The notes under the pieces were generated by a model. It was not told where the DNA came from. It saw only the letters and a program-made list of their open reading frames with translations, and made no database searches. A stretch of DNA of 64,000 nt from Anaeromyxobacteraceae bacterium (GTDB lineage Bacteria > Myxococcota > Myxococcia > Myxococcales > Anaeromyxobacteraceae), in contig JASGHJ010000001.1 of assembly GCA_047602405.1 (NCBI GenBank), positions 2,304,001-2,368,000 of the forward strand, in the 5' to 3' direction. This document shows, piece after piece, positions 1-64,000 of the stretch (its first letter is position 1; the number at the start of each line of letters is the position of its first letter). The translations under genes were made by a program, and so were the position numbers.

Positions 1-2
1 CG

Positions 3-1292
3 ATCGCCCGCTACGAGGAGGTCATCACCACCTACGCGCCCATCCGCGACGAGATCGACGCGATCCTCTCGATGCACGAGGACCCGGTCCGCTACTTCAA
101 CGAGCTCATCGGCCGGCAGGGCAAGAGCTTCGACGTGGCGAGCGTGCTGCCGCCGGCGGCGGTGAAGTGGACGACCGGCAACGAGGAGGTCGCCACCGCG
201 CTCGACATCGTCGGCGCGCTCGACGCCTCCCGGCGCGACGCCCGCGAGGCGGGCCAGCTCGCCGAGCGCATCGACCTCGCGCTGAAGCGCGGCGACGGCA
301 TCGACGCGTTCCCGACGCTGCAGCGGGGCTACGCCTCGGCGGAGGCCATCGAGAACGGCGCCGCGCTGCTCGAGGGCGAGGTGGCGGCGCAGGCCGCCCA
401 GGCCGCCGGCGCGCTCGAGCCCGAGCGCCGGGCGGCGTTCGAGGAGAACCGGGCGCGCGCCGCCGAGCTCCAGGCCCGGCTCGCGCGGCTCCCGCGCTCG
501 CCCGAGGAGGCCGAGGCGCGCCTCAAGCGCCTGCGCGAGCGGCTCGACCAGGTCGACCGCTACGCCTTTCAGCTCACCCAGGCCGTCGACGGCCTGAACG
601 CCGCCATCACCGGCTCCGAGAACTGGCTGCAGCGGTACCGCGGCGAGATCACCGGCGCCGCCGACGACCGGGGCGCCCTCTCCGAGGAGCTGCGCGAGCA
701 CCGCCGCACCGCCGAGCGCTACGCCGAGGAGGCGCAGGCCCTCCGCGACGAGATCGCGAAGGAGCGCGACGCGGTGGTCGGGAGCGACGTCGTCCGCGAG
801 GAGGCCGCGCTGCGCGACGCGTACCTCGAGGCGGTCGCGAGGGAGCGCGAGCTCCTGAAGGGCGCCAACCTCCCGCCCGAGCAGGCGAAGGCGCTCGCCG
901 AGGCCGACGCGCTGGGCGCCCGGCTCGCCGGGCTCCGCGAGCGGGCCCGGGCCGTCGGCGAGAAGCTCCGCGGCGAGGCCGCGCGCCGCGCGGTCGAGGT
1001 GAAGCGCCGGGTCGCCTTCGAGCGCGCGGTGCTCGACGAGCAGGTCACCTCGCTCGACGGCGTGCAGGTGGACGCGAAGGACCTCGTGGGCCGCATCGCC
1101 TTCCGCGCCTTCGGCGAGGTCCGCGGCCAGTTCTACCGGCTCGTGCTCAAGGCCGACGTCGGGCTCATCGACGTCGCCTGGACCCGCAAGCGCGAGCGGC
1201 TCGACAGGATCCAGGAGCTCTCGAGGCAGAAGGGCGAGGAGCTCCAGCGGCTCGACCGCGACTACCGCGCGCTGCTCAGGGAGGTCAACTGA
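3..1292 (+). CDS. C-terminal part of a TPR/coiled-coil protein of a Glt-like cluster (5' end lies outside the window)
   Basis: Frame is open from base 3 (IARYEEVITTYAPIRDEIDAILSMHEDP...). Helical, coiled-coil-like sequence ending LVLKADVGLIDVAW...; directly upstream of gltD/E/F/G-like genes. Confidence 0.75.
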   Translation: MARYEEVITTYAPIRDEIDAILSMHEDPVRYFNELIGRQGKSFDVASVLPPAAVKWTTGNEEVATALDIVGALDASRRDAREAGQLAERIDLALKRGDGIDAFPTLQRGYASAEAIENGAALLEGEVAAQAAQAAGALEPERRAAFEENRARAAELQARLARLPRSPEEAEARLKRLRERLDQVDRYAFQLTQAVDGLNAAITGSENWLQRYRGEITGAADDRGALSEELREHRRTAERYAEEAQALRDEIAKERDAVVGSDVVREEAALRDAYLEAVARERELLKGANLPPEQAKALAEADALGARLAGLRERARAVGEKLRGEAARRAVEVKRRVAFERAVLDEQVTSLDGVQVDAKDLVGRIAFRAFGEVRGQFYRLVLKADVGLIDVAWTRKRERLDRIQELSRQKGEELQRLDRDYRALLREVN

Positions 1293-1294
1293 GC

Positions 1295-4200
1295 GTGAGG
1301 CTGCGCGCCGCCATCGCCGCGCTCGCCGCCGCGGCCCTCGCGCCCGCCGCCCCCGGCGTGGCGCAGGACCCGCCGCCGCCGCCGCCGCCGCCGCCGGTCG
1401 CGCCCGCGGACCGGCCGCCGCTCGGCCGCCCGGGCGCCCCCGTCGCGCCGCAGCCGCAGTCCCAGGCGCCGGTCGCGGCCACGCCCGCGCCGCCCGCGTC
1501 GCCGTTCCTCGCCGCGCCCGCCGGCTACGACCGCTGCGTCGAGAAGGGCGCGGGGCGGCTCGATCGCTCGCGCCTCGGCCTGGCGGCCGCCGAGACGAAG
1601 CCGCCGGTGGGCGACGCGCAGGGCCGCGCCGAGCTCGAGGCGGCCGTCGCGCGCTTCGAGGCCGAGGCCGGCGCGTACCGCGCCGAGGTCCAGCAGATCA
1701 TCCAGAAGCAGTTCGACGAGCGCCGGCGCTTCACCGGCGAGCACTACGAGCAGGCCATCCGCGACCTCGAGGTGCTCGAGCGCAGCGAGCGCGAGGCCGC
1801 CATCGCGCGCTTCGAGGAGTTCATCCGGCGCTACCCGGACGATCCGATCTACACGCCCGACGCGATGTTCCGCCTCGCCGAGCTCCACTACGAGCAGGCG
1901 AACGACGACTTCGAGGCGGCCGCGCAGCGGCAGCAGGCCGACGCCGCCCAGGCGCTGGCCGAGGGCCGCGAGGCGCCGCCCGAGCCGGTGAAGAGCTACG
2001 CCCGCTCGATCGCGCTCTACCAGCGCATCATCACCGGCTTCCCCGACTACAAGTTCGCCCACGGCGTGCAGTACCTGCTCGCGTACTGCCTCGGCGAGAT
2101 GGGGCAGGGCGAGGAGGCCGTCGCGGCGTACCGCGCCCTCATCGACCGCTTCCCGAGGAGCCCGTTCGTGCCCGAGGCCTGGGTCCGCCTCGGCGACTGG
2201 TACTTCGACGACACGCGGGCCGACTCGCTCGACGAGGCGGCCGGCGCGCTCGGGCACATCTTCGAGTACCCGGAGCACCCGCTCTTCGCGAAGGCGGTCT
2301 ACAAGCTCGGCTGGGCCTACTACCGGATGGACGACTTCCCGCACGCCGTCGAGGCGTTCTCGAAGCTGCTCGACCACTACGTCGAGGAGGCGGGGAAGAC
2401 CGGCCAGAAGCCGGGCGGCGAGGTGTGGCCCGAGGCGATCCAGTACTCCGCCATCTCCTTCGCCGACGAGCACGGGGGCGGGGTGGACCGCGCGAAGGCG
2501 TTCTACGCGGGGCTGGGCGGCAGGCCCTACGAGGCGGAGATCTTCCTCCGCCTCGGCGACGTCTACTTCGACGAGACGAAGTACGCGAACGCGGTCGCGG
2601 CCTACAAGGCGTTCCTCGAGCGCCAGCCCCTCGCCCCGGAGGCGCCCTCGGTGCAGGCGAAGATCGTGCTCGCCTGGTCGCGCGACCGCCAGTTCGACAG
2701 GGAGGCCGCCGAGCGCGAGGCCCTCGTCGCCGCCTACCAGGAGGGCTCGCCCTGGTGGCAGAAGAACCAGGGCGACCCGGATTCTGATCGCGAACGTCCG
2801 AGACCTCTCCGAGAAGAGCCTGCTCCGCGCGGCGAGCTTCCACCACGCGCAGGCCCAGGCCTACAAGGGCCAGGGCAAGCTCGAGGCCGCGGTGGCCGAG
2901 TACCGCATCGCCTCCCGCGCCTACGGCGACTACCTGACCCGCTTCCCGCACGCGAAGCAGGTGCACGAGCTCGCCTACAACTGGGCCGACACGCTCTACA
3001 ACGCGCTCGAGTTCGAGAAGGCCGCCCGGGTCTACGCCGCGGTCCGCGACGACCCCGCCGGCGACAGGTTCCGCGGCGACGCCGCCGTCTCGGCGGTCAT
3101 CTCCTGGGAGGGCGAGGTCACCCGCCTGCAGCGCGCCGGGCAGCTGCCGGATCGCAGGGTGCTGCTCTCCACCGACCGCAAGGCCGAGGAGCTCCCGAAG
3201 GTCGAGGCGCTCCCGCCCATCTTCCAGAGCCTCGTGCGCGACTCCGACGCGATGGTCGGCGCGGTGCCGGACCAGGAGAAGGCGCCCGCGATCGCCTACA
3301 AGGCCGCCGAGGTCTTCTACAAGTACAACGACTACGAGGAGGCGCGCTGCCGGTTCGAGGAGGTGGTCGCGCGCTGGCCGGGCTCGGAGGTCGCCACCTT
3401 CGCGGCGAACCTCATCATCGAGAGCTACCTGACCATGAAGGACTGGGACGCGGTGGAGAAGGCCTCCGCCCGCCTGCAGTCCGACAAGGTCGCCTCCAAC
3501 AAGACCCTCAACGCCAGCCTCCAGAAGTTCAAGCTGGGCGGCCGCTTCAACCGCGCCATGCAGCGCATGGACGCGAAGCAGTGGGAGCCCGCCGCGGAGC
3601 TCTTCCTCGCGCTCGTCGCGGAGGACCCGAAGCACGAGTTCGCCGACAAGGCGCTCTTCAACGCGGCCGCCTGCTACGAGGGCGCCCGGCGCTTCGAGAG
3701 CGCGCTCAAGCTCTACGAGCGGATCTACGCCGAGTACCCGCGGTCGACGCTCGCCGACGAGGCGCTGTTCAGGGTCGGCTTCAACGCCGAGAACACCTAC
3801 GAGTTCGAGAAGGCCGTCCAGAAGTACCTCTCCCTCGTCGAGCGCTACCCGAAGTCGAAGCACCGCAAGGACGCGCTCTACAACGCGGCCCGCTCGCTCG
3901 AGAACCTGCAGCAGTACGACGAGGCGGCGAACGCGTTCGTGCGCTACGCGCGCGCCTACCCGGACGCCGACGACGCGGCCCGCACGCTCTTCCACGCCGC
4001 GCTCGTCTACCAGAAGAACGAGGACGTCCGGCGCGAGGTGGCGGCGCTGCAGGACTTCGCGCGCCGCTACGCCCGCACGAAGGAGCACGAGCTCGTCGTG
4101 CAGGCGCACCTCGAGCTCGGCCTCGCCCAGGAGAAGCTGAGGGACCAGAAGAACGCCGTCGCGAGCTGGCGCGCGGCGGTGCGGGAGTTCGCGGCCCGGG

Positions 4201-4871
4201 GCCTGAAGCCCGAGGCGGCGCCGCGCGCGGCGAGCGCCGCCGCCGAGGCGCGCTTCCGCCTCGCCGAGCTCGACTTCGAGAAGTACGACCGGATCACGCT
4301 CCCCGCGACCAGCAACACCGGCAAGCTCAAGAAGGCGCTCGAGGCGAAGCTGGCGGAGGCGAAGAAGGTCGCCCCCCAGTACGACGAGGTGATGCGGTAC
4401 AAGCGGCCGGACTGGATCCTGGCCGCGTTCTACCGCAAGGCCCACCTCCTCGAGCGGCTCGCGCAGACGATCTACGAGGCCCCGCCGCCCCCGGAGTTCA
4501 AGCGGCGCGGGCAGGAGGAGTACCTCGCGGCCTACCAGGACGGGCTCGCGCAGTTCGCCCAGCCGTACGAGGAGCAGGCGGTCAAGGTCTACGTGGACGC
4601 GATCGAGGCCGCCCGGAAGCTGCACGTGAAGAACGAGTGGACGAAGAAGATCGGGGAATCGCTGGCCCGCTACCGGCCCCGCGAGTACCCGGTCCTCAAG
4701 GAGGCGAAGGCGCGGATGGTGACGGAGGACGTCACGCCGCTGCCGCTCGCCGACACGCCAGAGGGGCCTTCGAGGCGGGTGCTGCAGGGCGCTGGTGCGG
4801 AGGTTCCGCCCGTGGTGCCCGAGCCCGCCGCGACGGCCAGCGACGCGCCGGGGAAGACCCCGGCCAAGTGA
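1295..4871 (+). CDS. Large secreted TPR protein, GltD/AgmU-like; apparent +1 frameshift at ~2783
   Basis: GTG at 1295, signal peptide, poly-Pro, many TPR/YfiO-like repeats (PDAMFRLAELHY, PEAWVRLGDWYF). Removing one T in ggattctg (2780-2786) gives QGDPDLIANVRDLSEKSLLRAASFHH, which joins the 2892..4871 ORF. Confidence 0.85.
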
Positions 4872-4891
4872 CCCAGAACGAGAGAGCGACC

Positions 4892-6466
4892 ATGAACCCC
4901 ATGAAGCGCACCATCCTCCTCGCGGCCGCGTTCCTCGCGGCGGCCTGCGCCACCGCCGGCGGCGCGGGCGGCGGCTCCGGCGGCGCGGCCAGCCGCTACA
5001 AGCAGGCGGACAACGTCCCGCCCCGCGCGAACCAGCTCGCCGACGAGATCGAGAGCTCGTACTACGGCAACGGCGCCACCACGCAGGCCCGGGGCGACGA
5101 GGCCGCCCGGTCCGGCAACCTGGACCAGGCCCGCGCCGAGTGGAACCAGGCCGCGGGCATCTACGCCTCCTTCGCGGACAAGTTCCCGTCCAGCGACTGG
5201 GCCCTCAAGATCCGGTACGACGCCGCCTTCCTCTTCTTCCAGTCGCGGCAGTACGAGAGCGCGGCCACCCAGTTCATCAAGGTCTACAACGATCCGAACG
5301 CCCAGCCCGTCACGAAGGCGATGTCGGGCAAGATGCTCGCGATCACCTGGCAGGCGGCCGCGAACGCCGCGCAGAAGGCCGGCAAGATCGAGCCGATGCG
5401 GTTCACCTTCTCCGACCAGCGCGCCGGGAAGCCCCCCGAGCCGCGCGTGCCGCCCGCGGAGTGGAAGCGGTTCATCGACGCGGTGGACCTCTTCCTGCCC
5501 GTCTCCGACGCCGACCCCGAGCTCAAGAAGCCGGCCGCGGAGCGCCAGGGCTCCCCGCCGCCGTACTTCGCCGAGGTCTCCGGCGAGGTGAGCTTCGCGA
5601 ACGACAACATGCTCGACGCGCAGAAGCGCTTCGCGATGGTGCTCGACCGCTGGCCGGAGGAGGCCGAGTACGTCCAGAAGGCCTCCCAGCTGTACCTGCA
5701 GACCTTCCTCATCCTCGGCGACACGGCCGGCCACGAGGCCGCGATCCAGAAGCTCCGCGGCGTCGTCCAGGGCCAGCTCGCGAGGAAGGACGTCACCGAG
5801 GACCACCGGAAGATCTACGGGAAGATCCTCCAGGACCTCGAGAACGCGAACTCGGCGAAGCTCTTCGGCGCCGCCCAGAAGCTCCTCGAGGAGGGCAAGT
5901 TCGCCGAGGCCGGCCAGGCCTTCGAGACCCTCGCCGCCGACCCGAAGGGCGGCGACGCCCCGAACGCGCTGCACAACGCCGCGATCGCGTACGACAAGGC
6001 CGGCCAGAAGGAGAAGGCCGTCGCCATCCGCCAGCGCATCCTGAAGGAGTTCCCGGACTCGAAGACCGCGCCGATGAACCAGATCCAGCTGGCGCTGCGC
6101 GCGACCGAGGCGAAGAAGTACGACGAGGCGGTGAAGTACTACCAGGAGTTCCTGCAGAAGTGGCCGGGTGACCGCAACCGCTGCGTCGCGCTCCAGAACA
6201 TCGCGTCCACCTACGACACCGCGAAGAAGAAGGCCGACGCCGCCCAGGCGTACCTCGCCTTCGGCACCGACGGCGAGTGCGCCAAGCTCGACCCGAACAC
6301 GCTCGCGAAGGTGCTCTTCCGCTCCGGCGCGCTCGCCGAGCAGGTGAAGGACAAGGCGAAGGCGAAGCAGGCGTTCACGGCCTGCGCCGCGCTGCAGGGC
6401 GTGACCGACGTCGTCGCGAAGAGCCAGCAGGACGAGGCGAAGAACCGCCTCAAGGCGCTCAAGTAG
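4892..6466 (+). CDS. TPR-repeat lipoprotein
   Basis: MNPMKRTILLAAAFLAAAC lipobox; TPR-like motifs (APNALHNAAIAYDKAGQ, YQEFLQKWPG). Confidence 0.85.
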   Translation: MNPMKRTILLAAAFLAAACATAGGAGGGSGGAASRYKQADNVPPRANQLADEIESSYYGNGATTQARGDEAARSGNLDQARAEWNQAAGIYASFADKFPSSDWALKIRYDAAFLFFQSRQYESAATQFIKVYNDPNAQPVTKAMSGKMLAITWQAAANAAQKAGKIEPMRFTFSDQRAGKPPEPRVPPAEWKRFIDAVDLFLPVSDADPELKKPAAERQGSPPPYFAEVSGEVSFANDNMLDAQKRFAMVLDRWPEEAEYVQKASQLYLQTFLILGDTAGHEAAIQKLRGVVQGQLARKDVTEDHRKIYGKILQDLENANSAKLFGAAQKLLEEGKFAEAGQAFETLAADPKGGDAPNALHNAAIAYDKAGQKEKAVAIRQRILKEFPDSKTAPMNQIQLALRATEAKKYDEAVKYYQEFLQKWPGDRNRCVALQNIASTYDTAKKKADAAQAYLAFGTDGECAKLDPNTLAKVLFRSGALAEQVKDKAKAKQAFTACAALQGVTDVVAKSQQDEAKNRLKALK

Positions 6467-6471
6467 TCGCC

Positions 6472-7872
6472 ATGGCCCGGCGCGCCCTCCACCTCCCCGT
6501 CGTCGGCCTCGCGGCGCTCCTCGCGCTCGCGGCGGCCGCCGGCTGCGCCTCGACCCAGAAGCCGGCGACCCCGGCCTCCGGGGCGCAGGCGGAGGGGGGC
6601 GCGCCCGCCAGGGTCCCGCCGGGCGGGTTGGTCGACGAGCCCGCCGGCGCCCCGCCCCCGCCGCCCGAGCCGGCCGCGCCCTCCGAGGCCGACCAGAAGA
6701 AGGCCCGGGAGAAGTTCGCCGAGGCCGTCGCGCTCGAGCAGCGCGGCGACCTCGCGCGCGCGGCGGACCGCTTCGAGGACGCGTTCGAGCTCGACCGGCG
6801 CCTCGGCCACGCGGCCGTGAACGCCGGGCTCCTCCGGGAGCGGCAGGACGATCCGAGGCGCGCCCAGTCCGCCTACCTCGCCGCGCTCGCGGCCCTGCCC
6901 GACTTCGCGCCCGCGGCGCGGAACCTCGCCCGGATGCGCATCCGGGCCGGCGACCTCGACGGCGCCGAGCGCGACCTGCGCGCCCGCGCGGCGAAGCTGA
7001 CCGACCCGGTGGGGCTGCGCATCGCGCTCGCCGAGGTGCTGCTCGCCCGTAACAAGGCGCCAGAGGCCGAGCAGGAGCTCAAGAAGGCGCTCAAGGTCGA
7101 CGAGAAGAACGTGCCGGCGATGGTCGCGCTCGCGACCGTCTACCACGCGAAGAAGCGCTACGAGCTCGCCCGCATGGTGCTCGAGAACGCCGCGCAGATC
7201 GATCCGTCCGACGCCGCGGTCCACCACCGGCTGGGCTTCGTCGAGCTCGCGCTCGGCGAGCGGGCCCAGGCGCTCGAGCAGTTCCGCACCGCCGTGCAGC
7301 TCCGCCCCGACTACGCCGAGGCCCAGGCCAACTACGGCGCGATGCTCGCCGACGCCGAGGACCACGACGGCGCCGTGACCGCGCTCGAGGCCGCCGCGCG
7401 CCTCATGCCCGCGAGCGCCAAGGTCTGGAACGACCTCGGCAACGCCTACCGCGGCCAGCGCGCGTTCGAGAAGGCGGAGGCCGCCTACCGGAAGGCCCTC
7501 GCGCTCGACGCCGGCCTCGTGGAGGCGCACTACAACCTCGGCGTCCTCTACCTCGACGGCGACAAGCCCGGCACCCCGGCGCTCTCGCGCGTCGAGCAGG
7601 CGGTCGCCTTCTTCGACACGTACGAGAAGAAGGGCGGCAAGGAGCCGAAGCTCGCCGAGTACCGCAAGGACGCCGCGAAGGCGATCGACCGCGAGAAGAA
7701 GCGGCTCGCCCGCGAGGAGAAGGACCGGGTCCGCAAGGAGGCCGAGGCGAGGCGGAAGGCCGACGAGGACCGGAAGGCGCAGAAGGCGCCGGCCGCCTCG
7801 GACATCCCGCTGCCGCCGCCGCCGCCGGGGACCTCGCTGCAAGGCAAGTCTGCGAAGGGAGGCACGAAGTGA
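6472..7872 (+). CDS. TPR lipoprotein, GltE/AglT-like
   Basis: Lipobox AAGC, Pro-rich linker, canonical TPRs (VWNDLGNAY, AHYNLGVLY); position immediately before gltF/gltG-like genes. Confidence 0.85.
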   Translation: MARRALHLPVVGLAALLALAAAAGCASTQKPATPASGAQAEGGAPARVPPGGLVDEPAGAPPPPPEPAAPSEADQKKAREKFAEAVALEQRGDLARAADRFEDAFELDRRLGHAAVNAGLLRERQDDPRRAQSAYLAALAALPDFAPAARNLARMRIRAGDLDGAERDLRARAAKLTDPVGLRIALAEVLLARNKAPEAEQELKKALKVDEKNVPAMVALATVYHAKKRYELARMVLENAAQIDPSDAAVHHRLGFVELALGERAQALEQFRTAVQLRPDYAEAQANYGAMLADAEDHDGAVTALEAAARLMPASAKVWNDLGNAYRGQRAFEKAEAAYRKALALDAGLVEAHYNLGVLYLDGDKPGTPALSRVEQAVAFFDTYEKKGGKEPKLAEYRKDAAKAIDREKKRLAREEKDRVRKEAEARRKADEDRKAQKAPAASDIPLPPPPPGTSLQGKSAKGGTK

Positions 7873-8141
7873 CCCGTCGCCTGCTTGTGGCCCTGTTCGG
7901 GGCCGTGCTAACGATCCTGCCGATGGCCGGCGCGGCGCAGGACGCCGCGCCCGCCGCCGCGAAGAAGCGAGAGGGGCCGCGCAAGGTGCTCCGGCTCCAG
8001 GAGCTGAAGGTGGAGGGGCGCATCCAGAAGCCCCAGGCCATGTTCCTCATGCCGCGCGCGACGCTGAACTACGGGGAGCTCGACCGGTCCGAGCCGGTCA
8101 CCCCGAGGGTCAAGGCCGCGGTCCAGAAGGCGCCGTTCTAG
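7869..8141 (+). CDS. Small secreted GltF/CglF-like protein
   Basis: 90 aa with signal peptide and the VEGRIQKPQA...PF motif typical of GltF-like proteins; GTGA overlap with the upstream gene. Confidence 0.75.
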   Translation: MTRRLLVALFGAVLTILPMAGAAQDAAPAAAKKREGPRKVLRLQELKVEGRIQKPQAMFLMPRATLNYGELDRSEPVTPRVKAAVQKAPF

Positions 8142-8167
8142 ACCGGTCCCAAGGGAGCGAGACGACC

Positions 8168-9511
8168 ATGGCGGCACAGAAGGTCCTCCGCGTCGGGGTC
8201 ATCCAGGGCGGAAAGATCGTCGAGGAGCGGATCTTCCCGGCGCGCGCGTCGGTGACGATCGGCTCGTCGCAGAAGGCGAGCATCGTCGTCCCGGCCTCGG
8301 ACCTGCCGGCCGCGTACCAGCTCCTCTCGTTCCAGGGCTCCGGCTACGTGCTGCACTTCGAGGAGTCGATGGAGGGGCGCATCCAGAGCCCCCAGGGCGC
8401 CTCCGAGCTCGGCGCGATCATCGCCCAGGGCGGCGCGAAGCAGAGCGGCAAGAGCTACGCGCTGTCGCTCCGGGAGGACCACCGCGGCAAGGTGATGCTC
8501 GGCGAGGTCACCGTCCTCTTCCAGTTCGTCGCGCCGCCGCCCGAGGCCCCGAAGCTCGTGCTGCCGCGCGAGGCGAAGGGCAACCACTTCAAGAGCATGG
8601 ACCGGCTCTTCGTGAGCCTGCTCACGGTGTCCCTGCTCACGCACGGCTCCTGCTACGGCGTCCTCGCGAACACCGAGGTGAAGAAGGAGGTCACCCTCGA
8701 GGAGATCCCGGACCGCTACGCGAAGCTGCTCATCCCCGAGAAGCAGCCCGAGCGCCCGAAGCCCGTCGAGGAGAAGCCCGCCGCCACGACCGAGGCCGCC
8801 CCCGCGAAGCAGGAGGAGGCGAAGGCCGAGCCCGACGCGGGCAAGAAGCAGGGCTCGCCGGCCGAGGACGCGCAGAAGAAGGCCGCGCACGCCGCGGCGG
8901 TCGCGAAGGCGGTGCAGTCGAAGGGCATCCTGAAGGTGCTCGGCTCGCTCGGGCCCGGCGGCGGCGGCGGCGCGGTCGCCGACGTGTTCGGGAGCGGCGG
9001 CGGCATCGGCGACGTCGCGACGGCGCTCTCCGGCGCGGGCGGCGTGGCGGTGGCCACCGACCCCGGCGCGGGCGGCGGGCGCAAGGGCGGCGGGCAGGGC
9101 GGGGCGGCCTCCATCGGCGACCTCGCGACGAGCGGCGGCGGCAACGTCGGCCTCGGCACGAAGAGCGAGGTGCGGGTCTCCGGCTCGGTCGCCACCGAGG
9201 CCGCCGAGATCGACTCCTCCGAGATCGACCAGGGCAAGCTCAACGGCTTCGTGCGCGCGCGCATGGGGCTCGTGAAGGCCTGCTACGAGAACGCCCTCAA
9301 GCGGAACCCGAACCTGAAGGGCAAGCTCACCATCCGGTTCACCATCCTCGAGACGGGCGGGCTCGCGGACATCGTCACCGCGCTCAACACGATCGGCTCG
9401 TCCGACGTCGCGAGCTGCATCATCGGCACGATGCGGACCTGGCGCACGCAGTTCCGGCCGTCCGGGCCGGTGACGGTCGAGTACCCCTTCGTCTTCTCCC
9501 CGGTGAACTGA
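8168..9511 (+). CDS. GltG-like TonB/TolA-like protein (N-terminal FHA-like region, single TM, AgmX/PglI-type C-terminal domain)
   Basis: One TM helix with an S...H motif (SLLTHG), Lys/Glu/Gly-rich linker, C-terminal KACYENALKRNPNLKGKLTIRFTI...VEYPFVF. Confidence 0.85.
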   Translation: MAAQKVLRVGVIQGGKIVEERIFPARASVTIGSSQKASIVVPASDLPAAYQLLSFQGSGYVLHFEESMEGRIQSPQGASELGAIIAQGGAKQSGKSYALSLREDHRGKVMLGEVTVLFQFVAPPPEAPKLVLPREAKGNHFKSMDRLFVSLLTVSLLTHGSCYGVLANTEVKKEVTLEEIPDRYAKLLIPEKQPERPKPVEEKPAATTEAAPAKQEEAKAEPDAGKKQGSPAEDAQKKAAHAAAVAKAVQSKGILKVLGSLGPGGGGGAVADVFGSGGGIGDVATALSGAGGVAVATDPGAGGGRKGGGQGGAASIGDLATSGGGNVGLGTKSEVRVSGSVATEAAEIDSSEIDQGKLNGFVRARMGLVKACYENALKRNPNLKGKLTIRFTILETGGLADIVTALNTIGSSDVASCIIGTMRTWRTQFRPSGPVTVEYPFVFSPVN

Positions 9512-10458
9512 TGAAGGCCGTCCGACTCTCCGAGGTGAAGGAGCTGCTCTCAGGCCAGGCGTTCGCGGCCTGGTGGGCCGAGTACGGCCGCGGGGTCGCC
9601 GCGCTGAAGGACGCGCGGCTGCGCCACGAGGAGCTCGTCGCGCAGGCCGAGATGATGGAGCTGCGCTCCGAGCTCGCGCAGCGCGCCGCGATCGACGCGT
9701 TCTCGCGCAGCGGCGAGGCCGAGGACCGCGGGCGCGGCGAGCAGGCCGAGGCGCAGGCGCTCGAGAACCAGGCCCTCGAGCACGTCGCGATCTACGAGGA
9801 GCACCGCTTCCGCACCTCCGATCTCTGGTACCGCCTCGGCGGGGCCGAGAAGCGCCTCGAGGAGGCGAGGGAGGCCGCAACCTCGGCGCCGGGCGCCGTG
9901 AAGCAGAAGGCGGACGCCGCGCTCGCCGAGGCCGAGAAGGAGCACGCGCGCGTGCGCGGCGACTACGAGGCCTTCGACGGCCGCCGCAACAAGCTCTGGG
10001 AGGACGTCGAGGACGCCTGGTCGCGCAGCTGCGAGCGCGCGCTTCTCGCCGCCGAGCACAGCGTGGGCGCCCGCGCGGTGCGCCGCGAGGCCGAGCGGCT
10101 CTTCAAGGAGGCCGAGGAGCGCCGCACCCGCGCGAAGGCCCTGCGCGCCGAGGCGGACGCCGCCGGCCGCGAGCGCGCCGACGCCGAGCGCAGGCGCGCC
10201 GACCTGCTCCGCGGCGCCGGCGAGCGCTTCGGGTGCCTGGCCGGCGACGGCTGGCTCTACTGGCGCAACCGCGACGACAAGCGGGCCGCGTTCGCGGTCG
10301 CGCTCCAGGACCTGCCCGAGGGCGCGAACCTCGAGGTGAAGGCGCTCTCGATCTACGCCGTGGGGCTGCAGCGCGGCATCGGCCACCTCAATCCGGCCCG
10401 CGAGGGTGCGGCCGCGATCAAGGAGGGGGCGCCGCCCGCCCCGACGGGCGCCGCCTGA
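9511..10458 (+). CDS. Hypothetical coiled-coil protein
   Basis: TGATG coupling to the gltG-like gene; helical, E/A/R-rich; high-GC3 codon usage. Confidence 0.75.
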   Translation: MKAVRLSEVKELLSGQAFAAWWAEYGRGVAALKDARLRHEELVAQAEMMELRSELAQRAAIDAFSRSGEAEDRGRGEQAEAQALENQALEHVAIYEEHRFRTSDLWYRLGGAEKRLEEAREAATSAPGAVKQKADAALAEAEKEHARVRGDYEAFDGRRNKLWEDVEDAWSRSCERALLAAEHSVGARAVRREAERLFKEAEERRTRAKALRAEADAAGRERADAERRRADLLRGAGERFGCLAGDGWLYWRNRDDKRAAFAVALQDLPEGANLEVKALSIYAVGLQRGIGHLNPAREGAAAIKEGAPPAPTGAA

Positions 10459-10477
10459 TCCCCGGAGACGCGACGGG

Positions 10478-13400
10478 ATGAGCCCGCTCCTCGCGGCCCT
10501 CGTGGCCGGGGCCGTCGCGGTCTCGAACTTCCCCAGGGACGCCGGCGGGCGCATCTCGCGCACCGCCATCCCGGTCGAGCTCCAGGGAGCGCCGGCGGTG
10601 GTGGTCGCCGCCGGCGACCGGCTCGTCGCCTTCCGCGCCGACGGCGCGGTGCTGAGCGGGTTCCCGGTGACCCTCGGCGCGAACGCCGTGGGCGCGCCCG
10701 CCGCCGCGGACATGGACGGCGACGGCAAGCCGGAGGTCGCGGTCGCGACCGAGGACGGCCGGCTCTGGCTCGTGACCGGCGGCGGCCCCGTGCCGGGCTT
10801 CCCGGTGAAGCTCGGCGCCGCGCTGCGCGCCGGCCCCTCGTTCGCCGACGTCGACGGCGACGGCCACCCGGAGGTGCTCGTCGGCGATCCGGCCGGCCGG
10901 GTGCACGCGCTCCGGAGGGACGGCCGCCCCGCGAAGGGCTGGCCCTCCGCCGCGGGCCGCTCGCCGGTGACGACCTCGGTCTCTTCCTCGCGCTTCGCCG
11001 GCGGACCGTCGTTCGCGTACGGCTGCGAGGACGGCCGGGTGCACGTGCTCGACGCGGCCGGCAAGGAGCGGAAGGGCTTCCCGCTCGTCACCGCGTTCAC
11101 CGTCACCGGCGCGCCGGTCTTCGCCGACCTCGACGACGACGGCGAGATCGACCTCCTCGCCGCGAGCCAGGACTTCAAGGTCCACGCCGTCGACGCGCGC
11201 GGCGCGCCGAAGCCGGGCTTCCCGGTGACGACCGCCTACCGCATCTACGAGGGGCCGGCGGTCGGCGACCTCGACGGCGACGGCCGCCTCGACGTGGTGT
11301 TCGCCTCGGCCGACGGCCTCGTGCACGCGGTGTCGAGCGCGGGGAAGCCGCTCCCGGGCTTCCCGGTCCAGGCCGGCGCCCGCACCTTCGGCGCCGCGGT
11401 GCTGGGCGACGTCGATCGCGACGGACGGCTCGAGGTGGTGGTCGCCGGCGGCGACGGCGCGGTGTACGCGTTCGACGCGAGGGGGCAGCCGCTGCCCGGC
11501 TTCCCCGAGCCGCTCGCGGTGAACGACACCACCGCCTCGCCCCTCGTGCTCGACCTCTCGCGCCAGGGCGTCCCGGGCATCTTCCTCGGCCTCGCGAACG
11601 GCAAGCTGCACGCCGTCCGGGTCGCCCGCGCGGGCTCCCAGGCCGCGTCGGCGCCGCCGGCGTGGCCGCAGGCGGGCCGCGACCCTGCCCAGACGGCGCG
11701 CTTCGGCCCGAATCCGCCCGTGTACAAGGACCTCGCCGTCGCGCCGTCGAAGCCGCGCGTGACGGACGGGCTCGCCGCCAGCTGGAAGGTGTTCTGGCTC
11801 GACGCGCGGCCGGGCGAGGAGCCTGCTCCGCCCAGGATCGAGTGGCGCCGGAACGGGAAGGCCGTGCCCGCCCACGACGGGAGGCGCGAGGTCCCGGTCG
11901 GCGCGCTCCGCAGGGGCGAGACCTGGAGGTTCGTGCTCACCGGCCCGGGTGGGAAGACGTTCGAGGGGCCGGACACGCTCGTGCTCGACTCGGCGCCCGG
12001 CGAGGCGGCGGTCGCGATCGAGCCCGCCCGGCCGAGCCGCGCGCAGCCGGCCCGCGCGAGGATCACCGCGCCGGCGCCCGACGCCGACGGCGATCCGGTC
12101 GCCTACCGCATCCAGTGGCTCCTCGACGGCGTCGACACCGGGGTGACCGGCGAGGTGTTCCCGGCCGATCGGCTCAGGAAGGGCGCGCTCCTCGGCGCGC
12201 GGGTCGTCGCGAGCGACGGCGAGCTCGACGGCGCGCCGGCCCTCGGCGTGGCGCGCGTGGTCGACACGCCGCCCGGCGCGCTCGCGGCCTCGCTCGAGCC
12301 CGCCGAGCCGGGCCGCGCCGAGGCCGTCCGCGTGAGGATCGACCGGCCCGCCGAGGACGTCGACGGCGACCCGCTCACGTACCGGCTCGCGTGGAAGGTG
12401 GGGGGCGTCGCGCGCAACCTCCCCGCCGGCACCATGGAGCTGCCCGCCGGCCAGTTCAGGAAGCACGAGGTCCTCGAGGTCGAGGTCCGCGCGTTCGACG
12501 GCGAGCTCGAGGGCCCGCCCACGATCGCCCGCGCGACCGCGCGCAACACGCCGCCCGGGGCGGGGGCGGTGCGGATCACCCCGGCCGCCCCGCGGCGCGG
12601 CGATCCCCTGCGCGCGGTGCTCACCCAGGGCGCCGAGGACGTGGACGCCGACCTCCTCTCGTACCGCTACGCCTGGACGAAGAACGGCGCGCCGCTCGCG
12701 GTGCCGGGGGACGGCCGCGAGGTGCCGGCGAAGGAGGTCGCCCGCGGCGACCGCTTCCGGGTCTCGGCGGTGGCGCTCGACGGCGAGGCCGAGGGGCCGC
12801 CCGCGACCGCCGAGGCCACCGTGGGCAACACGCCGCCCGAGGCGCCGCGCATCGCGGTCGAGCCCGCCCGCCCGCGGGGCGGCGAGACCCTGACCGTGAA
12901 GGTCCTCGAGCCCGCGCGGGACCCGGACGGCGATCCGGTGAAGCTCGCCGTCGCGTGGGCCCGCGACGGGCGCCCGACCGGCGACGGGGGCGAGGCGCTG
13001 CCGCCCACCGCGTTCAAGAAGGGCGAGCGCGTCCGCGTCACGGTGACGCCCTCCGACGGCACCGACCCGGGCCCGCCCGCCGCCTTCGAGGTCCGCGTCG
13101 AGAACGCGGTCCCCGGCGCGCCGAGGGTGGCGCTCGAGCCGGCCCGGCCCGCCGTGACCGCGCCGCTCCGCGCCGTGCTCGCCGAGCAGGCGAAGGACGC
13201 CGACGGCGACGCGCTCCGCTACCGGTACCGCTGGACGCGGGACGGCCTGCCGTTCGCGCTGCCCGACGGCAGCGAAGGCTCGCAGCGGCCGCCGTACTGG
13301 ACCTCCACCACCGAGGTGCCCGCGAAGGAGCTTCACAAGGGGCAGCGCTGGGCCGTCGAGGTGCAGGCGGGCGACGGCGAGGCGTTCGGCCCGTCGGCCG

Positions 13401-15184
13401 TCGCCGACGCGACCGTCGTGAACAGCCCGCCGCCGCAGCCCGCGGTCGCGCTGCGCCCCGACCGGCCCCGCCGCATGGACGGCCTCCTCGCCGAGGTGAA
13501 GCAGCCGCCCGACGCCGACGGCGACGTGCTCACGCTCCGCTACACCTGGACGCGCGACGGCCAGAGGGTCGACGTCCCGCCGGACGAGGCGCAGATCGCG
13601 CGCGGCACGCCCCGGCGCGGCCAGCGCTGGGCGGTCGAGGTCGTCGCGCTCGACGGCGAGGCCGAGTCGGCGCCCGCGCGCGCCGAGGTGGTCATCGCCG
13701 ACACGCCGCCCGGCCCGGTGGGCGTCGCGCTCTGCGAGCACGCCACCGGCGGCACGGTGCCGACGGGCACGGTCCCCGAGGTCCGGGTGACGCGGCCCGC
13801 GACCGACGCCGACGGGGACGCGATCAGCTACCGCCACGAATGGACCGTCGACGGCCGCCCGCAGGCCTCGGCCTCCGGCCAGACCCGGCTCGCCGGCCCG
13901 CGCGGCAAGCACGACGTCGTGCGGGTGACGGTGACGCCGTGGGACGGCGAGCTCGCCGGGCCGCCGGCGGGCGCCGAGTGCACGTTCCGCAACACGCCCC
14001 CGACGACGCCCGCCATCGCGCTCGAGCCCGCGGAGCCCACCGCGCTCACGGGCGTCACGGTCTCGATCCGCCGGCCCTCGACCGACCTCGACGACGACCC
14101 CGTGAGCTACCGGTACGCCTGGACGCGCAACGGTGTCCCCGCCGCGTTCGAGGGCGCGACGATCCCGCCGGACACGCTGCGGCACGGCGAGCTGTGGCGG
14201 GTGGTGGTGACGCCGTTCGACGGCGAGCAGGAGGGCGAGCCCGCCGCGCTGTCGGTCGTGGTGAAGAACACCGCGCCGCCCGCGCCCACGGTGCTGCTCA
14301 CGCCGGCGACGCCCGCCGTGGGCGAGCCGGTGAGCTGCGACGCCCGCGCGCCGGAGCGCGACGCCGACGGCGAGCCGGTGACGCTCGGGTACCAGTGGTT
14401 CAGGGACGGCGCGCTGCAGGCGGTGGGCGAGGGCTCGGCGTCGCTGCCGCGCGGCCTCGTGCGCCGCGGCGAGCGCTGGCGCTGCGAGGCGTGGGCGCAG
14501 GACGGGCAGGGCGGGGTGAGCCCGCGCGGCAAGGCCGAGCTCGTCGTGCGCAACAGCCCGCCGAAGGCGCCCGAGGTCGCGGTCGAGCCCGAGCGCCCGC
14601 GGCGCGAGGACCCCCTCGCGTGCCGCATCGCGGTCGCCTCCGCGGATCCCGACGGCGACGCCGTGACCTACGCCTACGCCTGGACCCGCAACGGCTCGGC
14701 CGTCGCGCCCGGCGCCGACCCCGCGCGCGTCGCGCCACCCGCGCTCGCGAAGGGCGAGCGGTGGCGGTGCAGCGCCACGCCGTCGGACGGCACGCTCGCC
14801 GGCCCCGCCGGCTGGGCCGAGAAGGTCATCGCCAACACGCCGCCCGGCCCGCCGCGCGTGCGCATCGTCCCGGCCGCCCCGAGGGCGGGGCAGGCGCTGC
14901 GGTGCGAGATTGTCACGCCGGGTGTGGACGTGGACGGCGATGTGGTCCGGTATCGCTGGCGCTGGCAGAAGAACGGCTCGGTCCAGCCGTTCGCCGAGAG
15001 CTCTCAGGAGGTTCCGTCACGTCTGGTGCGGCCCGGGGATCGCTGGCGCTGCACGGCGACCCCGACCGACGGGGTGGACCTGGGCCCTGAAGGGGGTAGC
15101 GAGGAAGTGACCGTGCCAGGCGGTCCAACCGGGCCTGCGATCAGCGTTTCGGACGGGCTCTCCGCCGAGCGCCCCTCGCGTTGA
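10478..15184 (+). CDS. Large secreted FG-GAP beta-propeller + ~12 tandem Ig-like (DxDGD) repeat protein, putative adhesin
   Basis: Hydrophobic N-terminus; FG-GAP Ca motifs (DMDGDGKPEV, DVDGDGHPEV, DLDDDGEIDL, DLDGDGRLDV, DVDRDGRLEV); then ~95-aa repeats NxPP...DxDGD..Y...W..DG. Confidence 0.85.
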   Translation: MSPLLAALVAGAVAVSNFPRDAGGRISRTAIPVELQGAPAVVVAAGDRLVAFRADGAVLSGFPVTLGANAVGAPAAADMDGDGKPEVAVATEDGRLWLVTGGGPVPGFPVKLGAALRAGPSFADVDGDGHPEVLVGDPAGRVHALRRDGRPAKGWPSAAGRSPVTTSVSSSRFAGGPSFAYGCEDGRVHVLDAAGKERKGFPLVTAFTVTGAPVFADLDDDGEIDLLAASQDFKVHAVDARGAPKPGFPVTTAYRIYEGPAVGDLDGDGRLDVVFASADGLVHAVSSAGKPLPGFPVQAGARTFGAAVLGDVDRDGRLEVVVAGGDGAVYAFDARGQPLPGFPEPLAVNDTTASPLVLDLSRQGVPGIFLGLANGKLHAVRVARAGSQAASAPPAWPQAGRDPAQTARFGPNPPVYKDLAVAPSKPRVTDGLAASWKVFWLDARPGEEPAPPRIEWRRNGKAVPAHDGRREVPVGALRRGETWRFVLTGPGGKTFEGPDTLVLDSAPGEAAVAIEPARPSRAQPARARITAPAPDADGDPVAYRIQWLLDGVDTGVTGEVFPADRLRKGALLGARVVASDGELDGAPALGVARVVDTPPGALAASLEPAEPGRAEAVRVRIDRPAEDVDGDPLTYRLAWKVGGVARNLPAGTMELPAGQFRKHEVLEVEVRAFDGELEGPPTIARATARNTPPGAGAVRITPAAPRRGDPLRAVLTQGAEDVDADLLSYRYAWTKNGAPLAVPGDGREVPAKEVARGDRFRVSAVALDGEAEGPPATAEATVGNTPPEAPRIAVEPARPRGGETLTVKVLEPARDPDGDPVKLAVAWARDGRPTGDGGEALPPTAFKKGERVRVTVTPSDGTDPGPPAAFEVRVENAVPGAPRVALEPARPAVTAPLRAVLAEQAKDADGDALRYRYRWTRDGLPFALPDGSEGSQRPPYWTSTTEVPAKELHKGQRWAVEVQAGDGEAFGPSAVADATVVNSPPPQPAVALRPDRPRRMDGLLAEVKQPPDADGDVLTLRYTWTRDGQRVDVPPDEAQIARGTPRRGQRWAVEVVALDGEAESAPARAEVVIADTPPGPVGVALCEHATGGTVPTGTVPEVRVTRPATDADGDAISYRHEWTVDGRPQASASGQTRLAGPRGKHDVVRVTVTPWDGELAGPPAGAECTFRNTPPTTPAIALEPAEPTALTGVTVSIRRPSTDLDDDPVSYRYAWTRNGVPAAFEGATIPPDTLRHGELWRVVVTPFDGEQEGEPAALSVVVKNTAPPAPTVLLTPATPAVGEPVSCDARAPERDADGEPVTLGYQWFRDGALQAVGEGSASLPRGLVRRGERWRCEAWAQDGQGGVSPRGKAELVVRNSPPKAPEVAVEPERPRREDPLACRIAVASADPDGDAVTYAYAWTRNGSAVAPGADPARVAPPALAKGERWRCSATPSDGTLAGPAGWAEKVIANTPPGPPRVRIVPAAPRAGQALRCEIVTPGVDVDGDVVRYRWRWQKNGSVQPFAESSQEVPSRLVRPGDRWRCTATPTDGVDLGPEGGSEEVTVPGGPTGPAISVSDGLSAERPSR

Positions 15185-15209
15185 CTGCCCGGCGGCAACC
15201 TAGTACGTT
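15181..15209 (+). promoter_or_regulatory. Putative sigma70-type promoter for the downstream three-gene export module
   Basis: TTGACT (15181-15186), 17-bp spacer, TACGTT (15204-15209) in a locally AT-richer stretch. Confidence 0.55.
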
Positions 15210-15256
15210 ATCTAGGCTTTTTCCGTTCCCAGCGCCGCCCCTCCGGAGCCGATCAC

Positions 15257-15880
15257 GTGAACCGCAGATTCACAGTGGCCGCCGTCGTCGCGCTCGCGCT
15301 CGCCAGCGAGGCACGGGCGCAGAAGGCGCCGCCGTCCGCGCCCCCGCAGGCACCGCCCGCGCGCACGGTCGGAGGGTCCCCTTCGACCCCGAAGGCGACG
15401 CCGGCGGGCCCGGGCGGGAAGGTGCTCTCCGACTCGGAGAAGGTCGAGAAGGCTTCCGAGTACGTGGCGAAGATGAAGGCCGCGATGAAGGCGGTCCTCA
15501 CCCGCGTCGAGGACGCGCGGAACGAGAAGGACGTCGTGAAGCTGAACTGCGTGAACGAGAAGCTCACGCAGGTGAAGGGGCTCCTCAAGGTCGCCGAGCA
15601 GGCCGACGTCGCGCTCTCCGAGGCGATCGCGCGCAAGGACGAGGCGGCCGACACCGAGTTCCAGAAGATCACGATGGCGCGCTCCAAGATCGAGGCGCTG
15701 CGCGGCGAGGCCGACCAGTGCATCGGCCAGCTCGCCTACGTCGTCGACAGCGAGACCTCGGTCGAGGTGCAGCAGCCCGACAACCTCGCGGGCCTCGACG
15801 TCACCCGCCGCCAGCCGCCCCCCGAGCCGGTCGTCACCCCACCCGTCGTGCGACGGCCGCCCGCGAGCCGCTGGTACTGA
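15257..15880 (+). CDS. Secreted helical hypothetical protein
   Basis: Signal peptide (A-R-A), Pro-rich linker, helical core [14 protein letters not shown]...ADQCIG with two Cys. Confidence 0.8.
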
Positions 15881-15885
15881 GCCCG

Positions 15886-17109
15886 ATGAAGCCTACCGGC
15901 CCGCGCCTCCTCGGCGCGCTCGTCGCCCTCGTGGCCCTCTCGCTCCCGGGCCCGGCCTCGGCCACGCCGGGGAACGGGATCCGCCTGGGCGGCTCCGACG
16001 GGCGGCTGCACCCGTACTTCGAGCTCGAGAGCCGCTGGGACTCGAACGCGCAGTTCCAGACCTCCGGGCAGGGCGCCCTCGTGATGCACCTGCGCCCCGG
16101 CTTCTCGATCGCCTCGCCGGGCGACCTCATCGCGCTCGACGGCGACGCGCGCCTCGACTGGGCGCAGTACCTCACCGGCGAGGACACCTCGAAGCTCTCC
16201 CGGCTCTTCGCCGACGTGTCGCTCGGCGTGGGCGTGAACCGCAAGGGCACGCTCGGCTTCGAGCTCAAGGACGACTTCCAGCGCAGCACCACCACCGCGT
16301 CGCTGACGTTCGGGTCCGCGGTCATCTCGAACCGCAACAACCTCGACCTCTCCATCCCGTGGCGCCCCGGCGGCGGGGCCCTCGCCGTCACCGCGCTCGG
16401 CAGCTGGAAGCTCGAGACCTTCGCGCCGTACTCCGACTGCCTCGACATCACCGACGCGTCCTGCTCGACGCAGGAGCTGAGGGACCTCGGCTACAACGAC
16501 CTGCGCGCCGGGGTCGAGGCGAAGTGGCGCTTCCTGCCCCGCACCGCGGCCGTGATCGACGGCAGCTACTCGGTGCGCATGCCGAACAGCACGAGGTCCT
16601 CGACCCAGGTCACCGGCTGGCGCGCGGACGCCGGCGTGCAGGGCCTCATCACCGCCCACCTCGCCGCGACGCTGAAGGGCGGCTGGGGCAGCGCGTCCGG
16701 CGGCGGCGGCCTCGGCACCTGGCTCGCCACGGGCGAGCTCGAGTGGCTGCCGACCGTGACGACCTCGGCGCGCGTCGGCTACGTGCACGACTGGGGCACC
16801 GACCCGGGCACGCCGTTCTCGCTCTACGGCACGCACCGCGTCTACGTGATGGGCAACATGCTCCTCGCCGGCCGCCTCACCGCCGGCCTGAAGGGGCAGC
16901 TCGAGTCGCTCTCCTTCCACAGCACGAGCGGCACGAACGTCATCTACCGGCTCGAGCCCACGCTCGACTACGCGCTCGCGCGGTGGGGCACGCTGGGGCT
17001 CGGCTACACGCTCTCCCACCGGAAGGCCGACGTGCCGAACGTGCCGACCGGCTACGCCTACGACTTCACGAAGCAGGAGCTGTGGCTCAAGTTCCGCTTC
17101 ACGTATTGA
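15886..17109 (+). CDS. Outer-membrane beta-barrel, Wzp-like polysaccharide-secretion porin
   Basis: Signal peptide, alternating beta-strand pattern, C-terminal aromatic residue (LWLKFRFTY); immediately upstream of an OPX gene. Confidence 0.75.
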
Positions 17110-17111
17110 CC

Positions 17112-17711
17112 ATGAACGTCAGGACGCTGGCTTTACTCGCGGTCGCTCTCGCCGGCTGCGCGCACCGCTCCGCCGAGCTCCCCGCCTCGACGCCGGCCTC
17201 CGAGGCCGCCGCGGCGCTGGCCGCGACCTCGCTCGGGCCGGGCGACGTGTTCGAGGTCCGCGTCTACGGCGAGCCCGAGCTCACCGGCATGTACCAGGTG
17301 GGCGCGGACGGGGCGGTCGTCTTCCCGCTCTGCCAGCGGGTGGAGGTGGGCGGGCTCGCCCCCAACGACGCCGCCGGCCGCATCCGCAAGTGCCTCGCCG
17401 AGCGCTTCATCCGCGACCCGCAGGTCACGGTGATGGTGAAGGAGTACAACTCGAAGAAGGTGTTCGTGTTCGGCGAGGTGCAGAAGCCCGGCACGTTCAC
17501 CTACGAGGACGGCATGTCGATCGTGCAGGCCGTCACGCTCGCGGGCGGGTTCACCAAGACCGCCGCGCAGAACTCCACCTCCGTCACGCGGCGCGTGAAC
17601 GGCACCGAGCAGAAGATCCGGGTCACCGTGCAGGACATCGCGCTCGGCAAGGCGCCGAACTTCACGCTCGAGCCGGGCGACATCGTGTTCGTGCCGGAGA
17701 GTCTCTTCTGA
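17112..17711 (+). CDS. wza: Polysaccharide export OPX/Wza-family lipoprotein (short form)
   Basis: LAGC lipobox, Poly_export motif [23 protein letters not shown] domain [11 protein letters not shown]...AVTLAGGF, ends [14 protein letters not shown]. Confidence 0.9.
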
Positions 17712-17716
17712 GTTCC

Positions 17717-17759
17717 GAGGGGGCGTAGCCCCCTCCCCGTGGAGCGAAGCTCCACGGGG
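17717..17759. repeat. Two tandem GC-rich hairpins (terminator or REP-like)
   Basis: gagggggc-gta-gccccctc and ccccgtggagc-gaa-gctccacgggg directly after the wza stop. Confidence 0.6.
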
Positions 17760-17800
17760 CCCCTCCCCGGATCTGCTCCGCTGCGCTTCGCAGGGGGTCC

Positions 17801-18529
17801 ATGCGCGTCCCGCTCCGCACCCTCGCCGCGATCGAGCGCGACGTCGTCGGGTGCCGCGCGTGCCCGCGGCTCGTGCGCTGGCGCGAGGAGGTCGCGCGCG
17901 TCAAGCGGCGGGCGTACCGGGAAGAGGAGTACTGGGGCCGGCCGGTGCCGGGCTTCGGCGATCCCGCGGCGCGCGTCGTGCTCGTGGGGCTCGCGCCCGG
18001 CGCGCACGGCGCGAACCGCACCGGGCGCATGTTCACCGGCGACGGCACGGGCGACTTCCTCTACGCGGCGCTCAACCGGGCCGGGCTCGCCTCGCAGGCC
18101 TCCGCCGTCTCGCGGGACGACGGCCTCCGGATGCGCGGGGTGTGGCTCACGAACGCCGGGCGGTGCGTGCCTCCGGACAACCGGCCGACGCCGGCCGAGC
18201 TCGCCCGCTGCGCGCCGTTCCTCGACCGCGAGCTCGCGGCGCTGCGGGAGGTGCGGGTCCTCGTCGCGCTCGGGGCCATCGCCTGGGACGCGTGCCTGGG
18301 TGCGCTCGCGCGGGCGGGACACCCGGTGCCGCGGCCCAGGCCCCGGTTCGCGCACGGCGCGGAGGTCCGGCTCGCCTCGGGCGCGCCGCTCCTCCTCGGG
18401 ACCTACCACCCCTCGCGGCAGAACACGCAGACCGGTCGGCTCGTCCCGGCGATGCTGGACGCCGTGATCGCGCGGGCGGCCGCTGAAGCGGGCCTGCCTC
18501 TCGGGCCGGAGACGACATACAGCGGATGA
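17801..18529 (+). CDS. Uracil-DNA glycosylase, family 5 (UdgB-like, Fe-S)
   Basis: CRACPRL, YWGRPVPGFGD, GLAPGAHGANRTGRMFTGD, CVPPDNRP, YHPSRQNT motifs. Confidence 0.92.
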   Translation: MRVPLRTLAAIERDVVGCRACPRLVRWREEVARVKRRAYREEEYWGRPVPGFGDPAARVVLVGLAPGAHGANRTGRMFTGDGTGDFLYAALNRAGLASQASAVSRDDGLRMRGVWLTNAGRCVPPDNRPTPAELARCAPFLDRELAALREVRVLVALGAIAWDACLGALARAGHPVPRPRPRFAHGAEVRLASGAPLLLGTYHPSRQNTQTGRLVPAMLDAVIARAAAEAGLPLGPETTYSG

Positions 18530-18651
18530 AGGTCTTCCGCTCGCCCCGAGCGTAGGCCCGCCGCAGGCGGGCCGGAGACGACATACAGCGGATGAAGGTC
18601 TTCCGTTCGCCCCGAGCGTAGGCCCGCCGCAGGCGGGCCGGAGACGAGGGG
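18502..18651. repeat. 66-bp tandem repeat (~2.2 copies) built from a REP-like hairpin element
   Basis: Units start at 18502, 18568 and 18634 (cgggccggagacga...); each full unit contains cgccccgagcgta-ggcccgcc-gca-ggcgggcc-ggagacga. Confidence 0.9.
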
Positions 18652-18769
18652 CGGCCGCAGGGTGGTCCGCCCCGCGGACCAAGGTCCGCGCCGCGTCCCG
18701 TGGCGATTTCGTGGATCCCCGTGATCCCGCGCCCTTGCCGCTGGCGCGCGGCTTGCTGAACGCGCGTGC

Positions 18770-20287
18770 ATGCTGGTTCGCGTACGCACCGCCGCCGTGC
18801 TCGGCATCTCCGCCGTCCCGGTCGACGTCGAGGTGGAGGCCGTCTTCGGGATGCCGAAGACGACCCTCGTCGGCCTCGTGGGGAAGGCCGTCCAGGAGGC
18901 GTGGATCCGCGTGCTCGCGGCGCTGCGCAACCTCGAGGTCGAGGTCCCCTCACACCGCTACACCATCAACCTCGCGCCCGCCGACCTCCGCAAGGACGGC
19001 ACCGGCTTCGACCTCCCCATCGCCGTCGCGCTCCTCGCCGCGCTCGAGAAGCTCCCCCACGACTTCCTGGAGGGGCTGCACGTCATCGGCGAGCTCGGCC
19101 TCTCCGGCGAGGTGCGGGCGGTGCGGGGCGTCCTGCCGGTCGCCATCGAGGCGCGCCGCGCCCGGGCGCGGATGCTGGTCGTGCCGGAGGGCAACGCGCG
19201 GGAGGCGCTCGTGGTCTCCGGGCTCGACGTGCGCCCGGTGCGCCACATCGGCGAGCTCGTCGCCTGGGCGAACGGCCTCGCGCCGCTGGCGCCGCCGCGG
19301 CTCCTCCCGGGGCACGTGGAGGAGGGGCTGCCCGGGCTCGATCTCGCGGACGTCATCGGCCAGGAGCACGCGAAGCGCGCGCTCGAGGTCTCGGCCGCCG
19401 GCGGGCACGCCATCCTCTTCTTCGGCCCGCCCGGCAGCGGGAAGACCATGCTCGCGCGCCGGCTGCCGGGGCTGCTCCCGCCGATGTCGTTCGACGAGGC
19501 GCTCGAGTCCACCGTGGTGCACAGCGTGGCGGGGCTCCTGCGCGGGCGCGGGCTCCTCGAGGAGCGGCCGTTCCGCGCGCCGCACCACTCCATCAGCGAC
19601 GCCGGCCTCGTCGGCGGGACCGGCGTGCCTCGCCCCGGTGAGCTCTCGCTCGCGCACCGGGGCGTGCTGTTCCTGGACGAGCTGCCCGAGTTCCGCCGGC
19701 ACGTGCTCGAGTGCCTGCGCCAGCCGCTCGAGGACGGGGAGATCACGCTCGCCCGGGCGGGCCGGACCATCACCTACCCCACCGAGGTCCTGCTCGTCGC
19801 CGCGATGAATCCGTGCCCGTGCGGCCACCTCGGCGACCGCAAGCGCTCCTGCCGTTGCACCGCGCACGAGCTCATCGCCTATCGGCGGCGCATCTCCGGT
19901 CCGCTCCTCGATCGCATCGACCTCCACGTGGACGTCCCGGCCCTCCCGGCCCCGGCGCTCGGCACCCCGGCCCAAGGCACCGGCTCCCAGGAGGTCCGCG
20001 CCCGCGTGCTGCGCGCCCGCGCGGTGCAGGGCGAGCGGGTGCGGGCGCCGGGCGCCTGCAACGCGCGCCTGCGCGGCGTGACGCTCCGGAAGTTCTGCGC
20101 GCTCGACGACGCCGGGCGGCACCTCCTCCAGACCGCCGTCGAGAAGCTCGGCCTCTCCGCGCGGGCTCACGACAAGGTCCTGCGCATCGCGCGGACGCTC
20201 GCCGACCTCGAGGGCGCGGACGCGGTGCGGACGGTCCACGTCGCAGAGGCCATCCAGTACCGGGCACTCGACCGGCCCCAGCTGTGA
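18770..20287 (+). CDS. comM: YifB/ComM family Mg-chelatase-like AAA+ ATPase
   Basis: [66 protein letters not shown]. Confidence 0.93.
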
Positions 20288-20364
20288 GGCCGAGGCCGCC
20301 ATCCATCCGGACCGACGTCCACCGCCGTGCAACCCCAAACCGCTGCGAGAGAGGTGAAGCCGTG

Positions 20365-21468
<1,104 letters not shown>

Positions 21469-21481
21469 GGTTGGATGGCGG

Positions 21482-21511
21482 GGTGGGGCCATTTGCATCC
21501 GTGGCCCCACC
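21482..21511. terminator. Inverted repeat after recA (terminator or operator)
   Basis: ggtggggcca-N10-tggccccacc. Confidence 0.5.
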
Positions 21512-21528
21512 TCAGGTGAAATCGAGCC

Positions 21529-21798
21529 ATGGCCACCGTACGCACGACGATGACGTCCCGAGGGCGGGTCTCCATCCCGGCCGAGGTGCAGCGCTGGCTC
21601 CGCGTCGGACCGGGCTCGGAGCTTCGCTGGGAACCCAGGGACGACGGCGTGCTGGTGAGCCGGGTAGGCCGGTACTCGTTCGAGGACCTGCATGCGGCGC
21701 TCTTTCCGCACGGAGCCGGCCGCCCGCGGAGCCTGAGGGCGTTGAAGGCGGGCGTCGCGGCGGCAGTGAAGAAGCGGCACGGGCGCAGCCGAGGTTGA
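21529..21798 (+). CDS. AbrB/MazE/SpoVT-family DNA-binding protein (antitoxin-like, no adjacent toxin)
   Basis: TTMTSRGRVSIPAEVQRWLRVGPGSELRW motif; SD-like aggtg upstream. Confidence 0.8.
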   Translation: MATVRTTMTSRGRVSIPAEVQRWLRVGPGSELRWEPRDDGVLVSRVGRYSFEDLHAALFPHGAGRPRSLRALKAGVAAAVKKRHGRSRG

Positions 21799-21935
21799 TG
21801 CACCCGGGAGGGCCACCCGCGCGGATGGGAGCTCCCGTGCGCAGACGTCTGCGTCGAGGCGCAGCGCACGTCGGCGTTGCGGGCTCCTCGATTCGGCTCG
21901 CGTCGAACGTCGAGGACCGGCCGCCATCTCCGGAG

Positions 21936-23400
21936 CTCAAGATCCCACACAAGTTGCGCCGTGGTTCCCGGCGTGATCCAAGCGTGGGATGGCACGTTCA
22001 GTCCCTGACGTCGCGGAGGAGTTCGCCGGCGCGGCCCTGGGCGACGCGAGGCTCACTCGGCGCCTTCTGAGATTCGCGAGCTGCCTGGCCGTCGCGCCGG
22101 CCGAGAGCTTTCCGAAGGCAGCCAGCTCGGACGGAGAGCTCGAGGGCGTCTACCGGTTCCTCGGCAACAGCCGAGTGACACCCAAGGCCATCCTCATGCC
22201 GCACCTCGAGAGGACGGTCGAGCGGATCGGCGGGAGGTCACCGCTCGTCGTGGAGGACACGACGGAGCTGGGCTTCGGTGGCTTGAGCCTGCGCGAGGGC
22301 CTGGGACGCATCCGCAAGACCGGCGAGAAGCAGGGGTTCTTCGCGCACGTCGCGATGGCGGTCGCGGCCGACGGCTCCCGGGAACCGCAGGGGATCGTGG
22401 GCCTGCACACCTTTGTGCGCGGGCCCAAGAAGACATACGCGGGGCGCCGGAAGACCAAGACTCGCCACGAGCGGTCACGTTGGGCCGAGCTCGCGCTCGA
22501 GGTCGAGGCGCGCCTGCCGCATCCCATCCACGTCATGGATCGCGAGGCGGACTCCTACGAGACCATCGACACGCTCGCCCAGGCGGGCGCCCGGTTCGTG
22601 ATCCGGATCTGCCACGACAGGCTTCTCACCGACGCAGACGAGAAGCTCTTCGCGGCAGCCGACCGCGGGGAGGTGTTCGCTCTACGCACAGTGCCCCTTT
22701 CCCGACGTCGCAGGCTCACCACCGCAGCGCAGCGAAAGATCTACCCGCCGCGGGACGAGCGCGCTGCGCAGCTACGCATCCGAGCGGCCCCCGTGGAAAT
22801 CAGGCGGCCCAAGCTGTCGCGCCTCGCTTCGCACAGCGCCAGCCTTCGCGTGAACGTCGTGACGGTCGAGGAGTGCGATGTGCCGAAGGGCGTCGAGCCG
22901 GTCTCCTGGCGGCTCTTCACGACGGAGCCTATCGACACGACCGAGCAGGTCGAGGCCGTCGTCGATCACTACCGGGCCCGCTGGACCATCGAGGAGTACT
23001 TCAAGGCGCTCAAGACCGGCTGCGCGGTCGAGCGACGGCAGCTCGAGTCCTACCGGAGCCTCGTGAACGCGCTCGCGGTCTTCGCCGTCATTGCCTGGCG
23101 GATCCTGCTGCTTCGTACCGTCGCGCGGGTGCGCCCTGAAGCGCCCGCGACCGACGTGCTGGACGAGCAGCAGGTGACCGTGCTCCGAGGCGTGGCGAAG
23201 CTCGCCGATCCGCGCTTGCCGAAGCTCGACATCCCAACGAGGCCGACGGCCCACGACGCTCTGAAGGCCGTTGCGCAGCTCGGCGGTCACATCCCCAACA
23301 ACGGACCACCAGGCTGGCAGGTCCTCAACAAAGGATACGAATCACTGCTGCTCCTCCAATACGGCTGGCGAGCCGGGCGGGAAATGTGATCGATGATGAG
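21936..23400 (+). mobile_element. IS4-family (IS50/Tn5-like) insertion sequence, 1465 bp
   Basis: Direct repeat ctccggag at 21928-21935 and 23401-23408; imperfect terminal IRs ctcaagatcccacaca vs ctcatcatcgatcaca (11/16 match); encloses a transposase. Confidence 0.88.
21989..23389 (+). CDS. IS4-family transposase
   Basis: LGDARLTRRL, VEDTTEL, VMDREAD, YRARWTIEEYFKALKTG (YREK motif), VAQLGG...PPGW. Confidence 0.95.
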   Translation: MARSVPDVAEEFAGAALGDARLTRRLLRFASCLAVAPAESFPKAASSDGELEGVYRFLGNSRVTPKAILMPHLERTVERIGGRSPLVVEDTTELGFGGLSLREGLGRIRKTGEKQGFFAHVAMAVAADGSREPQGIVGLHTFVRGPKKTYAGRRKTKTRHERSRWAELALEVEARLPHPIHVMDREADSYETIDTLAQAGARFVIRICHDRLLTDADEKLFAAADRGEVFALRTVPLSRRRRLTTAAQRKIYPPRDERAAQLRIRAAPVEIRRPKLSRLASHSASLRVNVVTVEECDVPKGVEPVSWRLFTTEPIDTTEQVEAVVDHYRARWTIEEYFKALKTGCAVERRQLESYRSLVNALAVFAVIAWRILLLRTVARVRPEAPATDVLDEQQVTVLRGVAKLADPRLPKLDIPTRPTAHDALKAVAQLGGHIPNNGPPGWQVLNKGYESLLLLQYGWRAGREM

Positions 23401-23610
23401 CTCCGGAGACGGCTCTCCCGGGTGCCGTCACAACGTCCGGACGTTGTGACCCGCGGTGTGAGGGTGTCTGCTGCGCCGCTGGCAGCCCTGGCGGACCGGC
23501 TCGCTGCAAACCTGCCGTCCGGGAAGGTTCCAGGGTTCACGCACGGTTGCGTCCCATCTCGCACGCGCGCACCATCGCTCGCGGTGAAGCTCCTGCCCCG
23601 GGGAACCGCG

Positions 23611-24816
23611 ATGACCCGCACCACGCTCGCGCTGCTCTTGTCGCTCCTCGCCTTGTCCGCCTGCGACGACTGGATCACCGTGCCCTCGCCGAGGAACGGC
23701 GCCACTCACGTCCCGCTCGACGCGGAGGTCGTGGTCCCGCTCCCCGGCGACTTCGAGCCCGCAAGCCTCGCCACGATGCAGGTCTCGTTCACCTGCCGCG
23801 ACGCCTACGGAGCGTTCGAGGTCGGCTTCACGGCGACCCACGACGCCGCGGGGAGGCGGCTCGTGCTCCGGCCCACGAGCGTCCTGAAGCGGGGGCTCGT
23901 GCACGACGTCCGCGTGTCCGGCCTCGTCGCCGGCGGCGAGCCGTTCACGTACCGGGTGTCGTTCACGACCCTGCGCAACCCGCAGGTACTCTACGAGAAC
24001 CAGTGGTTCGGGGCAGGTCTCCAGCGGAGGGAGCGCGAGGTCGACGAGGAGGGCCGGGCCTTCAAGGTGACCTCCTGGTACTCCTACGACCTGGACGGGT
24101 ACATGTGGGTCGAGGACATCTCGTGGGACGCTGCAGGCCGTGTCGCGCGGACGTTTGCGCACGGTGACGGGTACTCGCAGCGCCAGATCACCTCCTACGA
24201 CGCCGACGGCTTCCCGACGGAATGCGTGACCTTCTGCGGGAACTGGGAGACGTCGTGCGGGCCGGGCGGGGTCTACGAGCGTACACGCTGGACGCGGGAC
24301 GCCCAGGGCCGCATCGACGCGGCCCTGCGCGTGATGGCGGGGCCTGACGGGGCGATGGACACGCCCGACGACGCCTGGATGACGGGGAGCAGCCTCCAGG
24401 ACTACTACGACGACTCCTCGATCGGGCAGACGTTCTACGGCTACGCTGAGGACGGCACGCTCGTGCGTGTGACCCAGGTGATCAACCCGGGGCCGGACGG
24501 CGCCTTCCTGACCGAGGACGACGTGAGCGTCGCCGTATTCTACGAGGACGGCGTCCAGAGGATGGTCGTCCCGGGCGCGGACGGCCACTACGGCACCACG
24601 GATGACTGGGTGCTCTGGCGCGAGACGATAACGTTCAACCCCGACGGCACCGTCGCGAGCGAGACCAGCGACCCGCCGAGCCACATCACCTTCACCTACG
24701 ACGGCCACGGCGCCCGGGTGGAGGCGGTGAACCGGTGGTCGGCGGGACCCGACGGCATCTGGGACACGAACGACGACGAGATCGCGGAGCGCTGGACGTA
24801 CCTGACGGATCGGTGA
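23611..24816 (+). CDS. Lipoprotein with Ig-like domain and YD-like/GPDG..T.DD repeats
   Basis: LSAC lipobox; Big_5-like N-terminus (PSPRNGATHVPLDAEVVV...YRVSFTT); YD.DG-like strands; four GxDG...TxDD motifs. Confidence 0.8.
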   Translation: MTRTTLALLLSLLALSACDDWITVPSPRNGATHVPLDAEVVVPLPGDFEPASLATMQVSFTCRDAYGAFEVGFTATHDAAGRRLVLRPTSVLKRGLVHDVRVSGLVAGGEPFTYRVSFTTLRNPQVLYENQWFGAGLQRREREVDEEGRAFKVTSWYSYDLDGYMWVEDISWDAAGRVARTFAHGDGYSQRQITSYDADGFPTECVTFCGNWETSCGPGGVYERTRWTRDAQGRIDAALRVMAGPDGAMDTPDDAWMTGSSLQDYYDDSSIGQTFYGYAEDGTLVRVTQVINPGPDGAFLTEDDVSVAVFYEDGVQRMVVPGADGHYGTTDDWVLWRETITFNPDGTVASETSDPPSHITFTYDGHGARVEAVNRWSAGPDGIWDTNDDEIAERWTYLTDR

Positions 24817-24961
24817 GGCGCGGCCCATCAGCGTACACCGACTCCCATGGTCCGTCGCCGGGGTCTACTGATCGCGATCGCGCTGACGATAGGTCTGCGA
24901 CGCGGTGGTGGTGCGGCGCGTCGGGCTACAATCGAGGTGCTGGCCAACGTTCGGAGGGGAC

Positions 24962-25474
24962 ATGCGCCGCAGGATCGTGCTCGCGTCGGTCGTGGCGCTC
25001 GTGGTCGGATCGGGGTGTCGAAAAGAGGCGCTGGACCGCGTGGAGCGCAGCGGCGAGCCCGACTTCATGCTCGCGCGCAGCCACGACGTCGACATGGAGG
25101 CCGCCATGCGCCGGGCGCGCGAGACGCTCTCCGAGCTCTCGAGCGCCCTTGCGGACGGCAGGCATCCGAGGTCGGACTTCGCGATCAAGAAGGCCTTCTC
25201 CGACGGGAAGCGTCAGGAGTACATCTGGCTCATCGACCCGGTCGAAGCCAGCGACGGCTTCCACGCCACCGTCGACAACGCGCCGGTGTGGGTCAAGGAC
25301 GTGAAGGCGGGGACCCGGATGCTCGTGCGGCGAGAGGACGTCGCCGACTGGATGTTCGTGGAGGACGGCGTGCTCCACGGCGGCTTCACCATCCGCGTGC
25401 TCTTCCGCCGGGAGACGCCCGAGCGGAAGCTCGAGCTGGAGCGGACGTTCGGCTTCAAGGTGCCTCCGCCCTGA
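24962..25474 (+). CDS. DUF2314/YegJ-family lipoprotein
   Basis: GSGC lipobox; DVDMEAAMRRARETL, EYIWL, DVADWM...GGFTIRV. Confidence 0.85.
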   Translation: MRRRIVLASVVALVVGSGCRKEALDRVERSGEPDFMLARSHDVDMEAAMRRARETLSELSSALADGRHPRSDFAIKKAFSDGKRQEYIWLIDPVEASDGFHATVDNAPVWVKDVKAGTRMLVRREDVADWMFVEDGVLHGGFTIRVLFRRETPERKLELERTFGFKVPPP

Positions 25475-25512
25475 TCTCCGGGCGTGGGCGCGAAGCCACG
25501 TCGGCCCGAAAC

Positions 25513-25605
25513 GCCGAAGGGGCCTGCCTCGTGGGCGGGCCCCTCCGGTGTCGTCCACCCGTTTCGTGGACAAGAGGCAGGCTCGGCGAGCCTCGCTCGC
25601 CGAGC
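25513..25605. terminator. Pair of hairpins between convergent genes
   Basis: Imperfect GC stem at 25513-25549 and perfect 11-bp stem gctcggcgagc-ctc-gctcgccgagc at 25581-25605. Confidence 0.6.
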
Positions 25606-25607
25606 GC

Positions 25608-28600
25608 TTACTGGAAGAAGTACCTCAGCGTCAGGTGCGTCACCCACTTCGAGCCGTTCGCGAGCGCGGACGTCTCGTAGCCGCCGATGTTGTACGGGTG
25701 GCCCCAGTGGAGCCGGAGGATCAGCGGGCCGAACAGCATGTTGAAGCCGAGCACGCCGGTCAGGGTGCGGGCGTCCCAGGCGCCGCGCTCGATGATCTGG
25801 CCGTTCGTCGGGCCGCCGGAGGTGTCGACGATGCTGCCGTCGAACCGGTCGAACACGCCGCCGAAGTCGAGCGCGGCGACGCCCTCCACGTAGTCGAAGA
25901 TGAAGAACCGGATGAGCGGGTCGAGCGGGATCTGCAGCTCGGCGTTCGCGACGTAGTAGTTCCGGCCGATGAGGTTGCCGTACTCGCCGGGGTAGAAGCC
26001 GCGGAGGTTGTCGGCGGCGGTCAGCCAGTAGTTGCGCTCCCACACGCGGTCGGCGCCGCCGGGCGAGAACGAGGTGCCGGCGGCCGCGCGGAGCATGAAG
26101 TTCGCGCGGGTGCCGAGCTGGAAGTAGCGCTCGAGGTCGGTGCGGGCGAAGCCGGTGATGGCGCTGCGGCCGGGCAGGTACGCCGCGCCGATCTCGAGGG
26201 TCGCCGACGAGCCCGAGACCGGGCCGGTGGCCGGGTCGTAGCGGGTGGTGTCGTAGCCGAACCGGACGACCGGCGAGAGCTGCATGTTCGTGCCGGCGTT
26301 CCGGTCCTTCCAGCCCTGCTCGGTGTTGTAGGGCGGGCGCGCGAGCCCGGAGGCGTTGCACGGCAGTGTGAGCTCGGCCGAGTTGAAGTCGGTGAGGCAG
26401 TAGCGCTGCACGCCGCTCGCGGTGAGCTCGAGCTCGACGCGCCGGAAGCGATCGAGCGGGTAGCGGATCGCCCCGACGAGGCCGAAGTCGCGCTGGTAGT
26501 AGACGAGGTTCGGGTCGAGCGAGTCGAGGTTCTGCTGCACGAAGTGGAACCCACCGAGCACGAGGCCGTAGCGGTGCGAGCGGTTCTCGTACAGGAAGAG
26601 GCCCTGCGTGTAGTCGAAGGAGCCGTACACCGCGAGGTCGACGTAGAGCTGGTTGTCGCGCAAGAGGTCGCTGAACAGCACCGCCGCGCGCCCGGCCACC
26701 GTGTTGCCGGCGCCGCCGCCGAAGACGTAGCCGCCCTCGGGCCGCCAGTTCTTCATCGCGAACGCCTGGTAGTCCTTCGGCTGCTCGGGCCACTCGGCGC
26801 GCGGGATCTCGAGCGGCGGGCCGGCCGCGGGGCCGACCGCGACGGGCTGGGACTCCTGCCAGGCGCTCTTCGGCACCTCCACGAGGCGGAAGCGGCCCGA
26901 GTTGAAGGTCGTCGCGAAGATGCCGCGCGCCTTCGGGGCGGGGGCCGGACTCGAGAGGCCGGTCGTGAAGTCGGTGACCCGGCGGATCTGCGCGTCCTTG
27001 ATCAGGTAGAGGTCGACCTTGCCGTCGGAGTCGGACGCGTACAGCACCGAGCCGTCGGCCTGCGCGTAGGGGTGCCGGTCGTTGTGCGGGGCGGTGGTGA
27101 GCCGCACCTTCTCACCGGTGCCCGCGTCGATGCGGAAGAGGTTGAGGAGGCCGTGGTCGGTCGCGTCGGAGGCGACGTAGATGCCGTCCGGGCCCCAGTG
27201 CAGGTCGCGCTCGACGTAGGGGTCGTTCGTGAGCCGGCGCGCCTCGCCGCCCTCGATGCTCGCCACCCAGACGTCGGACTGCGCGTCGCCGGCCACGAGC
27301 GCCGAGAACGCGATGTGGCTGCCGTCGGCCGAGAAGGCGGGGTCGGCGATCTGGATGAACTTGCGGTTGCCGGAGGCGGTGATCGCGAGCTTGCGGGTCT
27401 TGCCGAGGTCGATGGAGGGCGGCTTCCCCTCCTTGGCGTTCACGCGGTACCTGCGGACGTAGAGGCTGTCGCCCTGGCCGTCCTGCGCGGAGAACGCGAG
27501 GATGCCCGGGCCCACGGTGCCGACCGCGAACTCGATGGGGTGGAGCGACTCGGTGCCGGGCTTCGAGTCGGAGGCGACCTCCTGCGCCGAGCGCGGGTTG
27601 CGCACGTCGAACAGGTAGAGCCGCGCGCGCCCCTTCTCGCGGTCGATGCCGCGCATGAGGATGAGCTGCCCGTCGGCGGAGGCGGTGAAGTCCTCCGGCT
27701 CCGCCGGCAGGTTCCGCAGCTCCTTCATCTGCGAGAGATCCTGCTTCGTCTTCAGGTACTGCGAGTAGTAGCGGCGCTTCAGCCAGGTCTTCCAGCGGGC
27801 CTCGACCTGCTCGAGCGGCTCGTCGAGCACGCGGCGCACGAGCGCGCCGAAGCTGCGGCCGCCCGGAGGCGCGCCGGCGCCGTCGCCGAGCAGGTACGCG
27901 TTCTCGATGAGGCCCTGGATCTTGTCGCGGCCGTACTCCTCGGCGATGAAGGCGACCCGCGCCTGGCCGAGCTTGTAGGTGGGGATGTACCCGCGGGCGC
28001 GATCCTCGGCGAAGGGGATCATTATGTACCCCTCGCTCGGATCCGGGTTCCAGACGAGGTCGCGCAGGTAGCCCTCGGTCTCGGTGTCGAGCCCGCCCTT
28101 CGTGTAGTACTCGGCGATGCCCTCGGTGAACCAGAGCGGCAGGACGTTCGCGAGCGAGCCGAGGTCCTCGGCCTCCGACGCGTCGTTCAGCTTCTGGATC
28201 ATGAACTGGTGCACCATCTCGTGGGTCGAGACCTCGATGAACTTGGAGTGATCCCCGAAGTAGGGGACCAGCATCCGGAGGTCGGACTGGTTCGAGGTGA
28301 CGCCGAGGGTGGACTCGCCGATCTGGAAGATGTTGGTGGCCTGGAACTCGCGCTGGGTCGCGTAGAGGAAGTAGGGGATGCGCTTCGTCGGCTGGTAGGC
28401 GAACTGGTCGACGAGGCGCGCGTACGCGCTCTGGATCGCGGGGAGCGCGCGCTGGGCCTGGGCGAGCGCGCTCTTGTAGTAGTAGAGCCGGATGCCGCCG
28501 CGGCCGCCGCCGGGCGCCGGCACGTCGACGTACTCCCACTCGAAGTCGTACCAGGCGACCTTGTTCTGGCCGGGCCGCTCGGGGAGGACGTACGCCTGAC

Positions 28601-28754
28601 GGAAGCCCCGCTCCGCCTCGCGGCGCTCCGCCTCCTCGCGGAGCCGGTCCATCCTGCGCAAGGAGTCGCCGATCGAGGGAGAGGAGAGGTTGAGGCCCTG
28701 GGCCGAGCCAGCGACCGGCGCGAGCGCGAGGGCGAGGAGGGCCAGTTTTCTCAT
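25608..28754 (-). CDS. Omp85/BamA-superfamily protein with N-terminal MA-clan metallopeptidase-like and PD40/TolB-like propeller domains
   Basis: Signal peptide; HEMVH followed by WFTEGIAEY; DPAFSADG, HWGPDG and PYAQADG propeller blades; C-terminal barrel with NLRGF and ANAELQIPL. Confidence 0.85.
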   Translation of the reverse strand: MRKLALLALALAPVAGSAQGLNLSSPSIGDSLRRMDRLREEAERREAERGFRQAYVLPERPGQNKVAWYDFEWEYVDVPAPGGGRGGIRLYYYKSALAQAQRALPAIQSAYARLVDQFAYQPTKRIPYFLYATQREFQATNIFQIGESTLGVTSNQSDLRMLVPYFGDHSKFIEVSTHEMVHQFMIQKLNDASEAEDLGSLANVLPLWFTEGIAEYYTKGGLDTETEGYLRDLVWNPDPSEGYIMIPFAEDRARGYIPTYKLGQARVAFIAEEYGRDKIQGLIENAYLLGDGAGAPPGGRSFGALVRRVLDEPLEQVEARWKTWLKRRYYSQYLKTKQDLSQMKELRNLPAEPEDFTASADGQLILMRGIDREKGRARLYLFDVRNPRSAQEVASDSKPGTESLHPIEFAVGTVGPGILAFSAQDGQGDSLYVRRYRVNAKEGKPPSIDLGKTRKLAITASGNRKFIQIADPAFSADGSHIAFSALVAGDAQSDVWVASIEGGEARRLTNDPYVERDLHWGPDGIYVASDATDHGLLNLFRIDAGTGEKVRLTTAPHNDRHPYAQADGSVLYASDSDGKVDLYLIKDAQIRRVTDFTTGLSSPAPAPKARGIFATTFNSGRFRLVEVPKSAWQESQPVAVGPAAGPPLEIPRAEWPEQPKDYQAFAMKNWRPEGGYVFGGGAGNTVAGRAAVLFSDLLRDNQLYVDLAVYGSFDYTQGLFLYENRSHRYGLVLGGFHFVQQNLDSLDPNLVYYQRDFGLVGAIRYPLDRFRRVELELTASGVQRYCLTDFNSAELTLPCNASGLARPPYNTEQGWKDRNAGTNMQLSPVVRFGYDTTRYDPATGPVSGSSATLEIGAAYLPGRSAITGFARTDLERYFQLGTRANFMLRAAAGTSFSPGGADRVWERNYWLTAADNLRGFYPGEYGNLIGRNYYVANAELQIPLDPLIRFFIFDYVEGVAALDFGGVFDRFDGSIVDTSGGPTNGQIIERGAWDARTLTGVLGFNMLFGPLILRLHWGHPYNIGGYETSALANGSKWVTHLTLRYFFQ

Positions 28755-28855
28755 GCAGTGAGCGTACGTAGGGGACTCCAGGGGAGCGAGCAACCGAAAG
28801 GATACCCTGTGCAGCGGACGGTCCGTCGAGCGCAGCGAACGGCGCTCCGTGCCGG

Positions 28856-29320
28856 TCAGGGCTCCTCGCGGATCCCGTGACGCACACCGCCTACCTCGAG
28901 GACCCACCCCGTCCCTGCAGGGTCCTCCTCCAGTCTCAGCCCGAGGGCGATCTGCGCACCGCGGGAGAAGCGCGCACGCTCCCCCTCGCCGAGTTCACAC
29001 CTGAGGACCCCGTCACGGGCCACCGTGAGCGTGGCGAGGTCGAGCGGTTCCTCGCGCCCGCCCGCGAGCCGCACCGACGGACGCGCCCCGTCGAGGTCGA
29101 CGGCCTGCACGATCCAGGGCGTCTCGCCGACCGCGACGTACGCCTGCTCCCGCCCGATCGCGATCCGCCAGCGCCCCGCCGCGTCCCGCGCGAGCGACCC
29201 CCACAGGACGGAGAGCGTTCTCGCGTGGGTGATGGGCTCGCCGTGGTGGAGGAACCGCCCCTCCTCGTCGATGGCGAGCCCGCTGTGGGACCGGAGGAGC
29301 TCGAGGGCGGCCTCGTCCAT
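28856..29320 (-). CDS. DUF1285-like hypothetical protein
   Basis: LAIDEEGRFLHHGEPITH, YVAVGETPWIV, ARFSR pattern. Confidence 0.7.
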   Translation of the reverse strand: MDEAALELLRSHSGLAIDEEGRFLHHGEPITHARTLSVLWGSLARDAAGRWRIAIGREQAYVAVGETPWIVQAVDLDGARPSVRLAGGREEPLDLATLTVARDGVLRCELGEGERARFSRGAQIALGLRLEEDPAGTGWVLEVGGVRHGIREEP

Positions 29321-29334
29321 GGCTTGATCCTAAC

Positions 29335-29418
29335 CCGTTCATCCCGAGCGTACCTCGACTCCGGCCCCTGCTGACGCAGGGGCCTACGCTCGGTATGGGC
29401 GGACGAAGTCGAGGGACG
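29335..29418 (-). repeat. REP-like composite element, copy A
   Basis: Reverse complement closely matches 29899-29983; contains gagcgtaggcccctgc..gcaggggccggagtcga. Confidence 0.85.
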
Positions 29419-29457
29419 TTGCGCCCCCGCGGAGGGCAGGGTACGACCACCGCGCCG

Positions 29458-29898
29458 ATGATCCCCGCCCGACTTCCCGCCGTCCGCATCCGCTGTCCGC
29501 AGGAGCACGAGGCCCGCGTGTCGCGCGCGCTCGCCGCCGCGGGCTTCACCCCCGAGCGCTCGCTCACCTGGCTCGTGGTGCGCGACGCCGATCCCGACGC
29601 GGTGAACGAGGCGCTCGTCGCCGGCGGGGCCGTGCCGCGGGTCGCCGTGCGCGAGCGCATCGGCCAGCTCGTGGGCTGGGTCCTCGACCGCGAGGGGCAG
29701 ATGGACGGCCGTGCGGCGAACGTCGAGATGCTCGTGAAGAAGGTCCTCGACGACGCCGGGCTCGCGGCCGCGCTGAAGCCGCGCCCGGCCGACGCCCTCC
29801 TCGCCGCCGCCCGGGCGCTCCACGAGCACCTCATGGCGACCGGCGCCGGGTTCGTGTCCTGGACCCGGTTCGCCGAGGCGTTCTGCGAGGCCGTGTAG
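29458..29898 (+). CDS. Hypothetical protein
   Basis: ATG at 29458, high-GC3 coding pattern, 146 aa; no recognised motif. Confidence 0.7.
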   Translation: MIPARLPAVRIRCPQEHEARVSRALAAAGFTPERSLTWLVVRDADPDAVNEALVAGGAVPRVAVRERIGQLVGWVLDREGQMDGRAANVEMLVKKVLDDAGLAAALKPRPADALLAAARALHEHLMATGAGFVSWTRFAEAFCEAV

Positions 29899-29983
29899 CG
29901 TCCTTCGACTTCGGCCGCTCATGCTGAGCGTAGGCCCCTGCGTCAAGCAGGGGCCGGAGTCGAAGCACGCTCAGGATGAGCGG
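29899..29983 (+). repeat. REP-like composite element, copy B (inverted relative to copy A)
   Basis: cgtccttcgacttcggccgctcatgctgagcgtaggcccctgcgtcaagcaggggccggagtcgaagcacgctcaggatgagcgg. Confidence 0.85.
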
Positions 29984-31213
29984 CCGTGCTCGATCGCCCG
30001 GCGCAGCAGGTCCAGCGCCTCGTACGCCGCCGAGCGCTGCACGCGCGGGCGGTCGCCGCGGAACTGGCGAAGCGCGTGGGTGGTCCCGTCCGGCCCGGCG
30101 ACCGCGAGGTGCACCGTGCCGACCGGCTTCTCCGGCGTGCCGCCCGAGGGGCCGGCGATGCCGGTGACGCCGACGCCGTAGGTCGCGCCGCCGAGCCTTC
30201 GCACGCCCTCGGCGAGCGCGCGCGCGACCGGCTCGGACACGGCGCCGTGCGCGGCGAGCAGCGCGGCGGGGACGCCGACGACGCCCTCCTTCACGGCGTT
30301 CGCGTAGGCGACCACGCCGAGGTCGAGCACGTTCGAGGCGCCCGGGACCGCGGTGAGGAGCGAGGCGAGGAGCCCGCCGGTGCAGCTCTCGGCGAGCGCG
30401 ACCTTCTCGCCGCGCGCCTGGAGCCGCGCGACGACGAGCGCGGGCAGCTCGTCCTTCGCTTGGCCCCGAGATCCGGTCGCCGAAGGCGGCGCGCACCGCG
30501 GCCTCGATGCGGTCGGCGTGGGCGGCGGCGTCGGGGCCGGTCACGGTCCACTTCACGTGGACCTCCGGCCAGTGCGCGCGGTAGCCCCAGCGCACGCCGG
30601 CGTTCGCGGGGTCGTCCATGATCGGCCGCATCGCGTGGTCGGCGTGCGACTCCGGGACGCCGATGAGCTTCACGACGCGCGCGGCGGGGGCCGCGCCGAG
30701 GCGGGCGGCGACGCGCGGCAGCACCCACTCGTCGCACAGGCCCCTGTACTCGAGCGGCACGCCGGGCAGGCACACGAGCTCGCCCTTGCCCACGCGAACC
30801 GCGAAGCCGGGCGCGCTGCCGAAGCGGTTCGGGACGACCTCCGCACCGCGCGGGAAGTCGGCCTGCTTCAGGTTGTTGGGCGTGAGCGCGCGGCCGAACG
30901 AGCGGAAGCGCTCCTCGAGGGCGGTCACGGTCGGCGCGTGGCGCTCGAGCGGCACGCCGAGCACGCCCGCCACGACCTCGCTCGTGAGGTCGTCCTCGGT
31001 CGGGCCCATGCCGCCGGACAGCACGACGAGGTCGGCGCGCGCGGTGGTCTCGCGGATGGCGCGGTCGAGGTCGGCGCGGTCGTCGCCGACGAGGGTCTTC
31101 CGGCGCACCATCACGCCGAGGTCCCACAGCCGGTCCATCAGCCAGGGCGAGTTCGTGTCCACCACCTGCCCGGTGAGGAGCTCGTCGCCGGTCGCGAGCA
31201 GCTCGACGTCCAT
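29971..31213 (-). CDS. cinA: CinA (molybdopterin-binding-like + NMN deamidase PncC domains); apparent +1 frameshift at ~30465
   Basis: N-terminal GDELLTGQVVDTNS and SGGMGPTEDDLT; a second frame carries KDELPALVV...AESCTGG, GAVSEPVA and TGIAGPSGG...KPVGTV. Confidence 0.9.
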
Positions 31214-31231
31214 CGCGGTGATCTCCCGTGT

Positions 31232-31813
31232 CTACAGGCCGCACCACCAGCCGCCGGCGTCGCAGCCGGCGTACCGCGCGAGCGCCCAGCCGACGAGCCG
31301 GAGCAGCGCCCACGCCCAGACGCCCGCCGCCACGTCGTCGAGGATGACCGCGGGGGCGTTCTTCATGCGGTCGAACGCGGACGCGGGCCACGGCTTCAGG
31401 ACGTCGCAGGCGCGGAAGAGCGCGAAGCCGAGCAGCGCGGACGAGAAGGTGAAGGGCACGGCCAGCATCGTGACGAGGTAGCCCGCCACCTCGTCGATGA
31501 CGATGGGCGAGGCGTCGGTCACGCCCCAGTACTTCCCGGCGTGGCCCGCCGCGACGATGCCGACCACCGTCACGATCGCAGCGATGGCGAGCTCGCCGCC
31601 GACGCCGAGCTTCGAGGCGGCCCAGGCGAGCGGGATGGCGCCGAGCGTGCCGAACGTGCCGGGGGCGACCGGGACGAAGCCGCACGGGCCCCAGGCCGCG
31701 AGGATCGTCCAGCCGCCGGGCGGGCCCGCCGGGCGCGGGCCGCGGCGGACGCGGTAGAAGCGGGAGAGGCCTGACGGGGGCGGGCTTCCGGGCGACGGCT
31801 CGGGCGCGGACAC
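31232..31813 (-). CDS. pgpA: Phosphatidylglycerophosphatase A
   Basis: APGTFGTL, DASPIVIDEVAG, FRACDVLKPWP, VILDDVAAG; start chosen at GTG 31813. Confidence 0.92.
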   Translation of the reverse strand: MSAPEPSPGSPPPSGLSRFYRVRRGPRPAGPPGGWTILAAWGPCGFVPVAPGTFGTLGAIPLAWAASKLGVGGELAIAAIVTVVGIVAAGHAGKYWGVTDASPIVIDEVAGYLVTMLAVPFTFSSALLGFALFRACDVLKPWPASAFDRMKNAPAVILDDVAAGVWAWALLRLVGWALARYAGCDAGGWWCGL

Positions 31814-31817
31814 GCTC

Positions 31818-32675
31818 TTAGATGTACTCGTCCTGCCGCCGCTTGTCGCCCTCGGCATCGTCGTCGTCCGCCTCGAGCGCCTCGTCGGCCTCGATCTCGG
31901 CGCGGACGTCGGCGGGCAGCGCGGCCGGGTCGACGCGCGGGCGGGAGAGCGCGAGCAGCGCCTCGGCGAGCCCCATCGCGACGTACGCGGCGACGAACAC
32001 GAGCAGCACGAAGGACGCGCGGGTCGCCATCCCGACGGCGACGCCGGCCACGCACATGAACGCGAAGATGGTGAGGCTCTTCGCGGAGAGGTGGACGTCC
32101 TTGAAGGTGCGGTAGCGCACCGTCGACACCATGAGGAACGCGAGCAGCGCCACGACCACCAGGATGGGGATCCGGTCGGCGGCGCTCGTCGAGCTCTCGT
32201 AGGTCCGGTAGTGCGCGATGACGAGCGCGACGATCGCGCCCGCCGCGAGCGGGATGGGGAGCCCCACGAAGAAGCGCGAGGAGCCCTTGTCGCCGCGCAT
32301 CGCGAGCACGTTGAAGCGGGCGAGGCGGAGCGCGCCGCAGGCGAGGAACGAGAAGGAGACGAAGAAGCCCGCGAAGCCGAGCGGGGCGAGCGCCCACTTG
32401 AAGACGAGGAGCGCGGGCGCCGCGCCGAACGAGATGACGTCGGCCAGGCTGTCGAGCTGCATGCCGAAGTCCGACTGCGTCTTCGTCATGCGGGCGACGC
32501 GCCCGTCGAACGCGTCGAAGAAGAGGGCGAAGAAGATCGCGAGGGCGGCCTGGTAGAGCTGGGCCGGGCTGGGGTCCCCCGCGCAGAGCACGAGCGCGTA
32601 GAACCCGAGCAGGATCGAGCTGACCGTGAACAGGTTCGGGAGGACGAACATCGCCTTGCGAAGGTTCAGCTGCAT
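31818..32675 (-). CDS. pssA: CDP-diacylglycerol--serine O-phosphatidyltransferase
   Basis: LPNLFT, DAFDGRVAR...FGMQLDSLADVISFG, LRLARFN, FVGLPIP. Confidence 0.93.
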   Translation of the reverse strand: MQLNLRKAMFVLPNLFTVSSILLGFYALVLCAGDPSPAQLYQAALAIFFALFFDAFDGRVARMTKTQSDFGMQLDSLADVISFGAAPALLVFKWALAPLGFAGFFVSFSFLACGALRLARFNVLAMRGDKGSSRFFVGLPIPLAAGAIVALVIAHYRTYESSTSAADRIPILVVVALLAFLMVSTVRYRTFKDVHLSAKSLTIFAFMCVAGVAVGMATRASFVLLVFVAAYVAMGLAEALLALSRPRVDPAALPADVRAEIEADEALEADDDDAEGDKRRQDEYI

Positions 32676-32733
32676 GAGCGCAGGTGGTCTCCCGGAGGGC
32701 CCCGCGGGGGGCTTCCACGAAGGGCAGAAGGTG

Positions 32734-33810
32734 TCACTTCAGGGGCCGTTTGTCGAGAGGGGTCGCGGGTTTGGCTCCCGTGCAAGGGACCGGACCCCGC
32801 TCGCCTGGCCCGAGCGTCATCCGCGAGCCGGAGGCGCAGTCGACCACCCTCAACGGATCCGTCCACCAGAGGTTCTTCCGGGCCGCGACCTGGGCGCCGC
32901 CCGTGGCGAGGACCCCCGGGCCGCGCCCGCCGCAGGCGTTCCCGGCGAGCTCCGCCCGGGCGCCGCCGAGGAAGAGGAGGCAGCCCGACACGCCGCCCGA
33001 GGCGTCGACGCCGGTGAGGTGCACCGAGCCGCCCAGGGCCTGCAGCGCGGCGCCGCCGCAGCGCGCCAGCATGCCGCCCGTGAGGCGGACCGTGGCCTTG
33101 CGGGCGAGGAGGCACGCGCCGGGGATCTCGTCCTCCTGGACGCCCGCGCCCACCACCGTCACCTCGTCGCCCTCGACCTCGGCACCGCTCGACGCCGACA
33201 CGCCGACGTCGCCGGGCGCGAACACGACCACGAGCGAGAGCCGCGTCCTGCCGCTCGCCGCGACCAGCGCGGCCTCGGCCGCGCGCCCCGCCGACAGCGT
33301 GAACCGCTCGAGCGCGAGCGCGCCGCCGTTCACGAGCACCGCCGCGCGCTCGCCGCGGCCGTCGCCGTCCGAGAGCGACGCGTCGCCGCCCGCCACGACC
33401 AGCGCCGTGCGCCCGTGCAGCGAGAGGCCCTTGCCGCGGAGCGCCCCGGCGTCGACGCGGACGCCGCACGCCCCGCCGGTGAGGCCGACGTCGTCGAGCG
33501 AGGCCGTGCCCGCCCGGACCACGAGCCCGCAGCGCTCGGGGCCCGCGCGCAGCGTGAGCCCGGAGAGCGAGACCTCGCCGCCGGCCGCCCAGGCGCCGTC
33601 GACGCCCTCCGGCGCCTCGACGACCGTGAGCCCCGCGCCGGCGCCCTCGACGCGGACGCCGCGGAGCGAGCCGAGCGCCGCGACGTGCCGGCCCGCGGGC
33701 ACGCGGACGACGTCGCCCGGTCGCGCCCGTCCGACCACCTCGGCGAGGTCCGCGCCGGGGGGCACGTCGAGCGTCGCGGCCAGGAGGAAGGAGACGAGGG
33801 CGGAGACCAT
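32734..33810 (-). CDS. Secreted right-handed beta-helix (pectin-lyase-like) protein
   Basis: Hydrophobic N-terminus, ARPGDVVRVPAG start motif, repeated G/A/V beta-helix-like strands. Confidence 0.65.
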   Translation of the reverse strand: MVSALVSFLLAATLDVPPGADLAEVVGRARPGDVVRVPAGRHVAALGSLRGVRVEGAGAGLTVVEAPEGVDGAWAAGGEVSLSGLTLRAGPERCGLVVRAGTASLDDVGLTGGACGVRVDAGALRGKGLSLHGRTALVVAGGDASLSDGDGRGERAAVLVNGGALALERFTLSAGRAAEAALVAASGRTRLSLVVVFAPGDVGVSASSGAEVEGDEVTVVGAGVQEDEIPGACLLARKATVRLTGGMLARCGGAALQALGGSVHLTGVDASGGVSGCLLFLGGARAELAGNACGGRGPGVLATGGAQVAARKNLWWTDPLRVVDCASGSRMTLGPGERGPVPCTGAKPATPLDKRPLK

Positions 33811-33818
33811 GGCGGCCC

Positions 33819-34793
33819 CTAGCGTACGCCCGGCCCGTCCACGGGGCCCATCGCCATGGTGCCACCCAGCCAGTCGAGCGGATCCTCGGGCTCGCCGCCG
33901 CGCCAGACCTCGAAGTGGAGGTGCGGCCCGGTGGCGCGCCCCGTCGCTCCGACGAGGCCGAGCGGCTGGCCGGCGTCCACCGCGTCGCCCGGGCCGCACA
34001 GGAGCGCCGAGAGGTGGCCGTAGCGCGTCGTCACGTCGCCGGGGTGCCGCACCTCCACGAGGATCCCGTAGCCGCCCACCCAGCCCGCGCGCACCACGTA
34101 GCCGCGCGCGGCGGACTGCACGACGTTGCCCCGCTGGCCGGTGAGGTCGACGCCCGCGTGCAGGATGCGGCGGTGCTCGATGGGGTGGAAGCGCATGCCG
34201 AAGGTGGAGGAGACGCCGGCGTGCTCGACCGGCCAGCGCAGGCGCGCGGGCGCGGCCTCGCGGAAGAGCGCGAGGCCGAGCGCGCGGGCGGCGTCGAGCC
34301 GGCGCGCGAGGCGGCCGAGGCGGGCGCTCACCGCGGCGGCGAGCGGCGCGGGCGGCGGGCCGTACCGGCGCTGGTCGTAGTCCCACTCGGCCTCGACCGT
34401 GACCCGCGCGCGGACGAGCTCGAGCAGCGGGGTCTGCGGGAGCGCCCGGCCGAGGTAGGCGTCGAGCTCGGCGGAGAGCCCGCCCCAGCCGCGCACGGCG
34501 TCCTCGGGGAAGCCGCGGCCCGCGGGGACGCGCGCGCGGCGGCCGCGGGCCTCGGCGGCGAAGCGCAGGAGCGCGCCGTCGATGGGCGGGCCCTCCGGCG
34601 CCTCGGACGCGATCGACTCGGGCGCGGCGTCGGCGGGAGGTGCGGGCGCACCCTCGGGTTCGGCGGGCTCCAGCGCGCCACCCCGGAAGCCGGCCTCGAC
34701 GAAGCTCATCTTCGCCGCGGGGTGGGCGCAGCCTGCCGCGATCACGGAGATCGCGATCGCGAGGTGGAGGCGGCGCTCGGCGGAGGTGGACAC
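33819..34793 (-). CDS. M23-family metallopeptidase lipoprotein
   Basis: AAGC lipobox; HAGVD, TRYGHL, ATGPHLHFEV. Confidence 0.92.
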   Translation of the reverse strand: MSTSAERRLHLAIAISVIAAGCAHPAAKMSFVEAGFRGGALEPAEPEGAPAPPADAAPESIASEAPEGPPIDGALLRFAAEARGRRARVPAGRGFPEDAVRGWGGLSAELDAYLGRALPQTPLLELVRARVTVEAEWDYDQRRYGPPPAPLAAAVSARLGRLARRLDAARALGLALFREAAPARLRWPVEHAGVSSTFGMRFHPIEHRRILHAGVDLTGQRGNVVQSAARGYVVRAGWVGGYGILVEVRHPGDVTTRYGHLSALLCGPGDAVDAGQPLGLVGATGRATGPHLHFEVWRGGEPEDPLDWLGGTMAMGPVDGPGVR

Positions 34794-34928
34794 GACGCGG
34801 TCGAGCGTAGCACGCGCCGTTCCACTCCCAGGGAAGTGAGTCCGCTGTGGGTGAACGTCGGAGAACCGCGCGTCCCGTGCCCCCGGGACGGGATGGCGGG
34901 CGATGTCGGCTGCCCGCTCGACCGTCGG

Positions 34929-35954
34929 TCAGGCCGCGGCGAGCGCCAGGGCGATGCGCTTCAGCGCCTCGTCGACGTCGGCGCGCGACACGTCGAGGTG
35001 CGTGACGAAGCGGACGAGCTCCGGGCGCGAGCCCTCGGGGTTCGCGAGCACGCCCGCCTCCGCGAGGCGCCTCGCGAGCGGTGCGGCCGGGCGGGCGAAC
35101 GAGGCGAACACGAGGTTCGTCTCGACCGGGAAGGCGATCGTGCCGCCGAGCGCGGCGAGCCCGGCCGCGAGCCGCCGTGCGTTCTCGTGATCCTCCACGA
35201 GCCGGTCCACGTGGTGGTCGAGCGCGTGGAGCCCCGCGGCGGCGAGCACGCCGGCCTGGCGCATGCCGCCGCCGAGGCGCTTCCTCAGCCGCCGGGCCTC
35301 GGCGACGAGGTCCCGGGGGCCGCACACGGCCGAGCCCGCCGGCGCGCCGAGCCCCTTCGAGAGGCAGATGCTCGCGAGCGTCGCCTCCGCGGCGTACGCC
35401 GCCGGCGCGTGGCCGGAGGCGGCGCACGCGTTCATGAGCCGGGCGCCGTCGAGGTAGAGGTGCAGGCCGTGGCGCCGCGCGACCTCGCCGAGGGCCTGGA
35501 CGCGCGCGAGCGGGTAGACCGCGCCGCCGCCGCGGTTGTGGGTGTTCTCGAGCTCGACGACCCGGGTGCGCGGGTAGACGTCGCCCTGCGGGCGGATCGC
35601 GGCCTCGACGGCGGCGGGGTCGAGGAGGCCGCGCTCCGCGGCGATCGTGCGGGCCTGCACGCCCCACAGCGCGGCGAGGGCGCCCGACTCGAAGGAGATG
35701 CAGTGGGCGCCGGCGTCGCACACGATCTCGTCGCCGGGGCGGGTCAGCACGCCGAGCGAGACCTGGTTCGCCATCGTGCCCGACGGCACGAAGAGCCCCA
35801 CCTCCTTGCCGAGGAGCGCCGCCACCCGCTCCTGCAGCCGGATGACGGTGGGGTCCTCGCCGTAGACGTCGTCCCCCACCTCGGCCCTCGCCATGGCCTC
35901 CCGCATCGAGGGGGTGGGCCGCGTGACCGTGTCGCTCCTCGGATCGATGACCAT
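34929..35954 (-). CDS. ltaE: Low-specificity L-threonine aldolase
   Basis: [57 protein letters not shown]. Confidence 0.95.
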
Positions 35955-36017
35955 GCGGGGTTCTCTGATAGCATGACCGGACCCTGGACCGCCGCTGGCG
36001 GAAGCTGGAGACACCGG

Positions 36018-37221
36018 ATGCGTACGACCACCACCTCCCGGGCGCTGCTCGCGCTCCTCGTGTCCACCCTGGCGCTCCCCGGCGCCGCCGCCGCGCAGGC
36101 CGGGACCGCGCCGGCCGCGCCGAGGAAGACGCGGGTCGCCGTCCTCGAGCTGAAGGCCATCGGCGTCGAGGCCGCGAAGGCGGAGCTGCTCTCCGAGATC
36201 GCGCTCTCCGAGGCCGCCGCGCTGCCGTACCTCGAGGTCATCGGCAAGAGCGACATCACCTCGATGCTGGGCTTCGAGAAGCAGAAGAAGATGCTCGGCT
36301 GCGAGGAGGACTCCGCCTGCATCGCCGAGATCGGCGGCGCGCTCGGCGTGAAGCTCGTGCTCGTCGGCTCGGTCGGGAAGATCGGCTCGCTCTACCGGGT
36401 GGACCTCAAGGTCCTCGACACGGCGAAGGCGGGCAACGTCCGCCGGCAGGGCACGAACGTCGAGGGCGCCGAGGAGAAGATGGTGCCCGCGATCCAGCGC
36501 GCGGTCCGCCTGCCTCTTCGCGCCGGAGGCGCAGGCGGCGGGCATGCCGGTGAACGCCGCGCTCGACGAGCTCCAGGGCGGCGCGGCGCCGCAGCCCGAG
36601 AACGTGCTCGCGCCCGCCGGGCCGAAGCTCCGCAAGTGGATCTTCGGCGTGCGGCTCGCGCTCGCGCGGCCCAACGGCAGCATCGACGGCACGGCCAAGA
36701 TGGCCGACTGGGTGAAGCCCCACGCCGCCTTCGGCCTCGACCTCTTCTACAAGGTGACCCCGCACCTCTCGTGGGGCGGCTCGCTCAGCTACGGCGCCGG
36801 GAAGGCGGGGCCGGTCCTGAAGGACTTCTGCCTCGTCGACAACGGCGCCGGCCCGGTGCAGCTCACCTGCAATCCGGCCATCATCCGCCTCGCGCTCGAC
36901 CTCAACTACGACCTCGCCGACCAGGAGGCGAAGCTCGTCCCCTGGCTCAACGCGGGCGTGGGCTTCGAGTCGCTCATCGTCACGATCAACGGCAGCTCGA
37001 ACAACTCGATCTCGGCGAGCGGCTTCGAGCCCTTCCACGGCGGCGCCGGCCTCGACCTCCGCGCGGGCAAGCTGCGCTTCGGGCCCTACGTCATGATCAG
37101 CGTGGCGAAGTACTCGACCCTCGAGGTCAAGGTGAACGGGAACACGCAGTCCGGGTCCATCAACGACACCAAGGTCCACTCGCTCCTGTTCCTGGGCCTG
37201 CGCGGCGCGGCCGAGTTCTAG
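36018..37221 (+). CDS. Secreted protein: TolB-N/CsgG-like alpha/beta domain followed by a small outer-membrane beta-barrel; apparent +1 frameshift at ~36513
   Basis: Signal peptide; [29 protein letters not shown]; continues in the 36544..37221 frame ([13 protein letters not shown]...), ending in beta-strands and C-terminal F. Confidence 0.65.
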
Positions 37222-37225
37222 CGGC

Positions 37226-37918
37226 GTGGCGAAGGCCAGGCCCGCACGGCCACGCCGGCGCGCGCCCTCCGGGGAGAAGCGGGCCCGCGCGGCGGAGGTG
37301 CTCGACCGGCTCGAGGTCGCGATGCCCGACGTGCGCATCGCGCTCGACTTCGGGACCGACCTCGAGCTCCTCGTGTCGGTCGTGCTGTCGGCGCAGAGCA
37401 CCGACGCCGGCGTGAACAAGGCGACGCCCGCGCTCTTCCGGGCGTTCCCCGACGCCGCGGCGTACGCCCGCGCCCGCCCCGAGGAGCTCTGGCCGTTCAT
37501 CCGGACCCTCGGGCTCTACCGCAACAAGGCGAAGGCCATCGTCGCCGCGGCGCAGGCAATCGCCGCGGCGCACGGCGGGAAGGTCCCGCGCACGCGCGAG
37601 GCGCTCGAGGCGCTGCCCGGCGTGGGGCGGAAGACCGCGGGCGTCGTGCTCGTGCACCTCGGCGCCGGGGCGGCGTTCCCCGTGGACACCCACGTCGGCC
37701 GCGTCTCGCGGCGGCTCGACTTCACCCGCGAGGAGGATCCCGACCGCGTGGAGGAGGACCTCTGCGCACTCTTCCCGGAGGAGCGCTGGGCGAAGGGCCA
37801 CCAGCTCCTCGTCTGGCACGGCCGGCGGACCTGCGACGCCCTGCGTCCCGCCTGCTCGCGCTGCCCGGTGGAGCCGCTGTGCCCGAAGCGCGGGACGCCG
37901 CGCACGATGCGCCGCTGA
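37226..37918 (+). CDS. nth: Endonuclease III
   Basis: LSAQSTD, LPGVGRKTA (HhH), VDTHV, C-x6-C-x2-C-x5-C Fe-S motif. Confidence 0.95.
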   Translation: MAKARPARPRRRAPSGEKRARAAEVLDRLEVAMPDVRIALDFGTDLELLVSVVLSAQSTDAGVNKATPALFRAFPDAAAYARARPEELWPFIRTLGLYRNKAKAIVAAAQAIAAAHGGKVPRTREALEALPGVGRKTAGVVLVHLGAGAAFPVDTHVGRVSRRLDFTREEDPDRVEEDLCALFPEERWAKGHQLLVWHGRRTCDALRPACSRCPVEPLCPKRGTPRTMRR

Positions 37919-37940
37919 CCCGCTCCCGACGTGGGCTTCC

Positions 37941-38030
37941 GAGGGGCTCCCGCCCGACGCGGAGCTCCTCTCGAAGCCGTTCACGCCGGAGCAGCTCCTC
38001 GCGCGCGTCGCCGAGGTGCTGCGGCAGGCG
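37941..38030 (+). pseudogene. Fragment resembling the C-terminal end of a response-regulator receiver domain
   Basis: Reads EGLPPDAELLSKPFTPEQLLARVAEVLRQ; no nearby start and no N-terminal DD/D residues. Confidence 0.45.
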
Positions 38031-38060
38031 GGGGCGGGCGACCGACGGGACGGTCCCGCC

Positions 38061-38111
38061 CCGCTCGCCCCGAGCGTAGACGTCGCGGAGCGGCGTCGGA
38101 GACGAGGGGCG
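38061..38111 (+). repeat. REP-like element with variant hairpin
   Basis: ccgctcgccccgagcgta-gacgtcgc-gga-gcggcgtc-ggagacgaggggcg; flanks nearly identical to those at 18603-18652. Confidence 0.85.
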
Positions 38112-38114
38112 CCC

Positions 38115-39182
38115 TCAGAGGCTCGGCCGAAGCCTGCGCCGGGCCTGCGCCTGCGCGTGCGCGACCGCCCACTCGCCCGCGACCCGCTCGCGCCAGCGGC
38201 GCTCGAGCTCGAGCCGGATCCGCGGTCCCGCCTCGCCGAGGAGCACCTCGGCCGCGGAGCGCGGCGGGGCATCCGGCACGCGCGGGGCCTCGCCGAGCGC
38301 CAGGAGCCGGTCCGCGAGCGAGGCGTGCGTCTCTCCCGGGCGGGCGCGCTCGTCGAGCGCCACGAGCAGCGCGAGCTCGGCGACCGGCCCGGTCATGCCC
38401 AGGGCGAGCGCCTCGGGGACCTCCTCGAGGTGCCGCTCCGGGGGCGCCGCGCTCGCGGCGAGGGCCGCGCGGAGGCGCGGCTGGAGGTGCCGCGCGAGGG
38501 CGTGCTCGGCGAGCCGCGTCCCGAGGAGCGCGTCGGCGGTCGCGGAGGCGCCGGCGATCCGCGCCGCCTCGCGGTCGGCCTCGCGCTCGCCGGCGCGCGC
38601 GAGCGCGAGGCTCGCCGCCGAGAACCACGGCCGGTAGGACGCGAGGAGGCGGCGCAGCGCCCGCGCGACGGGGCCGCGCCGCGCCTCGAGCTCGGGCCCG
38701 AGCACGTCGAAGGTCTGCCGGAGCCGGTGGACCCAGGCCGCGCTCTCGCCGTGGCCGCCGGCGACGTGCGCGAGCTCGTGCGCGAGCACGGCCCGCAGCG
38801 CCTCCGGGCCGAGCGCCGCGAGGAGCGGCCAGCCCAGGGCGAGCTCGTTGAGGGTCGCGCCCGGGAATCCGAGGCGCGGCGTCTGCCAGACGCCGGCGTC
38901 GAGCTCGTCCGAGACGAGCACCGCGTGCAGCCGCGGGCCGGGTGCCGCGGCGCGGACCTCGTCGAGCGCCGCGAAGAGCGCCGGGACCTCCTCGCGCGTG
39001 ACCGGCACGCCGCGCGGCCGGTCCGGGGCGCGGGTGGTGGCGCGCAGCACGGCGGCGAGGAACCCGAGCACGGCGAAGGTGAGCACGCCGAGCGCGGCGA
39101 GCGCGAGCCGGTAGCGCCCGGGGTGGGCGTCGGCGAGCCGCTCGAAGCGCGCGGCGGTCCGGCGGAAGCGCTCGGGGGTCAT
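38115..39182 (-). CDS. M48-family (HtpX-like) metallopeptidase
   Basis: N-terminal TM; AVLAHELAH, EREAD, ETHASLADRL. Confidence 0.85.
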   Translation of the reverse strand: MTPERFRRTAARFERLADAHPGRYRLALAALGVLTFAVLGFLAAVLRATTRAPDRPRGVPVTREEVPALFAALDEVRAAAPGPRLHAVLVSDELDAGVWQTPRLGFPGATLNELALGWPLLAALGPEALRAVLAHELAHVAGGHGESAAWVHRLRQTFDVLGPELEARRGPVARALRRLLASYRPWFSAASLALARAGEREADREAARIAGASATADALLGTRLAEHALARHLQPRLRAALAASAAPPERHLEEVPEALALGMTGPVAELALLVALDERARPGETHASLADRLLALGEAPRVPDAPPRSAAEVLLGEAGPRIRLELERRWRERVAGEWAVAHAQAQARRRLRPSL

Positions 39183-39268
39183 GGCGACGAAGCGAGACCT
39201 CTCATCTCCTCGGGGGAGCCTAACAGGCGGCGCGGCCGGGCGCCCCTCCGGGCGATGATGCGGTGCAC

Positions 39269-40369
39269 ATGCGCACCCCGGCCCGGCTCGATCTCAGGTC
39301 CCTGAACCGCGCGACCCTCGCGCGCCAGCTCCTGCTCGCCCGGGCGCGCGCGCCCGCGCTCGAGGCCATCGAGCAGCTCGCCGGCCTGCAGGCGCAGCTC
39401 GCGCGGCCGCCGTTCGTGGCGCTCTGGAGCCGCCTCCAGGGCTTCTCGCGCGACGAGCTCGCCGCGCTCGTGCAGGGGAGGAAGGCGGTGCGGGCGCCGT
39501 TCTTCCGGCACACCCTCCACCTCGTCTCCGCGCGCGACTACCTCGCGTTCCGCGGCGTCGTGCAGGCCGCGCTCGAGCGGGCGGCGGTGACGCACCTCAA
39601 GAAGGTGAAGGACCCGGACGCCGTCCTCCGGACGGCCCGCGCGCTCCTCGCCGCGCCGCTCACGTACGGCGCGCTCCGGGACGGCCTCGTGAGGAAGCAC
39701 CCGCGCGGCGACCCGATGTCGCTCGCCTTCGTGCCGCGCACGCGGCTGCCGCTCGTGCAGCTGCCCGGCGAGGGCCCGTGGTCGTACCCGGCGAACGCGG
39801 CGCTCGCCACCGCGGAGGCGTGGCTCGGGAGGTCCCCCGCGTCGGACGGAGACCGCGCCCGCGAGGCGCTCGCGGTCCGCTACCTCGCCGCCTTCGGCCC
39901 GGCGAGCGCGGCCGACGTGCGCGAGTGGTCGGGCGTGCCGGAGTGGAAGCCGGTGCTCGAGCGGCTCCGGGAGCGGCTCGTCGCCGTCGAGGGCCCGGAC
40001 GGGCGGGAGCTCCTCGACCTCCCGGACGCCCCGAGGCCGGGCGGCGACGTGCCCGCGCCGGTGCGGTTCCTGCCCGACTTCGACAACCTCCTGCTCGGGC
40101 ACGCCGACCGCACGCGCGTGATGCCCCCTTCCGCGCGGCCCGCCTTCGCGGCGAGGAACGGGATGGTCCCGGGGGCCGTGCTGATCGACGGCTTCGTCGG
40201 CGCGACCTGGCGCGCCGAGGTGAAGGGCGGCCGGATCGCGGTGGCGGTCGCGCCGCTCGGGAAGCTCACGGGGGCGCGGCGCGCCGAGGTCGAGGCGGAG
40301 GCCGACGCGCTCGCGGCGTTCCTCGAGCCGGAGGCGAGGGCGCGCGAGGTGAGGGTGGGGAAGGCCTGA
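39269..40369 (+). CDS. AlkZ/YcaQ (HTH_42) family DNA crosslink glycosylase-like protein
   Basis: LNRATLARQLLL, GLQAQ (QxQ), RHTLHLV, YLAAFGPAS, FLPDFDNLLLGH. Confidence 0.85.
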   Translation: MRTPARLDLRSLNRATLARQLLLARARAPALEAIEQLAGLQAQLARPPFVALWSRLQGFSRDELAALVQGRKAVRAPFFRHTLHLVSARDYLAFRGVVQAALERAAVTHLKKVKDPDAVLRTARALLAAPLTYGALRDGLVRKHPRGDPMSLAFVPRTRLPLVQLPGEGPWSYPANAALATAEAWLGRSPASDGDRAREALAVRYLAAFGPASAADVREWSGVPEWKPVLERLRERLVAVEGPDGRELLDLPDAPRPGGDVPAPVRFLPDFDNLLLGHADRTRVMPPSARPAFAARNGMVPGAVLIDGFVGATWRAEVKGGRIAVAVAPLGKLTGARRAEVEAEADALAAFLEPEARAREVRVGKA

Positions 40370-40425
40370 CCCGAGGTGGCCACGCGGGCGCCGTCACGCC
40401 GCCCGGCCCCGCACCTCTTCACGGA

Positions 40426-41625
40426 ATGGCCCACCCCCCACGCGCCCTCGCGGCGGTCGTGCTCGCGCTCCTCTCGCCAGCGGCGGCGCGCGGCGAGGCC
40501 GTCCCGCCCGACTCCCCTCGCTGGGCGCTCGAGGGAGGGGCCCGGCTGTCCGAGGTGCAGGGCCGGCCCTGCCTCCTCCTCGACGGCGGCGCCGCGACCG
40601 TGAAGGAGCTCCTCCTGCGCGACGGCGTCATCGACGTGGACGTCTTCACCTCGGCGGCGCGCGGCTTCCTCGGGATCCAGTTCCGGGTCGCCGGCGAGGA
40701 CGGCGAGTGGATCTACCTGCGCCCGCACAAGTCGGGCCTGCCCGACGCGATCCAGTACACGCCGGTGCTGCACACCGGGCTCAACTGGCAGCTCTACAGC
40801 GGCCCGGGCTTCACCGCGCCGCTCGAGATCCCGGTCGGCGCGTGGTTCCACCTGCGGGTCGTCCTCGAGGGGGCGCAGGCGCGACTGTACGTGAAGGGGC
40901 TCGAGCGCCCCGCGCTCGTCGTCGAGGATCTCAAGAGCGGCGTCGAGCGGGGCGAGGTGGCGCTCGCGGTCCTGACCGGGGCCACCTGCTTCGCGGGCTT
41001 CGAGGTCCGCGCGACGCCCGATGCGCCCTGGGAGCGCCATCTGCCGCCCATGCCGCCCGGCACGCTCACCCGCTGGGCCCTGTCGCCGGCGTACGACGCG
41101 CTCGAGCGCGACCTCGAGCGGCCGCTCACGGCGAAGGAGCTGAGGGAGATCCCCTGGCAGGAGGTGGTCGCCGAGGCCCCAGGTCTCGTCCCGATCAACC
41201 GCTACCGCGAGAGCCCCCACCCGCGCGTCAGCTTCGCGAGCGACTTCTCGAGGCGGCTCGAGCCGCAGCCCGGCATGAAGGTGGTCTACGCGCGCACGCG
41301 GATCGACGCGCCGCGGGACGAGGTGAGGAAGCTCGCGCTCGGCTACAGCGACGAGGTGAGCGTGTTCCTCGACGGGCGCATCCTGTGGCGGGGGCGCAGC
41401 GCGCAGAACTTCCGGGACCCGGGCTTCCTCGGCATCGTCGACGCCGAGGACGACGCGGTCTGGCTGCCGCTCCGGAAGGGCCCGAACGAGCTCGTGCTCG
41501 CGGTGGGCGAGCTCGGCGGCGGCTGGGGCTTCGTCGCCCGGCTCGCGGGGGCGGCCGGCGAGGCCGCCGGGGATCAACGGCCGAACAGCCGCGCGAGCCA
41601 GGACCGCCGCGGCGCCCGGCGGTAG
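40426..41625 (+). CDS. Secreted protein with ConA/DUF1080-like and jelly-roll domains
   Basis: Signal peptide; FLGIQFR, AIQYTPV, WFHLRV; C-terminal LGYSDEVSVFLDG...LRKGPNELVL. Confidence 0.7.
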   Translation: MAHPPRALAAVVLALLSPAAARGEAVPPDSPRWALEGGARLSEVQGRPCLLLDGGAATVKELLLRDGVIDVDVFTSAARGFLGIQFRVAGEDGEWIYLRPHKSGLPDAIQYTPVLHTGLNWQLYSGPGFTAPLEIPVGAWFHLRVVLEGAQARLYVKGLERPALVVEDLKSGVERGEVALAVLTGATCFAGFEVRATPDAPWERHLPPMPPGTLTRWALSPAYDALERDLERPLTAKELREIPWQEVVAEAPGLVPINRYRESPHPRVSFASDFSRRLEPQPGMKVVYARTRIDAPRDEVRKLALGYSDEVSVFLDGRILWRGRSAQNFRDPGFLGIVDAEDDAVWLPLRKGPNELVLAVGELGGGWGFVARLAGAAGEAAGDQRPNSRASQDRRGARR

Positions 41626-41960
41626 AACTCCACCGCGCCGCGCGCGAGGTAGCGCGCGGTGGGCGGGACGAACGCGATGGGGAGGCGCGACGGCGGGAGC
41701 TCCCGCAGGAGCGCGAGGGCGCGCTGCTCGATGGCCCCGCGCGCGCCGGCCGGGCAGTCGATGCCGATGGCCCAGGTGAAGTAGGCCTCGCGGTCCTCCG
41801 GCAGGACCTCCATGACGCCGAGGCGCGCGGCGCTCACCTCGGGGCACTCGGCGAGGAGCCCGACGAGCGCCGCGAGCGCGTCGTTCGGCCGGTCCTCGGG
41901 GGCGCCGAGCCGGACCTGCGTGGCCCGCGAGAACTCCCAGGTGACGACGTGGCTCTCCAT
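41574..41960 (-). CDS. SseB C-terminal-domain-like protein
   Basis: VRLGAPED..P, PEVSAARL, C-terminal FYRR...WLARLFG. Confidence 0.6.
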   Translation of the reverse strand: MESHVVTWEFSRATQVRLGAPEDRPNDALAALVGLLAECPEVSAARLGVMEVLPEDREAYFTWAIGIDCPAGARGAIEQRALALLRELPPSRLPIAFVPPTARYLARGAVEFYRRAPRRSWLARLFGR

Positions 41961-42087
41961 GGCCCGCGAGCGTAACGCGCCCGGGGCCGCCGCCGATCAC
42001 CCTGAGGTGTGGCCCCGAAATCCGTGAGCCCCTCCACCAGTGGTGTAACTTCCGGGGCGCGCGCCGCGGCGGTGCGTGGCGCCGACC

Positions 42088-42684
42088 TCAGCCGGCGCGC
42101 TCGGCCCTGCGGCGCGCGGTCCCGAGGAAGATGCGCCGGATCCACGCGCTGAACGGGCCAATGAGGAGCCAGTACGCGCCGAACGCGAGCCCCGCGCGGC
42201 GGCCGCGCGTCCTCGCCCAGGTCTCGGTCCAGAGGATCGAGCCGCCCTCGTGCGGCTCGGCGCGGAAGTTCGCGACCACGCCCAGCGGCGCGCTCCCGAG
42301 CGCCTCCCGGAACGCCGCGGGTGACGCGCAGACCTCGCGCGCCGAGCGCCCCCGCGGCGGGAGCATGATCCCGAACACGAACTCCCGCCCGGCCTCCTCC
42401 TCGAGGATCGCGAACGGCGTGGTGGAGAAGGTCGCCCGCAGGGTCCAGTCCGCCGGGACACCCATCCCGCGCAGCGTGAAGAGCGCGCTCACGATCGGCA
42501 TCTCGCCGATGCGGGAGTCCGCGAGCGCCTCGAGCGCGCGGGCCGGCGGCGCCGCGATGGGGAGCTGGTGTGCCTCGAGGAGCCGGAAGCCGTCGCGCCA
42601 GCGGTCGAGCGCGCAGGCGGGCCTCCTGCTCGTCCCGAACGCAGGGCCGCGCAGCGACCCGAAGAAGGACCAGGGGTGGAGCAT
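42088..42684 (-). CDS. DUF2867-like hypothetical protein
   Basis: LFTLRG, EFVFG, ANFR, TET...FGAYWLLIGPFSAWIRR; start codon uncertain. Confidence 0.65.
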   Translation of the reverse strand: MLHPWSFFGSLRGPAFGTSRRPACALDRWRDGFRLLEAHQLPIAAPPARALEALADSRIGEMPIVSALFTLRGMGVPADWTLRATFSTTPFAILEEEAGREFVFGIMLPPRGRSAREVCASPAAFREALGSAPLGVVANFRAEPHEGGSILWTETWARTRGRRAGLAFGAYWLLIGPFSAWIRRIFLGTARRRAERAG

Positions 42685-42767
42685 GCGGGGATTCTGGCCG
42701 GGAGCGCCCGGCCGCGCGAGCCCGTCCGCAGCCCTCGCCGGGTGCCCGCCGGCCGGCCCGCCCTGCG

Positions 42768-42796
42768 TTGAACCGGCCGGTGCCGCGTGCTACACC
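42768..42796 (+). promoter_or_regulatory. Putative sigma70 promoter of rnpB
   Basis: TTGAAC, 17 bp, TACACC with an extended -10 TG; ends ~8 nt before the RNase P P1 helix. Confidence 0.55.
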
Positions 42797-42803
42797 CGCG
42801 ATG

Positions 42804-43210
42804 CCGGAGCCGCCCGGGCGTACGCGTCGGCCTGCAGGGCAGGGGTCGCCGAGGAAAGTCCGGGCACCACAGGGCAGGGTGCCGGCCAACGGCCGGTCGG
42901 GGTGACCCGCAGGAAAGTGCAACAGAGAGCAGACCGCCGAACGGCGCCGCGAGGCGCGCGTGGCAAGGGTGAAACGGTGCGGTAAGAGCGCACCGCGCTC
43001 CCGGTGACGGGGGCGGCATGGCAAACCCCACCTGGTGCAAGAGCAAATAGGGAGGCGTCCTCGCCGCGAGGCGAGGTGTCAGGCGGCCCGCCTCAAGCCT
43101 CCGGGTACGGCTCGCTCGAGGCGCGCAGCAATGCGTGTCCCAGATGAATGTCCGCCGCCGCGGAGAGCATCCCGCGGATACAGAACCCGGCTTACAGGGC
43201 GGCTCCGGTC
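42804..43210 (+). ncRNA. rnpB: RNase P RNA (bacterial type A)
   Basis: Conserved GAGGAAAGTCCGGGC, GGAAAGTGCAACAG, GGTGAAACGGTGCGGTAAGAGCGCACC, GGCAAACCCC and ACAGAACCCGGCTTAC; P1 pairing of ccggagccgccc (42804) with gggcggctccgg (43197-43208). Confidence 0.97.
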
Positions 43211-43409
43211 TTTCTTCGCGCAGGGCGGCAGGTGCTATCAAATTGGATAGCAACCGCAGGCTTCTGACGAGCGCGCTGTCTGCCGTACCCGGTCGGGTGA
43301 AAAGTACAACATCCGGATGTTGTAACTTTCGGGGCGTGACTCGACGGCCCGACGCCGTGGCCCTCGAGCTCACGGCGCGGCGCTTCACCTGCACGCCCCG
43401 CCGCCCGGC

Positions 43410-43760
43410 TCACCAGCCCAGGAGCACCTCGAACCCGGCCATGGCCATGCGCTTCACGTCGAAGGGCATCGTGGTCATGCCGGCCATGCGCGGGTCCTTC
43501 ATGACCTTCGCGTTAACCCGGTCGCGGTGGGCGCGCGACCGGTAGAGGATGAAGGAGAACACCACGGTCTCGCCGGCCTTCAGGCGGGCCATCTTCTTGA
43601 AGCCCTGGCCGAAGCCCTTCAGGTCCTCGGCGACGCACTCCCGGTAGCCGAGCGCGCCGTGGTCCTTCCACACCCTGGCGCCGAGCTTCGCCATGGCGAG
43701 GTACGCCTTCAGCTGCTTCCGGGGAATCGGGATGACGAAGCCGTCCACGTAGCCGGGCAT
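43410..43760 (-). CDS. DUF1428 (YbaA) family protein
   Basis: YVDGFVIP, W..HGAL.YRECVAED, ETVVFSFI, HRDRVNAKVMKDPR, PFDVKRM..GF. Confidence 0.92.
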   Translation of the reverse strand: MPGYVDGFVIPIPRKQLKAYLAMAKLGARVWKDHGALGYRECVAEDLKGFGQGFKKMARLKAGETVVFSFILYRSRAHRDRVNAKVMKDPRMAGMTTMPFDVKRMAMAGFEVLLGW

Positions 43761-43838
43761 GAGCACCTCCGGGTCGCCGGCGACGTCGGTCGGTCCGCGT
43801 CGCAGGGCGCCGGACGAGGAGCGTACGCCGGTCCCCCG

Positions 43839-44937
43839 TCATCGGAGCAGCCCGGGCCACCATCGCCACTCGCACGTGTCGGCGAGGCGGGGGTCGTAGG
43901 CCGCGGACATGCCACCGAGGATCACGGTCCCGTCGCGGCCGATGCTCACGTCACGTGAATGCGCGACGGCAGGGAGCTCGACCGTGCCGCAGGACTCGCC
44001 GTTCGGGGCGATGAGCTCGATCCCGACGTGCTCGTGGTCGAAGACGGACGGGGGCAGGATCGCGTTCGCGCCGCCGCCCCGGACGAGGACCACGTTCCAG
44101 GGAGGGACGCCGTCGAGCCACGCGGGCGCCGCAGCGACCTGCGTGTCGTCGTCGCGGACCGTGCCCCACGTCTCGCCGAGCGGTGCCTGCTGCCAGACCG
44201 CGAGGGAGCCATCGGCGAGGAGCGTCGACGCAGGGACGGCGGGCCACGCCACGCCCGGGTTCGCGAACGGCTCGGACGTCGGGCCCTTCGGCCCGACCCA
44301 CCGGAGCAACGATCGTGGCGCTGCGCCCCCGTCGTCCGCCGTGACCGCGACGAGCGCATGGCCCGATCGCCCCACGCCCACGACGCCGTAGAGCCCGGGG
44401 AGGGCCAGGGCGGCGGTGACCGCGCCGGCGGCGGTCCTCCATTGCACCTCCGGGGCCGCAGGACCGTCGCGGTGCTCGAGGAACACGACCGAATCCGCCC
44501 CGTGGGTTCACGTGGACGGAGGCGCCCGAGGCCTCCTCGTACACGCGCCTCCCGCCGAGTGCGTCGACCCCCACGAACGCCCGGGTGGAGGTCCCCTCGG
44601 TCATCTGAAAGCCGTCCTCCATGGGCGCGAAGGTCGGGCTCGCGGGATAGGTCACGAACATGCTCGCCAGGGGCGCGCCTCCCGCGATGGGGACGAAGTC
44701 GAACGTCCATGCGCGCGGGTACCCGTGCCCGAGCGCCACGTACCTCCCGGTCCCGTCGGTGGTGCCGAGACAGCCCTCCGAGTAGGTGCCCTTGCCGGTC
44801 GCCGTCGTGAACGGGCCCGGAGCGGGGACGAGCCCCTCGCAGGTGGATGGCGGGGCCGACGGGGCCGGTGTCGAGCCGGGCGTGCAGGCCACCAGCCAGG
44901 CGCCGCATGCGACGCCGCGAAGCCGCCTCCAGCTCAT
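43839..44937 (-). CDS. Hypothetical lipoprotein (beta-rich); apparent +1 frameshift at ~44492
   Basis: LVAC lipobox in one frame; deleting one base in ggattcg joins NPRGGSVVFLEHRDG to the 43839..44486 frame, ending GRDGTVI...CEWRWWPGLLR. Confidence 0.7.
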
Positions 44938-45172
44938 CCCCACCCCCCGTGGGAAACCCTTGCCCCGGTGAAAGGATGCCGAGGCGGCCGGTGAACGGAA
45001 GGGCTCCTGGGAGGGCGGCCTCGTCGTCACCACCGCGCGTGACGTGACGTGCCGTCCACACCCGCACAGTCCGTGCGGCCATCTGCCACGCTCCGCGCCA
45101 GGCCCTCCCGCCGCCGTGGAGGGCGGGTCCGTGGGATGCTACGCAGAGGATGGCCGAGGGGAGGGTGACCTG

Positions 45173-45715
45173 GTGAAGAGGTTCCTGATCGCGGCGTGCT
45201 TGCTCTTGCCGGTCGCGCTCGTGGCCCGCGCCAACTCCGCGCCGCCTCTGACCTACTGGATCCACGAGGACGCGCCGGGCGCGGTGCGGATCTGCGCGAG
45301 CGGGGAGGACTGCTCCGGCCGCGTGCTCCTCCGCCGGGACGTCGCCACGGGCGCCGTCGTGTCGATGACCTCCTGCGGGAGCGGCGCGACCGCCGGGTGT
45401 TACCTCGACGAGTGTGTCCCCGCGGGCACGTACCAGTACGGCCTCCAGGTGCCCTACGCCTGCGACGAGCGCTGGGGCGCGTTCTACTACGCGCAGGAAG
45501 ACGTGGTCGGCGCGCCCGCGGGCTGCACGCGCACGCTGCCAGCGCCTGTGGCCGCGGCGTCCGTGCCGTGGGGGGCGTCGGACGTGATCTGCACGTCGAA
45601 CTACCACGGCCCCGAGACCACGGTCGGCTGCTCGAGCACCGGCGCGGTCGTGGGGCTCAACCTCCTCGCCATCGGCGCGGGCCTCGCGCTGCGCCGCCGC
45701 CGGCGCGCCGGGTGA
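45173..45715 (+). CDS. Cys-rich secreted protein with MYXO-CTERM-like C-terminal anchor
   Basis: Signal peptide; C-terminus GCSSTG + hydrophobic helix + RRRRR. Confidence 0.75.
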   Translation: MKRFLIAACLLLPVALVARANSAPPLTYWIHEDAPGAVRICASGEDCSGRVLLRRDVATGAVVSMTSCGSGATAGCYLDECVPAGTYQYGLQVPYACDERWGAFYYAQEDVVGAPAGCTRTLPAPVAAASVPWGASDVICTSNYHGPETTVGCSSTGAVVGLNLLAIGAGLALRRRRRAG

Positions 45716-46026
45716 GCGGGTACGCGGCCGCGCTCGCGCTGACGCTCGCGGTGGAGGTGCCGCTCGTGGCGGCCCTCTTCCCCGGGCGGCGCCTCCGCAT
45801 GGCGGCGCTCGCGGCGGTCGCCACGACGGCGACGCACCTCTTCATGGGCTTCGGCCTCCCGCGGCTCGTCGCGCCGGGCGCGTGGCTCCTCGCCGGCGAG
45901 GCCTTCGCCACCGCCGCCGAGGCCGCGGCCTACGCCCTCGCGACGCGGAACCTCCCGCGCGCGCTCGTGGCGTCCGGCCTCGCGAACCTGGCGAGCTTCC
46001 TCGCCGGGGCGTGGCTCCTCGGCTGA
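45712..46026 (+). CDS. Small membrane protein
   Basis: GTGA overlap; LALTLAVEVPLV...EAAAY...ANLASFLAG hydrophobic helices. Confidence 0.7.
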   Translation: MSGYAAALALTLAVEVPLVAALFPGRRLRMAALAAVATTATHLFMGFGLPRLVAPGAWLLAGEAFATAAEAAAYALATRNLPRALVASGLANLASFLAGAWLLG

Positions 46027-46045
46027 AGGCGCCGGGTCCGCAACC

Positions 46046-47395
46046 TCACCCGATCGATCTCCCCGCCGCGAGCGCGGGCTCCGGCGGCTCGTCGGGCCGC
46101 TCGAGGTCGTCCGCCACGCCGGGGGCGGCGTCGCGGGTCAGCCGCACCACCACGAGGTGCATCCAGACCAGGCAGCCGAGCGACAGGGCGAAGAGCACGG
46201 CGAAGGTCGTCGTCGGCAGGCGCGTCGCCTGCGCCATCGCGCCGAAGGCGATCGGCATGACGAAGCCGCCGAGGCCCCCGATGACGCCCACGAGCCCACC
46301 GACGGCGCCCACCTGCTCCGGGAAGTACGTCGGGATGTGCTTGAACACGGCGGCCTTGCCGACGCCCATCGCGATCCCGAGGACGAACACGAGCGCGGTG
46401 AAGGGCCCCGGGGTCATGTGCAGGACGAGCCGAGCCCCCGCCGGGCCCGCGGCGTAGGCCCCGGGCGGCGAGAGGGCGACGTCCATGTCCGGGACCGCGA
46501 GCAGGAGGGACGCGACCGTGCAGATCGCGAGCACCCAGTACATCACGGTCCGTGCACCGTACCGATCCGACAGCCAACCGCCCGGCGCCCGGATGATCCC
46601 GGACGGGAACACGAAGATCGCGGTGAGCAGGGCCGCGTCGCGCAGCGAGAGGCCGAAGACGTCGATGTAGTACTTGGGCAGCCAGAGCGAGAGCGCGACG
46701 TAGCCGCCGAAGACGAGGAAGTAGTAGAGGCCGAACCGCCAGACCCGCAGGTGCCGGAGGGGCGCGAGGAGCTCCGCCACGCCCTTCTGCTTGTGGTGGG
46801 CGTGATCGGTGTAGGTGAGCGGGTAGTAGCAGGCGGCCATCACGAGCACGCCCACCGCGTAGACGAAGGGCACGAAGCGCCAGCCGCCCGGGACGAGCCC
46901 GGCGCCGCCCGCCGGCACCACCAGCATGAGCCCCGGCGCGAACAGCTTCGTGAGCGAGGCGCCGGTGTTGCCCGCGCCGAAGATCCCCAGCGCCGTCCCC
47001 TGGAGCCGCTGCGGGAACCAGGCCGAGGTGTAGGCGATCCCGACCGCGAACGAGGTGCCCGCCATGCCGAGCGCGAGGCCGAGCGCGATGAACTGCCAGT
47101 AACGGTCCGCGAGGCAGATCAGGAGGAGGGGCGCGGCGGTGAACACGAGCAGGGCGGTGAAGATCGGGCGCCCGCCCCACCGGTCGGTGGCCATGCCCAT
47201 CGGGAGGCGGAGGAGCGAGCCGGTGAGGATCGGCACCGCGACCAGGGTGGCGAACTCGGTCTCGGTGAGCCCGAGCTCCTTGCGGATCGGGATGCCGATG
47301 ATGGCGAAGACCACCCACACGGCGAACAGCACCGTGAACCCGAGGGTGTTCAGGGCGAGGACGCGGGTCCGCCGCCGGCCCAGGTCGATCGTCAT
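46046..47395 (-). CDS. narK: Nitrate/nitrite MFS transporter (NarK1-type)
   Basis: PILTGSLLRLP, GTALGIFGAGNTG, FGLYYFLVFGGYV, GAVGGLVGVIGGLGGF. Confidence 0.92.
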   Translation of the reverse strand: MTIDLGRRRTRVLALNTLGFTVLFAVWVVFAIIGIPIRKELGLTETEFATLVAVPILTGSLLRLPMGMATDRWGGRPIFTALLVFTAAPLLLICLADRYWQFIALGLALGMAGTSFAVGIAYTSAWFPQRLQGTALGIFGAGNTGASLTKLFAPGLMLVVPAGGAGLVPGGWRFVPFVYAVGVLVMAACYYPLTYTDHAHHKQKGVAELLAPLRHLRVWRFGLYYFLVFGGYVALSLWLPKYYIDVFGLSLRDAALLTAIFVFPSGIIRAPGGWLSDRYGARTVMYWVLAICTVASLLLAVPDMDVALSPPGAYAAGPAGARLVLHMTPGPFTALVFVLGIAMGVGKAAVFKHIPTYFPEQVGAVGGLVGVIGGLGGFVMPIAFGAMAQATRLPTTTFAVLFALSLGCLVWMHLVVVRLTRDAAPGVADDLERPDEPPEPALAAGRSIG

Positions 47396-47405
47396 GGCGT
47401 CCCCC

Positions 47406-48779
47406 TCAGCACGGGAGCTCGGCGCCCCGCCGGGCGTACACCCACCAGGTGACCGCGATGCAGCTCAGGTACACGACGATGAAGCCCACGATCGCGGCCG
47501 CCGGGGAGCCCGTCGCCGACATCGAGGCGCCGAATGCGCGCGGGACGAAGAAGGCCCCGTAGGCGGCGATCGCCGAGCTGAAGCCGATGACGGCCGCGGA
47601 CTCCTTCGCGGCGTCCCTGCGGGCGAGCCCGAGCGCGGTGGCGTCCGCGCCCGCCCGCCGCTCGTGGAAGGTCGCGAACATCACGGGGATCATCCGGAAG
47701 GTCGAGCCGTTGCCGATGCCGGAGGTGGCGAACAGGAGGAGGAACATGGCGAGGAACCCCGGGAAGCTCCCGGGCGCGCCCCCGCGGGGGAGGAAGGCGA
47801 GCACGCCGGCCGCGAACGCCGCCATCGCGCCGAAGTTCCAGAGCGTCACCCGGGCGCCGCCGAGCCGGTCGGCGAGCCAGCCGCCCACGGGCCGGGCGAG
47901 GGCCCCCACGAGCGGGCCGAGGAAGGCGTACTTCACCGGGTTCACTCCCGGGAACAGGGCCTTCGCGAGGAGGGGGAGGCCGGCGGAGAAGCCGATGAAC
48001 GAGCCGAACGTGCCGGTGTAGAGCCAGCACATGATCCAGTTGTGCCCGCGCCGGAAGACCACGGCCTGCTCGCGGAAGGAGGCGCGGGCCGACGCGAGGT
48101 CGTTCATGCCGAACCACGCGGCGACGACCGACGCGACGACGAACGGCACCCAGATGAACCCCGCGTTCTGGAGCCAGACCGCCCCGCCCTTCGCCGTCAC
48201 CTGGGGCTGGCCGCCCAGGGCGCCGAACACCGAGGTCGTGACGACGAGGGGGACCACGAACTGCATCGTCGACACGCCGAGGTTGCCCAGGCCGGCGTTC
48301 AGCCCGAGGGCGATGCCCTTGCGGTCCTTCGGGAAGAAGAAGCTGATGTTCGCCATGCTCGAGGCGAAGTTTCCGCCGCCGAGGCCGCAGAGGAGGGCGA
48401 GCACGAGCATCGTGGCGTAGGAGGTGGAGGGGTCCTGCACCGCCCAGCCGATGCCCACCGCCGGGACGAGCAGGGACGCCGTCGAGATCGCCGTCCAGCG
48501 GCGCCCGCCGAACACGGGCACCGCGAAGGAGTAGAAGATGCGCAGGGTCGCGCCGGAGAGCCCGGGCAGCGCAGCCAGCCAGAACAGCTGATCGGTCGTG
48601 AACGGGAACCCGACCTCCGGGAGCCGCACGACGACGACGCTCCAGACCATCCAGACCGCGAAGGCGAGGAGCAGGGCCGGGATCGACAGCCAGAGGTTCC
48701 GCTGCGCGATCGCGCTGCCCCCCGCCTCCCAGGCGGTGCGGTCCTCCGGGTCCCACCGCTCGATGACGCTGGCGCTCAT
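47406..48779 (-). CDS. narK: Nitrate/nitrite MFS transporter (NarK2/NarU-type)
   Basis: WDPED...RNLWLSIPALLLAF, GGGNFASSMANISFFFP, GIGNGSTFRMIP. Confidence 0.95.
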   Translation of the reverse strand: MSASVIERWDPEDRTAWEAGGSAIAQRNLWLSIPALLLAFAVWMVWSVVVVRLPEVGFPFTTDQLFWLAALPGLSGATLRIFYSFAVPVFGGRRWTAISTASLLVPAVGIGWAVQDPSTSYATMLVLALLCGLGGGNFASSMANISFFFPKDRKGIALGLNAGLGNLGVSTMQFVVPLVVTTSVFGALGGQPQVTAKGGAVWLQNAGFIWVPFVVASVVAAWFGMNDLASARASFREQAVVFRRGHNWIMCWLYTGTFGSFIGFSAGLPLLAKALFPGVNPVKYAFLGPLVGALARPVGGWLADRLGGARVTLWNFGAMAAFAAGVLAFLPRGGAPGSFPGFLAMFLLLFATSGIGNGSTFRMIPVMFATFHERRAGADATALGLARRDAAKESAAVIGFSSAIAAYGAFFVPRAFGASMSATGSPAAAIVGFIVVYLSCIAVTWWVYARRGAELPC

Positions 48780-49453
48780 CGCGCACCTCCCGCCGTCGGC
48801 CGGGGGCGTCGCCAGACGACCACCTGCGGGAGCCGCCACACGTAGTGCGCCGGGACCACCAGCGCGTGCGCGAGCCGGGTGAACGGCACGAGGGCCACGA
48901 GCACGAGCGCGTTCAGGGCGTGGAGCTTGAAGGCGAGCGGGAGGTTCTCGACGAGGTCGACGCGCGGGGACAGGGTCAGGAGCGAGGCGAGCCACGGCGT
49001 CGCCGCGCGCGTGAACCAGGCGAGGCCCCACCGGGCGGTCACCGCGATCCACAGCCCCGACCCGACCTGCAGGAGGAGGAGCGCCAGCACGGTCCAGTCG
49101 AGCCAGGGGGTCCGGCCGCGGAGCACGAACCGGCGGGCCACGAGCACGAGGAGGCCCGCGAGCGCGGTGAGGCCGAGCGCGAACCCGGAGAGCTCGATCA
49201 CGAGCAGGCGCGCCGGCGCCGAGAGGAGCCACGCGAGGTGTCCGGGCAGGAAGATGGCGCAGAGGTGGACGAGGAGGACGAGGAGGATGCCGTAGTGCCA
49301 CGAGACCGCGCCCCAGTACTGGAGCCTCGCCTCGAGCAGCTGTGACGAGTGGGTGGTGACGGTCTCGCGGGCCGCGCCGAACCGGCGCAGGCCCCCGACC
49401 ACCGCGACGGCGAACAGGACGTAGGGGACGGTGCCGAACAAAAAGCCGTTCAT
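48776..49453 (-). CDS. narI: Respiratory nitrate reductase gamma subunit (cytochrome b)
   Basis: SSQLLE, WHYGIL..H, FKLH...PFTRLAH haem ligands. Confidence 0.93.
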   Translation of the reverse strand: MNGFLFGTVPYVLFAVAVVGGLRRFGAARETVTTHSSQLLEARLQYWGAVSWHYGILLVLLVHLCAIFLPGHLAWLLSAPARLLVIELSGFALGLTALAGLLVLVARRFVLRGRTPWLDWTVLALLLLQVGSGLWIAVTARWGLAWFTRAATPWLASLLTLSPRVDLVENLPLAFKLHALNALVLVALVPFTRLAHALVVPAHYVWRLPQVVVWRRPRPTAGGAR

Positions 49454-49971
49454 GGCGAGACCTCCTCGCGAAGTGCGTCGATCACCGAGGCGTAAGGGTT
49501 CGAGGACTCCCGCAGGCTCTCCGCCATGCGGTCGAGCGCGGGCCGCAGGGCGTCGGCGAGCAGCGCGTCGCGGCTCGCGCCGGCGGGCACCGCGGCCAGG
49601 TAGCGGAGGACGACCGCGAGGTGATCCGGGAGCTCCCCGCTGTCGTCCGCGAAGCCGTCGTCACGGTAGACGCCGGCGAGGCGGGCCATGAACGCCCCCC
49701 GCCGCGGGCTCTCGCCGCACAGGTGGTGGCCGAGGTAAGGCGGGCAGGCGGGGTCGAGGTCGAACGCCTCGGAGTAGCGCTCCTCGAGCTCGTGCGGCCC
49801 CGCGGCCGCGGCCACGGTGGCGAAGCGCTCGAGCCGCCGGGTCGCCTCGGGCCGCGCCACGAGGCCGAGGCACTCCCGGGCCACGTCGGCCGGGTCGCGT
49901 ACCGGGTACGTCAGGAGCTCCGCGAAGGCGCCCAGCGCGCGGTTCGAGACGGGTCGGGGGGACACGGTCAC
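49450..49971 (-). CDS. narJ: Nitrate reductase Mo-cofactor assembly chaperone
   Basis: LLTYP, YSEAFDL, ELPDHLAVVLRYL, NPY. Confidence 0.9.
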   Translation of the reverse strand: MTVSPRPVSNRALGAFAELLTYPVRDPADVARECLGLVARPEATRRLERFATVAAAAGPHELEERYSEAFDLDPACPPYLGHHLCGESPRRGAFMARLAGVYRDDGFADDSGELPDHLAVVLRYLAAVPAGASRDALLADALRPALDRMAESLRESSNPYASVIDALREEVSP

Positions 49972-51440
49972 CTCCCCGGCGGCGCGCGCAGGTAGGCGAA
50001 CCCGGCGGCGTTCTGGACCTGCGGCTCGCCGCTGGGCTCGGAGATCCCCTCCCGCATCATCGGGGGGATGACGATGCGCTCCTCCATGCTGGCGAGCGCG
50101 GTCAGGCGGTAGATCGCGTCGGCGTCCGCCGCGCCCAGCCCGGCCTGGTCCAGCGCCTGCGCCGCCGCCGCGGGGTCGAGGTCCCCGACCCTCGTGGAGC
50201 GGCGGTGCAGCCGGACCGCGATGAGCTTGCGGTACGTCGCGCGGATCACGTCCTCGTTGCCCGCCGAGAAGAGGCTCGCGAGGTAGCGGATTGGCAGCCG
50301 GGCGCCCTCCAGGGAGGTGAAGAACGCGCCCGCGCCCTCCTGGGCGTCCTGCGCCATCGCCGGGAGCAGCGGCGGCACGTAGAAGAGCATCGGGAGGGTC
50401 CGGTACTCCGCGTGGAGCGGGAGCGCGATCCCCCAGTCCTTCACGAAGCGCAGCACCGGCGACCGGCGCGCCGCGTCGATCACCGCGTCGGGGATCCCGC
50501 TCGCGTGCGCCGCGGCGGCCACGGCGGGATCGCGGGGATCGAGCACGAGGCTCCGCTGCGCCTCGACGAGCGCGGCCTCGTCGGCCCCGGCGACCTCGCG
50601 GAGCCGGTCGGCGTCGTAGAGGAGCACACCCAGGTAGCGGATCCGCCCGACGCAGGTGTGGAAGCACGCGGGCGCCTCGCCGGCCTCGAGGCGCGGGTAG
50701 CACAGGATGCACTTCTCCGACTTGCCGGTGGACCAGTTGAAGTAGATCTTCTTGTACGGGCAGGCCGAGATGCACATGCGCCAGCCCCGGCAGCGCTCCT
50801 GGTTCACGAGCACGATGCCGTCCTCGCCGCGCTTCGTGATGGCGCCGGAGGGGCACGCCGCGACGCACGCCGCGTTCAGGCAGTGGTTGCAGATGCGCGG
50901 GAGGTAGAAGAACACCATCCGCTCGATGCTCTGGAGCTCCGCGCGCTCCTCCGCCGAGACCTTCGCCAGGTTCGGATCCTGCGCGGCGTAGACGTTCGAG
51001 CCCGAGAGGTCGTCGTCCCAGTTCGGGCCGGAGCGGATCTCCAGGGGCTTCCCGTCCAGGACCGAGACGGGCCGCGCGGTGGGCTGGTCGGCGCCCGCGG
51101 GCGCGTCGAACAGCTCGCCGTAGCGGTAGGTGAAGGGGTGGTAGTAGTCGTCGAGGACCGGCAGCCCCGGGTTGGAGAAGAGGCGGCCGAGCGTCGCGAG
51201 CTTGCCGCCCTGGCGCAGCGTGAGCGCGTCGCCGTCCTTCCTCCACCCGCCGCGGTGGTGCTCCTGATCCTCCCAGGCGACCGGGTAGCCGGTGCCGGGC
51301 TTCGTCTCGACGTTGTTCCACCACGCGTACTCGACGCCGCGGCGGTCGGTCCACTGGTTCTTGCAGGCGACGCTGCAGGTGTGACAGCCGATGCACTTGT
51401 CGAGGTGGAACACCATCGAGATCTGCGAGCGGACGTCCAT
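49968..51440 (-). CDS. narH: Respiratory nitrate reductase beta subunit
   Basis: LDKCIGCHTCSVACKN, WNNVETKPG, PRICNHCLN, CRGWRMCISACPYKK. Confidence 0.97.
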   Translation of the reverse strand: MDVRSQISMVFHLDKCIGCHTCSVACKNQWTDRRGVEYAWWNNVETKPGTGYPVAWEDQEHHRGGWRKDGDALTLRQGGKLATLGRLFSNPGLPVLDDYYHPFTYRYGELFDAPAGADQPTARPVSVLDGKPLEIRSGPNWDDDLSGSNVYAAQDPNLAKVSAEERAELQSIERMVFFYLPRICNHCLNAACVAACPSGAITKRGEDGIVLVNQERCRGWRMCISACPYKKIYFNWSTGKSEKCILCYPRLEAGEAPACFHTCVGRIRYLGVLLYDADRLREVAGADEAALVEAQRSLVLDPRDPAVAAAAHASGIPDAVIDAARRSPVLRFVKDWGIALPLHAEYRTLPMLFYVPPLLPAMAQDAQEGAGAFFTSLEGARLPIRYLASLFSAGNEDVIRATYRKLIAVRLHRRSTRVGDLDPAAAAQALDQAGLGAADADAIYRLTALASMEERIVIPPMMREGISEPSGEPQVQNAAGFAYLRAPPGR

Positions 51441-51451
51441 GGGCGGCCTCC

Positions 51452-54400
51452 CTAGAACTGCGGTGCGCCCGGGAGCTTGCGCACGCGGACGAAGGTGTCG
51501 CGGTTGTTGCCGGTGGGGCCCCAGTAGTTGAGGGCGAACGTGAACTGGCCGTAGCCGCCGAGCATGAGGGTGGGCTTGAGGCGCACGCGGGTGAGGCTGT
51601 TGTGGCCGCCGCCGCGCCGCCCGCCGCGGAGCGGGCTCTTCGGCACGCCGATGGTCCGCTCGGGCGAGTGGTAGAGCAGGCAGAGCCCGGAGGGGATGCG
51701 CGCGCTCACCACGCAGCGAACGACCACCACGCCGTGGTCGTTCCAGGCCTCGACCCAGTCGTTGTCGCGCAGGCCGATGGAGTCCGCGTCCCGATCGTTG
51801 ATCCAGAGCGGGTGCGTGCCGCGCGAGAGCGTCAGCATGCGGAGGTTGTCGCCGTACGTGGAGTGGATGCCCCACTTGCCGTGCGGGGTGAGGTAGTTGA
51901 GCTGGAGGCTCGGTCCCTCGGCGCCGTCGCCCGCGCTGCCGACGAGGTCGGGCCCGGGCTTCGGCTTGTAGGTCGGCAGGGCCTCGCCGAAGGCGATGAA
52001 CCCGGGGTGGTCGAGGTAGAAGTGCTGGCGGCCGGTGAGGGTCCGCCACGGCACGAGCCGCTCGACGTTGAGGCAGTAGGCCGAGTAGGTGCGGCCACCC
52101 CCGGTGATCCCGGTCCAGCACGGCGAGTCCAGGAGCCGCCGGGGCTGCCGCGCGAGCTCGGCGAACGTCGTGCGCACGCTCCGGCTGCCGGCGACGAGAT
52201 CGGTGAGCGGGAGCCCGACCTTCTTCTCCTCGGCGGCGAAGGCCCGGTGGGCCGACTCGCCGTTCGTCTCGGGCGCGAGGTGGAGGATCACGTTCGCCGC
52301 GTCGCGGGCCTGCTCGATCGAGGGGTAGCGCTGGCCGCCCCACTCGACCGAGGGCCGGTCGCGCACGAGCTCGTCGTAGAGGTCGTCGACCGGCCAGTTG
52401 ATGCCGTGCGCGGCGAGGCCCCCCGTCCGCACCGCGGGGCCGAACGAGACGAAGCGCCGGTGCAGGTTCACGTAGTCGCGCTCGACGTACGAGAGGCCCG
52501 GCATGGTCTTGCCCGGCTCGGGCGCGCACTCGCCCTTCGACCAGTCCCTGAGCTCGCGCTGCGCGAGCTCGGCCGGCGTGTCGTGCATGAGGGGGCGGGT
52601 GACGATCTCGCGCACCGTGCCGGGGAGGTGGACGCGGGCGAGCTCGCTCACCTTCTCCGCGATGGACCGGAAGATGTCCCAGTCCGAGCGCGACTCCCAG
52701 CAGGGCGGTACGGCCGCCTGCAGGGGGTGGATGTACGAGTGCATGTCGGTGGAGTTGAGGTCGTCCTTCTCGTACCAGGTGGCCGCCGGGAGGATGACGT
52801 CGGAGTAGAGCGCCGTCGTGTCCATCCGGAAGTTGAGGTCGACGACGAGGTCGAGCTTCCCCTCCGGGGCGGGGCTCCGCCACCGGGCGTCCTCGACGGC
52901 GCCCTCGGCCTTCTCCGGCGCGGCGACCGCGGAGTGGGTGCCGAGGTAGTGGCGCAGGAAGTACTCGTGCCCCTTCGCCGAGGACATGAGCGCGTTGCCG
53001 CGCCAGATGAACCACAGGCGCGGCCAGTTCTCGGGCGCGTCGGGGTCCTCCACCGAGAAGCGGAGCTTCTTCTCCACGAGCTGCTCCACCACCCAGCGCG
53101 AGACGTCTGCGTCGGTGGCCGCGCCCGCGGCGCGCGCCTCCTCCACCACGGCGGCCGGGGTCCGGTCGAACTGGGGGAAGAAGGGGAGCCAGCCCATCCG
53201 CACCGCCCGGACCTGGTGGTCCATCGTGTGGCGGTCGGCGAAGGCGCTCGCCTCCGGGAGCGGATTGAGCCGCGCGTCCTCGCCGGCCCCCTCGTACCGC
53301 CACTGGCCGGAGTGGACGTAGTGGAAGGAGGGCGCGTTCTGCAGCCGCGGCGGGCCTGCCCAGTCGAGCGCGAAGGCGAGCGCGGACCACGGCGCGACCG
53401 GCGCGAGCTTCTCCTGGCCGACGTAGTGGTTGAGCCCGCCGCCGTTCTTCCCGACGCAGCCGCAGAGCACGAGCCCGGCGATGGCGGCGCGGTAGGCGTG
53501 ATCGCCGTGGTACCACTGGTTCACGCCGGCGCCGATGATGACCGAGCACTTGCCGCCGGTGCGCTCGGCGGTGGTCGCCCACTCGCGCGCGAACCGGAGC
53601 ACGTCCGCGGCCGGGACCCCGGTGTGCTGCTCCTGCCAGGCGGGCGTGTACGCGCCGCCGGCGTCGTCGTACCCGGCGGGATAGGCGCCGGGCAGGCCGC
53701 GCGAGACGCCGTACTGGGCGAAGAGCAGGTCGTAGACCGTCGCGACCTTCACCGGGCCGCGGATCGTCTCGACGGTGCGCACCGGCACGCCGCGCAGCGC
53801 GACCTTGCCACTGCCGTACTCGTCGAAGGCCACCTCGGCGACCTCGCCCTCGCCGAGGGCGGAGAGCCGCGCGTCGATCGGCTCGCCGTCGAGGCCGTCC
53901 TTCAGCTCGAGGTTCCACTGGCCCTTCTCGTGCTGCCACCGGAAGCCGATCGAGCCGCGCGGCATCCGGGGGGCTCCCTTCGCCCCGTCCCAGACGACGA
54001 ACTTGAAGTCGCCGTTCTCGACCGCGCGCGTGCGCTCGAGCTCGCTCGCGCGGAGCATCCGGCCCGGCCGCAGGCCCGCGGCGCGCTCCTCCAGCTCCAC
54101 GAGGAACGGCGCGTCGCTGTACCGGCGCACGTAGTCGAGGAACGCGGGGGTGGGGTGCTCGTGGTGGAACTCCCGCAGGATGACGTGGTCGACCGCGAGC
54201 CAGAAGGCGGCGTCCTGGCCCGCGTGGATCGGGATCCACTGGTCGGCGTACTTCGAGGTCATGCTGAAGTCGGGGCTCAGCACGACGAGCTTCGCCCCGT
54301 CGTGGCGCGCCTCGGCGGCGAAGTGGACGTCCGGCGTCCGGGTCATCCCCAGGTTGGCGCCCATCGAGACGATGAACTTGGAGTGGAACCAGTCGGCGCT

Positions 54401-55069
54401 CTCGGCGACGTCGGTCTGCTCGCCCCAGACCTCGGGCGAGGCGTTGGGGAGGTCGCAGTACCAGTCGTAGAAGGAGAGGTTCACGCCGCCCAGGAGCTGC
54501 AGGAACCGGGAGCCCGCCGCGAAGGAGAGCATCGACATCGCGGGGATCGGGCTGAAGCCGACGACGCGGTCGGAGCCGTGGCGCTTGACCGTGTGGACGG
54601 TCGAGGCGGCGACGAGCTCGAGGACCTCGGCCCAGGTGCTCCGGCGCAGGCCGCCCTTGCCGCGGGCCTCCTGGTAGCTGCGGCGCTTGACGGGGTCGTC
54701 CACGATGGAGGCCCACGCCGCGACCGGGTCGGCGTGGCGCCGGCGCGCCTCCCGCCAGAGGTCCATGAGCACGCCGCGCAGGTACGGGTACTTCACCCGG
54801 AGCGGGCTGTAGAGGTACCAGGAGGCGGAGATCCCGCGCTGGCAGCCGCGCGGCTCGTACGCGGGCACGTCGCAGGAGATGCGGGGGTAGTCGGTGGCCT
54901 GGGTCTCGAGGGCGACCACGCCGTTCTTGACGTGGATGTTCCAGGAGCAGCCGCCGGTGCAGTTCACGCCGTGGGTGCTGCGCACGACCTTGTCGTGCTG
55001 GAAGCGGTTCCGGTAGAGCTCCTCCCACCGCCGCTCCGACGCGTCGAACACGTCCTTCACCCAGCTCAT
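51452..55069 (-). CDS. narG: Respiratory nitrate reductase alpha subunit
   Basis: [51 protein letters not shown]; no Tat signal. Confidence 0.98.
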
Positions 55070-55560
55070 CGCTGACCTCCACGGATGGTGTTGGCGCCGG
55101 CGAGGATCTTCGCCCGCGAGGAGCCCGTCCTCCTTCGCCCCGCGAGCCCGATGACCCCGAGGAGGAGGCCCGCGCCGGCGGCGCCGAGCAGCTCCACCCG
55201 GTGGGTGGGCTCCGGCGCGCCACGCGCGGCGGCGGCCGCGAGGAAGGCGGCGAGCGCCGTCCGCTCCTCCGGCGCGAGCGGCCTGCCCGCGTAGAGCGGG
55301 GTCATGGTCGGGAAGGGGAGGTCCTCGAGGAGGCCCTCGATCGCGCCCGGATCGACGCCGGCGAGGCTGGAGAGCGCGGGGCCGAGGTTGGCGGTGGCGG
55401 CGAGCCCCTCGCCGGCCAGGGCATGGCAGGCGGCGCAGGGTGGCCCGCCGCCGCTGAGCGGCCGCTCGCCGGTGAACAGGTCCCTGCCCTGCGCCGAGGG
55501 GGCCTGGGCGATCGCGAGCCGGGGGACGAGGAGGAGCGAGGCCAGCGCGAGGCGATTCAT
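55066..55560 (-). CDS. Membrane-anchored monohaem cytochrome c (NarC-like)
   Basis: Signal peptide, CAACH, FPTM, C-terminal TM; ATGA overlap with narG. Confidence 0.85.
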
Positions 55561-55571
55561 ACCGGTCATTC

Positions 55572-55589
55572 TGGATATGGTTATCCACA
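55572..55589. promoter_or_regulatory. Palindromic operator candidate between the nar operon and the Rrf2 gene
   Basis: TGGATA-tggt-TATCCA in an AT-rich 86-bp divergent intergenic region. Confidence 0.55.
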
Positions 55590-55646
55590 ATCACCAAGAT
55601 GTGTACAGGAGATGACAGGGCTGCCCCGATTGGCTACGTTCCCCGG

Positions 55647-56054
55647 GTGACCTTCTCCGCCTCCGCCGTCCACGCGCTCCGCGCCACGTCCTGGCTCGCG
55701 GAGCACCCCGGGGCCGAGCCCGTGCTCGGGCGCGACCTGGCCCGCGAGATCGAGGTGCCCCCGGACTACCTCGCGAAGGTGCTCGGCACGCTCGCGAAGC
55801 ACGGCGTCCTGCGCGCGACCCGTGGGGCCAAGGGCGGTTACCGGCTCGCGAGGGCTCCGTCGCGCATCCGCCTGCTCGAGATCGTGGAGCCCTTCGAGGG
55901 GACCCGGGCGCGGACGACCTGCCTCCTGCGGCCGGGCAAGCCCTGCCGTCCCTCGACCGCCTGCGCCGCGCACGACTCGTGGAGCAGCGTGACCGAGGCC
56001 TACCGGGAGTTCCTCGAGAACACGACCGTCGAGGACATCCGCGAGCGTCCCTGA
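55647..56054 (+). CDS. Rrf2-family transcriptional regulator (Cys-containing)
   Basis: YLAKVL..L, ATRGAKGGYRLAR, LLEIVEPFEG, C-x7-C-x5-C..H. Confidence 0.92.
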   Translation: MTFSASAVHALRATSWLAEHPGAEPVLGRDLAREIEVPPDYLAKVLGTLAKHGVLRATRGAKGGYRLARAPSRIRLLEIVEPFEGTRARTTCLLRPGKPCRPSTACAAHDSWSSVTEAYREFLENTTVEDIRERP

Positions 56055-56061
56055 CGGGGCC

Positions 56062-58186
56062 TCACGGCTCCCCGCGCGGCTTGGCCTCCGCCGCTCCTCC
56101 CTGGCGCTCCAGGCTGGACAGGAGCTCCTCGATGGCCTCGAGCGACGCGGGCTTCGCGAGGTGGCCGTCGAAGCCCGCGTGGTGCGCCCGGGCCACGTCC
56201 TCCGGCCGGGCGTAGCCCGACAGCGCGATGAGCCGCGCGCTGGCCGCGTTCGGCTCGGCCTTCAGGCGCCGCGCGAGCTCGAAGCCGTCCACGTCGGGCA
56301 GCCCGAGAATCGCAGAGGATCGCGTCGGGCGGCGTGCTCCGGACGGCCGCGAGCGCGGCCCCGGCGTCCGGCGCGCGCTCCGCCGAGTGGCCCGCCAGCC
56401 GCAGCACGTCGACCAGCATCTCGGCCGCGTCGAGGTTGTCCTCCACGACGAGCACGCGCCGGCGGGGCCCCGGAGCGCCGGGCTCCCGTGGCCCCCTCCG
56501 CTGCGGCGGGGACGCGGCGGGCAGCTCCACGACGAACTCGGCGCCGCGCCCCTCGCCCTCGCTGTGTCCCCTCACGGTCCCGCCGTGGAGCTCCGCGAGG
56601 CCGCGCACGAGCGCGAGGCCGAGCCCCAGCCCACCCCGCGATCGGGACAGCGAGCCGTCGGCCTGCACGAAGGGCTCGAAGACCCGCGCGAGCACGTCCG
56701 GCGCCATGCCGATCCCGTCGTCGCGCACGCGGACCACGGCGTGCTCTGCCCCGCCCTGCACCTCGAGCCGCACCCGGCCGCCCCGGTCCGTGAACTTGGA
56801 GGAGTTGAGGAGGAGGTTGCCGACGATTTGCTCGATCCGCGCGGCGTCCGCGTGCACGTGCGGCCCCTCGGGCGGGGTCACCACCTCGAGCTCCACCCCG
56901 CGCACGTCGAACACCGCCCGGAGGTCCTCCGCGGCCGCCCGGGCGGCCCGGCCGAGATCGAGCGCCTCGCGCTGGAGCTGGATCTTGCCGCGGGTGATCC
57001 GCACGACGTCGAGGAGGTCGTCCACCATCCGGCCGAGGTGCGCCACCTGCCGGCCGATCACCTTCCGCGCGCGCACCGCCAGCTCGGCGGTGCCCTGCCC
57101 GGCGTCGAGCATCGCGAGCGCGTTCACGATCGCGGCGAGCGGGTTGCGGAGCTCGTGCGAGAGCACGGCCAGGAACTCGTCCTTGCGCCGATCCGCGTCG
57201 GACACGGTCGACATGGCGGCGCGGAGGCTGGCCTCCGCGTCCCTGCGCGCCCCCACCTGGCGCGCGAGCTCCTCGTTCTGGACCTTGAGCTCCACCTGCT
57301 GCACCTGCAGCTCCTCGTTCTGCGCCTGCAGCTCCTCCTCCTGCGCGCGGAGCTCCTCGTTCTGCACCTGCAGCTCCTCGTTCTGCGCGGCGAGGCGCTC
57401 CTCGCGGTCGCGGAGCGCCTCGGCCATCCGCGCGAATGCGTCCGCGAGCCTCGCGAACTCGCCGCGCGGCGCGGGGCTCCGCTCGAGCTCCGCGGCGGCC
57501 GCGTAGTCGCCCTGCGCGAGGCGGCCGCTGACCGCGACGAGGTGCGCGGCGGGCGCCCGGACCTGGCGCGCCGTGAACCACGCGGTGAGGCCCAGCAGGC
57601 CGCACGTCACCAGGAAGGCCAGCACGAGCCAGAGCTCCGTGCGGTGCCGGTCGGCCTGGATCGCCGCGCTGGCGGCCAGGGACCGCTCGCGCAGCCCCTG
57701 GCGGAACGCGCGCACCCGCTGGAGGATGGGCTCGCGGAGGCCGTCGAGCGCGAGCTCCCCGGCCACCACTTCCTGGTGCGGGGCGCCCGCGCGCACCCGG
57801 TCCGCGAGGTCGCGCACCGCCTCGAGGTAGGCGGGCAGCCCGACGAGGCTCTCCCGGAGCCCGGCGCGGGGGTCCTGCGGGTCGAGGTCGCGGAGCACCC
57901 CCATCTCCTCGTGGATCCGCGCGAGCGCCCGCTCGAGCTCCGCATGGGCAGCCGGCGTGCGCGCGATGACGGCGGAGCGGACCTCGACCGCGACCGCCAG
58001 GATCGCCGCCTCGACCCGGGCCGCGGCGACGCCCGCCGGGGCGATCCGCTCCACCTGGCGCGCCGACTGCTCGCCGATCCGCCCCTGGAAGTGGAGGGCG
58101 GCGCCGAGCAGGAGCCCGAGCAGGAGGGCCGCCACGCCGAAGCCCACGCCGAGCGAGGCGCCGATGGAGGCGTCCCGTCTGGCCAT
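56062..58186 (-). CDS. Membrane hybrid sensor histidine kinase/response regulator; apparent +1 frameshift at ~56308
   Basis: Two TMs, HAMP, NEEL coiled coil, SHELRNPL, N/G boxes (DDGIG, GLGLGL); receiver VEDN...LCD continues LGLPDVDGFELAR...HLAKP in the next frame. Confidence 0.88.
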
Positions 58187-59028
58187 CACGAGGCGCTCCG
58201 TCGCCGGAAGAGCCGGGCCCGCCAATCGACCACCTCGAGCTCGCCGGCCGCCTCGGGGGGAATCCACTCCGCCTCGCCCAGCCACAGGAGCCCCCCGCGC
58301 CGGAGCGCCGCCACGAGGTGCGCCACCACCTCCCGCTGCAGCGCGGCCTCGAAGTAGATGAGCGTGTTCCGGCACGCGACGAGGTCGAACGACCCTCGAG
58401 GGGGCGCCGCCGCGAGGTCCCGCCGCTCGAAGGCCACCCTCGCGCGCAGCGAACCGGCCATCCGGAACGGCAGCCGCGGATCCCCCGTCCGCTCGAGGTG
58501 GCGATGCCGGAGCGCCACCGGCAGCTCCTCGAGCGCCTCCGGGGGGTAGGCGCCGAACGCCGCGGCCGCGAGCGCCGCAAGGTCGACGTCGGTGCCCAGC
58601 ACGTCCGGCGCCGCGGGGGTGGGGATCCCCTCCTCGGCGAGGACGATGGCGAGGGAGTATGCCTCCTCGCCGCGCGCGCAGCCCGCGCTCCAGGCGCGCA
58701 GCGGGTGGGGCGTCGCGCGCCGCAGCTCACGCAGCGCGCGCTGCAGCGCCGCGATCGAGGGCGCGTCGCGCCAGACCCGGCTCACCTTGACGGTCAGGCG
58801 CTCGAGGAGGTGGGCCGCCTCCGCCGGGTCGGCGCGCAGCCGGACCACGTAGGCGGCCGGGTCGTCGACGCGCGCCGCGATCATGGCGTTCCGGATCCGG
58901 CGCTCGACCGTGGCGCGGCGGTAGGCGCGGAAGTCGACGCCGTGGCGCTCCCGCACCTCCGCGAGCATGAGGTCGATCGCCGCCGGGGGGAGGCGCTCGT
59001 CCCGACTCGTCCACGCAGCGTGCGTCAC
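58186..59028 (-). CDS. cheR: CheR-family protein-glutamate methyltransferase
   Basis: GVDFRAYR, AWSAGCARGEEAYSLAI, GTDVD, FDLVACRNTLIYF, LWLGEAE. Confidence 0.9.
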   Translation of the reverse strand: MTHAAWTSRDERLPPAAIDLMLAEVRERHGVDFRAYRRATVERRIRNAMIAARVDDPAAYVVRLRADPAEAAHLLERLTVKVSRVWRDAPSIAALQRALRELRRATPHPLRAWSAGCARGEEAYSLAIVLAEEGIPTPAAPDVLGTDVDLAALAAAAFGAYPPEALEELPVALRHRHLERTGDPRLPFRMAGSLRARVAFERRDLAAAPPRGSFDLVACRNTLIYFEAALQREVVAHLVAALRRGGLLWLGEAEWIPPEAAGELEVVDWRARLFRRRSAS

Positions 59029-59151
59029 GGCAGCCTCCCGATCCAGGAAGCTTCTCCCGCGAACCGGGCCTCGCAGGCTGAGCCCCGGTGGGGAATGGCC
59101 CGCCCGGGCCGGGGTGTAGAATCTCCACTCCACCCCGAGCGAGGTGCCTTC

Positions 59152-59943
59152 ATGAGCACGACCGCGGAGTCCCCCCACGTCGCCCGCGAGGACGCGGGCG
59201 GTGTCGCCACCCTGACCCTGGACCGCGGCGACCGCTTCAACCCGCTCTCGCTCGCGATGCTCACCGGGCTCGAGGCGCGGCTCGACGAGGTCGCGGCCGA
59301 CCGGAGCGTGAAGGCGGTCGTGCTCGCCGCCGCCGGCCGCGGCTTCTGCGCCGGCCACGATCTCAAGGAGCTCCGCGCGCACGCGGGCGACGAGGCCTGG
59401 CAGAGGAGGTTCTTCGGCGACGCGAGCCGGGTGATGGTGAAGCTCACGCAGCTGCCCCAGCCGGTCGTCGCCCGCGTCCACGGCATCGCCACCGCCGCCG
59501 GCGCGCAGCTCGTCTCGATGTGCGACCTCGCGGTCGCCTCCGAGGAGGCGCGGTTCGCGCTGCCGGGCGTGAACGTCGGGCTCTTCTGCTCGACGCCCGC
59601 GGTCGGCGTCGCCCGCAACGTCGGCCGCAAGCGCGCGATGGAGCTCCTCCTCACCGGCGAGCCGGTCGACGCGAGGACCGCGCTCGCCTGGGGGCTCGTG
59701 AACCGGGTGGTGCCCCTCGACGCGCTCGACGCGGAGGTGAAGCGGTTCACCGACCTCGTCGTGGCGCGGAGCGCGCGGGTGATCTCGGCCGGGAAGCGCG
59801 CGTTCTACCGGCAGCTCGATCAGTCCCTCGGCGACGCCTACGAGGGCACCGGGAGGGAGATGGTGAGCGGCATGCTCCAGCCCGACGCCGTCGAGGGCAT
59901 CGAGGCGTTCCTCGGGAAACGCGCGCCGAGGTGGCCGGGGTAG
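59152..59943 (+). CDS. Enoyl-CoA hydratase/isomerase family protein
   Basis: FCAGHDLKE, HGIATAAGAQLV, FALPGVNVGLFCSTP. Confidence 0.93.
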   Translation: MSTTAESPHVAREDAGGVATLTLDRGDRFNPLSLAMLTGLEARLDEVAADRSVKAVVLAAAGRGFCAGHDLKELRAHAGDEAWQRRFFGDASRVMVKLTQLPQPVVARVHGIATAAGAQLVSMCDLAVASEEARFALPGVNVGLFCSTPAVGVARNVGRKRAMELLLTGEPVDARTALAWGLVNRVVPLDALDAEVKRFTDLVVARSARVISAGKRAFYRQLDQSLGDAYEGTGREMVSGMLQPDAVEGIEAFLGKRAPRWPG

Positions 59944-59956
59944 CCCCGGGACCGGC

Positions 59957-61081
59957 TTGCCCCGCGCCCTCCACGTCCCGACCTTCCCGGGAGCCGTGGA
60001 AGCGCGCGCTCCGCCTCTCCCGGGGCCCGACCCCGCCAGGACGGCGCTGCGCGCCGCGCTGCGCATCGCGGGGCTGGGCCTCGCCCTCGCGGCCGCGTGG
60101 GCCGCTCGCGAGGTCCTGCTCCTCGGCTTCACGGCGCTGCTCCTCTCGGTCGTCCTCTCCTTCCCGGTCGGGTGGGTGCAGCGGCTCCTGCCGCGCCGGG
60201 GCCTCGCCGTGCTGGTGGTGCTCGTGCTCGGCGGCGGGCTCCTGGGCGGGATCGGCGCGCTCGCGATCCCGTCGCTCGCCGAGGAGGCGCCGGGCGTCGT
60301 GGAGGGCGCGCCGCGCGCGATCAAGCGGGCGCGGGACTACCTCGAGCGCGGGCGCCGGATGCTCGGGGACGGCAAGGCGACGCCGGCCGCGCCGCCGCCC
60401 GCGGAGCAGCCCACGAAGCAGATCGCCGAGGCGGCCCAGCTCGCGCTGCCGGCGGCGGCCGCCATCGCCACCACCATCACCGAGATCGTCCTCGTCATCG
60501 TGCTCGCCGCGTTCCTCGCCGCGGAGCCCGGCGCCTACCGGCGCGGGATCCGGCGGCTCGTGCCGCCGCGCCACGAGGCCGTGTTCGACGAGGTCTGGGA
60601 GCGGGTGCACCTGGGGCTCCGGCGCTGGGTCGGCGGCATCCTCGTCGCGATGGCGCTCATGGGCGGCTTCACCGCCGCGGGGCTCCTCGCCGCGGGCGTG
60701 GAGGGCTGGGCGCTGCTCGGGCTCCTCACCTTCGTCGGCACCTTCGTGCCCTACGCCGGCGCCGTCGCGAGCGCGGTGCCCGGGCTGCTCGTCGCGGCGG
60801 GGCAGTCGTCTCGCCACTTCCTGCTCGCGATGGGCGTCTACCTCGCCGTCCACGTCCTCGAGGGCTACATCGTGGAGCCGCTCGTGATGCGGCGGGCCGT
60901 CTCGGTCCGGCCGGCGCTGCTCCTCGCCGGGCAGGCGCTGTTCGGGGCGGTCTTCGGCGTGCTCGGCATCGTCGTCGCGACGCCCGCGCTCGTCTGCGGC
61001 CAGGTGATCGTCGAGGTGCTCTGGGTGGAGCGGCGGCTCAGGAAGCCGCCCGCGCCGGACGTGGCGCCGCTCGCGACTTGA
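59957..61081 (+). CDS. AI-2E (PerM) family transporter
   Basis: Multiple TMs; FVPYAG, LEGYIVEP, G..FGVLGIVVATP; start codon uncertain. Confidence 0.88.
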   Translation: MPRALHVPTFPGAVEARAPPLPGPDPARTALRAALRIAGLGLALAAAWAAREVLLLGFTALLLSVVLSFPVGWVQRLLPRRGLAVLVVLVLGGGLLGGIGALAIPSLAEEAPGVVEGAPRAIKRARDYLERGRRMLGDGKATPAAPPPAEQPTKQIAEAAQLALPAAAAIATTITEIVLVIVLAAFLAAEPGAYRRGIRRLVPPRHEAVFDEVWERVHLGLRRWVGGILVAMALMGGFTAAGLLAAGVEGWALLGLLTFVGTFVPYAGAVASAVPGLLVAAGQSSRHFLLAMGVYLAVHVLEGYIVEPLVMRRAVSVRPALLLAGQALFGAVFGVLGIVVATPALVCGQVIVEVLWVERRLRKPPAPDVAPLAT

Positions 61082-61116
61082 GCCCCCGCGGGCGGCGGTG
61101 CTACTCGGTAACTCCC

Positions 61117-62091
61117 GTGCCGTCCCCGGTCCCCGCCGCCCCCGGCCCCTGGCCGCACACCGCGCTCGAGGGGCGCACGCTGCGCCTCGACGGGGATCGC
61201 TTCGAGGTCGGCCTCCCCGGGGACTGGGCGCACTTCATCGACCCGCGCCTGCCCGAGGTGCTCCCGGGCTGGGGCCTCGAGGAGCCGGGGCAGCTGCCGG
61301 GCTTCCGGCGCTCGAGGCTGGAGGCCGGTCGCGTCCTCGCGCTCTCGCTCGACCACGCGTGGGCCGCCGCGGCGTGGGCCCGGTGCCGCGCCGGCGGGCC
61401 GCTCACCGTGGTGCACCTCGACCGTCACACCGACTGCGGCGCGCCGCTCCTCCTCGTCTCCGGCGAGGGGGGCCTCGTCGACTGCCTCAGCGGCGCGCCG
61501 GTCGGCGCGGGCGCGCCGGAGTCGCTCGAGGGCGCGGCCGCGTCGGGCGCGGTGGGCATCGGCGGCTTCATCGCGCCCGCGGTGGCGCTCGGCCTGGTCG
61601 GCCGCGTCGTGCACGTCTACCCCGCGCGCACGCCGCTCCCGGCGCCGCGCGAGCGCACGCTGTCGGTCGGCGCCGGCGACGCCCACCCGCGCCGCCCGGA
61701 CCTGCGCTGGCTCGCCGCGTCGCTCGAGGGCGCCGCGGGCACCCCGCGGTGGAGCGTGCCGTACGTCGCCGCGCACGCCAGCACGGTCCCCGCCGGGCTC
61801 CCGGGGCCGGTCGTCCTCGACGTGGACCTCGACTTCGCGTCGAACCGCTACCGGGGCGACCCGGACTGGGAGGGCACGCCCGGGCCGGAGCTCGCGCCGG
61901 AGGCGTTCGCGGCCGAGGTCGGCGAGGTGCTCGATCGGCTCGAGCCGGCGCGGGTGGTCGGGGTGACGGTCGCGCTGTCGCCGGGCTTCTGCCCGGTGGA
62001 GGCGTGGCGCCCGCTCGCGGAGGCGCTCTCCGGCGTGCTGCGGGTCCGGCTCGGCGTCTCGCTCGAGGGGCTCGGGCCCTGGGAGCGCTGA
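61117..62091 (+). CDS. UPF0489/arginase-fold-like metallohydrolase
   Basis: DH..A...W, VVHLDRHTD, VLDVDLDF, VTVALSPGFCP. Confidence 0.65.
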   Translation: MPSPVPAAPGPWPHTALEGRTLRLDGDRFEVGLPGDWAHFIDPRLPEVLPGWGLEEPGQLPGFRRSRLEAGRVLALSLDHAWAAAAWARCRAGGPLTVVHLDRHTDCGAPLLLVSGEGGLVDCLSGAPVGAGAPESLEGAAASGAVGIGGFIAPAVALGLVGRVVHVYPARTPLPAPRERTLSVGAGDAHPRRPDLRWLAASLEGAAGTPRWSVPYVAAHASTVPAGLPGPVVLDVDLDFASNRYRGDPDWEGTPGPELAPEAFAAEVGEVLDRLEPARVVGVTVALSPGFCPVEAWRPLAEALSGVLRVRLGVSLEGLGPWER

Positions 62092-62093
62092 GG

Positions 62094-63845
62094 CTACGCC
62101 TTCGCCGCCCTCGAGAGCGCGTCGCGCAGCGTCGAGACGGCGTAGGGCTTCTGGATGAACCCGGCGATGGGCGCCTGCGGGTGCCGTTCGAGCAGCGCCT
62201 GCTCGTCGAAGCCGCTCGAGAGCACGACGCGCAGCCCCGCGTCCACGGCGAGCAGCGCCTCGAGGGTCGCGATGCCGTCCATCTCCGGCATGGAGAGGTC
62301 GAGCAGGACGAGGTGGACCTCGCCGGGCCGGCTGCGGACGAGCTCCACGGCCTGCTTCCCGCCGGGCGCGGTGAGCACCGGGAACCCCATCGACTTCACC
62401 ATCCGCGCGCAGGCCCGGAGCACCAGCTCCTCGTCGTCCACCACCAGCACCGTGCCCGGCGCCGGCGCCGTGCGCGGCAGCGGCGTGCGCCGCGGCGGAC
62501 CCACCTCGGCGGGCCCGGCCTCGCGCGCGGGGAAGAGCACGCGGATCGTCGTGCCGCGCCCGGGCGCGCTCTCGACGAAGATCGCGCCGTCGTGGCCACG
62601 CACGATCCCGAGGAGCGCCGCCATCCCGAGCCCGCGCCCGGGGCCCTTCGTCGAGAAGAACGGGTCGAAGAGCCGCGCCTGGGTGGCCGCGTCCATGCCG
62701 CAGCCGTCGTCGCTCACCTCGAGCGCGACGTAGGCGTCGGCGGGCCGCCGCACCGCGAGCACGCTGCCCGCCACCGCCCCCGCCAGCGCCCCCGCGCCAC
62801 CCGGCCTCACCGAGGTGGCGAGGGTGATGGTCCCCGCGCGCCCGCCGATGGCCTCGGCGGCGTTCGTGATGAGGTTCATCACGACCTGCTGGACCTGGCC
62901 GACGTCGGCGTCGACCGACGGGAGCGCCGGGGCGAGCCGCGGGACGATCGCGCAGGTGTGCGGCACCCCCGCGCGGAAGAGGTGGACGTTCTCCATCACG
63001 ACGCCGGAGAGGTCGACCGGGCGCACCACGAAGCGGCCCTTCCCGGAGTACGCGAGGAGCTGGCGCGTGAGGTCGGTGGCGCGGCGCGCGGCCTGGGCGG
63101 CGAGCTCGACCGACTCCGCGGGCGGGCTGCCCGCGGGGAGCTCCAGCCGCGCGAGGTCGAGGTTCCCGAGCATCGCCTGCAGGAGGTTGTTGAAGTCGTG
63201 CGCCACCCCGCCGGCGAGCACGCCGAGGCTCTCCAGCTTCTGCGCGTGCAGGAGCCGGCGCTCGAGCTCGAGCCGCTCCGCGGCGTCCCGCTGCGAGGCG
63301 CGGAACAGGCGGGCGTTCTCGGCCGCGACCGCCGCCAGGTTCGCGAGCGTCCTGCAGAGATCGACGACCTCCGGGCCGAGTGTCATCGCGCCCGAGGTCG
63401 AGCCTACGATGAGGACGCCGACCGCCTTCGGGCCCGCGATCATGGGGCAGTAGAGGAGGGTGCGCAGCCCGCGCTGCTCGACGACGACCCGCTCCGCGGG
63501 CGTGATGCTCGCCTCGAGGCGCATGTCCGGCACGTGGACCGGGACCCCCTCCCGCAGCGCCCGGGCGAGGCGCGGGTGGTCGCGGGTCGCCGCGAGGCGC
63601 AAGGGCTCGGGGAACCCGGGGGGGAGGGGCGGCGTGGTCGCGCCGAGGCGGATCTGCTCGCCGTCGACGAGGTAGACCGCGGCGGACTCGAGCGCGGAGA
63701 CCCGGCACACGCCGTCCGTCGTCGCCTGCAGGATCGCGTCGAGGTCGAGCGTCGCGGCGAGCGCGCCGCTCACCTCGACGAGGGTGGCCAGTCCTGCCGC
63801 GCGGCGGCGCAGCGCGGGGATGTCGTCGCTGTGCGCCTGGCTCAT
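62094..63845 (-). CDS. GAF-domain hybrid histidine kinase/response regulator
   Basis: GAF-like N-terminus, QKLESLGVLAGGVAHDFNNLL, NLITNAAEA, DPFFSTK, receiver VVDDE...LLDLSMP...IQKPY. Confidence 0.93.
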   Translation of the reverse strand: MSQAHSDDIPALRRRAAGLATLVEVSGALAATLDLDAILQATTDGVCRVSALESAAVYLVDGEQIRLGATTPPLPPGFPEPLRLAATRDHPRLARALREGVPVHVPDMRLEASITPAERVVVEQRGLRTLLYCPMIAGPKAVGVLIVGSTSGAMTLGPEVVDLCRTLANLAAVAAENARLFRASQRDAAERLELERRLLHAQKLESLGVLAGGVAHDFNNLLQAMLGNLDLARLELPAGSPPAESVELAAQAARRATDLTRQLLAYSGKGRFVVRPVDLSGVVMENVHLFRAGVPHTCAIVPRLAPALPSVDADVGQVQQVVMNLITNAAEAIGGRAGTITLATSVRPGGAGALAGAVAGSVLAVRRPADAYVALEVSDDGCGMDAATQARLFDPFFSTKGPGRGLGMAALLGIVRGHDGAIFVESAPGRGTTIRVLFPAREAGPAEVGPPRRTPLPRTAPAPGTVLVVDDEELVLRACARMVKSMGFPVLTAPGGKQAVELVRSRPGEVHLVLLDLSMPEMDGIATLEALLAVDAGLRVVLSSGFDEQALLERHPQAPIAGFIQKPYAVSTLRDALSRAAKA

Positions 63846-64000
63846 CCCGCTCCCCGGCCGCGCGATCCAGGGTGACCCGCGGTCCCAGTCGGAGCGTGTC
63901 ACGCGCCGCGTTCGGCCGGAAGCCGATGGGGTGCGCCTTTCGGTCGCACGCTCCCCGCGGAGGGCGGGTCAGGCGGGTGGCGCGCCGGAGCCCTCGACCT

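Follow-up and report, generated by a model that had tools for sequence, protein, structure and literature searches.

The Agl–Glt gliding machine and the Agl–Nfs spore-coat machine are built, according to the accessible text of PMC11761067 and PMC3858216, on a common GltC-D-E-F-G core with a TonB-C transducer and a TolQR-like motor. Myxococcus xanthus holds a further set of five such genes, G4 (MXAN_1923–1919; Luciano 2011, PMC3169522), and a further motor, M2 (MXAN_3003–3005). In the part of PMC3169522 available to us, G4 is paired with neither M2 nor an exporter, similar core clusters are noted in non-gliding bacteria, polar MXAN_1922 and MXAN_3004 mutants have no appreciable motility defect, and gliding is neither supported nor rescued by G4 and M2; both sets have been listed as ‘function unknown’ since 2011. 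M2 is described as an orphan without a role in motility or sporulation (PMC3169522, PMC3858216), and MXAN_3003 binds neither GltG nor NfsG (PMC3858216, same sections).

The exporter that adjoins G4, the WzpB–WzaB translocon of the biosurfactant-polysaccharide (BPS) pathway, has been characterised (PMC7310880, PMC9603273, PMC12819527, all cited for their accessible text); swarms spread less well when wzaB or wzpB is lost, and PDB 9N9A is WzaB (PMC12819527). No pairing of G4 with an exporter and an M2-like motor was found in the literature searched, most subscription papers lying outside its reach, and the main text of a 2026 transposon-fitness preprint, as far as it was accessible, names no G4 genes.

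A G4 locus behind mglBA

The window analysed here is a stretch of 64,000 nucleotides from an Anaeromyxobacteraceae bacterium. The eleven co-directional genes of the original prediction were all found, separated by −4 to 72 bases (Table 1), and its domain assignments (TPRs, GltE- and GltG-like proteins, FG-GAP plus Big_9, a BBP2_2 barrel and a Poly_export plus SLBB short OPX protein) were upheld. Two genes required correction. The first ‘TPR’ gene does encode TPRs, but represents the truncated 3′ part of a gltC-like gene whose start lies ∼1 kb upstream of the window. The gltD-like gene is present, but an extra base inserted near 2783 breaks its reading frame. In a sibling locus (L011, 95% identical) the frame is intact, and the extra base is missing in contigs of four out of four sequencing runs, which represent relatives ∼96% alike rather than this strain; the frameshift is probably an assembly error. 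The best of the sequencing runs covered 0.32 of the stretch, and the RNA runs 0.07 and 0.05.

Table 1. Features of the locus, in positions of the window.
Feature	Positions	Strand	Remarks
gltC-like TPR/coiled-coil gene, 3′ part (∼772 aa whole)	3..1292	+	orthologue of MXAN_1923
gltD-like TPR scaffold	1295..4871	+	orthologue of MXAN_1922; frame split near 2783
TPR lipoprotein, GltD C-terminal-half-like	4892..6466	+	lipobox Cys19
gltE-like TPR lipoprotein	6472..7872	+	syntenic equivalent of MXAN_1921; lipobox Cys25
gltF-like small exported protein	7869..8141	+	orthologue of MXAN_1920
short gltG-like inner-membrane transducer	8168..9511	+	orthologue of MXAN_1919
coiled-coil protein without signal peptide	9511..10458	+	family-less
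FG-GAP/Ig giant, 1568 aa	10478..15184	+	FG-GAP beta-propeller, then ∼12 Ig-like repeats
sigma70-type promoter-like site TTGACT-17-TACGTT	15181..15209	+	before helical gene, wzp and wza
exported three-helix protein	15257..15880	+	syntenic equivalent of MXAN_1917, 48%
outer-membrane beta-barrel	15886..17109	+	orthologue of WzpB (MXAN_1916); BBP2_2
class-3 short OPX lipoprotein	17112..17711	+	orthologue of WzaB (MXAN_1915); lipobox Cys16

Nine genes are reciprocal best matches to M. xanthus MXAN_1923–1919 (G4), MXAN_1917, wzpB and wzaB, in identical order behind mglBA, and are almost certainly orthologous to their M. xanthus counterparts. Upstream of the gltC-like gene lie mglB, mglA and an orthologue of MXAN_1924, whose matches in the Atlas were confined to its own unnamed family. 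Locus L116 has the same gene order and reciprocal best matches, and its OPX protein is identical to PDB 9N9A. The genes of the masABK paper were set aside, as they flank mglBA on the side opposite to this locus.

The core proteins resemble G4 more closely than the gliding or spore-coat sets. The gltC-like protein is a reciprocal best match to MXAN_1923 (35% identity over 745 aa), its sequence cluster includes MXAN_1923, and its sibling protein scored 52 bits with the GltC model against a cut-off of 450. Identity of the gltD-like protein is 46% to the MXAN_1922 type as compared with 26% to GltD and 25% to NfsD; that of the gltE-like protein is 44% to the L116 gene as compared with 28% to GltE (97.6 bits with NF033758; cut-off 225). 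The latter was assigned to MXAN_1921 by position and length, because an exact look-up of the L116 protein gave no match. The gltF-like protein is 47% identical to MXAN_1920 over 57 aa, and one relative matches NF033764 at E 1.4e-6. The gltG-like protein and MXAN_1919 are both 447 aa long and 43% identical; the former has a transmembrane helix with the SxxxH motif (present in 12 of 15 aligned sequences) and a TonB-C domain, and is without an N-terminal FHA domain.

A gliding (G1/G2) GltG would bear the FHA domain, exceed the NCBIfam cut-off and group with MXAN_4867. The gltG-like protein reached 169 of the 650 bits required, over model positions 205–647 only, and falls in a G4 clade apart from Glt and Nfs (support 100/100; G5 was not matched by the gltD query, and the trees were built without it). 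None of gltA, B, H, I and J lies in the window; a full glt set, named by sequence reading and similarity matches, is found in the same genome at G000:C2:308–334 kb. Nor does the locus have the nfsA–H order of G3, and identities are 25–26% to NfsD/NfsG as against 43–46% to G4. Thus the genes are not plain Glt or Nfs orthologues. As compared with Agl–Glt and Agl–Nfs, as described in the accessible text cited above, the locus is without GltA/B/H/K, GltI/J and the first FHA domain, forms its own clade and probably uses another motor. It shares with M. xanthus G4 (PMC3169522, available part) the five genes, their order and lengths, and the place downstream of mglB–mglA, at 35–47% identity, while adding a TPR lipoprotein, a coiled-coil gene and an FG-GAP/Ig giant, and lacking a cNMP-binding gene. 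The ‘poorly characterised Glt paralogue’ first proposed is therefore neither Glt nor Nfs, but had already been named, and since its exporter had already been characterised, the locus is less new than was implied.

Co-retention of G4 with an unlinked M2-type motor

The absence of TolQR-like genes from the window, noted originally, was correct for the region examined; the probable motor is encoded elsewhere in the genome, where a profile search gave eight PF01618 matches. An aglR/Q/S-like trio lies at G000:C2:993611–995419, on a contig other than the window's. Among the distant G4 regions, 12 of 16 have such a trio inserted between gltF and gltG, and for each of these 12 cis AglR proteins the best match is the trio of our genome. 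In an AglR tree it groups with MXAN_3003 (100/99), both following topA, and together they nest among the cis G4 motors (97/93), with gliding AglR apart.

The trio is present in 33 of the 59 family genomes: all 32 that carry G4, and one of the 27 that lack it (G096, a fragmented assembly). On a tree of 41 of the 59 genomes, co-retention entails eight changes, seven of them forced by starred branches. Hence M2, an orphan as described in the accessible text, has here an orthologue that is co-retained with G4 throughout the family. Outside the order the correspondence between motor and G4 is less tight: a motor match unaccompanied by a strong short-GltG match occurs in 11 of 14 small f18 genomes, and G137 carries G4 but yields no motor match at the threshold. 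Family f14 (L155, L157) has G4 without a motor, giant or wzp nearby. Judged from sequence comparisons, G4 is very probably powered by the unlinked M2-type trio. This strict in-trans co-retention ties together two M. xanthus sets of ‘function unknown’. The genome also has its own M1 motor, in addition to the complete glt cluster. Several of the genomes scored as losses are fragmented assemblies.

Sequence and gene context led us to propose a link between G4 and a cargo. Our best explanation, to which we give even chances, is that G4 and M2 form a proton-driven, envelope-spanning transducer acting on cargo at the outer-membrane side, export itself being independent of G4. The M2-type AglRQS trio would energise G4 by proton motive drive. 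By analogy with Agl–Glt, coupling to the motor would be through the SxxxH helix of the gltG-like protein, whose TonB-C domain and linker would wrap the GltD-like scaffold; GltF would bridge it to GltC, with the assembly held beneath the outer membrane by the GltE-like lipoprotein. The cargo pulled or positioned would most likely be the secreted polysaccharide layer, and also the FG-GAP/Ig rod where retained; Nfs, which moves spore-coat glycan, is a precedent (PMC3858216, accessible text). That glycan or FG-rod handling is the job of G4 we rate a little short of even. As G4 is without the GltA/B/H barrels, GltI/J and the first FHA domain, a gliding-type focal adhesion is not predicted.

An exporter half separable from G4

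The last two genes encode a barrel and, beside it, a class-3 OPX lipoprotein without a membrane helix. The barrel is a reciprocal best match to WzpB (31% over 405 aa), and its sequence cluster includes MXAN_1916; the short OPX protein scored 223 bits with PDB 9N9A and ≤72 with other OPX structures. The pair is adjacent and distant from wzcB, as in the BPS translocon (accessible text as above), but the OPX protein differs from WzaB in its C-terminal tail (LF, not FF) and in having RD in place of the twin-arginine motif. A wzcB orthologue (45%) and a WecA-like gene (50%) lie at C1:893–909 kb, the former heading a glycosyltransferase cluster at G000:C1:907–909 kb. The tested flippase gene gave no match, and the exported polymer may therefore be something other than the ManNAcA-rich BPS. 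The helical protein has two invariant cysteines in the alignment, a disordered proline-rich tail and a predicted three-helix model that matched no fold at E 0.001; its predicted complex with the WzpB-like barrel scored 0.02 against a mark of 0.32 and was given no weight.

The promoter pattern upstream of these three genes recurs in 86 of 96 loci, as against 0.42 in shuffles and 0–4 before seven other genes, and has no other match within positions 1–18,000 of the window. A consensus promoter scan missed it because its −10 element matches at three of six positions; comparison across loci revealed it. The gene row is therefore probably not a single transcription unit, and a polar G4 insertion need not show an exporter phenotype.

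The linkage of G4 to FG-GAP, wzp and wza is kept in relatives, as the original prediction required. Of the 59 sufficiently long loci, 55 have both wzp and wza after gltG; beyond the order, the two genes lie, read by eye, within 10 kb of gltG in 21 genomes from six families. G4–wzp–wza linkage extends to at least seven families within the order and six outside. Nevertheless, G4 and the exporter half, which has its own promoter, can each be kept without the other: four genomes have G4 only and three wzp only, with confirmation at the locus in G081, G082, G108 and G073, and in family f3 wzp occurs with neither G4 nor the motor. Orthologues of wzcB occur only alongside wzp (21/21) and do not track G4. 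PF00025 and PF02706 proved poor markers for mglA and wzcB.

Separation in both directions, an independent promoter, the association of wzcB with wzp and the core clusters of non-gliding bacteria would also suit a general Tol/Ton-like envelope machine, serving outer-membrane tethering, turnover or another substrate, with wzp and wza as old neighbours that share no job with it. We regard this as rather unlikely, because the linkage has been kept across all these families although wzaB is distant from its polymer genes, and because 10 of the 31 wzp genomes hold wzp beside G4 without detectable wzcB. The TonB-C domain and SxxxH helix of the gltG-like protein, and WzpB being the sole barrel near a G4 set that has none, could instead indicate that G4 and M2 energise or gate export through WzpB in TonB fashion. 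This seems highly improbable: G108, G073 and four f3 genomes retain wzp without G4 or motor, the contacts of WzcB–WzaB–WzpB account for export by themselves (PMC12819527, accessible text), and the MXAN_1922 mutant is reported to have no motility defect (PMC3169522, same part). If G4 and M2 form the transducer that we favour, export would run via WzcB–WzaB–WzpB from its own promoter, with G4 dispensable.

The FG-GAP/Ig giant and accessory genes

The Ig-like repeats of the giant are each ∼93 aa long with D-x-D motifs. A model of residues 15–704 (pLDDT 87.9) best matched eight-bladed propellers, and a PDB sequence search gave two weak propeller matches only. Surface adhesins of the CglB/CglD kind carry a lipoprotein or other surface anchor and are displayed at the surface. 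The giant begins with a short hydrophobic segment, and neither it nor the 42 homologues listed has a lipobox or C-terminal anchor; the ‘adhesin’ label, like display of the giant at the surface, is thus unproven. The giant fills this slot at 29 of 59 loci, and its presence in 8 of 16 distant regions rules out an Anaeromyxobacteraceae add-on. It is an ancient component of the locus, but Myxococcaceae loci with a retained G4, M. xanthus included, do not have it. G4 is present in 27 of the 28 family genomes with the giant, and only one of the 32 G4 genomes (G078, 580 contigs) is without both wzp and the giant.

This tracking of G4 by the giant, which persists when wzp is lost, together with its propeller and Ig-repeat rod architecture and the fixed place behind mglBA, could point to a second MglA-controlled machine for surface motility or adhesion, with the giant as adhesin. 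We think this quite improbable: M. xanthus, in which G4 and M2 neither support nor rescue gliding (PMC3169522, available part), lacks the giant; the giant has no surface anchor; GltI/J and the first FHA domain, which would link to an MglA platform, are missing; and a complete glt cluster and an M1 motor are present elsewhere in this genome.

Under the transducer reading, the neighbouring exporter, MXAN_1917 and FG-GAP rod suggest specific phenotypes for G4 and M2, whose function would bear on what the forerunner of the gliding and spore-coat machines did. A bolder and unlikely extension is that G4–M2 is a third machine and the ancestral form of the myxobacterial trans-envelope motor, from which gliding and Nfs were built. 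Its outer-membrane module would comprise, in place of GltABH, the WzpB polysaccharide pore together with MXAN_1917 and a propeller/Ig rod of integrin-alpha-like type, and it would actively pull, spread or strip secreted glycan at the cell surface.

The extra TPR lipoprotein occurs in Anaeromyxobacteraceae loci only and is kept beside mglA after loss of G4 (L032, L034, L136 and L138); because it outlasts G4, it is probably a passenger. The coiled-coil protein matched nothing in Pfam or NCBIfam, and nothing above 0.81 in the Atlas. Its gene is present in 24 of 59 loci and also in distant families, and is an old, often lost part of the locus.

Identity of the locus

The original prediction of eleven co-directional, tightly packed genes forming a Glt paralogue other than Glt or Nfs was upheld. 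All eleven lie on the plus strand of the window and nearly abut; the first is the 3′ tail of a gltC-like gene, and 5′ of the window are mglB, mglA and one further exported protein. The window covers C1:2304001-2368000 of the genome (G000, 74% GC), which has Anaeromyxobacter records as its closest named relatives. In a Myxococcus locus (L116), the OPX protein is identical across 185 residues to PDB 9N9A, deposited as M. xanthus WzaB, MXAN_1915 (PMC12819527), and its neighbours share 90% clusters with MXAN_1916, 1919, 1920, 1922, 1923 and 1924 (8 of 10 queries found). Window proteins and the L116 set are reciprocal best matches at 31–53% identity, as compared with 25–28% for GltD/E and NfsD/G. 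In a 29-row GltG tree, with G5 left out, the window protein sides with MXAN_1919 in a 13-row set (support 99/96), while Glt and Nfs occupy a branch of their own (100/100). A complete glt cluster, separate from the window locus, is present on contig C2. In genera g15 and g17 (L140, L141, L145, L146), GltG-like proteins have no cytoplasmic domain at all, starting just before the TM helix.

MXAN_1919–1923 constitute cluster G4, listed with function unknown, and MXAN_1924 is not part of G4 as defined there (Luciano 2011; PMC3169522). The MXAN_1924 orthologue is the best-conserved gene of the cluster; proteins of this type are frequently mislabelled dihydrolipoamide acetyltransferase. The component parts of the locus are already known. 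Within the accessible portions of the literature, our search turned up G4 locus tags only in Luciano 2011, tags of motor cluster M2 (MXAN_3003–3005) only there and in Wartel 2013, and no pairing of G4 with M2. This analysis adds the repeated co-loss of G4 and an unlinked motor, the two-way separation of wzp/wza from G4, the finding that the giant FG-GAP/Ig gene is old, and a conserved predicted promoter.

The gltD-like gene carries a one-base insertion near window position 2783, the sole uncompensated coding indel within gene bodies over the 17.7 kb compared with the sibling locus L011. The extra base is absent from contigs of all four sequencing runs (relatives ∼96% alike), and the frameshift is probably an assembly error. 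Frame changes also affect the gliding gltD and a TPR-lipoprotein paralogue on C2, which suggests indel errors scattered across this assembly.

Features of G000 outside the eleven genes
Feature	Location	Strand	Remarks
MXAN_1924 orthologue	G000:C1:2302228-2302974 (L170)		just 5′ of window; 70% identity
wzcB orthologue	G000:C1:907-909 kb
Second wzcB copy	G000:C1:2391410-2393599		39%
Uracil-DNA glycosylase (UDG) family gene, ComM-like ATPase, recA, IS4-like transposase	window 17801-23389		3′ of wza; all but UDG named by reading sequence
Nitrate/nitrite transporter and narGHJI-like genes	window 46046-55069	minus	recognised by eye
AglR/Q/S-like trio, M2 orthologue	G000:C2:993611-995419 (L167:5612-7417)		between topA and trmFO-like gene
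Frame change, gliding gltD	G000:C2:311712-314901
Frame change, TPR-lipoprotein paralogue	G000:C2:2618935-2620177

Linkage to the exporter and the giant

Linkage to the giant, wzp and wza, as originally predicted, is conserved in relatives. Named genome records supplied 80 loci (the best 80 of 356, and hence biased to close relatives). In these, gltC–F lie 5′ of gltG in 41 of 41 with sufficient upstream DNA, and wzp and wza lie 3′ of it in 55 of 59 with sufficient downstream DNA; in L086, one of the four exceptions, both are present beyond a 10-kb insertion. The UDG family gene, ComM-like ATPase and recA recur 3′ of wza in relatives. Thirty-three of the 59 loci (e.g. L022:11584-12033) have, after either gltG or the coiled-coil gene, a stand-alone cNMP-binding gene that is absent from the window; its product is a possible G4 regulator. 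In a draw of 161 genomes across the phylum, with distances read by eye, a short gltG and wzp were ≤10 kb apart in 21 genomes belonging to six families outside the order, and distant from each other in others (e.g. G134, G136, G174).

The exporter is separable from G4 in both directions. Among 59 family genomes, G4 and wzp occur together in 28 and are both missing from 24; four have G4 only and three wzp only. In G081 and G082 the locus extends from mglA, by way of G4 and the giant, as far as the helical gene and has no wzp; the loci of G108 and G073 retain mglA, the MXAN_1924 orthologue, TPR lipoprotein, helical gene, wzp and wza, with G4 and the giant missing. In G007 and G015 (L032:8558-10168, L034), everything from the MXAN_1924 orthologue through wza is gone, the TPR lipoprotein still lying directly behind mglA. 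Orthologues of wzcB were detected in 21 genomes. All of these have wzp, and the 28 genomes lacking wzp yielded none; ten wzp genomes were also negative at the threshold used, among them the sibling G010 (99% complete), where G4, wzp and wza are all retained.

Upstream of the helical gene, 86 of 96 distinct loci carry a TTGAC-N16-18-TAnnnT site; the expectation was 0.42, and related loci do not count as independent. Three loci in which the helical gene has lost wzp as its next neighbour lack the site. Such a predicted promoter before helical–wzp–wza is consistent with the available accounts of normal gliding and twitching in a polar MXAN_1922 insertion mutant (PMC3169522) as against poor spreading of wzaB and wzpB mutants (PMC12819527).

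The giant lies 3′ of gltG in 8 of 16 distant G4 regions, hand-picked partly for visible linkage, frequently in the order gltG–coil–cNMP–giant–helical–wzp–wza; the gene is thus an ancient component of the locus. Of 28 family genomes with the giant, 27 have G4, a co-occurrence that adjacency alone could cause. The query that finds those 28 did not find it in the M. xanthus-type genome G041, a search lacking a positive control. Residues 15–704 are modelled as a propeller and three beta-sandwich units (pLDDT 87.9), best matched by eight-bladed propellers and loosely by integrin alpha chains (TM about 0.3). About 12 repeats are indicated by eleven linker motifs, spaced at ∼93 residues, together with ten D-x-D motifs; we label these repeats cadherin-like. 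Homologues have a short hydrophobic N-terminus, and neither a lipobox nor a C-terminal anchor was found in those checked; the protein may therefore be periplasmic or secreted.

A probable unlinked motor

The motor was expected to be encoded elsewhere, and a likely candidate, an M2-orthologous trio, was located on C2. In 12 of the 16 distant regions, aglR/aglQ/aglS-like genes lie between gltF and gltG, and in G000 the best match for all 12 of these cis AglR-like proteins is the protein at C2:993611. A 27-row AglR tree places this protein in a clade (100/99) with ABF87376, a topA-linked protein of M. xanthus (MXAN_3003 of M2), and two more; the clade is nested within the cis-encoded motors (97/93), and gliding AglR lies apart. 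The topA/trmFO-like neighbourhood is common to G041, G081 and G096. SxxxH, a motif of TonB/TolA, is present in the G4 GltG helix in 12 of 15 rows.

Among all 59 family genomes of ≥90% completeness, a trio orthologue (E < 1e-79; next class E > 1e-47) occurs in 33: all 32 with G4 gltG, plus G096, assembled in 730 contigs, where the giant gene is cut by a contig end. On a tree of gliding-motor DNA covering 41 genomes (26 of 33 with the trio, 15 of 26 without; 11 g16 genomes lack that marker), trio state changes eight times, seven forced by well-supported branches. Because the two loci are unlinked, a single deletion cannot account for their joint loss. Although some assemblies scored as 'lost' are fragmented, three of them (G007, G015, G065) consist of one contig each. 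In other parts of the order, both G4 and the trio are absent from four f3 genomes, G196, G228, G153 and G028; beyond it, the match is looser (f18, G137, G119, G120). None of the 11 genomes of genus g16 (G083–G093) has G4, wzp, the M2 motor or, at E 1e-25, a gliding-type AglR. In the accessible text of PMC3858216, MXAN_3003 interacts with neither GltG nor NfsG, and sporulation does not require MXAN_3004, consistent with G4–M2 pairing.

Proposed role

In the predicted Agl-Glt structure, GltG is coupled to the motor, winds around GltD and is linked by GltF to GltC, which docks on the barrels GltA/B/H (PMC11761067). By analogy, the G4 GltG-like protein would couple to the motor, wrap round GltD and contact GltC through GltF. 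In contrast to Glt, G4 lacks GltA/B/H; its GltC might instead dock on WzpB, the giant, the helical protein or the MXAN_1924 orthologue. A general envelope role for G4 is almost as probable as action on a surface glycan layer and the rod formed by the giant; we favour the latter, given the phylum-deep linkage, the Nfs precedent and the retention of wzp, the giant or both in 31 of 32 G4 genomes.
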